This document shows, in pieces, positions 1 to 64,000 of a stretch of DNA of 64,000 nucleotides. The position numbers were made by a program, and so were the translations under genes. Source of the DNA: Stegostoma tigrinum (taxonomy: Eukaryota); NCBI RefSeq assembly GCF_030684315.1, contig NC_081390.1, positions 18,810,906 through 18,874,905 of the forward strand. The letters run 5' to 3'. The notes beneath the pieces were generated by a model. The model was not told where the DNA came from and made no database searches. It saw nothing but the letters and a program-made list of their open reading frames with translations. The number at the start of each line of letters is the position of its first letter. Within the stretch, counting starts at the first letter, position 1.

Positions 1-669
1 CAGAGCACCTATGCTCGGTTCACAATAAACAACTATACCTCCCAGCCCTGAACCATTTCAACTCTCCCTCCCATTCCTCAGACGACATGTCCATCCTGGG
101 CCTCCTGCAGTGCCACAACAATGCTACCCTAAGGTTGCAGGAACAGCAACTCATATTCCGCTTGGGAACCCTGTAGGCCAATGGTATTACTGTGGACTTC
201 ACAAGCTTCAAAATCTCCCCTCCCCCCACTGCCTCCCGAAACCAGCTCAGCTCGTCCCCACCTGCCTAACCTGTCCTTCCTCCCACCTATCCCCTCCTCC
301 CACCTCAAGCCCCAACCCCATCTCCTACCTACTAACCTCATCCTGCCCCCTTGACCTGTCTGTCCCCCCTGGACTGACATATCTCCTCCCTACCTCCCCA
401 CATACTCTCACCTTTACTGGCTCCATTCCCACCTCTTTGACTTGTCTGTCTCCTCTCCACTTTTCTCCTCTATCAATCTTCTATCCTCCTCCCCCTCTCT
501 CCCTATTTATTTCAGAACTCCCTTCCTCTCCCCTATTTCTGAAGAAGAGTCTAGACCCGAACCGTCAGCCTTCCTGCTCCTCTGATGCTGCTTGGCCTGC
601 TGTGTTCATCCAGCTCGACACCTTGTTATCTCAGATTCTCCAGCATCTGCAGTTCCTACTATCTCTGAC
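1..669 (+). mobile_element. Neptune-type Penelope-like element (PLE family A), 3' part (GIY-YIG C-terminus remnant plus 3' UTR), cut by window start
   Basis: Sequence is colinear with the copies at 22174-22861 and 31426-32836 (…AACCATTTCAACTC…CTTCAAAATCTCCCC…) and ends in the shared terminus GCATCTGCAGTTCCTACTATCTCTGA; decayed CTGAAGA…GAAAC motif near 539-566. Confidence 0.85.
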
Positions 670-681
670 AATTCAGTCCAG

Positions 682-795
682 GATTGATGGAGTGCTGCAC
701 TGTTGCCAAGACTATCTTTCAGATTAAATGTTGAACTGAGGCTTGAGCGGGTCTAAAAGATCCCATTGCCTCATTTCTTCAGCTGTGGCAAAAGA
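682..795 (+). mobile_element. Decayed Deu-domain SINE fragment (SacSINE1/AmnSINE1-like)
   Basis: GGAGTGCTGCACTGTT…TTAAATGTTGAACTGAGGC…AAAAGATCCCATTGC resembles the Deu core as I remember it; related relics at ~13400-13575, ~17305-17400, ~33580-33760, ~59140-59360 (-) and ~60370-60520. Recognition by eye only. Confidence 0.45.
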
Positions 796-2160
796 AAGTC
801 TTTTGAAATGAGTCCCTTTGGAAAGGCTGCAGCAAGATGCTACACGTTGTGAAATATTGTTTAACTCAATGTATCCTTGAGGATTTTGAAATGAGTTAAT
901 TGGAAAGTGAGTCATACATTGTATAAACTGCAATTGGCAGCTCATACTCTGGGGTTGAAATGAAATACCAAACATTCTGAAGTCATTAAAAGCAGATGAA
1001 AATGAGATCTGGAGAATTATGATGATGCTTGGAGATATTTGGATTTGGCTAGGTGAAATAGCGACGCTGATTACCAGTTTGTACAAAGTCGTGGAGAGCA
1101 GTTTTCATACACAAAATGGCACACTTTGTGTGGAGCATTAAGAAGTTACAACTTTGATCTCCCCGAATTACTCAACAGTTAAGATTGTTTACTTTGAACA
1201 ACCACAGATGTGGAAAATGAGTTGAGGTTTTAAAAATTACTGAACAATTGAATTTGGAACAGGTTTCTAAAATGAATTCTGGCAATTGGACAAGGTTGTG
1301 TATCTGTCGGGGATGTTCTGGACAAGACAATTTGGATGATAAATAGATAATTCTTTTCCTAGAAAGTTGATGCTTCTAGAACAGACTTTAGTAAATTTGA
1401 TAAATTTCTTTTCAAAAAGGACCCTAAAATGTTCTGAAGAAATAGAGACATTGGTATTGAATTGGTTGGGATTTGTCTAAAAAGATAAGCCTGTAGGTAA
1501 CTCAAAAGTAATCTTTAAAAGTGTTTAAAGGATTTTGATTTGGAGAGAATTAAATTAAATATTTCTACTTCAGAAGGTAAGAAGCTTGTTACTTCCCCAA
1601 AAAAATGAGTTAAAAAGACACATTCTTCCCTTAATAAAGTAGTACTGTCTATCTCTGATTAACCCATGCCTATTTAGTCAAGTCTATCACTAAACATTAT
1701 TCTAGTAATTACCCTGATTTTCCCACCACGGAGGTCAAACTGACTAGTCTTTAATTATGTGGCCTATCCCTTGCACCCTTCTGAACAATGGCACTATTAT
1801 AACATAGCTCCAATCCTCTATTACCTAACCTGTATCTGACAATTGGAAATGATCCTCAAAGCATCTGTTATTTCCTTCCTGGTTTCCTTTAACTGCCTTT
1901 AACAATTCATCCAACCCTAGTAATTTATCCACCTCAAGGAGGTTACTCCCTCCATTTCTTCTCTTTATATTTATTTTATCTAATATTTCACTCTCCTCCT
2001 CTTCAACGGGAATGTTTGCATCATCAACTCCTATGTGAAGGCAGAAACAAATTAAGATTCAATTAAGAAATTAAATTAAATTAAAACTCTATGTCTGGTA
2101 AAGTGCAATTGCCATCCCGGCCCCTATTTCAGCTAAGTGCCCATTATAGTAATGAAATCA

Positions 2161-2376
2161 AGACAACAAAGTATGAAGCTGGATGAACACAGCAGGCCAA
2201 GCAGCATCTCAGGTGCACAAAAGCTGATGTTTCGGGCCTAGACCCTTCATCAGGGAGCTCTAGACCCGAAACGTAAGCTTTTGTGCTCCTGAGATGCTGC
2301 TTGGCCTGCTGTGTTCATCCAGCTTCACACTTTGTTATCTTGGATTCTCCGGCATCTGCAGTTCCCATTATTTCTG
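2161..2376. mobile_element. MITE-sized hairpin made of two head-to-head PLE family A 3' ends, 15-bp TSD
   Basis: 2162-2240 is the near reverse complement of 2261-2340; flanked by identical ATAGTAATGAAATCA at 2146-2160 and 2377-2391. Confidence 0.85.
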
Positions 2377-3544
2377 ATAGTAATGAAATCATGCTGCCAT
2401 GTGTCTCTCTGTGCCTTCAGATCTTCAGATATTTGCTGTACTCCTTGACTTGGACATATGTTTAAACTTGGGTGAATGGAAAGCAGATAATATTAATGTC
2501 GCACAAATGTCAGACAGTGACCATCTTCAAAAAGTGAAGAAGTCTAAACACATCTCCTTAACAATTACTTACATTACTATTAACAAATGCCCCACCATCA
2601 CCATTCTGAGGGGTGAGCGTAACTGCATCAACAGATAATTAAATTAAATTAATCAAGAACCCTTCCCATGTCTTTTGCATTACGTACAAATTATCATGTA
2701 CATCTCTGATAGGCATAAACCTTTCCTTCATCATCCTCTTGATCTTAATGCACTGATACAATTCCTTTGTGTTTGCCTTAATTATACTAGAGAATATCTT
2801 TGTACAGCCTCTCTAAGTTTTCTTAACTTTCTTTTTCACTTTACCCCTGTATTTCCTACACTTTTCTAATCTCTCCAAAGAATTTTTGTTTTGAGATTAT
2901 CATAAGCTCTATTTTTCTGCATTACCTTACCATGTGTACTCCTGGGTAACCAGGATAATCTAGATTTAGCAATATCATTGAATTTCTTTGTGGAACATGT
3001 CTACACAGTGCCAGTAGAATTTTACTTCTGAATGTCTCTCACTAGTTTGATACAAACTCTCCTTGTAGAAGCTGTAACCAGTCTACATTTGCCAGATTTT
3101 TGCTCAGCTTTGTAAAGTGCACTTTCCTGAAATTTAGGACATTTACACCTGTTCTGTCTTTGTGCCTTTTGATAACTGTACTAAATCTAACTGCAGTACG
3201 AACATTATCTCCAAAATTGCCATTCACTGCTACTTCATCCATCTGCCTAGCTTCATTTCAGGAGACTGAATATAGAATTATGACTCCACTCATTGGGCTT
3301 ATCACATGCTGGCGAAAAAAAATTCACTTGAATGCAGTTGAAGAATTTCATATCCTTTGTATCTTACACAATCTTGTACCTCAGTTAAATTTCCCAATCT
3401 GAAATCTGCACACATATTGAATCCTCTTGCTCTCTGACACTATTTGGGGGCCTATAGTCAACACCTAGCAATGTGGCTACCCTATTTTTGTTTCAAAGCT
3501 TAATCTATTTAGCTTCAGATTCCCTACCACCATCATTCTGGGAG

Positions 3545-3990
3545 CTTACCATTGACTACATCTTAATTGGACTAGCCTGTTAGATACTGTAGCTAGAAGA
3601 GCAGGTTAGACACTAACAATTCTGTAGCAAATGGTTTGATTATTGAATTTACAATGCTATTCCACCAATGACAATACAAAAGTTAAGGGTATGATGAAAT
3701 ATTTTCAACTTGCGAGGATGAGTGCCGCTCTAACACTTTAAGCTGTGCTCCATCTTGGATCAAGCAGCCCAATAATTAGCACCTTGTCCAAAATATTGAC
3801 CCTTTCCATCACTGAAATGACAGCAATGTCCCTGCAGAAACTCATCATGCCGTCTTCAACTACAATCCACAAGAACTATCCCTTACCAACAAATGGGAGC
3901 ACCAACACATACAATTTCCCCTCCAAACCAATTGTTGACTATATTGTTGTTTCCTCACTGTCTCTGGGTCAAAATCCATTGAGTCTTGGA
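3545..3990 (+). mobile_element. Old LINE-like interspersed repeat fragment (unclassified)
   Basis: Similar to the reverse complement of 26840-27345; same family appears at ~6310-6710, ~18800-19480, ~24520-24895 and ~44590-44930. No intact ORF. Confidence 0.45.
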
Positions 3991-6961
3991 GTCCAGGGGA
4001 GCTTAGACCCAGGAAAGGAAGATGCTTGGGCTGAACAGGAGCAGTCATTGAGGCAATCCATGATGGAGCAGTTCTGGAAGATTTTCAAAGATAGATCAGC
4101 AAAATTGAAGTGTGAAACCTTGTGAAGTTTAACTAAATTTGATGAGTAACTGCATCATTAATATCTCAGAGGGAATTGCTCAGATATCAATAGCATTTGT
4201 CTTACCCATATTTGGTATTAAATGTCTGCTCTGGAAATGTTGAATCACAGTCTATTGCCCATATTTACCACGTCTTAATTCTGGGTGTTAGAAATTAATT
4301 ATATATGTATTGCAGGTATTATTGATGTAATCTTGTATAATAAAGTTTATTGTTGTTTGTTCAAAACAATGGAATCGCGTGTCTTTATTCTTCTTATAAT
4401 TTCCCTAAATCTCATATTTTGTCTATCTTAAAAATGTAAATTATTGGCCCCCCCATCAGAGTATAACATAAATTTGCCAGTCCAATCTGAAACTCCATTA
4501 AGTGATTGGATGAAGATGTAAATATTTCAATGTTGTAGTTGAATGCTACAGATGATTGTTTCCAGTTCTTTCATATTGACATTGATGCGGAAATTTAGTA
4601 CGGATGGAAAATTGTAGAAATTTTATAAACTGAAGCCACATTGACTATAACAAAGATCACCCTTTCACCATTATATGCAACTGAATGGAATGTCTTGCCA
4701 GGCACAGCAGGTGGCTGATCCAGAAAATTCTACACTTTTGATTCCACTGTGTCCTCTGGGAAACTTCTGATCTCGAAGGAAAAACAAGTTTGTAAATTCA
4801 CTGGATGACAAATGTGGAGTTAAGTCTGTACAAGAGGCAATAGCAAGCAATATTCCTGCAGCACATTGAAAAGCTGGTACAGCTAAAGCTTAAACCTCAC
4901 AATTAGAAGTTTAAACGTCAATGATTAAAAAGTAATGAACATGGGGGTGACTGAAAAGCACTACATACAATGTATGTTCGTCTTGACGTAAGGACTATAT
5001 ACATTTACTTAAACCTTGGAATAGCATGAGTTTTCATCGCCAAGCTTCAGCACTGCCCAGATTATTTTTTTGATGCACAATTGTTTAATCAATTTAAATA
5101 AAGCCTCTGCAGACTGACAAATGAAATCTTATTTGGTTTGATTACATTATGCTTTAGGTGCTAAAAGAATACTGTATAGGACATTTACATCAGAACTTCT
5201 GAATTAGAATGAATATGTGCTTGCAAATATTTACTCATCATTTATTTCATTTATTCATAGCTAACAACCTTCAGGAGACTCAAAACCTGTAGTTGGGATT
5301 GGAAGGGAAGTAAATGGTAAGGGTGCTGATGAAGGAGGGAATATGTTTTCCTTCCTATTTTAATTTTCCTCGATTCAACTCATAACATTCACCCACTCAG
5401 ATGGAAGAATGGTCATGGGCAATGTAAAAAATTCCAAATTGATTTTAAAGGAAGCTGCATTTAGCAATGCAGGAAAGGATTTCCTCGCCATTCTTCACTT
5501 CATGCTTCAAGGTGACCTGAATGCAACAATTGATACCCTAAGCTCTGGAGAATGTTGTTAGATATGCACTACATACACTTTGATTGAATTCTTCCAATCC
5601 CCAGGCAGGGCATTAGTCAGCAAGCCTCAACTGCCCTGATCCATTGTAATCTCACTTTCTCCAGCTCAGTGTCACTCTTGACGTTCTACCTTATCACACT
5701 TCACCAGATTTTCTTTAGTTAGTCTCAACTTCTTTTCAATCTTTTTGGTGCATATTCTATTGCCACTCTTCTGGGGCATACATAGGGGAGATGAAATACG
5801 TGTCCTGTTGATCTCAGTCATCTCTCTGTCATATTGTCTGACTGGTGCCTTTAAGAAGTCTGCTGTAGCATTTCCTCAATGATGAAGCTGTCACTCTAAG
5901 TGTTGTTTAGGATGTTACATAGCTAGTGACACCTTTGCTGTTCCTTTCCCTATCTCACTTGAATAGATTACACTCTGTCATGTTGGTTGGCAAATGGAGA
6001 AAGATTTGATAGTGTTTATTTTGGAGCATTTGTATGTGGCTCAATCACGTTGTCATCCTGTTAAGGATACACTATGAAGAAGTGAGGTCATTTTGATGTT
6101 TTGAAGAAAAATACTTAATTAGTGAAGGGCCTGGGCCATCTGATGGGGCCATATCCATTTGAGGTCCACAAATGGGAATAGAAGTGTCTTTTCTTTTCAT
6201 TATGTGAAAGTCATGATGGGTTGAGAAAGATCCAGTCCCTTTAAATTTATCTTCCGGCAAGTTCTGAAAATTTCTGGACGCTGAGTCATAGTTGGTAATA
6301 TTTCAGTTAATTTATTCATGAGATGTGAGTATTGATGGCATTTATTACTTATCCCTAATTGTCCAAAGGGCAATTAGAGCCAACTACAATTTGGTGGATC
6401 TGGAGTCACAAGTAGGCCAGATTGGGTCATGATGAGAGGTTTCCATCTGCAAAGGAGATTAATGAACCAGACTTTTATCCCAATTGAGGTTGGTTACATT
6501 GTCACCATTAGGCTTTGCCTTTTATTCTAGATCTTTGTCTAATTATCCATGATCATATCGAATGGCAAAGCGAGCTTGAACAACCAAAAGGCACACTCCT
6601 GCTCCTATTTTCTATGAATTCAAAAGTGCTGCCAATGTCCTCAGACCATTAGCCTGCACTTCTAGATGACTAGTCCAGTGGCCTTACCATTATACCACCA
6701 TGTCTCTGTTGCCAGTATTCCTATCAAGGATTGGCATTCTCTGTGTATCAGATTAACATTTAATAATATGTACAATGACTGACTGTTCACTCAGGTGCCA
6801 ATAGGCAATTAAATAGCTGGTCATTGAGCAAGATCTTTTGCATGATGGTGTTGTGTTCCTCTTTGACCCATGAGAAGAGCTTATAAAAATGAGAAGATGA
6901 CACAAAGAGGCAGTGAAATCACAATACGTTAGGTGAGGTGGGAAGTCCTTTTCTTTGTTGC

Positions 6962-7181
6962 TGAAATAACGGCGCAGAGGCTGGTATCCTGTCACCTAGT
7001 CACCCTTTGTTTACACATGCACAGTACAAGGGCTCTGACCAGTCAGCTCACAGCCAATCCCTAAAATGTGGAGACTCTCTGAATCTGTCAGCCAGGGCTC
7101 CCTAATTGCCTCAGGTTAACAACCCCATTCAAGGATCTCATAGTCGATGGGATCCACCTGGCCCTTATTCCAATCACTACA
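6962..7181 (-). mobile_element. Solo LTR, copy 1 of a ~230-bp family
   Basis: Minus strand begins TGTAGTGATTGG and ends TATTTCA (TG…CA); flanks GTTGC/GTTTC (5-bp TSD, 1 mismatch); homologous to 50486-50721. Confidence 0.7.
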
Positions 7182-8845
7182 GTTTCCATGTCCCCTCAGG
7201 TAAATAGACATGCAAACACACATTAGAATGAGGGGCCCAAACTGGGAATCGGCAACTGCAAGATAGCAATGGAATTTGCAGAATGGAGACTCAGATTTCA
7301 CTATCCAGGGATTGGCTGTAATTTAGATTGTTAAATGCATGCAATTTGTTCTGCCTGAAGCCCAGTCTTTACACCAACAGAGCCTGCAAAAGTTCTTTTT
7401 ATGCCTGAACATGTGCTATTTAAAACTTCAATTAGTCTTCTCCAGCATCTCTAATTTTCACACTAGTCACACCAAGAGTGAAGCCTTAAACCAGGGTTAC
7501 AACCAAGAAAAGGTTGGGAAACATTGCTTTTGAGAATATTTCATTAGCTGTAAAGTATATTAGGACATCCTAAAGTCATGAAAGGTCCTAAATAATTGCA
7601 TGTTCTTCCTTTAGATTTTTCTTCTGTTACCTTTGACTATTATCTTTTCATGTCTTACATCTGTGACATTTTGTTGTACTGGTCGATGTCAGATGTAGGA
7701 AGTCTGACTATCTTATAACATTATAAATGTTGTGACAGGTTATAATAATAGATTTCTCAGACATTACTACCACAGTAACATTGAAATAGTACTAAAAATA
7801 ACACACCACAGTCAGAATGATGTATAACCATGGTTCTTATGAATGAAAGATCAACGGGGAGTATGAGGTGGAGTCACTAAATACATATGGAATGGCTATA
7901 AATTCCCAACACTCATTACAAAATATTTTCCATAAATAATATGAAGGGTGTGGCAGATTTGTCATTTCGAAAGAAATGTGAAAAATTTTAAAAGACCACC
8001 ATCTTTATGTAATACAAAATGCTTGTGAGGGAGATTGAAGATCTCTGCTGATTCATTCTTTTCTAATAACACAGGAACTAGGAAATTCTTTAGTTCATTC
8101 AGTGCTGCTGCTCTCAGTAAAGATAGGTTCTTACAGCCAAATCTAGGAATTAAATAATCCTTAATTCCTGGTTTCTCCAGTCTTCTGTCTGACATTTTAC
8201 AACCTCAAATATGTGTTCAGAAAGGGTATTGGGGATTCATAGAACTCACTAACACTTACAACATAAAAGGAGGCCATTCAACCCATTACATCAATGCTAC
8301 CTGTTTGAAAGAACAATTGTGTTTAAGCATCTCACCCCTCTAACATTGTATGTTCTTCACTTTCATTAGTCTAACTAATTTCTAGAATTAGAATTATTTA
8401 TAGAATCTGTTTCAGCTGTCTATTGTGATTGATCTTTCCAGATTCCAAGAATTTTCTTGGTGAAAACAATTCTTCTTATTTCCACTCTCGCTCATTTGAA
8501 TGTGATTTTCTCTCTATGATGCCTGGTCATTGACCAACTCACAGGGGAAAATTGTTTTGTAGGCCTTCTCCAAGAAAGACTTTCATCTTATTACTGAGCT
8601 AATGTTTGTAAATGGAGTTAAGACACAGGAACCGTCATATGTGCTGAATGAGAAACAGGACTAATGAGCTGGCTGAACTATTTTTTCAGTTCTCTACATG
8701 AAGATAAGTCCTCAGTGATCAGCTGCTGAACTTCAGCAAAGTATTGTGATTTATTTTGGGGGATATATTGCGATAGGTAGGGTGAGGAATCAGACCACAG
8801 ATCTACTGTGGCTAATTCAGGGATTAAGCCATGTGGTAATAGAGT

Positions 8846-9235
8846 CATTAAGTCATACAGCATGGAAACAGACCCTTCGGTCCCACTTGTCCACGCTGAT
8901 CATGTTTCCAAACAAAACTAGTCCCAGTTGTCTGCATTTGGTCCATATCCCTCCAAAACATCCCTATTCATGTACCTAGAGTCACAGAGTCAAAGCGCTG
9001 TACAGCATGGAAACAGATCCTTTGGTCCAACTTGTCCATGCCGACCAGTTATCCTAAATTACTCTCATACCATTTACCAGCATTTGGACCATATCTGTCT
9101 AAATCCTTCCATTCATATACACATCCAGATTACCTTTAAATGTTGTAATTGTATCAGCTTCCATCACTCCCTTTGGCAACTCATTCCATACTTGCACCAC
9201 TATCCGCATGAAAATGTTGCCCTTGAGGTCCCTTT
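8846..9235 (-). mobile_element. Two tandem CR1/HER1 LINE 3'-end fragments
   Basis: CAGCATGGAAACAGA…TTGTCCA motif occurs twice (8859 and 9003) and matches the reverse complement of the LINE tail at 10050-10285. Confidence 0.7.
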
Positions 9236-10285
9236 CCTGAGGTTGATGGAGGAGGGTTGCTTTTCAGGCATGAGACCTGTGAATAGTAGTATGCCACAAG
9301 GATCGATGCTGGGTCCTCTGCTTTTCATCATTTATATAAATGATTTAGTTGTGAAAATAGGAAGTATGGTTAATAGATTTGCAGATGGCACAAAAATTGG
9401 AGGCGTAGTGGACAGCGAAGGTGGTTACCTCAGAGTACAATGGGGCCTTGGTCAGATGGGCCAATGGGCTGAGGAGTGGAGGCGGTGTTTAATTTAGATA
9501 AATGTGAGGTGCTGCATTTTGGAAAGGCAAATCAGGGCAGGACTTTTACACTTAATGGTAAAGTCCTGGGGAGTGTTGCTAAACAAAGGGACCTTGGAGT
9601 GCAAGTTCATAGTTCCTTGAAAGTGGAGTCACAGTTAGACAGGATAATGAGGAAGGTATTTGGTATGCTTGCCTTTGTTGGTCAGTGCATTGGGTATAGG
9701 AGTTGGGAGGTCATGCTGTGGCCGTACAGAACATTGGTTAGGCCACTTTTGGAATATTGCATGCACTTCTGGTCTCCCTCTTCTAGGAAAGATGTTGTAA
9801 GACTTGTAAGGGTTCAAAAAAGATTTTCATGCATGTTGCCAGGGTTGGAGGGTTTGAGCTATAGGATGAGGCTGAAAAGACTGGGGCTATTTTCCCTGGA
9901 GCCTCAGAGGCTGCGGGGTGACCTTATGAAGGTTTATAAAAACTTGAGGTGTGTGAATAGGGTAAATGGGCAAGGTCTTTTCCCTGGGGTAGCAGAGTCC
10001 AAAACTAGACAGCATAACTTTAATGTGAAAGGGGGAAGATTTCAAAGGGACCTAAGGGGCAACATTTTCACACAGAGAGAGTTGCATGTATTCAATAGGC
10101 TGCCTGAGGAAGTGGTGCAGGCTGGTACAGTAGTAACATTTAAAAGGATGGCTATATGAATATGAAAGGTTTATAGGGGTTTATACCAAATGCTGGAAAA
10201 TGGGACTAGATTAATTTAGGATATCTGATCAGCATGGATGAGTTCGATCAAAAGGTCGGTTTCTGTGAATACAACTCTATCATTC
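9236..10285 (+). mobile_element. 5'-truncated CR1/HER1-type LINE (RT C-terminal half plus 3' UTR), frameshifted
   Basis: ORFs 8928-9497 and 9476-10159 give MPQGSMLGPLLFIIYINDL…FADGTKIGG…FNLDKCEVLHFG…RDLGV…LVRPLLEYC…LRGDL…WN-like end, typical CR1 ORF2 motifs. Confidence 0.92.
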
Positions 10286-13200
10286 TGAATCTTTCTCCTA
10301 AATCTGCAAATTTACTAACCATACATCCCATGTTCCCATCCATACAATTTGTATAAATGGCAGAAAGCATTATCCAAATGTCTTTTAAACATGGTAACTG
10401 AAGAGAAATAGCACAAAAAATTGTAGTTTAACACAATCACCTGCAAATGCCAATTGATTAAGAAAAATAAATTTCAAACTCTGTATTAGTATGTTGACAT
10501 TATTTTGGTTCACGTGCCAGTCTCTTGTCTTCTGACCTAGCCAGTATCCCATTTGCCCTATTACTGTTTCTGTCGAATATTTTTCTGTGTACATGATCTT
10601 ATCTATGTGAAACCTGACAACCAGATCCCACAAATCTTCAAATTATACCAGTTGTGGCTAACACACTTCTGTGAGAGACACCCTGGACATATTTTGTCAC
10701 ATGTCTTTGAGTCTAACCCAGTGATATTTTAATGGAGAGTGCATGGCAACATGGAGATCTCAACTCAACATGTTAGTTAAATAGTGCCGTAAGCAAATTG
10801 CATTCAGGAGAATGGAAGCTTCTATGTGGCTATAATATCATGTATAGTGTTACAATTAAAAAATCAAAATTAGGATGGGTGTGAAGCAAGTAGCACAGAT
10901 GAGTTTAAAAGAGGATTTCAAAGACTCACTGTGCACTCTGAAAAATGTAAACAGACAACTGATGATAGGAAAAGTTTACAGGTAAATGATTAAACTAACA
11001 GAGGTTCTTTATTGACTTTTGGTAGGGCCTCATTTCTATTTGTCAGATAATATTTGAGAAGCAGCCCATAAATCAAACAATGATTGTTCTTTCAATTAAG
11101 AAGAGGCAGAGTAGGAATCAGGATCCGTGCGAATCATAGAAAATGGACTTATTTTTAGATGCAGTTGTAAGAGCTTAATGTATATCACTTGGATTTGTTG
11201 AACCTTGGAACTATTTATAGACAATATTTTTAGAATGAGTGCTGGAAACTGTTAAAGTTTATGTGCCTTTCAGTGGTACCACAAGTCAACCTTATACAAA
11301 GACTCTCATTCACAAGACCCATGAACACATCTTTCTTTGGTTGTGTCTACACTTCAGACATCAGACTGGGAAACTTGGCGATGTCTCGCTCCTAATTGAA
11401 ATTATGAACCTATGCAGAGAGCATCTTGCTTAAAAATAAATTGAGCTCTGTTGTTAAGCCATACGGATTAGGAGAAAGCTATACTCTCAACATATTTCAA
11501 AGTCTAGGTCAGTTTGAAAATACCCAGAAGATCCACAGCAATATTTAAATACATTTGTAACCCAGGTTGATGCCACAAATGAGTGACAACGTGGTTCTCT
11601 CCCTCAGAGGTTTCACACCGCTCCATTCTGAAGTCAAATCTAGATCCAGTTCTGGAGTTATGCAGTCAATTTTGCATTGTAACAGTTAGGACAGTATCAC
11701 AGTAACATTATATCTCCACCCTTTGTGTATCATATTGTCTTGTTGCTCCCACAGCAGAACAAATAATATGAACAACAAAAGACTTCTTCATGGAGAGATA
11801 AGATTCTTTAAAGAAGTGACATTACTTTCATTGTAACCAAACCACACACAGGAATTCTTTAAAGTTCTCTTAAGCAACCAGAACTCATTTGATGCAATTC
11901 CTAAAATAAATTATTTTATTCACAATGAGATCACATTTTTCAGGAACACAATAGCAAGGTTGCTTTTATATTATTCAATTTCTTGTAAAATTTACTCCTG
12001 TTCAGCCATTGATTGGATAAATATGTAGCGATTGTCCAGGAAGCAGCTTGGGTGGAAAAACAGAGTTAATATTTTAGGTTTGTGACATTTCTTCAGAGCT
12101 GGAAAATATAACAGGATTTAAGCAAATAGAAAGTCATAGAAAGGAGAGAGAGGACGATACAAAAGTGACGGTTTATAACAGGGTGACAGGTGTTATAAAA
12201 ATAATAATTCTGAAACAGTTAATGTTGACATTGTATTCATCTCTACCCAATCTGATAGTGTCTTCACTGGAGAATCTGGCATTCTCGTTTGAGATCTTGA
12301 TAGGGTTAGAAGACAAAGCTGGCTCTTGATAGACACAAGCAAATATGCCTGATCAGTCAATGTGGCTTGTATCTATTTCTGTTATGTAGGATAAGTGTCC
12401 CTGCATGTTAGAACTCACCAGGGGTCTATCTTCTGCTCTCTTCTGACTCATTGCTGCAACTGTCCAGCGATCATTTCCAGATGATAGATGTTTATGCATT
12501 TCCCAGATTAGATCATAACAGTTGGCTTCCTTTGAACAAAGGCTTTTTAATGTATGAAGTGCAAATTAGTAGAAACATGTTTATTCTCCATCCCTAGTTC
12601 AATTGAGATAATGGAAGTGAATTTCTGTTATGAACTGCTGAAGTCCTAATATTGTCAGTATTAAAATACTGTTAGGCAGGTAATTTTTGATCCAGGGATG
12701 AGGAAGTAGAGGCACATTTACAATTCATAGTTTGTGCCATTTAAACATAATAATGTTCCCATGATTTTGCTGCTGTTTTTCTCCATCTTGGTGATGACAA
12801 CAAGGCTGGGCAATATTGTCAAAGCAAGCTTGGCAATTTGCAGTCTATTCTGTAGGTGGTGTGTACAGTTTACTCCTGTAACAACAGTGTGCCTCTGATG
12901 AGGTCTAGTGTGTTAAGGGGGACATATGAAGATACACTTCATTGGATTTTTTGTGAGAAAGAGCGAGAAATGTTTATTTGCCCTCTGAGACAAACACTAG
13001 TTTGATTATTTGTTCATCATGTTTGCTTGGTTTAAAGGGTCCCTGATATTGAATTTAATTGCCTAGACCTGACAGGAAGGACACTTATTTGCTTCCTGCT
13101 TTCTGTATTTGTTATATTTTGAATCAATGTACTAGCATTTAATGAGTCATGCATATAGGGACCTAAGCCCCTCCGTCCCCTTCATAATTTCTAGCCTCTT

Positions 13201-13629
13201 GCCATTCAGATAGTATTACAAGATCTTCGATCCTTTATAGCTGGTTACTGGGTTTTGCCAATGCACTCTAGGCCCAAAACGTCAGCCTTCTTGCTCCTCT
13301 GATGCTACTTTGCCTGCTGTGTTCATCCAGCTCTACACCTTGTTATCTCACTAAAATGATATGTCTTTTGTTACTTGTATATACTGCATTCTTGAAAGTG
13401 CTGCCTCTCAAATGGGGGCCAGACCCCTTTCACACTTTGTTCGAGTGAGGTATCAAAGATCCTGTGTCACTATTCCCAAGAACAGTAGCCCTGGCTGATA
13501 TCGAGCTCTCAATCAACAACACCGCTTTCTGCTCATTATCACATTGCTGCCTTCTGTAAGACGTTGTTGTGCACGTTTACAAAGAGACAGCACCCCTGTT
13601 ACAAAGGAATGTAAAAACAGTAATTATTA

Positions 13630-13770
13630 GAGAAACTCAGCAAGTCTGGCAGCATCTGCGGAAAGAGAAACAGAAGCAGAAGTGAAAAATGATCACTGGA
13701 CTCGAAATGTTATCTGTCGCTCTGTTCATAGATGCTGCCAGACCTGTTGAGTTTCTCCAGCAGTTTCTAA
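13630..13770. mobile_element. Short PLE-like family C, inverted pair
   Basis: GAGAAACTCAGCAAGTCTGGCAGCATCT … AGATGCTGCCAGACCTGTTGAGTTTCTC are reverse complements; decayed GATCACTGGACTCGAAATGTTA core between them. Confidence 0.65.
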
Positions 13771-13780
13771 TTTTTAAAAT

Positions 13781-14290
13781 TTGATTTTGACTGGCTTTGA
13801 ATTATTATTGTCACATGTACCTAGGTACAGTGAAACGTTTGGTTTAGTGTGCAGTATGGGCAGATCATACCACACAAAGTGGAGAAGGGGCTCTAGGCCC
13901 GAAACGTTAGCTTTTGTGCTCCTGAGATGCTGCTGGGTCTGCTGTGTTCATCCAGCTTCACACTTTATTATCGAGGAATATAATGTTACAGCACAAAGAG
14001 CAAGATCAGCATCAAATTTGAAATTTGGGAGGTCCATTCAGAAGTCTAATAACAACAGGGAAGAAGCTGTTCTTAAACCTGTTGGGAGATGTGTTTATGC
14101 TTTTGTATCTTTTGCCAGAGGGAAGAGGTTGAAAGAGATTATAACGTGGGTGGGAGGGGTTTCTGTTGGCTGCCCTTCTGAGGCAGGGAGAAGTATAGAT
14201 GAAGTCAATGGATGGAAGGCTGGATTAGACTGGAGTTTGTAACGTCCTGGTCAGAGCAGTCGCTGAAACACGCTGTGATGCATCTGTTTT
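13781..14290 (-). mobile_element. Probable Rex1/Babar-like LINE 3' fragment interrupted by a PLE family A fragment (~13880-13972)
   Basis: TTATTGTCACATGTACC…ACAGTGAAA and GGAAGAAGCTGTTCTTAAACCTG…CTTTTGTATCTTTTGCC resemble antisense Rex1 ends from memory; the internal CTAGGCCCGAAACGTTAGCTTTTGTGCTCCTGAGATGC is clearly family A. Confidence 0.4.
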
Positions 14291-14569
14291 TGTTTAAGGT
14301 CCCCAGCTTGTTTGTTTTGTTTCAGTGTTATACAAAGGGGCATAGTTTGAGTGAAATGCTACCGCAATTTTTCTACTCTAGAACACCAATTTGATAAAGA
14401 GCTTCATTGACTGTTAAGTGCTTTGGGACGTCCTCTGACTGCGCAGGTCCTTATCTCCTATTTTCTAGCAATTGTACGAATAATTTCTCTTCCGCAGCAG
14501 GATGAGATGTGAGGTTTCATCTGTAATGTAGCAACTTTTGTACGGAAGCTTGTTACAATTTTTTTTTAA

Positions 14570-14870
14570 CAGAGGCGCGCTCAAGAGAACACGACTGACA
14601 CTATGGACTGAGAATTTCCCCCCCAAATAATTACATAGCCCCTCTGAGATGACTCAGTCTTTCAAAATAAAGTCCCCGCACTTCCTTCTTCAACTTTACA
14701 ATGCAGATAATATCAAGGCTACAACTGAACAAATTCCACGTCCTCTTTTTCCACCGTCTAATTTGTTGCTTTAGCTTCTGACGTTGTGATGGGCGGGTGG
14801 TATTGAGTAGGAAGGTCAGCTGAATAGATTTACGTCTATTTTAGTATACCGAAAAAAACAGGGCGGACGA
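14570..14870 (+). promoter_or_regulatory. Putative TATA-less promoter of ANXA11
   Basis: Local CpG enrichment in non-repeat sequence (~14400-15450); GC boxes GGGCGG at 14791-14796 and 14861-14866, half-CRE TGACGT 14779-14784, AP-1 TGACTCA 14650-14656; followed by a good splice donor. Confidence 0.55.
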
Positions 14871-14925
14871 GCTAAGAAGAGGAAGAAGTCTGCGGAACTT
14901 GCTGTACGGATCAAGCGCCTTGCAG
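14870..14925 (+). other. ANXA11: Putative non-coding exon 1 of ANXA11 (start approximate)
   Basis: CAG|GTAGGT donor at 14925/14926 within the CpG-rich segment, no ATG in the putative exon; annexin genes typically have a 5' non-coding exon. Linkage to the 44-kb exon is inference. Confidence 0.5.
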
Positions 14926-16279
14926 GTAGGTGAAAATACCATCCCGATCAAAATCTGATTTGTTTTCTTTCCCGAAACAATGTATCAGTTCGTCCTCGAT
15001 GTAATTGCTCTGCTCATTCTCTCTCTCCCCGGCAAAGCACATTCGCTAAACATCGCAGCTCCTGGTTTGAAACGGATTATGGTTGTGCTGGGGTGGGACA
15101 GGGGTGTGTTTGGTTGGGGTGCTGGTATGGGGATCGATGCTGGCGTGAATCTATATCCCAGTGATTAAAAGACGCTTGAAACTCACAAGGAGCAAGGAGA
15201 TGGGCAACTTGCCAGCTCTCCTGTTCCCTTGCAGTTTCTTTTTATGATGACCATCGCCCGTTTGAAGCCTTTCCTTTTTTTAAGTATCTAGTGTGGCGAC
15301 ACTTTCTCTGAAAGCAATGCCTATCACTTAATTTCTGATTTCAGGAAAGCCAATTGATTACATCGTCTAGTGTCGACTGATCGACTTGAGAGTCCTGCAG
15401 TTCTCCTGAACAGTAAACCGCAAGCGTGTGTATCTGTGTAAAACTGTTGATTGTTTTCCCCTCATATTCTGGTCCAGTCTTGAGAATGCATTCTACTTGG
15501 CACAGAAATGATGAGCGTGTTTTAGAGAAAAAAAATCTATCAACCTATTTAGACGTCTGACAGTTCTGTAGCCATTGAATCTTAAAGTGATAATTGAAGC
15601 CTTGTGGTCTAGAAATAGGAGCACTAACAATTTGTTACAAGATGCTCAAGTCTTTTTTAATGACAATATTAGCTAATATTAATAATAATATTAGATAATA
15701 TCAGAGGGGAATCTTGAACATGATCACATTTACCATCTTCTGGGTATTAAGGAGTGGGTCTGGTCTCCTGTTTTAATTTTTAGCAAAGTTATAGATTTTT
15801 TAAAAAAAACTCGCCTCTTTTGACATGTCATGACGCACCTCTGGAGCAGATGGGACTTGAACCTGGATGTTTTTTGGCTAGAAGCAGGAATGCTACCACT
15901 CTGCAACAAGAGCTTCAAGCACATGTTATAAGACAATATGAATCTTTTGAAGGGGATGTGACAAATTGCGCAGCTCAAACAGCCTGTGTAAGCATACCCA
16001 GCACCTTCAGGGTGTTAAGGTGTAGTTCTGCCCTACTGCTTTCATTTAAACAAGTTATTGAATGGAATTATCAGCTTCACCTCACATTGAATGGGATGAA
16101 TCATTTATAAAATACTGGATTAGCCTCAATTTCCTTCAGTCCCAGTTAGCCCAGCATTTGTTGTGCGTCCCTAGTTGTCCTTTCAAAGGCTTGTTAAGAG
16201 TCATCTATGTTCCTATGGGCCTGGAGTCACATGTAGGCCAGACCCAGGTAAGGACAGTTGAGTTGTTGCCCAAAAGGAC

Positions 16280-16730
16280 ATTTTCCAGGGTTGGAGGGTT
16301 TGAGCCACAGGGAGACGCTGAACAGGCTGGGGCTATTTTCCCTGGAGCATCAGAGGCTGAGGGTGACCTTATAGAGTTTGTAAAATCATGAAGGGCGTGG
16401 ATAGCTGAATAGCTAAAGTCTTTTCCCCAGGGTAGCGGAGTCCAAAACTGGAGGGCACAGGTTTCAGGTGAGGGGGCAAAGATTTATAAGGGACAACATT
16501 TTCATGCAGAGGGTGGTGCATGTGTGGAATGAGCTGCCAGTGGAAGTGGTGGAGGCTGGCACCATTACAATATTTAAAAGGCATCTAGATAGTTATATGA
16601 ATAAGAAGAGTTTAGATGGATATGGGCCAACTGTTGGCAAATGGGACTAGATTAATCTGGAATATCTAGTCAGCATGGATGATTTGGACCGTAGGCTCTG
16701 TATCTGTGCTGTACATTTCTATGCCTCTAC
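16280..16730 (+). mobile_element. CR1/HER1 LINE 3' fragment
   Basis: …CAGAGGCTGAGGGTGACCTTATAGAG…; ORF FMQRVVHVWNELPVEVVEAGTITIFKRHLD; same tail as 10100-10285. Confidence 0.85.
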
Positions 16731-17129
16731 CAAACAATAGTGCTTCCAATTCTGGGCACCATATTTTAAGAAGAATATGAACCTTTTGGCGAGACTGTAG
16801 AAAAGATGTATAAGAGGATATTACAGGGATAGATTGGAGAAACTGGACCAGCTTCCTCTTGAGAAGGGAAGATCAAGAGGAGATTTGTTAGAAGTGTTCA
16901 CAGTCATGATGGTGTCAAGATAATGGCCATTATTGGCAGAAGACTTAACAACCAATGAAAGGCAAAAGAATCAAAGCCAAATTGGGATGGTAAACCTTTT
17001 TATTCCACGAGGTTTGTTGTATCTGGATTGTGATCCCTGAAAAGGTGATGGAGACCAATGCAATCAGAGCTTTTGAAGGGGATTGAATAAGCAACGGGAC
17101 AATAGATGTAGGCAGTTCTGTTTAGTGCC

Positions 17130-17290
17130 AACAACAGAAATTGTTGGAAAAAGCCAGTAGGTTCTAAAGAATGGTCACTGGATCCGAAACGTTAAACTCT
17201 GATTTCTCTCCACGGATGTGACTGCTCCCGTTGAGCTTTTCCGTCAATTTCTGTTTTGGTTTCTGATTTCCAGCATCCACAGTTCTTTAA
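17130..17290. mobile_element. Short PLE-like family C, partly inverted pair
   Basis: AACAGAAATTGTTGGAAAAAGC … GCTTTTCCGTCAATTTCTGTT; core GTTCTAAAGAATGGTCACTGGATCCGAAACGTTAAACTCT. Confidence 0.6.
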
Positions 17291-20200
17291 ATTTGTAGTT
17301 TTCCTTAGTGCCCTGGCCAATACCTATTCCTCTAGCAATATCACACAAATAGATTACCTGCTGTGCATATTACTGCTGCTTGTGAGAGCTCGCTGTGGAC
17401 AGGAAACATTTGGATGGTTGAGTATAAGGGCTGGGAGTCAGATGAACCGAACTGTACTTGCAAAGTTCAAACATAACCTTGATGAGTTGAATAGCCTCTT
17501 TCAATGCTGTTACCATTCTGTTATTACCTTTGTTTATCCGTGGAATATTGCTGTATTTCAAGGATTACTTATAATTGGAAATAAAATACTTTCGTACTCC
17601 TAAGTCTGACCTTTTAAAGGTTAGAAGGTAGATAGTTTTGTTCAAAAGAACTGGTTAGGACCAGTGCAGCTTGTTCTTGCCTCTGCTCAGAGCTGGTATG
17701 AACAAGTTCAAAGCCAAGCTGCAAACATTAAGGCAATAAACCAAGAACCAATTGCCAGGTAGACGATTCATGTTGTAGAATATGTTTTGAAAAGCATCGC
17801 TTTCAGTGTTGGTCTGAAATGTTAGGCTCTGTTGAAAGAAGCACAGCTGAATGTTAACAGAAACTACGTCAGCCAAGACCTTCCTTCATAGAAGCTCTCA
17901 TGGCCATTCAGCTCTGGTGTGAAGCTCTGCAGCTCATGTCTTGAGATTCCATTGCTTACAGTTTACTTTGTGCCTCCTTCTAGTGTATGTACATTAGACT
18001 GTGAGGGCTGTTCTCACAATGTGGCTGCAATTGGAAATTCTCTTCCCTCAGGCTCATATCACAGACTATCAATGTCTTCTGTATGGGACCAGATTTACCT
18101 TTTTTTAAGACATTTAATTTTTGTGTGTTTTTAAAGATCAAGAGAAACTATATGAGCTGGAAGAGTTCTGTTATTCTGCTGAATTGCTAAAGGAAAGCAG
18201 CAGCCACATTTGGTTTCAACAGATTTGCTAAGTTGCAAGGGTCTTTTATTTTAAGCAAAACTGAAAACAGGTGAATATTGCTGGTGTGGCTGAATGTCTC
18301 CTAACATCCCCTCAGACCCAAGCTTTCAGCTAAGCAGGGACCGAGTGAGCTCTTAGACTCTGGGATTTCTCACTACTCCTTGGGCACAACATCCTTGAGG
18401 GGGAAATAAAATCAGTCGGAATTCCTATTTTTATTTAATGTATATGTCGTCACCGTGCTGGGTTATTTGGATATTGGGATGAGGACAGAACCTGCCTCCT
18501 GTCTCTACAACTCATCAGCTTGTGCATGCTCACTGTGGAACGGTACGGAAATTGTGAAATGTCTCAAAGGGATTGTGGTGTATATGGAGCTATTTTCCCC
18601 ATGGGATGATGTGTGTAGGAGGGAGGACAATTGGTACTTTGCCTGTTTATCTGACCCAACAGGAAGTATTTTTCCTGAAAATATATTTTTCATAATGTTT
18701 GTAAAAACACACCATATAACAGTTCATATTTGACATCACATAAAGTGCAAGACAGATTGTTTGTTCCAAACTAGTACTTCGAGTTGCCACATACCATTTC
18801 TTTATTCTTTCATGGGATGTGGACATAGCGGGCAAAGCTAGCACTTGTTACCAAACCCTTGACCTGGGGTTCTCTAGGCCATTTCAGAGGGCAATTAAGA
18901 ATCAAGCATTTTGGGGTGGGAATCACGTGGGTCAGACTGGGTAAACATTGTTTTTTAAAGAAATTGTGTCGCGGGATGTGGGTGTCACTGGCAGACCCAG
19001 CATTTTATTGCATAACACTAATTGCCTGGAGGGCATTTAAGGGCCAGTCACCTTTGTGGGTCTGGAGTCATGTATAGGTCAGATCAGATAAGGATGGTAT
19101 CAGATAAGGATGGTAGATTTCCTTTCCTAAAGCACATTAGTGAACCAAATGGGTTTTTTCCAAGAATCAGCAGTGGTTACATGAGTTCAAATTTAGCCAG
19201 CTGCCTCGGTGAGATTTGACCCCCCTGTACCCAGAACATTAGCCTAATGTTCTGCATTTCTAATCTAGTGACATTACCTCCTCCTCTCCGGTTTGCTTCC
19301 CTAAAGGGCATTAGTGAACCAGGGTAATTTTTATGACAAGTTATGCTAGTTTCATGGTCACCGTGACAGAGATTAGCTTCATGTTCAATATTTATAAACC
19401 TCTGTTCATGCAGTGGTGGGACTTTGACCTGTGTAGGCAAGACAGTAGCCTGGGCCCCTGCTCTGTCACTATTGCTGTCATGAGACCACTAATTTTACTG
19501 CTACTTTTTAAAATTTCTTTTAAAAAACTTGTTACTGGTCATATTTACAATGTATATGGATCTTTCATGCCAGATGTTTGCAGCTGCATATAGTCTGAAG
19601 GGTTTTACGGAGGTTCCAGCATCTTCAGTTGACTGTGGCAGGCAGGCCTTTAATGTGGCTGTTCCCTGTTGACACTTTGCAGCAGCTATTCTCCGCTTTA
19701 GTGCGGCCCTCTGCATGGAGAGGCTTCAGAAATGTGTGCATGAGAGAATCCCTTAATAAGTCGTGTCCTATCATGGTTATTAAATTGTGGTTGGCAAGAG
19801 CTTTCAGTTGTATGTTTTGTCGCTTTTGTGATATTCTGATTGCAATAATCTTTAAATAGTGGATGTAAATATTAATTTTAATGCAAATTATGGGTTCCAC
19901 AGATGTCACTCCAAGTCATGTCTTCTGATTATAGTGTCTGCGTTATAAGGTATGAAAGTTACTGGTTTAGAAAGGAGGCCATGCATGTATGTGCCACTCT
20001 GTGCCACGCATCTTGCAGTGTGTATTCCCAACGCATTTTTGGTGTTTTTCTTTTTTCCTCTCTCCATTTTTGATATCTCTCCTGAAACTTACTGTTCAGG
20101 ATGGATCCAGTATTTATTTAAGATTTGAAACTGGGGCCTGACTTACATCTATTAATTGCAATAATTTTTTGATTTGCTAATTAGACATTATTAGCATCCA

Positions 20201-20909
20201 GTGCGAAGATATTGTGATACCCAAGGATTACTGTCTCAAGGATAGCGCTCAAGCACTTGAAGATTGTTCTCCTCGCCGCCCACTATTATCGGGCATTAAA
20301 AAAGTAGTTTTTATTTCCATTGTCTTTGAATATTTATTAATTCTTTTAAAAAATTGGAATGGGAGGAAAAGAATGCTTAGTTGAGTGATTCCGATTAGAT
20401 GGGTGGATGGGCTCCATCAAACGGGTTTCTTGAAAATGCAAAATTCTGTGACCCTGTTTGAGTTTAAAGTTTTGGAAAATGAGCCTCATCATGACGTCAC
20501 AATTTGATTTGTAATACAGTACACTGAAATCTACCTGTGAAGTCACTCCCAATTCGAGGGAACTACTGTTAAAACTGCATCAGAATAAACAGTAATTTGT
20601 ATTTGTATTCAAAAGATTATTAAAATTGAGTTGTTAAATAACAGCACATTTATATTGTGATTAGTAATTGAAATGGAAATGTTTTGAGTCTGTAGGAGTA
20701 ACAAAATCTTCCTGTGCAGAAATTTGTTAATGATTGAAGACAGAATGTTTTTCTTTTCATAAAATTTTAGTAGTTTAAAAAATAGACCTATAAAATGAAA
20801 GATCAACACTGAAAGATAATTGACCCACAAAATGCAAATGTTGAGCAATATATGCAATGATTTCTGGCAGCCCAGTTCATAGACTAGTAATGAGACAACA
20901 TGGGATAAA

Positions 20910-21246
20910 GATCATTGGAGCCCTAGAATGCAGAAAGAGGCCATTCAGATCATCAAGTCTGCACTGACTCACTGAAGAGCATCCCACCATACCCCATCCC
21001 TGTAACACTACCTGGTGGTTTTTATCATGGCTAACCCAACTCATCTGCACATCCCTTGTCACTGTGGACAATTTTTTTTAAGCATGGCCAATCCACCTAA
21101 CTTGTACTTCTTTTGGACTGTGGGAGGAGATCGGGACACCCGGAGGAAACCCACGCAGACACTGAGAGAGTGTGCAAACTCCACACCGAGGGTTGACTGA
21201 GGTTGGAATTAAACCTGGGTGGCCCTGACACTGTGCACTGCCACTG
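20910..21246 (-). mobile_element. HE1-like tRNA-derived SINE
   Basis: Reverse complement of the 57266-57578 copy (GGAGGAAACCCACGCAGACAC…GTGCAAACTCCACAC). Confidence 0.8.
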
Positions 21247-21715
21247 CAAAAATACCGAACATATCCCTTACTCCCATTCTAAACACCGGCTCTAACAATG
21301 AGAATGGAAAAATACTTAAATCACCAAACGAAGAAAATAAAACAGCCATTACGATCCATCATTCTAACAATGTCAGAAAATATTCCAACTTCCGGAAGTG
21401 ATGTATTTTTCCCTCTGTTGAAATTCTTTCCTTATGATCCTTTGATCTGCTGGGATGTGGGAGCGTCAGGTTCAGAAAGAAATAACTAAAATTAAACCTT
21501 TCCTTGTAATGACATAAACAGAAGCAGACTCCTTTAAAATGTTCTCATGGCAAAGTAGGGTTTTTCTTTGTTCTCTCTCTGGTGCCGACCAAGAAAAAGA
21601 AGCCCTTCTAATGTCAGAGATAATGGGAACTGCAGATGCTGGAGACTCCAAGATAATAAAATGTGAGGCTGGATGAACACAGCAGGCCAAGCAGCATCCC
21701 AGGAGCACAAAAGCT

Positions 21716-21743
21716 GACGTTTCGGGCCTAGACCCTTCATCAG
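21716..21743 (-). ncRNA. Minimal type I hammerhead ribozyme motif (family A, mirror copy)
   Basis: Reverse complement of 22764-22791. Confidence 0.55.
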
Positions 21744-22763
21744 AGAGGGGGATGGGGGGAGGGAACTGGAATAAATAGGGAGAGAGGGGGAGGCGGACCG
21801 AAGATGGAGAGCAAAGAAGATAGGTGGAGAGGGTGTAGGTGGGGAGGTAGGGAGGGGATAGGTCAGTCCAGGGAAGACGGACAGGTCAAGGAGGTGGGAT
21901 GAGGTTAGTAGGTAGCTGGGGGTGCGGCTGGGGGTGGGAGGAAGGGATGGGTGAGAGGAAGAACCGGTTAGGGAGGCAGAGACAGGTTGGACTGGTTTTG
22001 GGATGCAGTGGGTGGGGGGGAAGAGCTGGGCTGGTTGTGTGGTGCAGTGGGGGGAGGGGATGAACTGGGCTGGTTTAGGGATGCAGTGGGGGAAGGGGAG
22101 ATTTTGAAACTGGTGAAGTCCACATTGATACCATATGGCTGCAGGGTTCCCAGGCGGAATATGAGTTGCTGTAATGCTTGGGGACCGCTTTGCAGAACAC
22201 CTCCGCTCAGTCCGCAACAAACAACTGCACCTCCCAGTCGCAAACCATTTCCACTCCCCCTCCCATTCTCTTGATGACATGTCCATCATGGGCCTCCTGC
22301 ACTGCCACAATGATGCCACCCGAAGGTTGCAGGAACAGCAACTCATATTCCGCCTGGGAACCCTGCAGCCATATGGTATCAATGTGGACTTCACCAGTTT
22401 CAAAATCTCCCCTTCCCCCACTGCATCCCTAAACCAGCCCAGTTCATCCCCTCCCCCCACTGCACCACACAACCAGCCCAGCTCTTCCCCCCCACCCACT
22501 GCATCCCAAAACCAGTCCAACCTGTCTCTGCCTCCCTAACCGGTTCTTCCTCTCACCCATCCCTTCCTCCCACCCCCAGCCGCACCCCCAGCTACCTACT
22601 AACCTCATCCCACCTCCTTGACCTGTCCGTCTTCCCTGGACTGACCTATCCCCTCCCTACCTCCCCACCTACACCCTCTCCACCTATCTTCTTTGCTCTC
22701 CATCTTCGGTCCGCCTCCCCCTCTCTCCCTATTTATTCCAGTTCCCTCCCCCCATCCCCCTCT

Positions 22764-22791
22764 CTGATGAAGGGTCTAGGCCCGAAACGTC
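22764..22791 (+). ncRNA. Minimal type I hammerhead ribozyme motif (family A)
   Basis: CTGATGA-A-GGGT-CTAG-GCCC-GAAA-CG-TC: both catalytic-core boxes, 4-bp helix II, palindromic loopless helix III (ACGT), GUC cleavage triplet; helix I only 2 bp (CT/AG). Activity untested. Confidence 0.55.
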
Positions 22792-23875
22792 AGCTTTTGT
22801 GCTCCTGGGATGCTGCTTGGCCTGCTGTGTTCATCCAGCCTCACATTTTATTATCTTGGAGCCCTTCTAATGTCTTCAGTTGTGTCAGACAGCCCTGTAG
22901 TTTCTGGCAGAACTAGGAAAGCCAAGAATCAGAATTTAATGGAGAGAAAAATATCGCTGATCATTACATTGGCTAGAAAGCAATGGGAATAGTGGGAGCT
23001 CATCAGTTTATGTGAGGCCCTGCAAGGAACCACTGTGTTACTCCAACCAATCACGTCACCCTAATGGACATCTGTTTTTGTCCAGGACAAGGTGGTTCAT
23101 TATCTAACTTTAGGAGCACAACAGGGGATATATACTATGTGAGTCATGGGTGGCTTGTAGAATCCCAAAATTGTGATCGCGTGGAAGGAGGCCATTCAGC
23201 CCATGAAAACTAAACCAGTTCTAATACCCAGTGCTAGTTTTCTGCCTTTTACTCCTATCCCTTCATGCCATCTGATTATCTGACGCCCTCTTGATGCTTT
23301 GATCGTGGATCAACTTTACCTTTGATATTCCAGAGGAGGTGGATTTCTGGCCTGGAATGGATGCTTGGGTATTTCAGTGAAGAAAATTGCCACCATCGCA
23401 AATACGTTTTGGTTCATCCAGTAAATCATGGAAGAATGTTGGAATCAGTCCCAAATCAATCCCCTCCGATTCTGTTTATTTCTCTTAAGCAAGTATCTCA
23501 TTGAAATAATCTTTTAGCTTTAGTTTTGGTCTGTACGCAGTCAATGGACTGAGCAGTGTTTTTGTGAAACACAAAGATCAGGCAAGTTCCAGGTTTGACC
23601 TGGGCAGTACTGGCCTCAGCTGGGGATGCAATCGACTATTGTGTGTGACCTTGGTGTCTCTGCATGTGCATCGAGAAGCAGAGGGAAAAAAAAACCCAGC
23701 CAGGTCTCCTCTGTGAGCTTCCAATCAAAGTGAATCAAAACCTCACCCTGGCATTTTGCATGCATCATTCTTGTATGAAGAATGTTTCACAAGCTCTGTA
23801 CCTGTGCCCTCTTGTTGATTCCTCGTTCTTTCAGCTCTCCTCTCCTCACAACGCTGCGAGCCTACACTCTGGCAT

Positions 23876-24050
23876 AAAGACCGAAAGAACTGCGGATGCT
23901 GTAAATCAGGAGCAAAAACAAAGTTGTTGGAAGAGCTCAGCAGGTCTGGCAGCACCTGTGAAGGAAAAATCAGAGTTAACATTTTTGAGGAAGGGTCACC
24001 AGACCCGATGTGTTAACTTTGATTTTTCCTTCACAGATGCTGCCAGGCCT
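23876..24050. mobile_element. Short PLE-like family C hairpin
   Basis: CTGGCAGCACCTGTGAAGGAAAAATCAGAGTTAACA … TGTTAACTTTGATTTTTCCTTCACAGATGCTGCCAG are reverse complements; degenerate flanking repeat CTACACTCTGG (23862-23872)/CTATACTCTGG (24055-24065). Confidence 0.7.
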
Positions 24051-26349
24051 GCATCTATACTCTGGAATTACCTCATTCTTTCAGAGTCTATTTAGTGAAA
24101 TATGATCAACCCTTCCAAATGCTTCATCTGTTTTTCAGGAGTGCATGACCTTTACAATGATACTTGGTGGCCAACAGATTTTGCTATAATGCAGCCCTGG
24201 TAATGATACCTTTTTAAGGTTTTGTTCAGGTAACATCAGGAAGCATCTCTGTCCTTGCAGAGTAGTGGGATCTGGGCCAACCTCTCCTGAAAAATTATAG
24301 AAGATAGATGGGGCAATCAAAAATGTCAAAATTTAGAAATTCTACCAAACAGAATTCGAAGGAAGTAAGGACATGAATGGAATTAAAATATGGATCAGTC
24401 AGGTAGGTTTGTGGGTCCAAATGACTTACATTTAGTCCTATATTTCTGTGTGAGACAAGAAATAAGCTTAACACATAAATACAGGAAGTGCATGCCATTG
24501 ATGGGGAGAGTCGTTTTGCTTATTCGTCCATGGGCTGTGTGTGTCGCTGGCTGGGGCAGCATTTATTGCCTGTCACCAGTTGGCCTTGAAAAGGTGCCAA
24601 TGAGCTGCCTTTTCAAACTGTTGCCATCCTTGTGCAGTTGGTAGACTCACAATACTATTGGGAAATTCCAGTGATTTTGAGCCAGTGATACTGAAGGAGA
24701 GGCAAGATGATTCCAAATTAGAAAGGTGGAGGGGGACTTGAAGGGGGTGGTGTTCCCCTATATCTGCTGCCCTTGCCCTCCTTGATGGAGATAGTCGTGG
24801 GTTTGGAAGATGCTGCCTGAGGATCTTTGGTGAATTTCTGTAGCTAATCCTGCTGCCAGTGAGCGTCAGTGGTAGAGGGAGTGGATGCTTGTGGAAAACG
24901 TATTGTCAATATATTCCGCCTTATCTTACGAAGGACTGTAATGTTTAACTTTTAACTTTGTTTCTTTTCTTTTTCTATTTCGCACCTTAAGGTTTTGTGT
25001 CCAGGTAGATTTGTATCTAATGTGGTGCCGGGAATTTTGACATTGTAACTTATCACTGTTTTCATGTATTTCTGTACTTGAGTCCACATGGCAACAAAAT
25101 CTAATTCTAATTCATCACATGAATTCTGCTTGAAGCCAGGTCCTCAGTGCTTTGTCTGTTAACGTTTAATCCTGAACTGTTTCTCTTGGCAGTTTCTAAT
25201 TTCTGGTGATTTGCCATTGCCTTCCACCCTCAAGGGCAGAGAAAGGAGGCAGGTCTTAAGCCTACCTTGGGTGGGATGGGAATTGAACCCTTGCTTTTGG
25301 AATTATTCCGAAGCATGTTCTAATCAACTGAATGTTTCTCTCTCCCACCATGTGTAGTGTTTTTGAAAAGACGAGGGATGCTTGTTTTAACTGAACATAT
25401 ACAGAATGCTTTGCATCATCTGGATTTTTTTGTGGATGATGTTGTGTTAGCATAGGGGAAGCTCTTGCTGACTGTTTTCTTAGTGAGACGGTCAATGTCG
25501 CAAGTTGGTCCGGGGATGAAAGAACAGACCAAAACTAAACCACAGGAGGCAAGTCAGTATTTTCCGACCCTCACCACAAGCTTGCAAGGGTGAGTGGAAA
25601 TTTTGACAGATCGGGTCATTGAAGAGGCTGCATAAGTCAGACAATTGCACATTCATTCAACTCGCCATTAAGCACTGAAGTAATCCTTGTATGTTTACTT
25701 TTAATATAGCAAGTATGACTGCTGGCCAGTGTCCTGTCCCACATTTAAAAATGATTCTGCACTATAAACCCACTCTTTACATTTCCCCTAGGGCTGTGTT
25801 CATGCAGTCTCCCAATCAGCAAACAGGATTTACTCCCATTTTACCTAATGTTGTGGGAACAAACTTCTTTTTGAGTTCACGCCAGTTTTCTTTGTGGGTG
25901 ACAAAAAGATTTGGGTATGAGATGATGCTTCAATACTTAATCTAAGCCAATGGTTTTCAATATTTTCTTTCCCAGAGATCACCTGAAAATACTGAGGCAA
26001 CTCTCCCAGGAATACTGAACCGTCAATTGAAAGAGACCTGCAAATGCCCACATAATAAACCTTGCTAACATTGCAGAAAATGTCTATTAATACTCTACAG
26101 AAACAGGAAGAAGACACTCGTAGCCCAACAAAACCAGGGAAAAATATGTTGCAATTTTAGAAATTGAGAGTGTTCTTCTTTTGAGTGTGTTGGCCATGTC
26201 TGGTGATTCAAAAGTACATTACAGATCTCCTGGCACTCCTTAGCCGTTCTCCACTATCTTGGACAGAATTCCACCCTCAGCCAATACCACTGACAAACAG
26301 CTTGTCTTTATTTGAGGAGTGTATGTCTGCTGTGGCTCACTGTAAGGTT

Positions 26350-26570
26350 ATCATTGTCTACCAGGCCGTAGGGCTGCTATCTCTCTCTCTCTCTATCTCA
26401 TTTGAGAGACATGACTGTTGTTGCCTTAACCCAAGGGTCCCTGCTGTTCAAACAGTGGGTGAGGTTGAGAAAGTAAGTCTTTCAGACAGTGCAAGAATTG
26501 AATCCATGTTTTTGGTGCCAATCTGCATCACCAACTAGTCATCCAACCAATTGAGCTAGCTGACCCCACA
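26350..26570 (-). mobile_element. tRNA-derived SINE (second family)
   Basis: Reverse complement resembles 29495-29650 (AGCTCAATTGGTTGGATG… A-box-like, GATTCAATTC B-box-like); further copies ~43640-43805 (-), ~59410-59580 (+). Confidence 0.55.
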
Positions 26571-28706
26571 CATTTATAGGCAGTGTGAACAAAAGTATGA
26601 AGTGCTGCAAATACTCAAAAGTCAGGCAGCATCTGTGGGAGAGAACCAGGGTTAATATTTCAAGTTGTCTCTTTAATAGAAGATCCTGGTCTTGAGTAGA
26701 ATGTTTGCCTTTAAGCCAGAAGGTCACAAGCACACCCTAGGGGCCAGAGTACAGCAACAAATCTCATTACATTTTCCAGTTTGGGGTGAAAACAGAAAAC
26801 AACATAGATATAGCCATTAATGTGCTGGAAAAAAATATATGCTTAATGTTTGTGCAGGATGTGGGTGAGGTAAGTATTTGTTGCTGTTTCTTTATTGTGT
26901 GTGACTGGGTGTTAGTGAGCCACTTCCCTGAACCATTGTAATTGACATGATGTAGGTAACCGCTCCCCCCCCCCCCCCCCCCCCCCGCCATTGTGTTATT
27001 AGGAAGGGAACTGGTGTTTTGATCCCACAATATTCATGGAATAGCAAATCAGGATGGTGTGGAGTTTGAATGGGACCATGTTGGTGTTCCCATGCATCTG
27101 CTGCTCTGGTCCTTCCAGATGGTACAAGTCATAGGATGGGAAAGTGCTGGTGACAGAGCTTTGGTGAATTGCTGCAAGTGCATTTATAGGTGGTACACCC
27201 CTGCCATTATTATACTTGAGTGAGTGAACGTTGAAAGTGGTAAATAATGCACTAGGCAAGTAGTCTTGTTTTGTCCTGGATGTTCTCGAATATTCTTGCA
27301 CTCAACCAGGTCAGAGGAGAATATTCCACCCCTCTCCTGACTTGTGCCTCGAGTTGGAGGATCTGACCTGAGTGGTGAAGCAAGAAAGTTTTCTCATTTC
27401 CCTTCTGAGAAAGCACTGGTAGCTCTGACCTATACAGCTTCCCACAAGAACACCAGGTAGAAGTGAGAAAGGTCAAAGGCGAGGTTGTTCCACGTGAGAA
27501 TGAGTTTAGCCAGGTGGAGGATGACAGAGACTGGATGATGAAGGCAAACAATAGGAACCAAGTAAAGCAGGTGGAACGTGGAAGTGGTGTTCAGTTCCAA
27601 TAGAAAGATGCTTCTTCACCAAACAAACAACTCCACCCTCGTCAACAGGTTTCATGACATAATTGTCAGTTTGGATCGATCTGACAGAATGGAATGCCCA
27701 CTTTTTGACGTATGTTAAAGTGCCAGCAATTATATATGCTGCAAGTGATTTCAAGCCTTTGTTGGGAGGCGTTGACACTTCTACACATTGAGACATGATT
27801 AAAAGAATGCCCTTGTTATTTTAAGCCTTACTCTGGGGTTAAATTTTTTTGTTAAGCAAATATTAAGAGAAATGAGCCAGAAGTGGGTATATGTAGTCCA
27901 GCCACATGATCTTACTGAGTGGTGGAACATGCGAGATGGGCTGAAAGGTCTACTCCTGTTCCTGTTTCCAGAAGTGGAGAGTTTGGAGCCCAGGCTGGGT
28001 TGTGAAACAAAATCTTGGGGTTCTCGACTCTGGGCCAATATGCAGCCTCAAGTAAGTTTTATAACAGCTGTATTCCTCTGGACCCCTATCCATGCCGCAC
28101 TTCTCCCCCCACCCCCCATACCAACTCTTTCATTTCACACTGAGGGCTCACAACAATGTTTAAACCTTAAAATTAGGTCACACGGAGAAAATGTTTGGGA
28201 AAACAGTGCCTTGTGAGATGCTGTGATCTTCATGTATGAACCCAGAACTCCTTTTGCCAGCAGAGCAGTGACAATATTTTGACAACTTCCTCCATTTGCT
28301 GGCTGCCTATTCTGCACTGCGTGGCTTCTCAGTGTAAGTAGGTGTCAGGTTACCTGGCAGAACCAAACCTTTTCCAAAGAAGCATTCTTGCATAAATTGG
28401 TCTCCAGGTGCTTGTATTGCTAGGCTGTAGATTATATCAACAAACCATCAACTCAACACAGCTGTGTCTATGTAAGTGGCAGTTGCTACATTTGCCACTA
28501 AATTTGCCATTATATTGTTTATCTCCACTTTTTCCTTCCTCAGAAAGTACTTTTGCTATTTTACACGCAGTGGCACTTGTTTGTCATCTTGCCCGTGATA
28601 TTAATGCGGTGTGCATATCATTTTATGGTACTGCTTAACCTAGAATTTATAAAATTTCTTGTACACCTCCTTGCGGAATATACCTTTGAGGTCTGGAGCT
28701 GTTTCT

Positions 28707-28997
28707 GTGGCTCAGTGGTTAGCACTTCTGCCTCACAGCGTCAAGGACCTGGGTTTGATTCCACCCTCTGGCGACTGTCTGTGCAAACTCTACACATTCT
28801 TCCCTTGTCTGCGTGGGTTTCCTCCCACAGTCCAAAGACGTGCAGGTTGGGTGGATTGGCCATGCTAAATTGCCTGTAGCGGTCAAGGATGTGTAGATTA
28901 GGTGGGTGAAAGGGGGATGGGCCTGGGTGGAATGCTCTGAGGGTCAGTGTGGACTTGTCGGGTCGAAGGGCCTGTTTCCACACTGTAGGGATTCAGT
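28707..28997 (+). mobile_element. HE1-like tRNA-derived SINE
   Basis: A-box TGGCTCAGTGG, B-box-like GGTTTGATTCC, core TGTCTGCGTGGGTTTCCTCC, tail GAAGGGCCTGTTTCCACACTGTAGGGATTC. Confidence 0.88.
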
Positions 28998-29494
28998 GAT
29001 TTATCCTGAGCAGCTATGTGACTCGGGGCTCTGTACTCCCATGGGTTGTCCACACTGAGACCAACTTTATCCGCTGATGAAGGATAACTTAAACTCAAAG
29101 AAAGACGATCTGTGTGAAACTTACCGGTCTTCCAGGAGAAAGATTTGTCCTTGACCGACTATTGCAGACTGGCACCTTCCAAGTTCCAGGACAGTCTCCT
29201 GAGGGATGCAGAAATGTTTGGGGGTGCAGAGACACATTGGAAAAGGATGCTGCCTAAAGTTTTTCAGCCTTTGAATTCCTAGGGATGGGAATCTTTCAGA
29301 CCTCTTGGGCTGGAAGCCTAACATTGAACGTACATTACAACTGTCAACAGTATTGAAATTATGTTGAGCGACCCCAGAGTGGAAGATGGAGTGTGGCAAA
29401 AAGTATATTTCTATTGCACGTTTTTAATTTCCAATTTGAAATGGTTCGCCTTTGGGCTGTATGCCTGAAGTGGCATATATACAGTGAATAGTTT

Positions 29495-29654
29495 GTTTAG
29501 CTCAGTTGACTGGATGGCTGCTTTGCAATGCAGAGTAATGCCAACAGCATGGGTTCAATTCCCCCATTGGCTGAGGTTACCATGAGAGAGTCTCCTCCTC
29601 AACCTCTCCCCTCCCCTGAGACGTGGTGACCTTCAGGTTATACGACCACTAGTC
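29495..29654 (+). mobile_element. tRNA-derived SINE (second family)
   Basis: TAGCTCAGTTGACTGG A-box-like and GGGTTCAATTCCC B-box; shared body CTCAACCTCTCCCCTC…GTGGTGACCTTCAGGTTA. Confidence 0.6.
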
Positions 29655-29790
29655 GTCGCTCTCTCTGTCGCTCTCTCTGTCGCTCTCTCTGTCGCTCTCT
29701 CTGTCGCTCTCTCTGTCGCTCTCTCTGTCGCTCTCTCTGTCGCTCTCTCTGTCGCTCTCTCTGTCGCTCTCTCTGTCGCTCTCTCTGTCG
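29655..29790. repeat. Perfect 12-bp minisatellite (GTCGCTCTCTCT)x11 plus partial unit
   Basis: Read directly; explains the RESD/RQRE ORFs. Confidence 0.97.
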
Positions 29791-29877
29791 GATTCTGGCA
29801 ACTGTACTTTTACAGTCATATCCTGGCACCCGAAAGAGGAAATGCTGTATGGAGACAAGTTGAACATTATTTATTCA

Positions 29878-29982
29878 AGTTCTAAGGAAGGGTCACCGGA
29901 CCTGAAATGTTAACTCTGATTTCTCTCCACAGATGCTGCCAGACCTGCTGTGCTTTTCCAGTCATTTCTATTTTTATTTCTG
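29878..29982 (+). mobile_element. Short PLE-like family C copy with decayed hammerhead core
   Basis: AGTTCTAAGGAAGGGTCACCGGACCTGAAATGTTAACTCTGATTTCTCTCCACAGATGCTGCCAGACCTGCTG. Confidence 0.7.
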
Positions 29983-30552
29983 AACATTAATTAACATTTG
30001 TAAATTTTCAAGAGAAAATGTTTGGTAATGAACTCTCACAAATGTTACACATTTCTTGAGATTATGTTGGCAGGAGAAAACGTTTTTTTAAAAATAAAAT
30101 GCACCTCACCTCAGGACAAGTGCTTTACTGCAAGTGATGTACTTTTGAAGTTTAGTCCCTCTGTTGTTTAGGAAATGCCGCAATTTCATGCAGCAAGTTC
30201 TCTCAAATGTGATATATTAATGGCATGTAATCAGATCTCTTTTTTTGCCTGTTTCTTGAGAAATAAACCTTCAGTGCTCTGGATCAGTTCAGAAATTTTT
30301 GCTTTGGTGGCTACAGCCAAACTCTCTTCCCTTTCCAAATTGCAGTGAGTTCTGTCAGTTTCCATGACATCATACATTGGTTCTATTTGGAGAGAAGTGT
30401 ATGATTTCAAAATAGAGGCTTGTGTGAATCAATTAATCCTTGCACTTTACCTCCTTCCTATCCACCACACTCAACCTTTTGGCATTGTTATGCAGTGCCA
30501 ACTTGCAATTATGAAAGCTGGTTGCTTCAAGCTGAAACACATCTCTCTATGC

Positions 30553-30795
30553 TGAGATAATGGGAACTGCAGATGCTGGAGAATTCCAAGATAATAAAAT
30601 GTGAGGCTGGATGAACACAGCAGGCCAAGCAGCATCTCAGGAGCACAAAAGCTGACGTTTCGGGCCTAGACCCTTCATCAGAGAGGGGGATGGGGAGAGG
30701 GAACTGGAATAAATAGGGAGAGAGGGGGAGGCGGACCGAAGATGGAGAGAAAAGAAGATAGTTGGAGAGAGGGTAGGGAGGGGGGTAGGGAGATG
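30553..30795 (-). mobile_element. PLE family A 3'-end fragment with intact hammerhead motif (30654-30681)
   Basis: Near-identical to 21616-21860; minus strand reads CTGATGAAGGGTCTAGGCCCGAAACGTC. Confidence 0.88.
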
Positions 30796-30814
30796 CTACT
30801 ATTTTTTTAAAAAT

Positions 30815-30975
30815 CGCAAAATGCTGTGATCGTTGGAAATATGAAATAAAAACAGAAAATATTGGAGCAACCACAGCAGATCTGACAGCATCTATGGAGA
30901 GAGAAAGTGTTAATGTTTTAAGTCTAATCACAGCTCTGAAGAACAGAGTGTTGGAGAAATCCAGAGGATCTGGCA

Positions 30976-31008
<33 letters not shown>

Positions 31009-31120
31009 TTCCATTCAACATGGCTGTTTTTCAGTACCACTACTGGACTCAAAACATCTTTCTATCTCTCTCCATAGATGCCTTCAGATTTGCTGAGTTT
31101 CTCCAGCATGTTCTGCTTTT
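30815..31120. mobile_element. Cluster of decayed family C-like fragments in both orientations with a (GA)n tract at ~30981-31008
   Basis: Two GATCTG(A/G)CAGCATC…GAGAGAGA copies followed by the inverted CTCTCTCCATAGATGCC…GCTGAGTTTCTCCAGCA. Confidence 0.55.
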
Positions 31121-31425
31121 ACCTCTGTGCTACTAATTGGTGTCAAAGCTGACTCCCGGAAGCGATGCTTTGTTTTGACCTTGCATGGGGGTTTTTGGTG
31201 AGTGAGAAAGGGAGATAATGTCTTTTGTGGATTTCTTTCTGGTAGTATGACAGTGATCGAGACAACAGGACCCCTCAACTCTGACCTGTTAATCTTGCCT
31301 GACTCCTTCAATTCTGGCTAACAGCTGATTATTTTACCATTTGCAGAGAATGTTAACAATGGGCATTTATCTGAATTCTTGAAGCCTGTAGATTCATTGT
31401 GGAAAATAACAGGCCTGTTCCACAG

Positions 31426-32836
31426 ATAACAAAGTGTGGAGCTGGATGAACACAGCAGGCCAAGCAACATCTCAGGAGCACAAAAGCTGACATTTCGGGC
31501 CTAGACCCTTCATCAGAGAGGGGGATGGGGTGAGGGAACTGGAATAAATAGGGAGAGAGGGGGAGGCAGACTGAAGATGGAGAGAAAAGAAGATAGGTGG
31601 AGAGGAGAGTATAGGTGGGGATGTAGGGAGGGGATAGGTCAGTCCAGGGAAGATGGACGGGTCAAGGAGGCGGGATGCAGTTAGTAGGTAGGAAATGGAG
31701 ATGCAGCTAGAGGTGGGAGGAAGGGATAGGTGAGAGGAAGAACAGGTTAGGGAGGCGGGGACAGGCTGGGCTGGTTTTGGGATGCAGTGGGGGCAGGGGA
31801 TGAGCTGGGCTGGTTTTGCGTTGCATTGGGGGAAGGGGAGACTTTGAAGCTTGTGAAGTCCACATTGATACCATTGGGCTGCAGGGTTCCCAAGTGGAAT
31901 ATGAGTTGCTGTTCCTGCAACCTTTGGGTGGCATCATTGTGGCACTGCAGGAGGCCCATGATGGACATGTCATCTAAAGAATGGGAGGGGGAGTTGAAAT
32001 GGTTCGCAACTGGGAGTTGCAGTTGTTTATTGTGAACCGAGCGGAGGTGTTCTGCAAAGCGGTCCCCAAGCCTCTGCTTGGTTTGGTTTCCCCAATGTAG
32101 AGGAAGCCACAACGGGTACAGTGGATGCAGTATACCACATTGGCAGATGTGCAGGTGAACATCTGCTTAATATGGAAAGTCATCTTGGGGCCTGGGATAG
32201 GGGTGAGGGAGGAGGTGTGGGGGCAAGTGTAGCACTTCCTGCAGTCGCAGGGGAAGGTGCCGGGTGTGGTGGGGTTGGAGGGGAGTGTGGAGCGGACGAG
32301 GGAGTCGCGGAGAGAGTGGTCTCTCCGGAAGGCAGACAAGGGTGGGGATGGAAAAATGTCTTGGGTGGTGGGGTCGGATTGTAGATGGCAGAAGTGTCGG
32401 AGGATGATGCGTTGTATCTGGAGGTTGGTGGGGTGGTATGTAAGAACGAGGAGGAACCTCTTGGGGCGGTTGTGGCGGGGGCGGGGTGTGTGGGATGTGG
32501 TGCAGGAAATGCGGGTGATGCGGTCAAGGGCGTACTCGACCAATGTGGGGGGATAGTTTCGGCCCTTGAAGAACGTGGACATCTGGGATGTGCAGGAGTG
32601 GAATGCCTCATCCTGGGAGCAGATGCAGTGGAGGCAGAGGAATTGGGAATAGGGGATGGAATTTTTGCAGGAGGGTGGGTGGGAGGAGGTGTATTCTAGG
32701 TAGCTGTGGGAGTCGGTGGGCTTGAAATGGACATCAATTTCTAGCTGGTTACCTGAGATGGAGACTGAGAGGTCCAGGAAGGTGAGGGATGTGTTGGAGA
32801 TGGCCCAGGTGAACTTGAGGTTGGGGTGGATGAAAT
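31426..32836 (-). mobile_element. 5'-truncated Neptune-type PLE (RT thumb, Cys-rich linker, GIY-YIG endonuclease), frameshifted
   Basis: HPNLKFT…LTFLDL…FKPTDSHSYL…SSHP…IPYSQF; linker PGTFPCDCRKCYTC; FTCTSANVVYCIHCTRCGFLYIGETK then frameshift at a duplicated AAACC (~32080) to QRLGDRFAEH…VANHF…GIN. 15-bp TSD AGGCCTGTTCCACAG at 31411-31425 and 32837-32851. Confidence 0.93.
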
Positions 32837-35800
32837 AGGCCTGTTCCACAGTTGGGAAAAGAAAGGAAGGAGTAGGACGAAACTGATCGTACGTAATGTC
32901 ATTCACCAACTGAGACCATCCCAAAACAGTGTTTATTCCCAGCGCAGGAGCTAAGAGGACCTGCATTACAAATGGCCACTTTACTCCATACATTTGTGCA
33001 GTATGTTCAACCTGTGATCACACACCATTAGCATTAGACAGGCTTCAGCCTGACATGTACAAACTGCAAATTCTTGATGCCCTTTCAAAAAGTTGATGCA
33101 CTTTTAAACAGTTCAACCATAAGTTGCCTTCGCTGTATCTTAAGGTGATTATCTCTGAGAAGTTAAGACTTTAATGCCGATGATTTGCTGCTAAGTATAG
33201 TCTGACTGATTTCAGCATGATTTAAAAATAACCTTTTGCCAGAAAATTAAAAGGAAAGTGCTGAGATTGAGTTTATGCAGGGCTGAAAGGGCAGCCACTT
33301 AAGTGAGATCAGCGCTGACAGTGAAATAAATAAAGTCTGTGAAAACACAGGGAAAAGGATCAAGACCAAATCGAAACATGGTCACCACTTTTGAAAGCTA
33401 CTCACTCAACGGCTCCTCGCGAGTTTCCTTTCATTGCATTGGCCCTTATTTACGTATTATTTCTAATATGCAACGTATCACTGCTGGACACAAATTTAAA
33501 AGCCACACTGCAATGTTGCACAAATGTATAAGGTGTGACCTTAGCAGGTGGCCTTGTCACAATTACAGCCTAACTTTTCGGCCTCATCAGTGGACTTGAA
33601 AGATTCTACACGTTACTTTGAACAGAGTCAGGGAATTATCCCTGGTGACTTCAACGTTTACCGCCCAACACATTACCTTAAATCAGATTGTCTGGGTATT
33701 ATTTCTAGGTGTTTGTACGAGCTTGTTGTGCACAATTTAGCTAACATGCTCCCCATGTCCCAACGGGAACAATGCTTCACTTTATTGGCCCACATCCTGA
33801 AGTCATGAAGGACACTTCAGAACTTCAGGTCTGTCTTTTGCTGGTTGCGCAGATGTGGTACAGAGACAGTCTGAGAAATGATTAACAGCTAAGGAGAAGA
33901 AAACTGAAATGTTGCATTGTCTAGTTCTTTGCATGGATAGCTGTAGTCAGCGTGGAGTTTCCAATCATCCCTGTGCAACTTGGTTCACTTATTTTTAAAA
34001 AAAATTGAATATTTGGCCATTATTTTACTTTTGGCCATTAGTGAAGGTGGCAGAGCAAGAAACCTAGTGAGAGATGTGTGATTTTACAGAACTCTGGATC
34101 TCTCTGTTTCACTGTTTTGAGACAGAGCCAAGCACAACTGTTTCTTACAGCTGAGTCAGAATCACCTCTACGTCACCTCCCACCATGTTGGAGTGGATAG
34201 TTCAATTTGCTTATTTCCCCTTTCTATTCATTTAACCTACAGTGGTTTCTGGTCTACAATAGGTTTATTACATACATGTTCGAATTCCTCAATGGGCTCA
34301 CCTTGCGCAAAGCCTGTAACTTCCTCTAGTCTTAGCAAACACTATGCTTCTCTCACTGGCTTGTACATGTTTCCCCTTCCTTCGCCCCATCGTTGGTGCC
34401 TATGCCTTTAGATATCCTGGCGCTGAACTCTGGAATTTCCTCCTTCAGCTTTTCTTTTTCACCATCTCCTTTTGGAGCCACGGCATCTTTGACTGAGCTT
34501 TGTCTTCTTTGTCTTCTTTTTAAAAAATGGTTTAATGCATTCCAACTATATTGCATGGCAAAGTGTCAACCTGAAAATTGTGTTCAATCAGATTATTTGT
34601 ACATTCGCTCTGCTAGTTTCTTTTTTAAATCCAGTAAGCACAATTTTATTGCATATTTCTGAAGAAAGACAACTGTGAGGGTTAAATAGCCAGGGGTGGT
34701 TCTAGCTGAGATGCTGTTGTAGGGACTTAGTTAGAGACTTGATTAGCCAAATATGTTCCTTCTGTGCTGTCACCATTCTATGAAAGTTATTGGTCCTCTT
34801 AAGTAGTTTGTTAGAGGTTTATGCAGAGGTTTTGTGTTCTTTTGGCAGACGGATTTTGTGGTGGTAAAACTTGGATAATGCATGACCTCGCTGGCAAAAG
34901 TAAATGTCTGTAACATGAAGGGATCTCATTTTATGAATGGGTCTCCCGTGGAAGAGGTGGTAAAAGATTTGGGAGGAGTCGTTCATAGCAGGCTGAAAAT
35001 ATCATGCGAGAGAAAGACATTTGATTTACATGTTCAAACAAGGTGTGCAGATTAAAAGATTGGCCAATCCTGTCAACGCATTTTGTTACATTTTAAACCC
35101 ACACCGAAAAAAGACGTGTGTGTCAGCATGCTTTCCAAAGAGAAGACCAGGAAGGAACTAAACTCTAAAGCATGGTGCAATCAGCAATAAAGAATGGTCA
35201 ATTAAAGTAGTTTTTCTTAAAATACATAAGACTGAAATGAGAAAACTACTAAACCTGGACCAGAGGCTATGTGTATGATCTATGCAGACTTTAGATGATA
35301 AATGTTAAAGTGCCTTTTATTTCAGTCATTTAGTTAAGACTGAGATGGCAGTTGATCCACGCCCTCCCTTTTTTAGAAAGGAAGCTGGATTGATAGGATG
35401 TGAGGAATTCCAATGGATTTGTTAGTTGAATGGAATGCCCTGCAAGGGTTGTGTTTAGTTAAAGAGACTTCTTTTCATGGGTAGACCTGCCACATCCTGA
35501 GAGGTCATGCCTGGTCTGAGGTAGATTTTCCACCTTGGGACAAATTGAGAAAGTTCCACCTAAGTTTTGCCATATTGATTTTGATTTTAACTTTTTCAGT
35601 TAAAAATTATCTGTGTAACTACACATGTAAAATCTTCCGCAAGGCAAGGCAATTGGACAACTAGATAGAATTGGTTCCTTTTGCTTCCTTTGTGTTAACA
35701 AGTACACCCTGATGTCGTGGACGGGATTAATTGCTGTATATACGGGTGTGGATTTGGGGAAAAATAAACTGAGCTGTGAAAGGAGGTGTAAGGCTGGGCT

Positions 35801-36239
35801 GTCGGCAATCAAAAGCTGGTGGTTCCCCACTGCTTGGCAGCGCCATTGAGGGGAAGGTGGCAGCTACTGGTATTACACCCACCCAAGGCCCAGGATGTGT
35901 TGACCATTAAGACAGGTGTGAGTGACCAATGGCAGAACGTGGGTCTTGGGGGAGAGGTACTAGCTTCATGAGCAGTGAGGTGGCTCTCAGTGGGCTGTCC
36001 CCTTCCGGACACTGGGTCTCTGTCAAGCACTCCGTGCCTGCTCAAAAGACGTTCCATTTCCACGCTCCCTCCTCCACAACCTCATTAAATTTTCCATCAA
36101 ACCTGCTTTGGGGTGAAGGCAGTAAATTCTCCCCCTTGGAACAGGACATGAATCTTGAGTATCTGAGGCAAAAGTGCTCCTGAACCATGATTGACACAAA
36201 CCATGCAACTCAGTTTCTTTGTAAATTTAAGTTTTTTTT

Positions 36240-36474
36240 TGTACTGATGGGAATGAGGCCAGCCAGATGAACCTCCATAGAATGAGTTCTCAGATTGGGG
36301 CTGGTAATCTGGTCGAATTCGGGAGCTCCGGCTGACAGATATAAACAGGAGTGTTAGGGGCTCTGCTCACTCTCGGAGCTGGCTCTGAGCCTGCTGGGTC
36401 AGTGTCATGTGCTATGTCTGTATAAATGAAGGCTGACTCAGTAAAGGGATACCAGTTTTCGTGGAGTTATTTTA
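36240..36474 (+). mobile_element. Solo LTR, copy 2
   Basis: TGTACTGATGGG…GCTGACAGATATAAACAG…GGAGCTGGCTCTGAG…GGGATACCAG…GGAGTTATTTTA, colinear with 50486-50721. Confidence 0.7.
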
Positions 36475-37164
36475 CTTTTGTTAACGAAAAACGGTAGAGG
36501 TTGTAAAGAGGTTGGGATGATTATAGATAATAGACTGAAAACATTGCATGAGAGAGGCATTTGATGGCGTGGGTTCCAGTAGCGTGTTTAAAAAAAAGTA
36601 CGGTTTGAAGAGCCTGCCTGATCGCAGTGCAGAAGATGGGCCTTGCATTGTTAACCTGAGGGCCTGGATTGTTTTGTGGGAGGCAGGGTTTTAGCTGAAT
36701 TGAATAAGCAGGTTTGGTGAGCAACCCACGCTTGCTTTGAAACTGAATGTATGTGTTAATTTGTTGCCCCATTTTCTGGCTTTAATAAGCAACTGTCAGT
36801 TTTGTTCTTTTAAATATATTGTTGCACAATGCAGTCAGTAAAGTGAATTGGCACACTTCTCTCTGAACATTTCACCAATTTGTTGTTGCTGTTTTGTTGT
36901 CTCTGCTCTCCTTATGTTTAGAAGATGTTTTGCAAAGCTGTGTTGTTTGCTTATAACTCTCACTTCACTTTCAGAAGATTCTTAAATGCATCCTGTGCTC
37001 CCAGTCTGTTTCTACCCCACCATCACGACCTTCCCATGCCGCCGCCCACCCCCACCACGAGCTTTCATGTCCAATCCCTTAGGAAACTGATCCTCGATAA
37101 GGCAAGTTGTGTAACTGCCCACTGTCGCTGCAGTTTTCCCATAATCAAGCTGGCTCAGCTTCTG

Positions 37165-37260
37165 AGAGAACAAAGTGTGGGGCTGGATGAATACATCAGG
37201 CCAAGCAGCATCTTAGGAGCACAAAAGCTGACGTTTCAGGCCTAGACCCTTCATCAGAAA
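37165..37260 (-). mobile_element. PLE family A 3'-end fragment
   Basis: ACAAAGTGTGGGGCTGGATGAA…GCTGACGTTTCAGGCCTAGACCCTTCATCAGA. Confidence 0.75.
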
Positions 37261-37547
37261 CTGAGATTACACATCATAGAATCCCTCTAGTGTGGAAACA
37301 GGCCATTTGGCCCATACTTAGCTCTACGGCTATCCTGATGACAAATGCTATTTTCAACTCAACAGTGACAAAATAGCTGGAAGGTTAGTTTTCAGACATT
37401 TCGTCACCATTCTAGGTAACATGATCAGTGAGCCTTCGACAAAGCGCTGGTGTTATGTCCCGCTTTCTATTTATCTGGTTAGGTTTCCTTGGGTTGGTGA
37501 TGTCATTTCCTGTTCTTTCTCAGGGGATGGTAAATTGGCTCCAAATC

Positions 37548-38408
37548 AAACTGCCATTCCTAGATGTCACAGTAGAGCGAACAGCCAATGGGGAACTTCA
37601 AACCAGCGTCTACAGGAAAACAACACATACGGACCAAATACTGAACTACAGGAGCAACCATCCCAACACCCACAAGCGAACCTGCATTAGAACATTATTC
37701 CAACGAGCCACTGCACACTGCAGCACAGAGGAACTACGCAGAGCAGAAGAAAATCACCTATACAGCGTATTCATAAAGAATGGGTACCCTATGAACACAG
37801 TCTGCCGATTCCTCAGCAAGAAACCCAAACAAACAGACAAAATGGGCTCAGAAACCATAACCACGCTCGCCTACATCAAAGACACTTCTGAAATGACTGC
37901 CAGACTACTCGGACCTCTTGGCATCAGGGTAGCCCACAAACCCACCAACACACTGAAACAGCAGCTAATGAACTTCAAAGACCCTATGCAGACAACAAAC
38001 AAAACGAACATCATCTACAAAATACCTTGCAAGAACTGTGGCAAACACTACATTGGACAAACAGGCAGAAAGCTAGCCACCAGGATACATGAACATCAAC
38101 TAGCCACAAAACGACAAGACCCACTATCACTCGAATCCTTACATACAGATGAGGAAGGACACCACTTTGATTGGGACAACACATCCATCCTAGGACAAGC
38201 CAAACAGAGACACGCACGAGAATTCCTAGAAGCATGGCATTCCAACCGGAACTCCATCAACAAACACATTGATATGGAGCCAATCTACCATCCCCTGAGA
38301 AAAAGAACAGGAAATGACATCACCAACCCAAGGAAAGCTAACCAGATAAATAGAAAGCAGGACATAACACCAGCGCTTCGTCGGAGGCTCACTGATGATG
38401 TTACCTAG
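37548..38408 (+). pseudogene. Open but 5'-truncated PLE RT-thumb plus GIY-YIG endonuclease reading frame
   Basis: KLPFLDVTV…SVYRKTTHTDQILNYRSNHP…NGYP…NIIYKIPCKNCGKHYIGQTGRKLATRIHEH…REFLEAWH…SIN; lacks the Neptune Cys linker. Confidence 0.9.
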
Positions 38409-38428
38409 AATGGTGACGAAACATCTGA
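38389..38428 (+). ncRNA. Minimal type I hammerhead ribozyme motif (family B)
   Basis: TCA-CTGATGA-T-GTTACC-TAGAAT-GGTGAC-GAAA-CA-TC-TGA: 3-bp helix I, 6-bp helix II; the inverted copy reads GAAATGTC, implying ancestral GAAACGTC. Confidence 0.6.
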
Positions 38429-38523
38429 AAACTAATCTTCCAGCTCAGCGAGCAAACTCACATCCAGAACCTCAACCTGAGCTAAAATCTTCTCAAAACT
38501 CACTAGTAACAAAATACTTAAGA

Positions 38524-39897
38524 TTTACTAGGAACTGCAGATGCTGGAGAATCTGAGGTAACAAGGTGTGGAGATGGATGAACACAATAGGCCGAACGAC
38601 ATCGTAGGACCAGGAGAGCTGACCTTACGGGCCTAGACCGTCCTTCAGAAATGGGGGAGGGGAAGGCAGTTCTGAAATAAATAGGGAGGTGGGTAGAGGA
38701 GAAGACAGGTGGAGAGGAGACAGACCAATCAAAGAGGCAGGGATGGAGCCAGTAAAGGTGAGAGTAGGTGGGGAGGGGGTAGGTCAGTCCAGGGAGGACG
38801 GACAGGCCAAGGGGGCGGGATGAGGTTAGTAGGTAGGAAATGGAGGTTTGGCTTGAGGTGGGAGGATGGGATAGGTGTGAGGAAAAACAGGTAGGGAGGC
38901 GGGGATGAGCTGGGCTGATTTTGGGATGAAGTAGGGGAAGGGGAAATTTTGAAGCTTGTGAAGTCCACATTGACACCATTGGGCTGCAGGGTTCCCAAGC
39001 GGAATATGAGTTGCTGTTCCTGCAACCTTTGGGTGGCATCATTGTGGCACTGCAGGAGACCCATGATGGACATGTCGTCTGTGGAATGGGAGGGGGAGTT
39101 AAAATGGTTTGCGACTGGGAGGTCCAGTTGTTTATTGCGAACCGAGCATAGGTGTTCTGCAAAGCGGTCCCCAAGCTTCTGCTTGGCTTCCCCGATTGTA
39201 GAGGAGGCCACAACAGGTACAGCTGATGCAGTGTGCCACATTGGCAGATGTGCATCTGCTTGATGTGGAAAGTCGTCATGGTGCCTGGGATAGGGGTGAG
39301 GGGGGAGGTGTGGGGGCAGGTGTCGCACTTCCTGCAGTTGCAGGGAAAAGTGCCAGGTGTGGTGGGGCTGTAGGGGAGTGTGGAGCGGACAAGGGAGTCA
39401 CAGAGAGTGGTCCCTCCAGAAGGCAGATAAGGGTGGGGAGGGAAAAATATCTTTGGTCGGGGGCTGTCAGATTGCAGATGGTGGAAGTGTTGGAGGATGA
39501 TGTGTTGGATCCGGACATCACAAGCTTCAAAGTATCCCGTCCCCCTACCGCATCTCAAAACTAGCCCAGCTCATCCCCGCCTCCCTAACCTGTCCTTCCT
39601 CCCACCTCAAGCCCAACCTCCAGCTCCTACCTACTAACCTCATTCCGCCCCCTTGACCTGTCCATCCTCCCTGGACTGACCTATCTCCTCCCTACCTCCC
39701 CACCTACACTCACCTTTACTGGCTCCATCCCTGCCTCTTTGGCCTGTCTGTCTCCTCTCTGCCTATCTTCTCCTCTATCCTCCTTCTGTCCACATCCCAC
39801 TGCCTCCCTATTTATTTCAGAACCCCCTTCCTCTCCCCCATTTCTGAAGAAGGGTCTAAGCCCAAAACATCAGCCTTCCTGCTCCTCTGTTGCTTGG
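38524..39897. mobile_element. Older Neptune-type PLE (minus strand 38524-~39512) with head-to-head inverted 3' copy (~39517-39897, plus strand)
   Basis: Minus ORFs contain PGTFPCNCRKCDTC and KLGDRFAEH…GVNVDF; from 39517 the plus strand restarts at TCACAAGCTTCAAA… and runs to TTCTGAAGAAGGGTCTAAGCCCAAAACATCAG. No TSD seen. Confidence 0.85.
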
Positions 39898-39899
39898 TG

Positions 39900-40385
39900 T
39901 ATACATCTGTCCTTCTCGCTCCTTTTCCCTCTCTCATGCACACAAACATTTATTTTCTCTTCATGCTCCCCACATCAACCTTTGAGCCTCCTGCCTAATT
40001 CCATAGAGATCTCCACCACCCACACGTCTCCCCAATTCTACATTCTCCCTCTCATTTCCTCAATCTCTAATCCACCGTTTGTGCTTTCACTCTTTCCTTG
40101 CCCAGCGTCCCACTCCTACTCACTTTGTCCCACTCCCCTTCACTCTCTCTCGATCTCCTCCCAATGCCTTCCCACTGACACACACACACTTCCACGTTCC
40201 AACTCCTCTGTCTCCCTCTCTCTCCTGTTCCGTTTCCATCCTCTACTGACTCTCTGTTCATTCATGCCTCTCTCCAATGTCTCAATGCTTTTGCATTGTT
40301 TCTCTGTGTCTGTCTGTATCCCTCTCTGCATCTGTCTGTATCTTTCTCACCACTTCATTCCCTTTCTTGTCTCAGACATGCACAC
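39900..40385. repeat. CT-rich low-complexity tract
   Basis: Strong pyrimidine bias with degenerate CTCT/CACA motifs. Confidence 0.65.
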
Positions 40386-41889
40386 AGCTCCTTGGAGGAA
40401 TTAATTCATGCAGTTTATTTTGCTGTCCTCCAAATACTCCCTAGCTCGAGAAGGTTGCAGCATTACTCAATTTGCAGTGAGTTGTGTCAGAATTTAGTGA
40501 GTTTTTCTTTCTAAAGGCCCCAGTTTAGGACTTTTTACGATTTCACCACCACATAAGGAATTAACATGCTAAAAATAAGACCGAGAACTGAGAGTTCTGA
40601 AGAAGGGTCATCGGATTCAAACACTGACTGTTTCTGTCTCCACAGATACTGCCAGACCTGTTGAGTTTCTCCAGCTATTTGTGTTCTTTTGCAGCCTCAT
40701 GGTGTGAATAATCAAAATTGAGAGAAATTTTCACTTAGATGATTGTACAGAGCAGAAAGAGACCATTCAGCCCATTGAGTCTACGACAGCTTTTTCAAAG
40801 AGTGGTGGAGTTCTTCCAACTCCCCAAACTTTGCTGTTTTTCACCCCCTTCAATCTACTTTTTAAATATGTTTCCATCATGCTATTGGCCAGTGTGTCCC
40901 AAAGCCTAACCAGTCGGTTAGATTGGTGACGAATCAGTAACCATTATTGGTCATTATTAGTGGGAACAGTGATTACATTATGATCTGATAAACATGGTGA
41001 CAAAATTGTACTTGTCATATAATTCTGAGAGGCCCACTGTATTAACCTTTCTTGACCTTTCCGTGGTTTGCCATGGCAACAAGCTGCCTTTGGCACAGAC
41101 GCTGTTATTAAGCAGCACATGTGGATTAACTCAAGTTTGATTCAAGTCAAGTCCAATTTGTTAAGTGCGGAAGCCTTGCACTCACTGCTGGCTGTTCAAG
41201 TGTTCTGCCTGAGGTGACTAAATGAAGCTAGATTGAAGTTTTATCAATAGGTAAGGAAGAAATACTTGAATTTATATAGCACCTTTTGCAGCTTCAGGAT
41301 GTTGTAACACATTTTGCATGCACCTGTACATTTGAGGCCTGACCAGTATGATACCAACCTGCACGCAGCAAGATGTTGCATATAGCATTGTGATAATGAT
41401 CTGGTAATCATTGCTGTTCATACAGGACTAAATCTTCTTGAGACAAAGTGGCATTAAGATAGTAATAGCTGTTTAAGGTGCATTGTTAGATAGATTAAAC
41501 GTTGTTTCCAATAGAATAAACAGTGTATTTGATAAGGATTAGGGACTGAGCATCAGGAGATTCCTGGGTATTTGGAGGGGGTGCAGCTTTCTTGAACTAC
41601 AGATTGGCATTTTGATGCCAATTTGTCTTAAGGGTCTAGTCCTGCACAAACACCTAAATTGTCAGTTTGTTATCTCATCGCAGTTTCTTACTGTGTGCGT
41701 CTTGGTCATGACACTTGCTGCATCACAAACAGTGACCACACTTCAGAAGTATAAGAGATACTAGAAACTACCAATGCTGGAGTCTGAGATAACAACGTCA
41801 TGAACTGGATGAATAGTTCCATACCTTTAAAAGTGTAATCTGCCTATGAATCACCTTAGGACATCATGAAGTCATAAAAGGCACTGTAT

Positions 41890-42300
41890 AAGAAAGGCTG
41901 AGGGACTTGAGGCTGTTTTCATTAGAGAGAAGAAGGTTGAGAGGTGATTTAATTGAAACATATAAAATAATCAGAGGGTTAGATAGGGTGGATAGGGAGA
42001 GCCTTTTTCCTAGGATGGTGACGGCGAGCACGAGGGGGCATAGCTTTAAATTGAGGGGTGAAAGATATAAGACAGATGTCAGAGGTAGTTTCTTTACTCA
42101 GAGAGTAGTAAGGGAATGGAACGCTTTGCCTGCAACGGTAGTAGATTCGCCAACTTTAGGTACATTTAAGTCATCATTGGACAAGCATATGGACATACAT
42201 GGAATAGTGTAAGTTAGATGGGCTTGAGATCGGTATGACAGGTCGGCACAACATCGAGGACCAAAGGGCCTGTACTGTGCTGTAATGTTCTATGTTCTAT
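41890..42300 (+). mobile_element. CR1 LINE 3' fragment (distinct subfamily) with (TGTTCTA)n tail
   Basis: RLFSLERRRLRGDLIETYKII…TRGHSFKL…FFTQRVVREWNALP; ends TGTTCTATGTTCTAT. Confidence 0.9.
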
Positions 42301-42935
42301 AAATGTATGACTTTCTTCCACAACCGTAGAAGTGGGATTGAGTTTTGCTAAAGCCACTTCAAAGCAAGACTCTTGAAAGTCAACGGTTAGCAAGACTTTT
42401 TCCCATCCCTCTAGGCTAGACCCCAATCGTATCATTGAGTAAAATGGCTGTGTATGGATCCAGCGCCGAAGCTCATAAACTGAGGTGCAAGTTGAACTAA
42501 TAGTAATCTACAATGGCCACTTCATGAGACAGCAGGTATGTGCAAGAAAGAGATGCGTTTCTAAACAACCTGCTTCTTCCTCGACAGCCTTATCCCCAAG
42601 TTTGTGGCTACGTTCCCACATACTAGTGAAGTCCAGCCAATACCGATGTTGTGTGTTTACACATCTCAGATCTGTCCTTTACACTCTTGCAAATGTGTTA
42701 TTATCTTAATGTTTGTCACTCGTATTTGTTTAAGCTATTGCACAGTTGCACATTGAAGAAATCTTCCTTGCACAAACAAACAGTTGTCTCAGCATTTATG
42801 GTCTCATATTTAATCAATCTCCAATTCCTTCACCCACTTCTGCTTTGTGGGAAAATCTGGAGCTTTGGCTCATCACCAAGTTTCCACTTGTAAGGCTATT
42901 GGTTGATAAAGAATTCAGGCTGTGATCCAGGCATG

Positions 42936-43296
42936 TGGGGCGGTATGGTGGTTCAGTGGATAACGCTGCTGCCTCTCAGCATCAGGGATCCGGATTTGAT
43001 TTCAGCCTTTTGGGGTCTGTGTAGAATTTGCACATTCTCCCTGTATCTGTGTGGATTATCTCCGGGTGCTCTAGTTTCCTCCCACAGTTCAAAGGTGTGC
43101 AGATTAGGGTGGATTGGCCCTGCTAAATTGCCTATAGCATCCAGGAATTTGCATGCTAGGTGGGTTAGCCATGGGGAATGCAGGGTTATAGGGAGAGGGA
43201 GGGGGGTGGTTCTGTGTGAAATCCTCTTCAGAGGGCCATTGTGGACTCAATGGGCTGAATGGCCTGCTTCCACACTAAGGATTCTATGATTCTATG
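42936..43296 (+). mobile_element. HE1-like tRNA-derived SINE
   Basis: GGTGGTTCAGTGG A-box, TTTGCACATTCTCC core, ATTCTATGATTCTAT tail. Confidence 0.82.
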
Positions 43297-43875
43297 TGAC
43301 AAGGATTTCTATGGACCATAGATTGCCTTTTGTTCCAACGCACTCTTGTCCAACTTGATCAGCTCCGATCCCAGATCTGATCTGACCACGTTGCCTGGTG
43401 AAGTGAATTGAATCGATTGGCCATTCAGCTGGATAAAATGGGCAAAGATCTTGATTCTGAAGGACCAATTTTGGTTACAGCAATTTTTTTTATTCAGTGC
43501 GTGATATGTAGCTATCCAAAGATATTAATCAAGTTTCATTCTCTGCTACTTTAGCAGAGTGCCTTGTGATCAATTTGACAGCAACACTTGCATTTATATA
43601 ATGTCATTAACATAGAAGAAATCTTCACCACAGCCCCACTCCCTCATAGAAGAAGCACCTGCAGGTGGTTTAATTTGAGGGTCACCATGCTACAGGTGAG
43701 GGGAGAGTTGAAGAAGGAAGAACATTCATGATGACGGTGTGGGAATTGAACCCACCCTATTGGCCCATTCAGCATTGCAACACAGCCATTCAGTTAACTG
43801 AGCTGCTAACATCTATAGAATAGTAACCCCCAAAACCTGGTTTATTTCCTACATCAAAACAGTAAATATCCTTCA

Positions 43876-44008
43876 TTCTGAAGAAAGGTCACCGGCCCTG
43901 AAACGTTAACTCTGTTTTCTCCTTCACCAATGCTGCCAGACCTGCTGGGCTTTTCCAGCAACTTTGTTTTAGTTCCTGATTTACAGCATCCACAGTTCTT
44001 TTGGTTTT
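43876..44008 (+). mobile_element. Short PLE-like family C copy with hammerhead core boxes
   Basis: CTGAAGA (43878-43884)…GAAACGTT (43900-43907) AACTCTG…TGCTGCCAGACCTGCTG…CAGCATCCACAGTTCTTTTGG. Confidence 0.72.
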
Positions 44009-44175
44009 AATCTCATTCATTAGCTGTACTGCTGTGGGATGTCCAGACAGTTTAGGACAGATGCTGTATAAATCCAAGTTATTTCACCTTTTCCTTTTGA
44101 GACAGTTGTTGTTGCATTGCCAAGTTGACCTTTTTTTTTCAGATTTGAATTTGTTTTCCTTCTCGGGTTTAAAGG

Positions 44176-44311
44176 ATGAGTTACCCAGGATATCCGCCAG
44201 CCCCAGGAGGGTACCCGCCAGCCCCAGGAGGGTACCCGCCAGCCCCAGGAGGATACCCACCAGCCCCAGGAGGATACCCACCAGCCCCAGGAGGATACCC
44301 ACCTGCACCAG
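44176..44311 (+). CDS. ANXA11: Annexin A11, first coding exon: MSYPGYPPAP(GGYPPAP)5G
   Basis: ATG after pyrimidine tract and AG (44173-44174; alternative AG at 44141-44142); MSYPGYPP start shared by ANXA7/ANXA11; 136 nt, phase 1, donor CAG|GTACCA. Not in the ORF track. Confidence 0.9.
44188..44311 (+). repeat. Coding 21-bp tandem repeat, (GYPPAPG)x6
   Basis: Units GG(A/G)TA(T/C)CC(G/A)CCAGCCCCAGGA read directly. Confidence 0.95.
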
Positions 44312-45709
44312 GTACCATAAAGTTTGCTTGACTCAAGTAACTTATGGTTCTCCAGGGGCTTTTGGAAGAAGAGAGTGTGTGTGTGTGTGTGTGTCTGTGT
44401 GTTGGGGGAGGAGTTGTGGTTAGAGGGGCCTGATGCTTAACTTCTGGACTGTGCCAATTTTCAACAAAGTACACATTAATCAAATCCGAAAGATCTTCAC
44501 ACACCCTCCCTGGCGACCATCCAGCTGAGAGTTATGATTCTTCATTCCTCAGTGAGGCCATCTCTCGTCCATTCAAACCTTTCACTTTTAATTCATTCAC
44601 AGAGTGTGGCCAGGCCAGTATTTATTGCACATCCTTAATTGTCCAGAGGGCAGTTTGCAGTCAGCCAGATTGCTGTGGGTTTAGAGTCATCTGTAGCCAG
44701 ACCAAGGACAGCAAATTTAATTCCCTGAAGAGCATTAATGAGCTAGGTGCGTTTTTACATCAATCCATTTTGGTTAAACAGTGTCATCCATATAGTCACC
44801 ATTTGGCCAGCTTGGCTCTATTCTAGATTTTTTAATATTGAATTTAGTTTTGACATCTGCCATATTTGAACCATGTCCCTAGAACAGTATCTAAGAATGT
44901 GAATTACTAATGATGCCATCACTAGGTCACGGACAGGTTCAAATTTCCATAAAATAACTTTCTCATCAACATCTTGCTGATATAATTATAAATCTTAAGG
45001 AAAGCTGCTGGGCACTCTGCAGTCTGACGCTGCAGTCTTTATTTGGCCTGCCATTTTGCTTTCATGTTTCGAGAGCCTTTTCTGTTTTTGGCATCTTACT
45101 TGAGTTCTATCTTTCCGTTGGCTCCACTTGACTTCAGGAAAGTCGCTCAGTGCTGCTGATGCCCATAATTGGCAGAGACAATGCGCCAACCATAAGCACA
45201 TTGATTGAAATGCCACACTCTCAAAGGGACTCACGGATTATGAGTGTTTTATTTCTGCCCAGTTCAGGTTATTGAGTTTAAATTTGTTTGCTGCCCATTC
45301 TGCAAGATGAAGGTTAAACTGTACCAGTGCAGCAAGGATTCTCTCCTGACTGAATTAAGATAACTGTGGTCAAAGTCACTCAGAACATTGCGAGAGACTA
45401 CGGAGCATGCTATCACTCCTTTGTCAAGCTTGCCTACTTCATGGACTCTAATATAATTGACCTTTTCATTCACCTTTGCAGCTGGGATTGAATTCCATGA
45501 CAGTAACTTTCCTGATGTCAGAGTCTTCTCCAGTCATATATTCCATTACAGGTCCTTTTGTGCCTAATCATCTTTTACATTATTCCCTGTCCCCCAGTGC
45601 TACACATTCTGCTGGAACCTTGCTTACCTGGGAGTTGATGTTTGAGTCTCCTTCACCTAAACTGCCTCAAATCTTATCTCTTTCGATGTGCCTTTCCCCA
45701 GCACCCACA

Positions 45710-46070
45710 GTCATGAGCACTGAAACAGCCCCTTTTGGTCCAAATCATCTGTGCCAACCAGGTTTCCCAAACTAGACTACTTCCATTTGCCTGCATTTCA
45801 CCCATATCCCTCTGAATATTTCCTATCAATGTCCCTGTCCAAATGTCTTTTAAATGCTGCAATTATACTTGCCTCTACCACTTCCTCTGGCAGGTCGTCC
45901 CATATGCACACTACCCTATATGTGAAAAGGTTGCTCGTCAGTTTCCTTCTAAATCCTACCACCACTGCACCCCCCCACCACCCCCCCCCCCCCCCCCCCC
46001 CCAACGACTTAAACTTATGCCCTCTACTTTTAGACACTCCTGCCCTGGGGAAAAGACTATGGCTATTTAC
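45710..46070 (-). mobile_element. CR1/HER1 LINE 3' fragment containing a poly-C tract
   Basis: Minus ORF LFPRAGVSKSRGHKFK…FTYRVVCIWDDLPEEVVEASIIAAFKRHLD. Confidence 0.85.
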
Positions 46071-46597
46071 CAACATCTTAACAATGTCAGTGCCTCTTCA
46101 AAATGCTTTGAGATGATTTGGTAAGTTAAAGAGTGGCATGAATCCAGGTAGTTATTATGCAAAATGTTGGTTGGTCATACATGAGAATTTTTCACATGAA
46201 TTGGAGTAGGTTGAATCTTAAGCCTCAGTCTTAAATAAAGGATGAAAACTGGCAACAGTGCCACTTGATATCAGTATTGTACATCAGTTCATATCAGTTG
46301 TGTACTCTAACAATGTAGCACTCATACAGTTTTGTGCTTGAACAATGTAGCACTTGTATTACTTTTGTGCTCCAACAATGCAACATACTATCAATGTAGC
46401 ACCTAGGACTTTGTTCTACACCCGAGAGCTTGAAGCTACAGCTTTCTGAGTCTAAAGTGGGAATATCACACCATGAACTAAATCGGTTGTGCACGTACCT
46501 CCGGGGAAACTGTTAACCCTGCGCTTATGTCTGCTTAACTTTGAGCAGCGTTTCATTAAACCCTACATCAGCTTAGGTCATTACTCCTATACATAAG

Positions 46598-46815
46598 TGA
46601 AATAACTGCACAGAGGCCAGTATCCTGTTACCAAGTCACCCTTTACCTACAAGTGCACAGTATATGAGCTGTGGCTTGCCATCTCGGAGCCCATCCCTGA
46701 AGTGAGGTGATTCTGAATCCCCTGTTTATATCTGTCAGCCAGGGTTCCCTGATTGGCTCAGGTTTGCAACCCCAGTCAAGGATCTCATGGCCAATGAGAT
46801 CCACCTGCTTCCAGC
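46598..46815 (-). mobile_element. Solo LTR, copy 3 (5' end eroded)
   Basis: TGAAATAACTGCACAGAGGCCAGTATCCTGTTACCAAGTCACCCTTTA… colinear with 6962-7181. Confidence 0.68.
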
Positions 46816-47461
46816 CACGAAGGTGAAGTAATGGTTCCCACTTACAAGCATATAAATTAGGAGCATGAGTAGCCCAGTTAGCTATTGTGAGCCTCCTCCA
46901 CCATTCAGTAAGATCTTGGCTAATCTGTTTGTAGTCTCAATTTCACTTTCTTGCTAACACCTGATTACTGCTTGTTGTAACTCTGTTGTTACTCAAATCC
47001 ATCTACCTCTGCCTTAAAAATGTTCAATGACCCTGCATCCACGCCTCTGTGGAGAAGAGAGTTTCACAGACTCTTCACACCAGACCTCCTTTGACTTTGG
47101 TGACAGCAACCCATTGCAATGAAACCTCTGTTTCCTTGCCTACATTTGTCAGGCTGTTAATGCGATGGTCCTGGTTTGGGTAGCCAGTAAGAAAACATGT
47201 ATGCCTTAGTTGGTTTTAATTTTTCTTCTTTAGGCTTCAATGTGGCACAGCCTGAGGGAGCACGCACCTGCTGCTGTTGGTGATTTTTCTATCCCTATCC
47301 CCTGATTATTCTCAGCCCTTACAGTGTCTAATCCACAATGCTGTCATTTCTTTGAGTCGGTTTTGGCAAGTTGGCAGGAATGCTATGTGAACTCTTGGTG
47401 ACGTTAGGGATCTGTGTTTGCTCTTTCTTGATGATTGTTGAAGTTTCTTGCTCAATTTCAG

Positions 47462-47562
47462 GTGGTAGTCCGTGGGGCCCCAATCCAACCATGCCCATTG
47501 GATTGGTGGATTCTTTTGGAAGCCTCACTACAGGTGCTGATTTCTCCAATATGGCAGGAAGG
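47462..47562 (+). CDS. ANXA11: Annexin A11 coding exon 2: (G)GSPWGPNPTMPIGLVDSFGSLTTGADFSNMAGR
   Basis: TTTCAG acceptor, AGG|GTAAGT donor, 101 nt, phase 1 to 0; GG-PWG and MP-IGL motifs are ANXA11-specific (human GGGPWGG…MPPIGLDNV). Confidence 0.88.
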
Positions 47563-47784
47563 GTAAGTGAAACTAAACCTGTACGTGCAAGTGTCTTTAG
47601 TGGCTCTGGTATAAATCCCAGAACAGCAAAATATAACTATAAAGAAATACTGCAAACACTCAATAGGTCTGGCAGCGTTGGTGGAGCATAGGATTTTTTT
47701 AAACTTTTGTATTAAATTTCACCTGTTTCTGCCTTCAGCAATGTTGCTGTGTCATTCAACCCTGTCATGCTCCTAGAGCAGATG

Positions 47785-47935
47785 GTAGGAACTACCGATG
47801 CTGGAGAATCTGAGATAACAAGGTGTAGAGCCGGATGGACACAACAGGCCAAGCAGCCGCCGCTGCTGCCTCCTCCTGCTTCTTTGATGCTACTTGTCTG
47901 CTGCGTTCATCTAGCTCTACACCTTGTTAACCCAG
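47785..47935. mobile_element. Decayed PLE family A hairpin (head-to-head 3' ends)
   Basis: TAACAAGGTGTAGAGCCGGATG … CATCTAGCTCTACACCTTGTTA are reverse complements. Confidence 0.7.
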
Positions 47936-50485
47936 ATGCTGAAAATCTGAGCTATCTTGTTTTTATAAAACAAAACTGCACTGGACCAAGGTTTTTGATC
48001 TTCATATACAGTATGTTCAAGAAGTTTAATTCACATCTCTTTCCTGTTGTATTATGTGTTCATTTTGTCTGCATTTTGGGAATGCACTTTTCATTTGCTG
48101 GAAGCAGTGAATTCCCAGTTTTGGCTGAGTGGACTCCTGGCAGAGGGGTGTGGAAGAAAGCAGCCTTATGGCATAAAGCACCCCTTTGTACAGTCTGGGG
48201 CAGTTTGACCTAGCACAGGTTAGCATCCCATACAAGAGAATGCCACCTTACTGTCTCTACGTTTGCATGTGGCATGCTGAATTTTAAAGGAGCCTGTACG
48301 TAGGAGGTTAAGAGATGGGGTGGAGAAAGGTGGTTGGAAGCTTGAAAATGGTGAGGGGCAGCTGGGTCTGGCATGCTTGCTACCATCCTCTCACCTTGGC
48401 ATTCGTCCAGTGGGTAGGGGGTGCTGTTTGGGGTGGTCCAAGTGGGAATATTGCTACAACCCCTGCTCCCAATTATTGCCTCCCACTTGTCAGAACACCA
48501 TCCCACCTCTTGCTAGGGCTTGTCTGACTGGACCCAGTGTCTCCTAAACCCAACCTAAAAAGGAACAGTGCCCATCGCTGCTTCTCTCAACTAGGTGCAG
48601 TCCCTGCTGAGGCCACAGCCTCTGAGTGGCGCTGCTGGGGGCTAACGAGCTGCCAGGCCTTGCAGATTGACTGGCATCATAGGGAGGAGGGTCCCTGATA
48701 GGACTGGCTGAACATTGGGGCTGGGAATGCCCCGAATGGCCAAGGTGAAACTCGTACCAGCTTTCCAGCTAGTACTGAGACAAAAAGAAGGCCAATAAAT
48801 TATTAAAAGAGGGAGAATAAGCTTCTTTTTTTCAATGAAAAATCATGACTCTTTGAGGTTATGTAGAGCAGTGAAACTGGATATTCAGATCCAAAAGATC
48901 TGTTGTTTATACTCTACACAAGTCTCTTCTTGTTTTGGCATCTCTGCGCAGCCTGCCTTTTGATTTTTCTGTTCTCTTTCAATTGTTGTAGTTTACTTTT
49001 GAAAGCACTTTCATTATTTATCTCAATCACTTCCTGAGGTCACAAGTTCCATATTCTGACCACTCTAGCTTCCTGATTGGGAATTAGCATTGACGGTGTT
49101 GTGCTTATGGTCCCGAGTTTTGAATTCTCCAACAGCGGAAACACTCTGTCTTTTGCCTGTCTGAACCATTTGTGATTTGAAAGATCTCTGACATGTGCTT
49201 TATTTTAACTTGAATTGCAGTTTGTGTAGGAGGATTCACCCTTTCTTGCCTGCTGATGTATAATATTTGGTTGCATTTCTCTCTGGGATGTGGGTGAACA
49301 TCGGTGCCTGTTGGCATCTGAGCTGAATGGCCTTTCCCATCTGTACTGTGTTACTTCAAGGGCAGTGGAAGCTGAGGGAAATACTTTCTAGTCATGGTAT
49401 TTGGTGGAAGTGTACAAGGGGACAAAGAGATGTGGTGTGCTCATTAATCATCTCAAAATAGCAAATAGAATATAGATAAGGAAAGCTAGTCAGCTTACTT
49501 TTGTAGTTCCATCTGGAAACACCAGCTTAACAGATTTACCTAACAGAAGCCTCATTAAATGACTTCAATTCCTATTCATAGCCTGTATAAACATTGATGG
49601 ACATCCATGGAATGCCCAGTAGGAACAATGAACAGATCTAAAGCATGGCCAAAAACACACCTTACAGAATTTAATGATGTGATAACATTGTGGGGATTGG
49701 GTCTCATCTGCCAACTGGACACCTCCACTCTCCATATTTTGTTTTTGGGAAGGGTCGCTGACTTAAATGCCAACTGGGCAAGGCAAGTCTTCCCTGGGAA
49801 TGAGGGCCACACAAGTGGAGACGCTGTCACGGATTGGCAACACCTCACTGCTCAGCAGTCCTACTGGGGAGACAGTTCCTGCTGTCAGTACTACATCTGC
49901 CCAAGGCCAAAGGATCATAGATGGACCCCAGAATGGGTGGGTGATGGGAGAGTGGGGCATTTGGAGGGGGGAGGTGTGGGTAGCGGTGACAGTTGGCTGA
50001 CAACCAATTCCTTCACCCTTCCCAATGCTGGCATCCTTCACCGGGCACTGAGTGAAGGACCCTGCCCTACCTGGAAGTCAGCAAGGTTTGCTGTATATGT
50101 TCCACTCATGGCAGGTCACCTATTTGTCCCTTGATGAATGTCATGGCATCGGGGCAGAGGCCCGTTATTGGGCATTCCTAGATGGTCTTCCTTTTCTTAC
50201 CAAACACGGGCCTCATCCCAAGCACTAACACAGTACAGGCTCATAGAAGTGCTCATGTATGTACTGCGGTCACCAACCACTACCCTCCTGACCGATTTAC
50301 CATGTCCTTATTTTTCCCCAAATTTGCCATGGAGGAAGACATTCAATTCTTCCCACTAGCTCCACGCTGTGTATTTTGTGCTGGTCATCTCATCACTGCA
50401 AAATGACTTTCCTCAAGCAGGCAAAACCACCAAAGGAAACCAAAATAGAAAAAGAAAGAGAGAAATTATTTTTCGGAATGACCAA

Positions 50486-50721
50486 TGTAGTGATTGGAGC
50501 AAGGTCAGCCAGGTGGATCTCATAGTGCATGTGTTCCCTGATTGTGGCTGTTAACCTGGTCCAATCAGGGAGCCCTGGCTGACACACATAAACAGAAGCT
50601 TCAGAGGTTCTGCTCACTCCAGGAGCTGGCTCTGAGCTAGCTGGATCAGTGTCATATGCTCTGTACGTATAAATAAAGGGTGATTTGGTGATGGGATACC
50701 AGCCTTCATGGAGTTGTTTCA
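50486..50721 (+). mobile_element. Solo LTR, copy 4 (best preserved, 236 bp)
   Basis: Starts TGTAG, ends TTTCA; contains CCAAT, CATAAA and AATAAA in promoter-to-polyA order; flanks ACCAA/ACCAC (5-bp TSD, 1 mismatch). Confidence 0.75.
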
Positions 50722-50996
50722 ACCACCATCATTGGAACAAGCTTACAATATGCAGATATGCTGTTCGTCTCCTTTGGTTTGGACGTGACTCCTCACTATT
50801 GTGTTTTGCACTTTTCTCCAAAACAACTGTACTGTCCTCGTTATTCCATGCCATTTTCTTTTAGAACATAGGACATTTTTTATCAAAGGCGAGACATATT
50901 GCAAAAGATATACTTGTGAGGCAGATTGCAGTCTGCCCTCAACTGATTTATGCTTTCAAAGCCCAAGTACTCATTGATCAATGCTGATTGTGCTAA

Positions 50997-51320
50997 TAGA
51001 ATCATAGAATTCCTACAGTGTAGAAACAGGCCATTCAGCCCAACAAGTCCAAACAGACCCTCTGAAGACCATCCCACCCTGACTCAATCTCCTACCCTGG
51101 CACTTCCCCATGTCTAATCTGCCTAATCTCAACATCCCTGGACACTACAGGCAATTTAGCAATGCCGATCCACCCACTCTGCACATCTTGGGACTGTGGG
51201 ATGAAACCCACGCAGACATGGGGAGAAAGTGCAAACTCCACTCAGACAGTGACCCAAGGGTGGAATTGAACCCGGGTCCTGGCACTGAAAGGCAGCAGTG
51301 CTAACCACTGAGCCACCATG
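50997..51320 (-). mobile_element. HE1-like tRNA-derived SINE
   Basis: Ends GCAGTGCTAACCACTGAGCCACC (antisense A-box), GGAATTGAACCC (antisense B-box), ATAGAATCATAGAAT tail. Confidence 0.88.
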
Positions 51321-53269
51321 TCACCTTGTAATGGCTATGCTAACTTAGGATATTCATTTGTACTAAAATGGCACAGTTACACTTGTTGAAAGTGACACAT
51401 GTTAAGACACAGGGACCCAATCTCTGCATTCAAAAGGAATATGTTCAAGGCCATACCTTACTTGAATTACCTCAGAGCTTGGAGAAAGCATTCAGTCAAC
51501 TTGCCAAACAAATAGCACCTTTTTCTCTCATAGTTTAAACTGTTGTGATTGTTTGAAATTTGGCATTCTTGTATTTGTCCTGATGAGTGCAAGATGAAAA
51601 CCTTTAGCAACATGTCTCTCTTTTCAGCAAGATTTGAGGTTTATATGACCAAATCACTACATATAGGAATTGCTGGACAGTTTGGAGAATAAAAAAGCAC
51701 TAAAGCCCATCCAGTTTGCCATTACCCATGCTGCTAGTTGCATGATAACATATTATTAGAATAGCTGAGTAATGCTGATAATCTCCGTCAGTGAGTTTAC
51801 AATACGCGAGACATGCGGGAAAATTGAGTAGGAGAGAACACTAGGAACGAAGGTCACAAGCCACTTATTCCTCCCAAGATCTCTCTACTTACTGTGTTTA
51901 ATGTCGCAAATTATTTGTGTACCATATTCTAAAGATTATTGCCTGAAAGAGTTATAATTGTTTGTATTTCAATGAATACATACTATCTGCCTTCACCATA
52001 TCCTTAGCTTGTCAGTAAATGCATTGAGTGGATTCATTTATGACCCCGGAGACATCTGGATGGGTATATGAATAGGAAGGGTTTAGAAGGATATAGGCCT
52101 GATGCTGGCTAATGGGACTAGATGAATTTAGGATATCTGTTTGGCATGGACAAGTTGGACCGAACATGCTGAACTGCTCAGTGATTCTGAGGCATAGTAG
52201 CGATAGTTTGAGTTATCGAATACATTCCAAAACAGAATAAATAATAAAACTGTCACCCACTGCTGTCCACTCCTCCTCACCACAAAACACACCTGTCTGT
52301 GGATCAAAAAAGAAATAAGAATTAAAATGACATAATGTAGAGATTGTTTTCATGCAGCAGGTGCCATCTGTGATTCTGGAGCCATTATAAAGAACTCTGG
52401 CACAAGGTCTTCAAGTCTCAATAAATGGAAGATAGACTATAATTCAAAGGCGAGCACCATGATTATGCCCACAACCTGTAAAAGATGGAAATGCCTTTCA
52501 ACATCTATTAAACATCCAGCTTAGTCGCTGTATGTATTTTGGGTATCGATCAATGAGCTGTTTTAGCGCATAATCTTTGGACTTGCCGAAATGTTGACTT
52601 TTATGGGGATGATGAAATAGGTGTTTCTTACTCTTGCTCAAAAGTCTGTAGCGAATTCACACTCGCTGTATTTACTGGTAGTCTACTCCAGAGGTGGTGA
52701 TCCCCTTTGAAAAGAAGCATCTAAACTAAATCCAGGCATTCATAGTTTCTAATAATGCCCCTTAGCCTGCCTTTATCTATCTAACTCAAATGACCTCTCG
52801 ATTTGGGCCGAGTGTCATCGCTTCACTATTTAGTTTACTGATAATATTTGGGATGAGAACATCGTGTTGACTTTTATTTTTGCAGCTTGCTTAGAAACTA
52901 ACACCAGATGATGGAATGCAAATTGGATCTCTTTGAATCATCATACTGTCAAGCAGTTTAGCCTGAAAGGTACTATCAAACCAATTTATTCGAAGTTAGA
53001 AGTAGATTGAAGGAAAGTTGAAGATTGAATTGCTTTGTACATCTTAGTCTGGTATCGTTCTTCCAACACCCAGTTCTATTCCCAATTCCCATAAGGAAAA
53101 TGCAGCTCTGTTTTGACTTAACATCCTGTGAGATGCTATGAGAGGTTAACAAATCAAATGTGAAGTTTTTGGAATTTAGTTTTATTCAAGCAAAATTGAA
53201 ATAAAGAGAGAATCAAATTTGTGGTTTAACAAAATGAATCTTAATGATGTTTTCTTCTGTTCTGTTTAG

Positions 53270-53686
53270 ATTGAGAACTTATCAGCTGCAATAAGACCAC
53301 AAGTTTCTGATGCTTTTGGAGGACCTCCCAACCAGCAACCATCTCAATTTGGAATGTATCCACAAGGCCAGGGTGGTCAGCCTGGTGCTCCCACCTACAA
53401 TCCAGGATATCCTGGTTCCAACCCAGGATTTCCAGCCTCCGGCCCGACTCCAGGATATCCGTCCGGCCCGACTCCAGGATATCCGTCCGGCCCGGCTCCA
53501 GGGTATCCGTCCGGCCCGGCTCCAGGGTATCCGTCCGGCCCGTCTCCAGGGTATCCGTCCGGCCCGTCTCCAGGGTATCCGTCCGGCCCGTCTCCAGGGT
53601 ATCCGTCCGGCCCGTCTCCGGGTTATGGAGCTAGTCCATCACAAGGGTACCCCTCAAACTCCTCTTCAGTTGCAGCACCAGTGAAG
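53270..53686 (+). CDS. ANXA11: Annexin A11 coding exon 3, Gly/Tyr/Pro-rich low-complexity domain (IENLSAAIRP…VAAPVK)
   Basis: TTCTGTTCTGTTTAG acceptor, AAG|GTATGA donor, 417 nt open, phase 0-0, same frame as ORF 53354-53692. Confidence 0.9.
53438..53629 (+). repeat. Coding 24-bp tandem repeat, SGP(T/A/S)PGYP x8
   Basis: TCCGGCCCG(A/G/T)CTCCAGG(A/G)TATCCG units read directly. Confidence 0.95.
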
Positions 53687-54834
53687 GTATGAGAGGCCAG
53701 ATTAGTATACAAATTAGAGTAAACTCGCTTTATGTGCCAATGTTTAAAATCTGGTATATTCAGTGCTGCTTTATTTCTAGAATTTGTGTCTGAACAATGT
53801 AATGTAAATATCATTCATCAAATAGTCTGCAGCACTGACATCTGGAGTAGCCAATGTGGACTAGAGACTAAGGTAGCTATGGTCAGGAGAGGACTGGGGA
53901 GGGTTGGTGTGCAATAGGCAGGCATTGACTGAAGTGGGTTGACAAAATGGATGAGTCAGTGTATGTTCTAGGAACCTTGTACATTTGGTTGCCTCAAGAA
54001 ATGGAAGCAGAGTCGGAACTGAAGGGTAAGGTCCTGGAGAAATTTTACAGATGTAGCCAGAGGAAGTATGTGACTATTTTCTGAATGGGCTGTTCCCTCG
54101 ATTATTTTTCAGAATAAGTCAAATTTTTTGCCTTTGTCTCTTAGATGTCAGTCACTCATACATTCCGCTTCATTCAGAAGCCCCCATTGCGATCCCTTTT
54201 GCAATATTGTTAGGAAAGACACACAAACCCGCATGTTCATGAATCTCACGTGTGACCACCATTCTTACCATGAATGTGATGAGTCTTGTTAATGAAGAAA
54301 ATGAAGCAACAGATTGCTGGTGGAAACTATCCTAATTTTCGATTTTTTGATGTTGTTTGGCATTTTATACATCAGGTTTTCTCAGAATTTGAGGTAAGCT
54401 TCACTAATGTGTGTTTTGGAATTGTTTCTACTGAGATAACTGCATGTCATCCTGCATTAGATCAATCATCTTCACAGTAAGCTACTCTCAGCAATCATAG
54501 ATTCAAATCCAGAGATTTCTCCCTTTTATTAACAACTAACCCATAATCAAAATACCGTGTGATGCTGAAAATAATGAAATAAAAAGCTTTCAAAAAGGAT
54601 GTCATAAGTGCCGTTAGGAGGTTAGATGAAAATAAAAGCTAACAGTAGAAAGTGCCTGAAGTATTCAAAAGTGTCTATGAAGATAGAAATTACATTAAAG
54701 TCTCAGACTGATGACCCATCATCTAAGAGAGAGTGTTTTGCTGCAGTTAATTCAAAGACATGTTAAATTGAGACATATGTGTGAAAAGGTATTCAGATTT
54801 ATTTATCTTTTTGAAATTTTCAAGAGTTGTGTTG

Positions 54835-55505
54835 GGTATAAACTAGGAACTTACAAGCCAGTGAGTCTGCCACCTTTAGTAGATAAATCATTGGGAGAAG
54901 TTTTGAGGGACAGCATTAACCTTCACTCGGAGAGACAAGGATTAATAGCATTGTAAGGGGACAATTTGGTTGAATTTTTCAAGGAGATGACGAGGTGTAT
55001 AGATGAGAGTAATAGAGTTGATGTGGTCGACATTGATGTCAGTAAGGAATTTGACAAAGTGTCACAAGGCTGACTGGATAAAATACTGAAGAGCCCATGT
55101 AGTCCAGCATAATTTGCAAATTGAATTGAAACTTGGCTTAGTGATGGGGTTGCAGAGGATGATGGTCAAAGGGTGTATCGCAGGGTTCAGTGTAGGTTCC
55201 CTTGTGGTTTGTGTACATTTTATGATCTAGATATGAATGCAGGAGGTGTGATCAATTGGATCGAAGATGTTTTGAAAATTGGCAGTGTGATAAATAACGA
55301 GAAGAAAAGCCTTCCTTTACAGGGTGGTATAGACAGGCTGGTCAGATGGGCTGAACAGTGGCAAATGGAATTTTATCCTGGAAAGTGAGAGGTAGTGCAT
55401 TTGGAAGATCTAACCAGGCAAGGGAGTATGTGGTGAACAGAAGCACTGTAGGAAATACAGAAGATCAGAAGGACCATAGTATGTGTATCCACAGATCCTC
55501 GAAAT
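54835..55505 (+). mobile_element. Decayed CR1 LINE RT fragment
   Basis: YKPVSL…; GTAAGGAATTTGACAAAGTG (KAFD-like); DRLVRWAEQWQMEF. Confidence 0.75.
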
Positions 55506-57265
55506 ACAGGTGGGCAATTCGATGTTCCCCAGATAGCCATGTAGATAATTTATTTGTTTTTGATTATCTTATTCAGATGTGTTCACTCCCTCTGGAGCAA
55601 GTGGGACTAGAATCAAGGCCTCTGGTCCAGAGGTACAGACACTACCCCATGCAACATAGGTTCTTCATTGAGTAGTTTGTAGAATCGTACGGTACAGAAG
55701 AGGCCCTTCAGCCCATCAAGTCTGGAGCAGTAAAAACTGCTCTAAATGTACATTGATTCCACTTTCTAGCACTTGACCCATAGCCTTGAGCATTAAGCAT
55801 TTTATGACACTGAACTATATAGAGCAGAATGGTTCCTTAGTCAAGGTTAGGTTAAGATCTCGGTGAGGGTGACTGGAGGCAGGAGGTGAGGCATTCATCC
55901 CCATTGTCCATGGGGACAGAAGGCTAAAGAGTGAACCAGCTTCCCTTGCTGCTCATTCTTGAGTGAAGATCCCTGCTGTCAGTGCGTCCGTGCCAATGTC
56001 ATATGGAAACAGAGGCTGTGATAACAATATTCTTAACAATGCCTGATGGTTGAGTTCCTAAGGGGTAGGCAGTGAATGGCACAAGTAGAACTGTATCTTG
56101 AAATGGATTAGATATGGATAAGGACAAAACTGTCAAAGGAAGAATTGGGGTGGACGAAGGAAAAGCTCCAAATTGGGAGTGCCATCAAGAAACCTGCCAT
56201 CCTACTTGAAAACAAGAAGTGCTTACGTTTAAAGTTGTTTGATTGAAACAATTAATAATTTACAAGATTAGACAAAAAGCAGAGAGACCTGGCTGCATGA
56301 TATCTTGATAGATGGTTGTTCTGGCTTATTGTGACACTTCTGTGTGCATGTTGCCTGTCAGTGGGATGTCGCTGTAAATCTTTGGACGCCAGCTGAAACG
56401 GTATATTCAACGTGTTCTTGAGTTGACAGGGATGGGATTGAATTTGTGTGGAGAACATAGTTCCATACGAATTTTCCCTCTTGCCTCTGTCCAGATCCTT
56501 TCATGTTTTGGAATTCTTACCACACATTTTGTAAAATTTTCCATCAGTTAACACAAACTAGTAGTCCCTTAACTTTTGCAAAAACTGAGGAATATGGGAG
56601 CAGGAAGAGCTCATTTAGCCCCTTGAGCCTGTTTTGAGACCCAACGCAACAATGGCCGATCTGCAACATAACTTCATGTACTTCCTTCGTCTGTGCCTCT
56701 TGATGTTCCAGCTAACACAAATCTGCCAGTCAGAGATTCAAAATTAAAAATGATTGAACATCAATTATTATTTATGGAAAATAATTCCATTTCCCCCTCC
56801 ACCCTTTCTGTGAACAAGTATTGGCTAAATTCACATCTGAGAGATCTTGCTTTTGTTTTTAGATTATGATGCTAATCCTAGACTCCCTGACTAGATGAAA
56901 ACATTTCCCCCAATCTACCCTTTTGTTCCTCTTAATGTCTTGAAGGCCTTAATCAAAACACCCCCTGACCTTCTAAATTCCAGGGAATAGAATCCTAGTT
57001 TGTGCAACCTTGTCTTGTTACTTAACCATTGGAATCCATTTAGTGATAAATTCATGCTACAGTAACTTCAAGGTTAACGTATTGTCCCAAAAGTGGTCAG
57101 TTCTGATCGCAACATAATACTCCAGGGATCGTACTGATTGCCATATTACAATCACAATAAAACTATATATGCTCCAGTACAGAACTGAATGAAGTAACAT
57201 GTCCCTTAATAAATGGGGATTTTAATCTGCCTAAATTGCCTAATTTGGATTAGGACATACACATA

Positions 57266-57578
57266 GGCATGGTGGCTCAGTGGTTAGCACTGCAGCCTCA
57301 CAGCGCCAGGGACCCAAGTTCAATTCCCGCCTCGGGCGACTGTCTGGGTGGAGTTTGCACATTCTCCCCGTGTCTGCGTGGGTTTCCTCCAGGTGCTCCG
57401 GTTTCCTCCCACAGTCCAAAGATGTGCAGGCTAGGTGGATCGGCCGTGCTAAATTGCCTGTAGTGTTCAGGGGTGTGTGGGTTATGGGGGATGGGTCTGG
57501 GTGGGATGCTTCAAGGGGCAGTGTGGACTTGTTGGGGTGAAGGGCCTGTTTCCACAATGTAGGGAATCTAATCTAATC
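57266..57578 (+). mobile_element. HE1-like tRNA-derived SINE (best-preserved copy)
   Basis: A-box TGGCTCAGTGG 57273-57283, B-box GTTCAATTCC 57318-57327, core GGAGTTTGCACATTCTCCCCGTGTCTGCGTGGGTTTCCTCC, (AATCT)n tail. Confidence 0.9.
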
Positions 57579-57689
57579 CTGACTCTGACCATTCACTTAT
57601 TAAGAGACATTGCAATGAGACTTAATGAAGCTGAGAAGTTTACCCCATGGTGGACTGGATGATGCTGAAGAGATGCAAAGAGGTTTTGG

Positions 57690-58420
57690 GCACATAGAAG
57701 CTTACAAAATATGAGCTGTTGTAGGCCATTCAGCCCTTTCGAGTCTGCTGTACCATTCAGTATGATCACGGCTGATTACCCAACTTGGTAGCCTGTTCCC
57801 ACATTTTCCCCCATATCCTTTGATCCCTTTAGCCCCAAGTGTTATATCCAACTCCTCATCAATCATTCATTGTTTTGGCCAGACTGCTTTCTGTGCTGAA
57901 GGGCTAGACAGTACGTGCTGAAAGGATGTTTGTCCTCCTGGGAGAGTCTCCAACCAGAACAGTCTCAGAATTAAGGAGTGCCAACGTAAGACTGTGATGA
58001 GAAGCAATTTCTTCTGAGTATTGAGAGTCTTTGGAAATCATTGCCACAGAGAGCTATGGGGACAGAGTCCTTAAGTATATTTAAGGCTGAAGTAGATTCT
58101 TGATCAGTAGTGAAGTCAAGGCTAATGGGGAAAGGAAGTGGATGTGAGGAATGTTGGATCAGCCATGATCTTACTGAATGGTGGAGCAGGCTTAAAGGCC
58201 AAACAGCTTACTCCCTGTTCCTATTTTGTATGATAGTAAATTCCACGGGCTTATCCCTCTCTGGGTGAAGAAATGTCTTCTCATCTCAGTCCTAGTGTAG
58301 CCCGTATCCTTAGACTGCAACCTCAGGTTCTGGACTGGCCCACCATCAAGAAAAACCTTCCTGCATCTACCTTGTCTAGTCCTGTTTGGATTTTATAGGT
58401 TTCTATAAGCTTCCCTGTTC
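57690..58420. mobile_element. Nested CR1-type 3' fragments: minus-strand copy split by a plus-strand copy (~57900-58235)
   Basis: GTAGGCCATTCAGCCC…ACTGCTTTCTGTG resumes at GTAAATTCCACGGGCTTATCCCTCTCTGGGTGAAGAAA after an oppositely oriented tail. Confidence 0.55.
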
Positions 58421-58555
58421 ACTCATGGTCATTGGGACACCCACCCTTTTTTTTTGTTGGAAAAGCAACTGTCCGATGACTGACTGTATCCCAATGAAGA
58501 AATAATGCTGTGATTTTGAATTATTGAATTAACAGAAATCTCTTGTTATCTTCAG

Positions 58556-58643
58556 CCTGTGAACCGGGGAACTGTAAGAGAAGCTCCAGGGTTTGATGCC
58601 TTGAGGGATGCTGAAGTACTTAGGAAAGCAATGAAAGGTTTTG
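58556..58643 (+). CDS. ANXA11: Annexin A11 coding exon 4: [29 protein letters not shown](G)
   Basis: TTATCTTCAG acceptor, TTG|GTGAGT donor, 88 nt, phase 0 to 1; start of annexin repeat 1. Confidence 0.96.
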
Positions 58644-58942
58644 GTGAGTGAATCTGCAAAGTATGTTGCTGTTTCTTCCTCCTCCGGCCTGCATTCCTGG
58701 TAGAAACTGAGTGGATGGTTCTGGAATGGGAAGAGAAAATGTTCGATGTGGTGGTTCTTCCTCTTTGCCTTTTAATGACCCTTGCTGGAAAGTACACGTG
58801 CGTGTTTGTGGGATATTTGGTCAGTTGTGATGCCTTTCATGGGCAAAGAACTGCTTATGATTCCTGTTTAAGAATGATCTCGCATTCTTAATATGCTTAG
58901 CCAGCATTTATTGTGATTCACCTAAAAGTGCGTTCACTGTTA

Positions 58943-59113
58943 CGCCAGACAGCATTAGAGAAGCAGGAAAGTTGACGTTTTGGGTCGAGACCCTTCTTCA
59001 AAAAATGATTTGAAACATCAACTTTCCCGCTCCTCTGCTGCCTGGCGTGTTGCATTCCTCCAGCTCCATACTGTGTTATCTCTGACTCTAGCATCTGCAC
59101 TTTTTACTATCTC
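58943..59113. mobile_element. PLE family A-related hairpin with 14-bp TSD
   Basis: GCAGGAAAGTTGACGTTT … AAACATCAACTTTCCCGC inverted; flanks TGCGTTCACTGTTA (58929-58942) / TGCATTCACTGTTA (59114-59127). Confidence 0.72.
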
Positions 59114-60131
59114 TGCATTCACTGTTATATGGCTCAACAACTAAGGCAGCTATTTTGTACATAACAACATCCCATGAACAACAAGAAAAGTGATAGGGCA
59201 TTATTTTTGGGTGGCAGCATCTGAGGTATAAATGTTGACCAGGATACGGAGGAAAGCTCTCTGCTATTTGAGTTAGATGTGCGTTAATTCTATCATATGG
59301 CATGAAGTTAATGGGCCGTATAGCTTCCTTCTGTGACATAGTGACACGTTACCTCAGCACCATCGCCTCCCCAACAAGACCCTATTTCACCAGACTAGTA
59401 ATCCAGGGCTGATTGGTTAGCTAGTTTGTTCTGCAGAACAGCGTAGGTTCACTTCCTGTACTGGCTGAAGTCACCTCAATGGTCCCACTGTCTTGACCTC
59501 TCCCCTTGTCTGAGGTGTGGTGACCCTTGGGTTCTACTTCCAGGAGTCTTGTCTCTAATGAGAGAGCCCTATGGGACAAGAGTGTCATTTTTTACTTTAA
59601 TTGTGACATTTTGTTCGTCCAAGTATGTTTTTGGCTCCTTTTAACTGCTTAACTGATTTGGAATTCGCACTCTGATATCAAAGTGGGTCTAAAAAATGAC
59701 TTTAATTAGACTTCAGCTGTTATTTTTACACTGGCAATATTCTAAATTCCCATTAGCAAGTGTTGTACAAAATAGTGGCAAAAACAAAGATTGACTGATA
59801 GCTCAGGAAGCTGCTCACAAAAGCAGCATTATCTTTCAGCTAAGGTAATAAAATCAATCTACATATTTACAGCTTATTTTGTGGTGATTTGAAGTTATGT
59901 TTAATAAAAAAATAAAGAAAATGTCCTGAACCTTGTTGGGGGGGGGTCAAAGAAGCTGCAATAGAGAACAATGTTGAAATCATTTTCATACGTGACTCAG
60001 CATACTCTAATTGCAGAGCATTTCTAGCGGGTGATTTACTTGGAATTTTTTTTGAATAAATTTCGAATGCAATGTTTGATCGGGATGTAACAGTGGGTAC
60101 TACTCTTGATTATGAATTCCTCTGTTCCTAG

Positions 60132-60226
60132 GCACAAATGAACAGGCCATTATTGACGTAGTTGCTCATCGTTCGAATAAGCAGAGGCAACAGATAGTAT
60201 TGTCCTTCAAAACAGCGTATGGAAAG
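60132..60226 (+). CDS. ANXA11: Annexin A11 coding exon 5: (G)[31 protein letters not shown]
   Basis: TTCCTAG acceptor; 95 nt, phase 1 to 0; ends AAG|GCAAGT (GC donor); [18 protein letters not shown] matches ANXA11. Confidence 0.95.
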
Positions 60227-61341
60227 GCAAGTATCTTTGGTTGCTGGGTGAGCGAGGCTCAGGATCTTTGTTTCACCTCCCCTCACTTTTGAAGAAAACC
60301 ACATCCAAATAACTTAATGTTACTGCCATAGTGTGGGCTGAAGGCAAAAATTCCTTCAGTCCTCCATTAGATTTTCTTGAGAGGGGAATGATTCCATGTG
60401 CCAGTATCCCAAAGCAGGGCAATGGAATCCTTCCTGTTCCGGTCAATATTTATTCTTCAACTAAGCTCCCAGAAACAGTTTATCTGGTCATTGTCGTGCT
60501 ACTGCTTGTGGGATAAATTGGCTTTCATGTTCCTTCCTATATTCCAAGACCTTGAGACAGAACAGAAGTAGGCCATTCAGCTCATCATGCTGACTCCACC
60601 ATTCAGTCAGATAATGGCTGATCTGACAGCCCTCAATTCCACTTTCCTGCTTTATCCCCACAACCCTTGATGCCCTCTTGAATGCTTTAATCAGAAGTAC
60701 CTCCACCCACACTTCCAGACAGTGCATTTCAGAATCCAATTCTGTGTTGTTTCCTCAATCCTATTTGTGTTCTAATATTATATTTCAATATTATAGTCCA
60801 ATATTGAAAAGTTATGAAATGCTTTGGAATATCCTGAGGCAGTGAAAGATACTGTGTCAACAGGAAATTGTGGGAGCAACATTTATACATTGTGTATGAA
60901 CCTTTAGAGAAAAAAATAGGTGACACAATGACAACACAAAATAGTTTTCTAACAAAATAAATACAATTTCGACAGTTGTAACTGGGAAAGTATTTGATGG
61001 AGGAAATGTGCCTAGCAGTAGGTTTGAATATCTCCTTATCGTCCTCAACTACTAACATTGTTCTAATCCTCAGTGGAATCCTCCAGCCCAGTTATTGATC
61101 TTTTGCACATCCTTGGATGTAGGAGCTCATTGGAGCACTGATCGAACCTTCTCATTTAGCAATATTGCCACCCTCTTGATAATTTTGAGGTGAGGGTAGC
61201 GGTGGTGGTTGTGAGGGATCCTGTCAGGAGCAATGTATTATATGTATGATGACATGACGTAGATGCAGTATTCTCTGGTCTAGGAGAAGCTCCAGACCAC
61301 GTGTTGCCATGCCTTTGATATTTGACCTTTGTCTGTTGCAG

Positions 61342-61455
61342 GATTTGATAAAGGAGCTGAAGTCCGAGTTGTCGGGTAATTTTGAGAAGTCAGTCCTGGC
61401 ATTGCTGAAGCCATCTGTGCTTTATGATGCAGCTGAACTGAAGGATGCCATCAAG
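61342..61455 (+). CDS. ANXA11: Annexin A11 coding exon 6: DLIKELKSELSGNFEKSVLALLKPSVLYDAAELKDAIK
   Basis: TGTTGCAG acceptor, AAG|GTCAGT donor, 114 nt, phase 0-0; gene continues past the window. Confidence 0.96.
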
Positions 61456-62699
61456 GTCAGTGATGAGCTGCTGAAGCAGTACAGCAACAGACCTGTTTTT
61501 GCACAGAACTGCAGCATGGAGTTAGCAACACTGAAACAGGCTATACTTGTTTATGCTCTGTCTGAGTAACTTCGCACCTTACTCCACCAAACCCTGTTAA
61601 CATAATTAGTTCTCGTGCACTTAGCTTCCCCTTAAATGTGTCTGTGTGAATCATCTTAGCCACTTGTTGTGGTAGGAAGTTTCACAAAGTAATTGCTTTT
61701 TAGGCAGAGACGTTTCTCATGAATTCTCTATTAGATTTACTGGGGCTATGTTACATTAGATGGTGCAGGATTTTGGTCTCCCTGACCCAGTGGAAGTACT
61801 TCCTCCACCTCTGCCCTGTTCAACCCCTTCATAATTTTAAAGGCCTCTACCAAATCACTGCTCTGGCCTTTATTTTCTAACAACTGGTGCAGATACAAAG
61901 TCCACCTTGTGGGTTTTTCTTTGATTCCTTCTTCCAGTCTAATGTGTTGCAAAGTGAGCAAATTGCACAGTTTTGAAACAGTTACATGTGGGCGTTAACT
62001 TTATCTATATCATACACAAAAAAATACATTGACAACTCAGTGCCTAATATTTTTGAGTTAGTTTCAACAATGCTAATAAGCATGGAACAGCATGACGCGA
62101 GAGATAATTAGCAGGATAAGAGTGCAGAGTGAAGTACCAAAGCAGATTAGCTACTTAATGCCTCTTGTCCAACAATTTTGATGCTTTCAACCACCTAATA
62201 AAAATTGAGTTCTATTTACTTTTGATTTGAATTAGTTTTAGTGTCACATATACTGAAAGGAGTTTACAAGTTGCCACTTAAGGCGCCATCTTGTATACGC
62301 ATAAACAGATTCCTCGGTACAAGTTTTTAGGAAAATAATTAGAAAAATGAAGAAATAAAATGTCCAGCTTTACAGATCATAGGAACAAATTGGAAAAATA
62401 AATCAAACGTTCAGAATAATAGTCCTTCCAACCCAGTGGATGCTGGCACTTAGCTTCCAGACTGTGCCGGGCTTTACCTCAAAGCCAGGAGACTGCTCTG
62501 GAATCACCTCAAGGCTGCAAGTCCATGCTGAGGCCATGTTCCATGGGTCTGAAGAGTCTTATCTGCCCAGGAGGTGTTTAATAATATGTACAAAAAGGTT
62601 GCTTTCCCTTTTTAGAAAGAAAGGCATTCATCTCTCAGACACCTCTTGTGTTGTCTTGGTTCAAGTCAATGTATGGTTTAGAAGGGGTGGCTGCTAGGA

Positions 62700-63470
62700 A
62701 GTTGTTTCCATTAGGCAGGGAGACTAGGACCAGTGGGCACAGCCTTAAAATTAGAGGGGGTAAATTTAAAACTGAAATGAGATGACATTTCTTCAGCTAG
62801 AGAGTGGTGGGCTTGTGGATTCATTGCCACGGAGTGCAGTGGAGGCCGTGGACGTTGGATGCCTTCAGGGCAGAGATCGACAAATTCTTGATCTCAAAAG
62901 GAATCAAGGGCTACAGGGAGAGCAGGGAAGTGGTGTTGAAATGCCCATCAGCCATGATTTAAGTGGCGGAGTGGACTTGATGGGCCGAATGGCCTTACTT
63001 CCACTCCTATGTCTTAAGACCATAAGACCATAAGTCCCACCTGTCTCAGACGTACGTTGTAACATCTCTGAAAAGGGTGTTTTAAAAATAATTTTTCCTG
63101 TTTTCCCTAGAATTTAGAAGGTTATAGGGTGATCTGGTCAAAGTCGTGAAGATATTAACAGAAAAAAAACAGGGTAAATAAAGATAAACTATTTCCACTG
63201 GTTGTGGGGAATTCTAGAATAGGAGGCTTGAAAATTCGGGCCAGACTCTTCAGGAGGAATACGAGGAAACATGTTTACACATAGAGAGTGACAAAGGTTT
63301 GAACTCTGTTCCACAAATGGATGCGAGATCGGTTGATAATCTTATACTAGTGATAGATTCAATTTTTGTTGAGCAAATGTATTAAGGCAGGTATATTGAG
63401 TTAGACCACCATTAGCCATGACCCAATGAAGCAGAACAGGCTTGCGGGACTGAATGGCCTACTCCTGTTC
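62700..63470 (+). mobile_element. Two CR1-type LINE 3' fragments (~62700-63030 and ~63105-63470)
   Basis: GACTAGGACCAGTGGGCACAGCCTTAAAATTAG…GAATGGCCTTACTTCC; GGTTATAGGGTGATCTG…GAATGGCCTACTCCTGTTCC. Confidence 0.7.
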
Positions 63471-63489
63471 CCTGCACGACGACAACAAC

Positions 63490-63738
63490 AACAAAAACAG
63501 AAGTTTCTGCAAAAGTTCAGCAGGTCTGGCAGCATCTGCAAAGAAAAAAGTCAGTTAACGTTTTGGGACCGGTGACTGTTCCACAGAACTGGAACAAAAA
63601 CGAAGTTGCTGGAAAAGCTCAGCAGGTTCGGCAGCATCTGTGAAGAAAAAAAAATCAGTTAATATTTCGGGTCCAGAGACCCTTCCTCAGAACTCATGTT
63701 CTGCTGAGCTTTTCCAGCAACTTTGTTTTTGCTCCAGC
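63490..63738 (-). mobile_element. Tandem pair of family C copies plus short inverted tail
   Basis: AAAAC(A)GAAGTT…CAGCAGGT…GCAGCATCTG…TCAGTTAA…CAGAACT occurs twice (63493-63590, 63596-63695), then inverted CTGCTGAGCTTTTCCAGCAACTTTGTTTTTG. Confidence 0.75.
63657..63694 (-). ncRNA. Minimal type I hammerhead ribozyme motif (family C)
   Basis: Minus strand AGTT-CTGAGGA-A-GGGTC-TCTG-GACCC-GAAA-TA-TT-AACT: 4-bp helix I, 5-bp helix II, palindromic helix III. Confidence 0.6.
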
Positions 63739-64000
63739 TCTTATGCCCCAACCCTGAACGTTTGATATGAGAAAGCAACTTGTCAAGCTAATTTGACTTG
63801 CAAATAACCAAATGATATTTTTAATGTTGAGAGAACAATTCAGTTCTATTTAAATACGTACATCGCAAACCCAAGTGTATTTACATGTATTTTCACTCCC
63901 AGCACTCTCATCCTTCTAGTTGGGTGGCACGGTGGCATGAACACTCCAACAGTGTTCAATGATGTTACAAGAACCATACAGTTCATGAACAGCCAATACG

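Follow-up and report, generated by a model that had tools for sequence, protein, structure and literature searches.

Minimal hammerhead ribozymes of a known type in the terminal repeats of three PLE families of Stegostoma tigrinum

Minimal type I hammerhead ribozymes (min-HHRs) of metazoan Penelope-like elements (PLEs) were described in 2014 (Cervera and De la Pena 2014, PMC4209133), where the minimal motif is placed in fish Xena, Poseidon and Neptune elements and in many invertebrates. The published metazoan consensus comprises an extra base, a missing loop III and a palindrome, and the extra base and the palindrome are common to PLE min-HHRs from cnidarians to reptiles (PMC4209133). Canonical hammerheads are stated to be universal in PLE clades other than two Chlamys subclades, and the cellular role of PLE hammerheads is still called unclear (PMC8557442). 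They are reported to cleave as dimers via a palindromic stem III (Lunse, Weinberg, Breaker, RNA Biol 14:1499, cited in PMC6765202). In the Anolis Poseidon element PAc (Frangieh et al. 2024, PMC11167929), two reverse-transcription start sites have been shown, uncut RNA is the main template and cleavage is protein-assisted; in the Penelope of Drosophila virilis, the 3' end of a 75-nt intron maps to helix I (PMC4209133). The vertebrate non-LTR retrozymes (Li, Clavereau, Pollet 2026, bioRxiv 10.64898/2026.07.22.740005) are built of tandemly repeated units that are some hundreds of bases long; in the one chondrichthyan reported to have them, the mean unit is 363 bp.

The DNA analysed here, a stretch of 64,000 nucleotides of the Stegostoma tigrinum genome (the window), contains 31 terminal-repeat remnants of three PLE families (16 of family A, 2 of family B and 13 of family C), nine of which pass a descriptor combining the core with helix II. 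The PLE minimal type I hammerheads proposed by the initial annotation are indeed present: the core boxes CUGANGA, GAAA and UH are accompanied by helix II, by an extra base between positions 9 and 10.1 and by G10.1-C11.1, loop III is missing, and a palindromic A15.1-N-N-U16.1 is found, decayed in several of the window copies originally cited. The motifs belong to the already described PLE min-HHR type, and what is added is new families and an unusually high count. The likeness to the metazoan PLE min-HHRs (PMC4209133) extends from the type I core without loop III, the palindromic 15.2-16.2, the extra base at 9/10.1 and G10.1-C11.1 to the terminal-repeat location and to the occurrence mostly as single truncated copies and opposite-strand pairs; family A differs from them in its helix II of 4 bp and in its helix I of only 2 bp, compared with the 4-5 bp described for schistosome min-HHRs.

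PAc (PMC11167929) is alike in carrying a terminal-repeat hammerhead that is intact in insertions and in having two reverse-transcription start sites that give an optional 30-40-nt tail; however, the PAc ORF starts at stem II, whereas in family B a stop codon lies in loop II, and PAc is a Poseidon element whereas family A is Neptune-type. Transcription of the D. virilis Penelope (Schostak et al. 2008, PMC2377424) likewise begins within a partial tandem's upstream pseudo-LTR, but 46 nt before the 75-nt intron, while the start inferred here would be about 4 nt before the core. The vertebrate retrozymes (bioRxiv 10.64898/2026.07.22.740005) share the derivation from PLEs and the type I hammerhead; unlike them, nearly all the copies found here are non-tandem stubs of autonomous families, with only two short arrays seen. 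No shark terms occur in the searched supplement files of PMC4209133, an Rfam scan of the window, with E values of up to 5 allowed, matched no family of hammerheads, and among the papers listed in literature searches none dealt with hammerhead families of shark PLEs or with 5' ends of PLEs that coincide with the ribozyme. It is possible that these chondrichthyan families are already catalogued.

The family A hammerheads at 22764-22791 (+), 21716-21743 (-) and 30654-30681 (-) are intact and lie exactly where they had been annotated, with the cut predicted after 22791. The first has a helix II of 4 bp and a helix I of 2 bp, and the second is its mirror partner within a recent inverted PLE insertion (21616-22861), whose 527-nt arms are 100% complementary, with a 30-nt tail on the left arm only and a GIY-YIG ORF remnant inside; a 15-bp target-site duplication flanks it (left 21601-21615 (+), right 22860-22874). 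The copy at 30654-30681 has a long tail, and 835 nt away, on the same strand, lies another family A hammerhead (31489-31516, -) whose palindrome has decayed to ATGT; ACGU and AUGU of this pair could still pair via one G-U wobble. Upstream of the latter, an ORF remnant (31974-33017, -) retains the RT thumb, the Cys linker and GIY-YIG and is 88% identical to the long ORF of locus L124. Short family A stubs form a head-to-head pair at 2156-2377; its minus copy (2226-2253) has its start 4 nt ahead of the core, is preceded by a G and carries ACAT; another stub (37230-37257, -), starting 1 nt before the core, is inserted beside the family B element.

Family B is represented by an ORF remnant without the Cys linker (37425-38408, +; GIY-YIG E 0.0029, below the curated cut-off), whose TAG stop (38406-38408) is the first triplet of hammerhead loop II. 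In the hammerhead itself (38392-38425, +, GAAACATC), the core boxes and the extra T are present, helix II comprises 6 bp and helix I 3 bp; the palindrome attributed to it has decayed to ACAT and, thus, is no longer one. Its helix II is unrelated in sequence to those of A and C and still pairs, as had been noticed. An inverted family B hammerhead with a broken core (CTGATCA, G8 changed) lies at about 37395-37428 (-), as placed by the nhmmer match. At another locus (L131), loop II is altered and the family B frame reads through the ribozyme. The single string proposed for family C fits none of the copies cited for it: the one at 29882-29911 (+) has a broken core (CTAAGGA), the one at 43878-43907 (+) keeps the core and ACGT with helix II reduced to 3 bp, and in the one at 63661-63690 (-), with a helix II of 5 bp and a helix I of 4 bp, ATAT replaces ACGT; this last is followed by a second decayed family C copy (63499-63592). 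Apart from these elements, the window contains an RT remnant of another type (8922-10159, +; Pfam RVT_1 E 0.00017), which we take to be CR1-like from its motifs, and an open frame with 8-residue PGYPSGPx repeats (53270-53692, +), possibly a host exon.

The statistics rest on 117 unselected stretches, the window together with 116 further 10-kb pieces, which amount to 1,182,167 bases once N is discounted; loci picked for a feature were excluded from this set. In this sample a structure descriptor with the extra base fixed gave 116 matches, compared with 0 in the reversed and 0 in the complemented sequence; a zero-loop descriptor that left the extra base free gave 64 matches in 582 kb, compared with 1 in the reversed sequence and 1-2 in each of five shuffles. 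Genome-wide, exact motifs number 92,176 for family A and 6,988 for family B and near-exact family C motifs 1,022, with control counts of 0 in all cases, and a tight general pattern (intact boxes plus ACGT) occurs 177,577 times against 37 in the control; about 4,000 and 9,000 copies have been reported for coelacanth and Xenopus, respectively, with different descriptors (PMC4209133). Scaling from the 116-match sample suggests some 310,000 genomic copies with intact core boxes, and the density is about one intact motif per 18 kb in a genome of 3.2 Gb. Older hammerhead variants, including at least four B-like ones and A-like forms with a changed helix II or helix I, were seen at L074, L146, L153, L156, L060, L165 and L021:2989, and the genome therefore holds more than three families.

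Among the 116 descriptor matches, the slot between GAAA and U16.1 is occupied by CG in 73 and by the CpG-decay products CA, TG or TA in 41; since these forms account for 114/116, the ancestral state was the ACGU palindrome. The pair 10.1-11.1 is G-C in 95 matches, G-T in 19 and A-T in 2, and helix I measures only 2 bp in family A, 3 bp in B and 4 bp in C. Across families, the core boxes stand out from their flanks: in an alignment of 22 variants, 10/46 columns are invariant and every one is a core position, double changes are seen in 8/9 helix pairs, and 87.9% of the helix cells are paired, compared with 62.9% after shuffling and 42.4% in the best slid control. These variants are hand-picked, related and chosen with a descriptor demanding the core and helix II, so that the evidence for those parts is overstated; helix I lies outside the selection criteria, and its two inner pairs are formed in 20/22 and 21/22 variants. 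Between families, the core and the pairing are conserved, while single copies decay, with no selection detected on them.

In A and B, the ORF encodes RT and GIY-YIG domains and has the hammerhead at its 3' end. Each element has one ORF with an RT plus GIY-YIG at its C-terminus, as in EN+ PLEs, the GIY-YIG matches being below the Pfam cut-off and RVT_1 being above the curated cut-off for B only. PLE architecture is also apparent in the pseudo-LTR tandems (locus L088, a full repeat-ORF-repeat unit of 3,528 nt from hammerhead to hammerhead), in the inverted 5' copies (21616-22861 of the window) and in the optional 30-40-nt tail; a second candidate for a full unit (L087) turned out to be two separate insertions. 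Family A open frames reach 1,023 codons, and, of the named relatives of the protein, two from bamboo sharks come closest, at 75-78% identity. At L050:7289-9991 (-), a 900-codon family A ORF has an expanded TVDADGTPP repeat near its start. The Cys linker between RT and EN (CX2-5CxxC), a mark that distinguishes Neptune from Poseidon (PMC8557442), is present in A and absent in B, which has the C-terminal EN without the linker as expected for Penelope/Poseidon; by this one linker motif, rather than by a tree, A is assigned as Neptune-type and B as Poseidon-type. At L020, a family C hammerhead lies 255 nt behind an ORF that is 48% identical to that of A over 531 aa, and C is assigned as Neptune-type on this identity, the linker being degenerate in this single C copy read. 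A and C also have a downstream terminal repeat in common (nhmmer E about 1e-5 to 1e-4), and judging from these sequence matches they are homologous, C being the older of the two Neptune-type families. The possibility that C is a separate SINE was rejected, as its long copies reach an ORF. At three further loci (L137, L138 and L139; G000 C22, C14 and C54), family B copies adjoin ORFs with ZCCHC3-like RNA-binding domains and zinc knuckles, and a differing sequence (TGGGAA) follows the B hammerhead, as if another retroelement inserts directly behind the cut site.

The reading that we favour, with a probability of roughly 0.8, takes the motifs for minimal type I hammerheads carried by the terminal repeats of three PLE families; they were likely inherited, are predicted to cleave solely in dimeric form and are likely carried along passively into nearly every new insertion. 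Transcription of a tandem element would begin at a capped site about 4 nt upstream of the first core and yield an over-length RNA with two hammerheads. These would swap their ACGU strands, form a common helix III of 4 bp and cleave behind GUC or GUU, probably at a low rate and aided by the protein of the element. Reverse transcription would begin 70-100 nt downstream of the cut site, mostly on uncut RNA, and would either run off the RNA start, leaving stubs of 95-130 nt, or continue into the ORF; the stubs would afterwards decay without function.

The position of the RNA start is suggested by the 5' edge of the insertions. In 221 family A copies anchored downstream, 64 of the 5' ends fall at -5 to +2 relative to C3, against 4 at -20 to -6 (p 7e-25); for family C, the corresponding figures are 30 of 72 copies at -8 to +3 and 2 at -50 to -9. 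No such pile-up at the core edge is seen in 12 family B copies, 10 of which run more than 40 nt upstream, and 59,627 of the 92,176 exact A motifs of the genome continue to -6. The sequence at the candidate -4 start would fit the TCT initiator. A G occupies position -5 in 4,969 of the 7,339 genomic A copies that keep -4 to -1 without the native C at -5. An extra 5' G is the mark of capped full-length L1 insertions (PMC11702581). By script, 30 inspected loci with this G comprise 17 inverted junctions, 9 solo and 4 direct ones; read by eye, 9/30 owe the G to templating from the inverted arm and 3/30 to a point change within a long copy, which explains it in part. On these junctions, a capped RNA start of A and C elements about 4 nt before the hammerhead core appears probable.

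The pile-up could, alternatively, originate in the copying step, if the reverse transcriptase stalled or switched template at the C-rich tract, or if ends were joined through AGAG/CTCT microhomology. This would account for the inverted junctions, which make up 33 of the 64 ends at -5 to +2 and several of which are perfect AGAG|CTCT palindromes, and for family B, which has neither the C-rich tract nor the pile-up; but the other 31 ends are not inverted junctions, family C has the same kind of edge with a different upstream sequence, and a G precedes 7/10 ends at -4 against 2/19 ends at -3 to -1 (p 0.002, hand tally). An origin in the copying step is, on the whole, unlikely, though it keeps appreciable weight beside a capped start.

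A second coordinate might be read from the ends at the cut site. Only 1 of 221 sampled A copies ends at +28, and no clean cleavage footprint was obtained from the 221 sampled ends or the inspected genome-wide starts; nonetheless, the genome-wide count of purine-preceded starts is 3,219 at +28 vs 816 at +27 and 822 at +29. Of thirty inspected +28 starts, 16 fold back perfectly (AAGCTT) on the AGCT palindrome, 3-4 represent alterations of an intact ribozyme and 10-11 are true truncations, while at the control positions true truncations are 11/20 and 9/20 by script and slightly fewer by eye; from this, roughly 1,070 true truncations are estimated at +28 vs 300-450 at the controls. AG microhomology is present in 5 of the true truncations at +28, i.e., in half of the cases. 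Two junctions restart at +28, one directly behind a tail (L252) and one after an ORF start (L255). As a cleavage footprint, this excess of ends, confounded by the AGCT palindrome, is suggestive only. The wider idea that the genome preserves a fossil map of both 5' ends of a Neptune-type PLE RNA, one capped and 4 nt ahead of the core, the other uncapped and exactly at the ribozyme cut, is less likely than the start alone and may well prove wrong.

Cleavage by family A itself may be very slow or absent, because helix I has only 2 bp and in the predicted monomer fold the two core boxes pair with each other; ViennaRNA, whose models are not built for double-hammerhead folds, returned none for the homodimers. 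The same two features could mean that the family A motif has lost cutting and is retained as an RNA structure that binds protein or lies close to the promoter; according to PMC11167929, insertion in vitro needs no cleavage and anole RNA-seq gave no reads ending at the cut site. A purely structural role is nevertheless improbable, as the catalytic positions are all invariant across the variants, the helices covary and insertion ends show the modest excess at the cut site described above.

Passive copying likely explains the number of copies. The insertions have two alternative 3' ends, which lie roughly 70 and 100 nt past the cut site, some 30 nt from each other, and match the two start sites of PAc. 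With reverse transcription starting 70-100 nt downstream, the ribozyme is among the first parts copied, often twice in inverted pairs, and the huge count is likely due to most insertions copying it. Within family A, 59 long young copies, chosen by their flanks only and with 2 rows misaligned by indels dropped, differ at 4/590 core sites and at 18/1,357 other non-CpG sites (p 0.25), a comparison of low power; without filtering, the core differs at 13/610. Selection on single A copies was, therefore, not detected among these 59, the core sites being slightly better kept if anything, while the CG of the palindrome differs in 10/118 positions.

It might still be argued that the dispersed copies are working ribozymes, cutting host transcripts as trans-dimers or acting as retrozymes. 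The core and the palindrome are both kept in 43/59 of the long young copies, retrozymes are reported in a chondrichthyan (bioRxiv 10.64898/2026.07.22.740005), and the 1.18 Mb contain two three-unit tandem arrays of family A ends (L151:5076-5678, -, spaced by 301 nt, and L144:7452-8340, +, by 440 and 448 nt). These arrays, however, hold the only 4 same-strand spacings under 500 nt among the 116 matches, and tandem non-coding units each with a hammerhead, as in non-LTR retrozymes, are found only at L144 and L151 and not among the window copies. Most copies are lone or head-to-head, so that no dimer is possible within one RNA; moreover, core protection within family A is not significant, the palindrome CG decays fast, and in vitro monomers were inactive and dimers weak according to the data taken from PMC4209133. 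A working role of the dispersed copies is, for these reasons, decidedly improbable, and of the very large genomic ribozyme population initially announced the 177,577 motif copies stand, but not as a population of working ribozymes. A retrozyme-like tandem of family A ends with a 59-nt spacing was also noted (L089:3794-3853, +), and cis dimers could form in the arrays at L151, L144 and L089.

As for the origin of the motif, true convergence, i.e., a loopless hammerhead gained or reshaped separately by each family, is very improbable, since, although helix II of B is unrelated to that of A and C, the RT regions of A and B are merely 30% identical and independent gain or frequent hammerhead loss has been raised for two Chlamys subclades (PMC8557442), A and C share the downstream repeat and related ORFs, hammerheads are called universal in the other PLE clades and published PLE min-HHRs from cnidarians to reptiles have the extra base and the palindrome in common. 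The initial annotation thus rightly spotted, in new PLE families, a ribozyme of a known type, under a wrong headline of convergence. The hammerheads of A, B and C were likely inherited from a shared ancestor; for the difference between A and B, descent with compensatory drift is the simpler reading, which rests on parsimony and the literature, as about 30 nt of motif alone cannot prove common descent of these two.

The junction patterns are the part worth testing, since their statistics point to two exact positions, -4 for the start of the RNA and a cleavage site following +27, and the families, being young and with long open ORFs, are good material for testing them. No over-length RNA able to hold two hammerheads could be shorter than a transcript that begins directly at the first ribozyme, which fits the dimer model. 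If both ends were true, they would represent in vivo evidence for cleavage by a PLE minimal hammerhead and for reverse transcription of its cut RNA, evidence that RNA-seq in anole did not yield.

Follow-up and report, generated by a model that had tools for sequence, protein, structure and literature searches.

A young head-to-head Penelope-like insertion in a plausible annexin intron of Stegostoma tigrinum and its probable origin by priming of both target strands on one RNA

The window analyzed here is a stretch of 64,000 nucleotides from Stegostoma tigrinum (contig NC_081390.1, forward-strand positions 18,810,906 to 18,874,905), and it carries exons of an annexin gene on the plus strand. The first coding exon (MSYPGYPPAPGG...) occupies 44175-44311, with its ATG at 44176. 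Further annexin exons near 58553 and 61339 match PDB entry 6tu2 best, ahead of annexin A7; we take this entry, whose file title reads 'Annexin', to be annexin A11. Upstream of the ATG, the strongest non-repeat CpG-rich stretch spans approximately 14.2-15.6 kb and contains GC boxes at 14791 and 14861, a CpG observed/expected ratio of up to 0.94, and a strong donor at 14926. The CpG-rich stretch with this donor is likely, from its sequence features, to be the first exon of the ANXA11-like gene, and a candidate non-coding exon with an undefined start is placed at 14850-14925 on the plus strand. A second donor-like site lies at 24403. With the candidate first exon upstream and the ATG exon downstream, it is plausible that the inverted unit described below, at 21601-22874, sits in the 5'-UTR intron (intron 1) of ANXA11.

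The unit consists of two 5'-truncated 3' ends of a Penelope-like element, arranged head to head inside one 15-bp target-site duplication. When the window is compared with itself, 21646-22172 and 22335-22861 are exact reverse complements (527/527, ungapped), a match far beyond chance, with the first mismatches immediately beyond the arms at 21645 and 22173 and a spacer of 162 bp between them. The element 3' ends of both arms face outward, and the 15-mer AGCCCTTCTAATGTC has two copies only in the window, at 21601-21615 and 22860-22874, and none on the opposite strand. The preliminary description had claimed a perfect 527-bp inverted repeat, a 162-bp spacer with outward-facing 3' ends, and a single 15-bp duplication around the whole unit, and each of these features is seen here.

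The two arms differ at both of their ends. Positions in the element are given as the distance d from the tail end, with the natural copy L067 as reference. The left arm (21616-22172, minus strand) is a 557-nt 3' end running from d556 to d0, 100% identical to L067 over 557 nt, and it alone carries a 30-nt tail (21616-21645, minus strand), a 3' extension of the element that maps onto the final 30 nt of L067. The right arm (22176-22861, plus strand) is 686 nt long, runs from d715 to d30 with 99.9% identity to L067, and lacks the tail; it starts at the 3' stem of a small element hairpin (d740-700), and its last 2 nt are common to the arm and the right copy of the duplication. Three extra bases (22173-22175) at the head-to-head joint match neither arm in the reference. 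It follows from this mapping that the spacer is element sequence reached by the right arm alone (22176-22334, 159 nt), together with the 3 extra bases.

The coding content of the window copy is restricted to the end of the element. A plus-strand segment at 22174-22539 encodes the C-terminal part of a GIY-YIG endonuclease and includes the stop codon of that frame; its translation matches the C terminus of the L014 open reading frame (ORF) and amounts to only the C-terminal 121 amino acids of the element ORF, a piece for which a Pfam search gave no match. Downstream of this frame, the right arm is a C-rich 3' region, as read from its translation. Near-identical longer copies (L014, L067, and L105) have a single long frame with a reverse transcriptase and, at the C terminus, a GIY-YIG endonuclease, and in L014 both Pfam matches, RVT_1 (E=0.025) and GIY-YIG (E=0.0011), are weak and below curated cut-offs. 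The GIY-YIG core of L014 has two internal cysteines and VIYCIHCTRCGFLYIG followed by two histidines, and a C-x4-CxxC linker, CNRRKCYTC, lies between the reverse transcriptase and the endonuclease. A CX2-5CxxC linker is common to Neptune and Nematis and missing in Penelope/Poseidon (PMC8557442), and L014 also shows the endonuclease domain by which that paper recognizes endonuclease-bearing Penelope-like elements. By these published criteria, domain order and motifs identify the element as Neptune or Nematis type; of the two we favor Neptune, the vertebrate clade for which a CxxC-type linker is described (10.64898/2026.07.22.740005, PMC4209133). At 37375-38504, the window contains another inverted unit, flanked by a 12-bp near-duplication. 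It belongs to a second Penelope-like family that lacks the cysteine linker and would on that ground be of Poseidon type.

Two noncoding features of the element are relevant to its RNA. A minimal hammerhead-like motif, read from the sequence against the description in PMC4209133 (CUGAUGA, stem II, GAAA, palindromic ACGU, and C), is placed at 22764-22791 on the plus strand, and its mirror copy is read at 21716-21743 on the minus strand. An Rfam search of 21400-23100 returned no hammerhead family and one weak unrelated match, and the predicted lowest-energy fold of the motif region differs from the hammerhead fold. A TATA-like box at 22730-22736 (plus strand) starts at d161, 30 nt before the short-arm starts, and is a candidate pLTR promoter. 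Most short arms (38 of 44) have their 5' ends in the interval d116-134, some 30 nt past the box, and this cluster likely marks the 5' end of the RNA. Three unpaired or complex arms begin at d146-148, and at L107 (7637-7790) both arms of a short pair start at d99, beside the predicted ribozyme cut, making up the 2 of 44 short-arm ends found there.

To place the unit in the context of its family, loci were gathered from the genome by similarity with three queries, not randomly, a selection that inflates the correlation between arm lengths, and pairs were defined by both 3' ends lying 100 nt or less from the tail end. One tailed and one tailless end were found in 63 of the 65 head-to-head candidates. 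The two that depart from this are L049, where one insertion is nested in another, and L077, a complex unit with outer ends that still follow the one-tail rule. After removal of the inner L049 pair, L077, and a mis-pair at 1619 of L020, and addition of the outer L049 pair, the rule held in all 63 pairs of the cleaned set. By hand count, 35 of these 63 were selected other than via the tail, so that two tailless ends could have been observed among them. Two 'tailed' arms, in the tandem-plus-inverted units L105 and L108, continue into the tandem unit. The tailless ends peak at d35-36. A target duplication was found at 56 of the 65 candidates and measures 11-19 bp (14-15 bp in 34 of the 56). Joints carry inserts of 1-7 nt in 16 of 62 cases and overlaps of at least 2 nt in 22 of 62, and several (L038, L039, L042, L066, and L079) are palindromic and free of a spacer.

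The head-to-head pair is the commonest product among the family copies examined. Two-sided copying is not obligatory, as single-arm insertions with duplications make up 9 of 22 sites on contig C1. The paired share of long insertions is similar in young (13/19) and older (13/22) copies, by a hand count of small numbers. Forty loci count as young by their identity across the final 120 nt, and in 11 of them the arms measure at least 400 bp and match at 99.5% or more. The idea that the window unit is exceptional is not supported: its layout is published, it is the commonest product among the copies examined, and long, nearly perfect arms occur at these 11 equally young loci.

Several other units illustrate the range of structures in the family. 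L066 (651-5442; G000:C14, about 77432950-77437741) is a palindrome far more extreme than the window unit, with arms of approximately 2.4 kb, no spacer, and a 15-bp duplication; its arms show 0 substitutions in 2357 aligned columns, and 99.6% identity with a short indel in another comparison. L105 (3115-9675; G000:C15, near 16.195-16.200 Mb) combines a truncated copy in tandem with a 3691-nt unit and an inverted tailless copy, which is the complete canonical layout. L070 (641-4004; G000:C33, about 4286640-4290003) holds a tandem array with a 307-bp period, the units of which contain the element's last 204 nt and the ribozyme motif; the array is itself arranged as inverted halves, with the tail at one end of the pair and missing at the other, and resembles a non-LTR retrozyme mobilized by the present family. 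L049 (1501-3067) is a case of nesting, in which an arm of a longer inverted pair contains a short palindromic insertion that is itself bounded by a 13-bp duplication. The joints of L019, L023, and L068 (5502-8820) hold several tandem copies of one arm's last 22-37 nt, which suggests repeated template jumps or templated end-joining. The window itself contains two older short palindromic pairs of the same family, at 2159-2375 and 58944-59114, each with one tailless and one tailed end.

The long arm of the window unit is identical to 15 of 89 other arms, spread over 10 other loci. The subfamily to which it belongs is accordingly judged from these sequences to be very young, and the perfect match between its arms needs no special process, as the same sequence is found unchanged at the other 10 loci. 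Between the arms of older pairs the divergence reaches 5.5%, roughly what separates them from the closest other locus, and this pattern shows no trace of conversion between arms. Gene conversion was thus rejected as the source of perfect arms, given that older arms diverge like separate loci and identical arms occur elsewhere.

The preliminary description had also suggested looking for an empty site with one copy of the 15-mer. In four sequencing runs (two samples, one study), a contig covering 21138-21615 runs past the 15-mer without entering the element, continuing for 1027, 1027, 449, and 153 nt that did not map to the element. The right flank is unique from 22875 to the start of a repeat near 23875; in two of the runs the contig measures 478 + 1027 = 1505 nt, and its end at an empty site would be 23901, 27 nt into that repeat. 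This length fits an empty allele with a single 15-mer, which probably exists in the sampled individuals. The contigs examined support only the allele without the insertion, a result to be read with the caveat that contigs can drop a second allele, and the insertion is likely to be polymorphic and absent from some individuals. At position 21256, all four runs have T, at full contig depth, where the assembly has C.

We consider it probable that the unit is one very young insertion of two 5'-truncated 3' ends and that it arose by reverse transcription of a single RNA, with each of the two nicked target strands serving as a primer. The claim that a single very recent Penelope-like insertion had joined both target strands to element 3' ends is supported. 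In such a process, the GIY-YIG endonuclease would nick the strands about 15 nt apart, leaving 3' overhangs; one 3' end would prime at the tail end of the RNA and the other approximately 30-36 nt further 5' on the same molecule, here with 2 nt shared. Synthesis of both cDNAs would then run along a common stretch of template, the strand behind displacing the one ahead, and stop at d556 and d715, and the cDNA ends would be united by end-joining, here with 3 nt added, before the gaps are filled. The arms would be identical through their common template and the lack of time to mutate. Initiation is internal, since element sequence extends beyond the tail in the tandem copies L082 and L088. The peak of tailless ends at d35-36 agrees with results in vitro for PAc, a Poseidon element of Anolis carolinensis, for which cutting and extension affect both strands of the target and reverse transcription begins from two internal positions that flank the tail (PMC11167929). 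The strict one-tail rule is an observation on genomic copies; the anole experiments, as described in PMC11167929, saw no difference in start site between top and bottom strands.

The lengths of paired arms bear on whether one RNA served both strands. The cleaned pairs fall into 22 short-short and 41 long-long pairs and no mixed ones, where 28.6 mixed pairs are expected by permutation (p<1e-4). Of the 36 long pairs, 5 have arms that end within 20 nt of each other, where 1.1 would be expected (p=0.004), and the longer arm is the tailless one in 22 and the tailed one in 10 of the 36 (p=0.05), the remaining 4 lying within 10 nt. A cluster of arm ends at d2810 is the edge of the reference copy, and arms ending there were excluded from the length tests; another at d712-722, beside the small hairpin, was partly produced by the first query. 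The arms of a pair always share minority alleles, and these point to a common source lineage, not to a single RNA molecule, as truly private shared variants are few and the nearest other copy is often as close as the partner arm. Short and long pieces are mixed within the complex unit L077, and L089 is a mixed pair of a long arm and a 147-nt arm that stands outside the count, its left end being beyond the locus.

It is conceivable, if unlikely, that priming was two-sided but that the two arms had separate RNA molecules as templates, for instance one for each dimer subunit. A dimer has been predicted, and both strands are extended in vitro (PMC11167929); identical arms cannot distinguish one RNA from two transcripts of one source, and L089 is a pair of the kind that separate templates would give. 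Separate RNAs would also be expected to yield tail/tail and tailless/tailless pairs, of which there are 0 of 63 each, and many short/long mixtures in place of none, and they leave the matching 5' ends of some long pairs (678/678 and 2433/2434, for example) without a reason. An improbable alternative, proposed for rotifer Penelopes, is that one cDNA or antisense RNA folds into a hairpin, primes itself, and is copied back. PMC3846280 interprets junction palindromes as self-priming on an antisense template, and such a process would account both for matching arm lengths and for the spacer-free palindromic joints listed above. A tailed copy folding back, however, cannot yield a longer tailless arm, as seen in the window unit and in 22 of 36 long pairs, and a tailless copy cannot create a tail; both classes of asymmetry occur, and fold-back leaves the stop of the second end near d35 unexplained. 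As a general route it is contradicted, although it could explain a minority of symmetric units.

We give very little credence to two insertions or a later rearrangement with gene conversion, or to a pre-formed palindromic mini-element moving as a unit. L003, L004, and L005/L103 have joints within a few bases of the window joint, as such a mini-element would; these loci were retrieved by a search with the joint itself, to which their identity is 82-87%, their own joints are different, and in two of them the tail is on the opposite arm. Among 40 scored of 1749 candidates, the exact window joint was found here only, a single duplication encloses the unit, and the divergence within older pairs, like that between loci, argues against homogenized arms. 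A MITE or foldback DNA transposon was rejected as well, in that the ends are offset by 30 nt and, among the 40 scored candidates, joints vary by locus with this one occurring here only. We attach a similarly slight probability to an assembly artefact arising from fold-back reads. Perfect palindromes are hard to assemble, and the contigs speak for the insertion-free allele alone, but a fold-back should give a symmetric product with a mirrored flank. The 30-nt tail and the 159-nt stretch of element, each present on one side alone, and the 15-bp duplication of family-typical length are not what it would leave, and they make it unlikely; such features also recur in older pairs with diverged arms. 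Priming of both strands on one RNA is the reading that we favor.

In relation to the host gene, the double-stranded RNA put forward in the preliminary description is a folding prediction: if transcribed, the unit would fold into a 527-bp helix that would bury the sense ribozyme motif; the predicted folding energy of 21601-22874 is about -1263 kcal/mol. Older inverted matches, with 78-96% identity, are present in the presumed intron 1 as well. Because RNA from introns stays largely in the nucleus, ADAR would be a more plausible partner of an intronic hairpin than MDA5. The insertion is likely to be a neutral passenger.

The window locus itself is ordinary, being one more case of a described Penelope-like layout, and its value is that of a clean and likely polymorphic example from a large young family. 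What its analysis adds is a likely empty allele, the lack of homogenization, and a paired share that is similar in young and older copies. The means by which Penelope-like elements make inverted repeats and tails is left unresolved in PMC8557442 and PMC11167929, as far as those texts go, and the joints of this family bear on the question: the one-tail rule, the missing mixed pairs, and the two-way asymmetry of the arms favor two-sided priming on one RNA over the published idea of self-priming. On balance, we lean towards a broader view, in which an active family of vertebrate Penelope-like elements would use both target strands as primers on one RNA, starting from two fixed positions about 35 nt from each other. 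Most of its new insertions would then be perfect palindromes from the outset, up to 2.4 kb long, and would segregate among individuals and age by plain mutation, neither purged nor homogenized. If this is true, the missing second-strand step and the start of the element's transcription would be naturally recorded in the genome, which would also serve to test how a vertebrate tolerates hairpins that are long and perfect, in its DNA as in its pre-mRNA. Comparing filled with empty alleles in a likely intron could show directly whether a newborn perfect hairpin of 527 bp undergoes editing, alters splicing, or makes the DNA unstable.

The layout of the window unit, head to head with a tail on one arm, is already in print. 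The text and Fig. 2 legend of PMC8557442 describe an inverted 5'-truncated copy beside the 5' end, with a tail of 30-40 bp at one end alone, and PMC3846280 describes such inverted units within one 9-10 bp duplication. The window unit shares with these endonuclease-bearing Penelope-like units the head-to-head copies, the one-end tail, the single duplication, and a candidate hammerhead-like motif in the terminal repeat. It differs from the units described there in having neither a direct pLTR nor a full ORF, both of its arms being truncated and reaching the endonuclease frame, and duplications in this shark family are longer than in the rotifer examples (11-19 versus 8-10 bp). With PAc, as reported in PMC11167929, it has in common internal initiation, two starts flanking the tail, and the presumed cutting and extension of both strands. 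PAc belongs to another clade, and the available text on it leaves later steps open and does not address inverted products; the genomic pairs here use one start site per end, and the long ORF of L105 begins after the tail, not within the ribozyme. A literature search, covering mostly the main texts of openly available journals, gave nothing on one-RNA twin priming for Penelope-like elements and no report of such palindromes in sharks.

The formation of the window unit is likely to resemble LINE-1 twin priming in manner. In the process attributed to Ostertag and Kazazian, both target strands reportedly prime on one RNA, and the likeness extends to an inverted joint with short overlaps and to the single duplication. 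LINE-1 is said to invert with little duplicated sequence, whereas here, with primers lying about 35 nt from each other, almost the whole stretch would be copied by both and would form a long palindrome. A LINE-1-type twin-priming product as such was rejected, with poly(A) absent, arms overlapping by 527 nt, and an element that is Penelope-like. Inverted Alu pairs in human introns can likewise form double-stranded RNA if transcribed, and they arise from separate insertions and are imperfect. Both are intronic inverted repeats, but the window unit would stem from one event and would have been perfect from the start.
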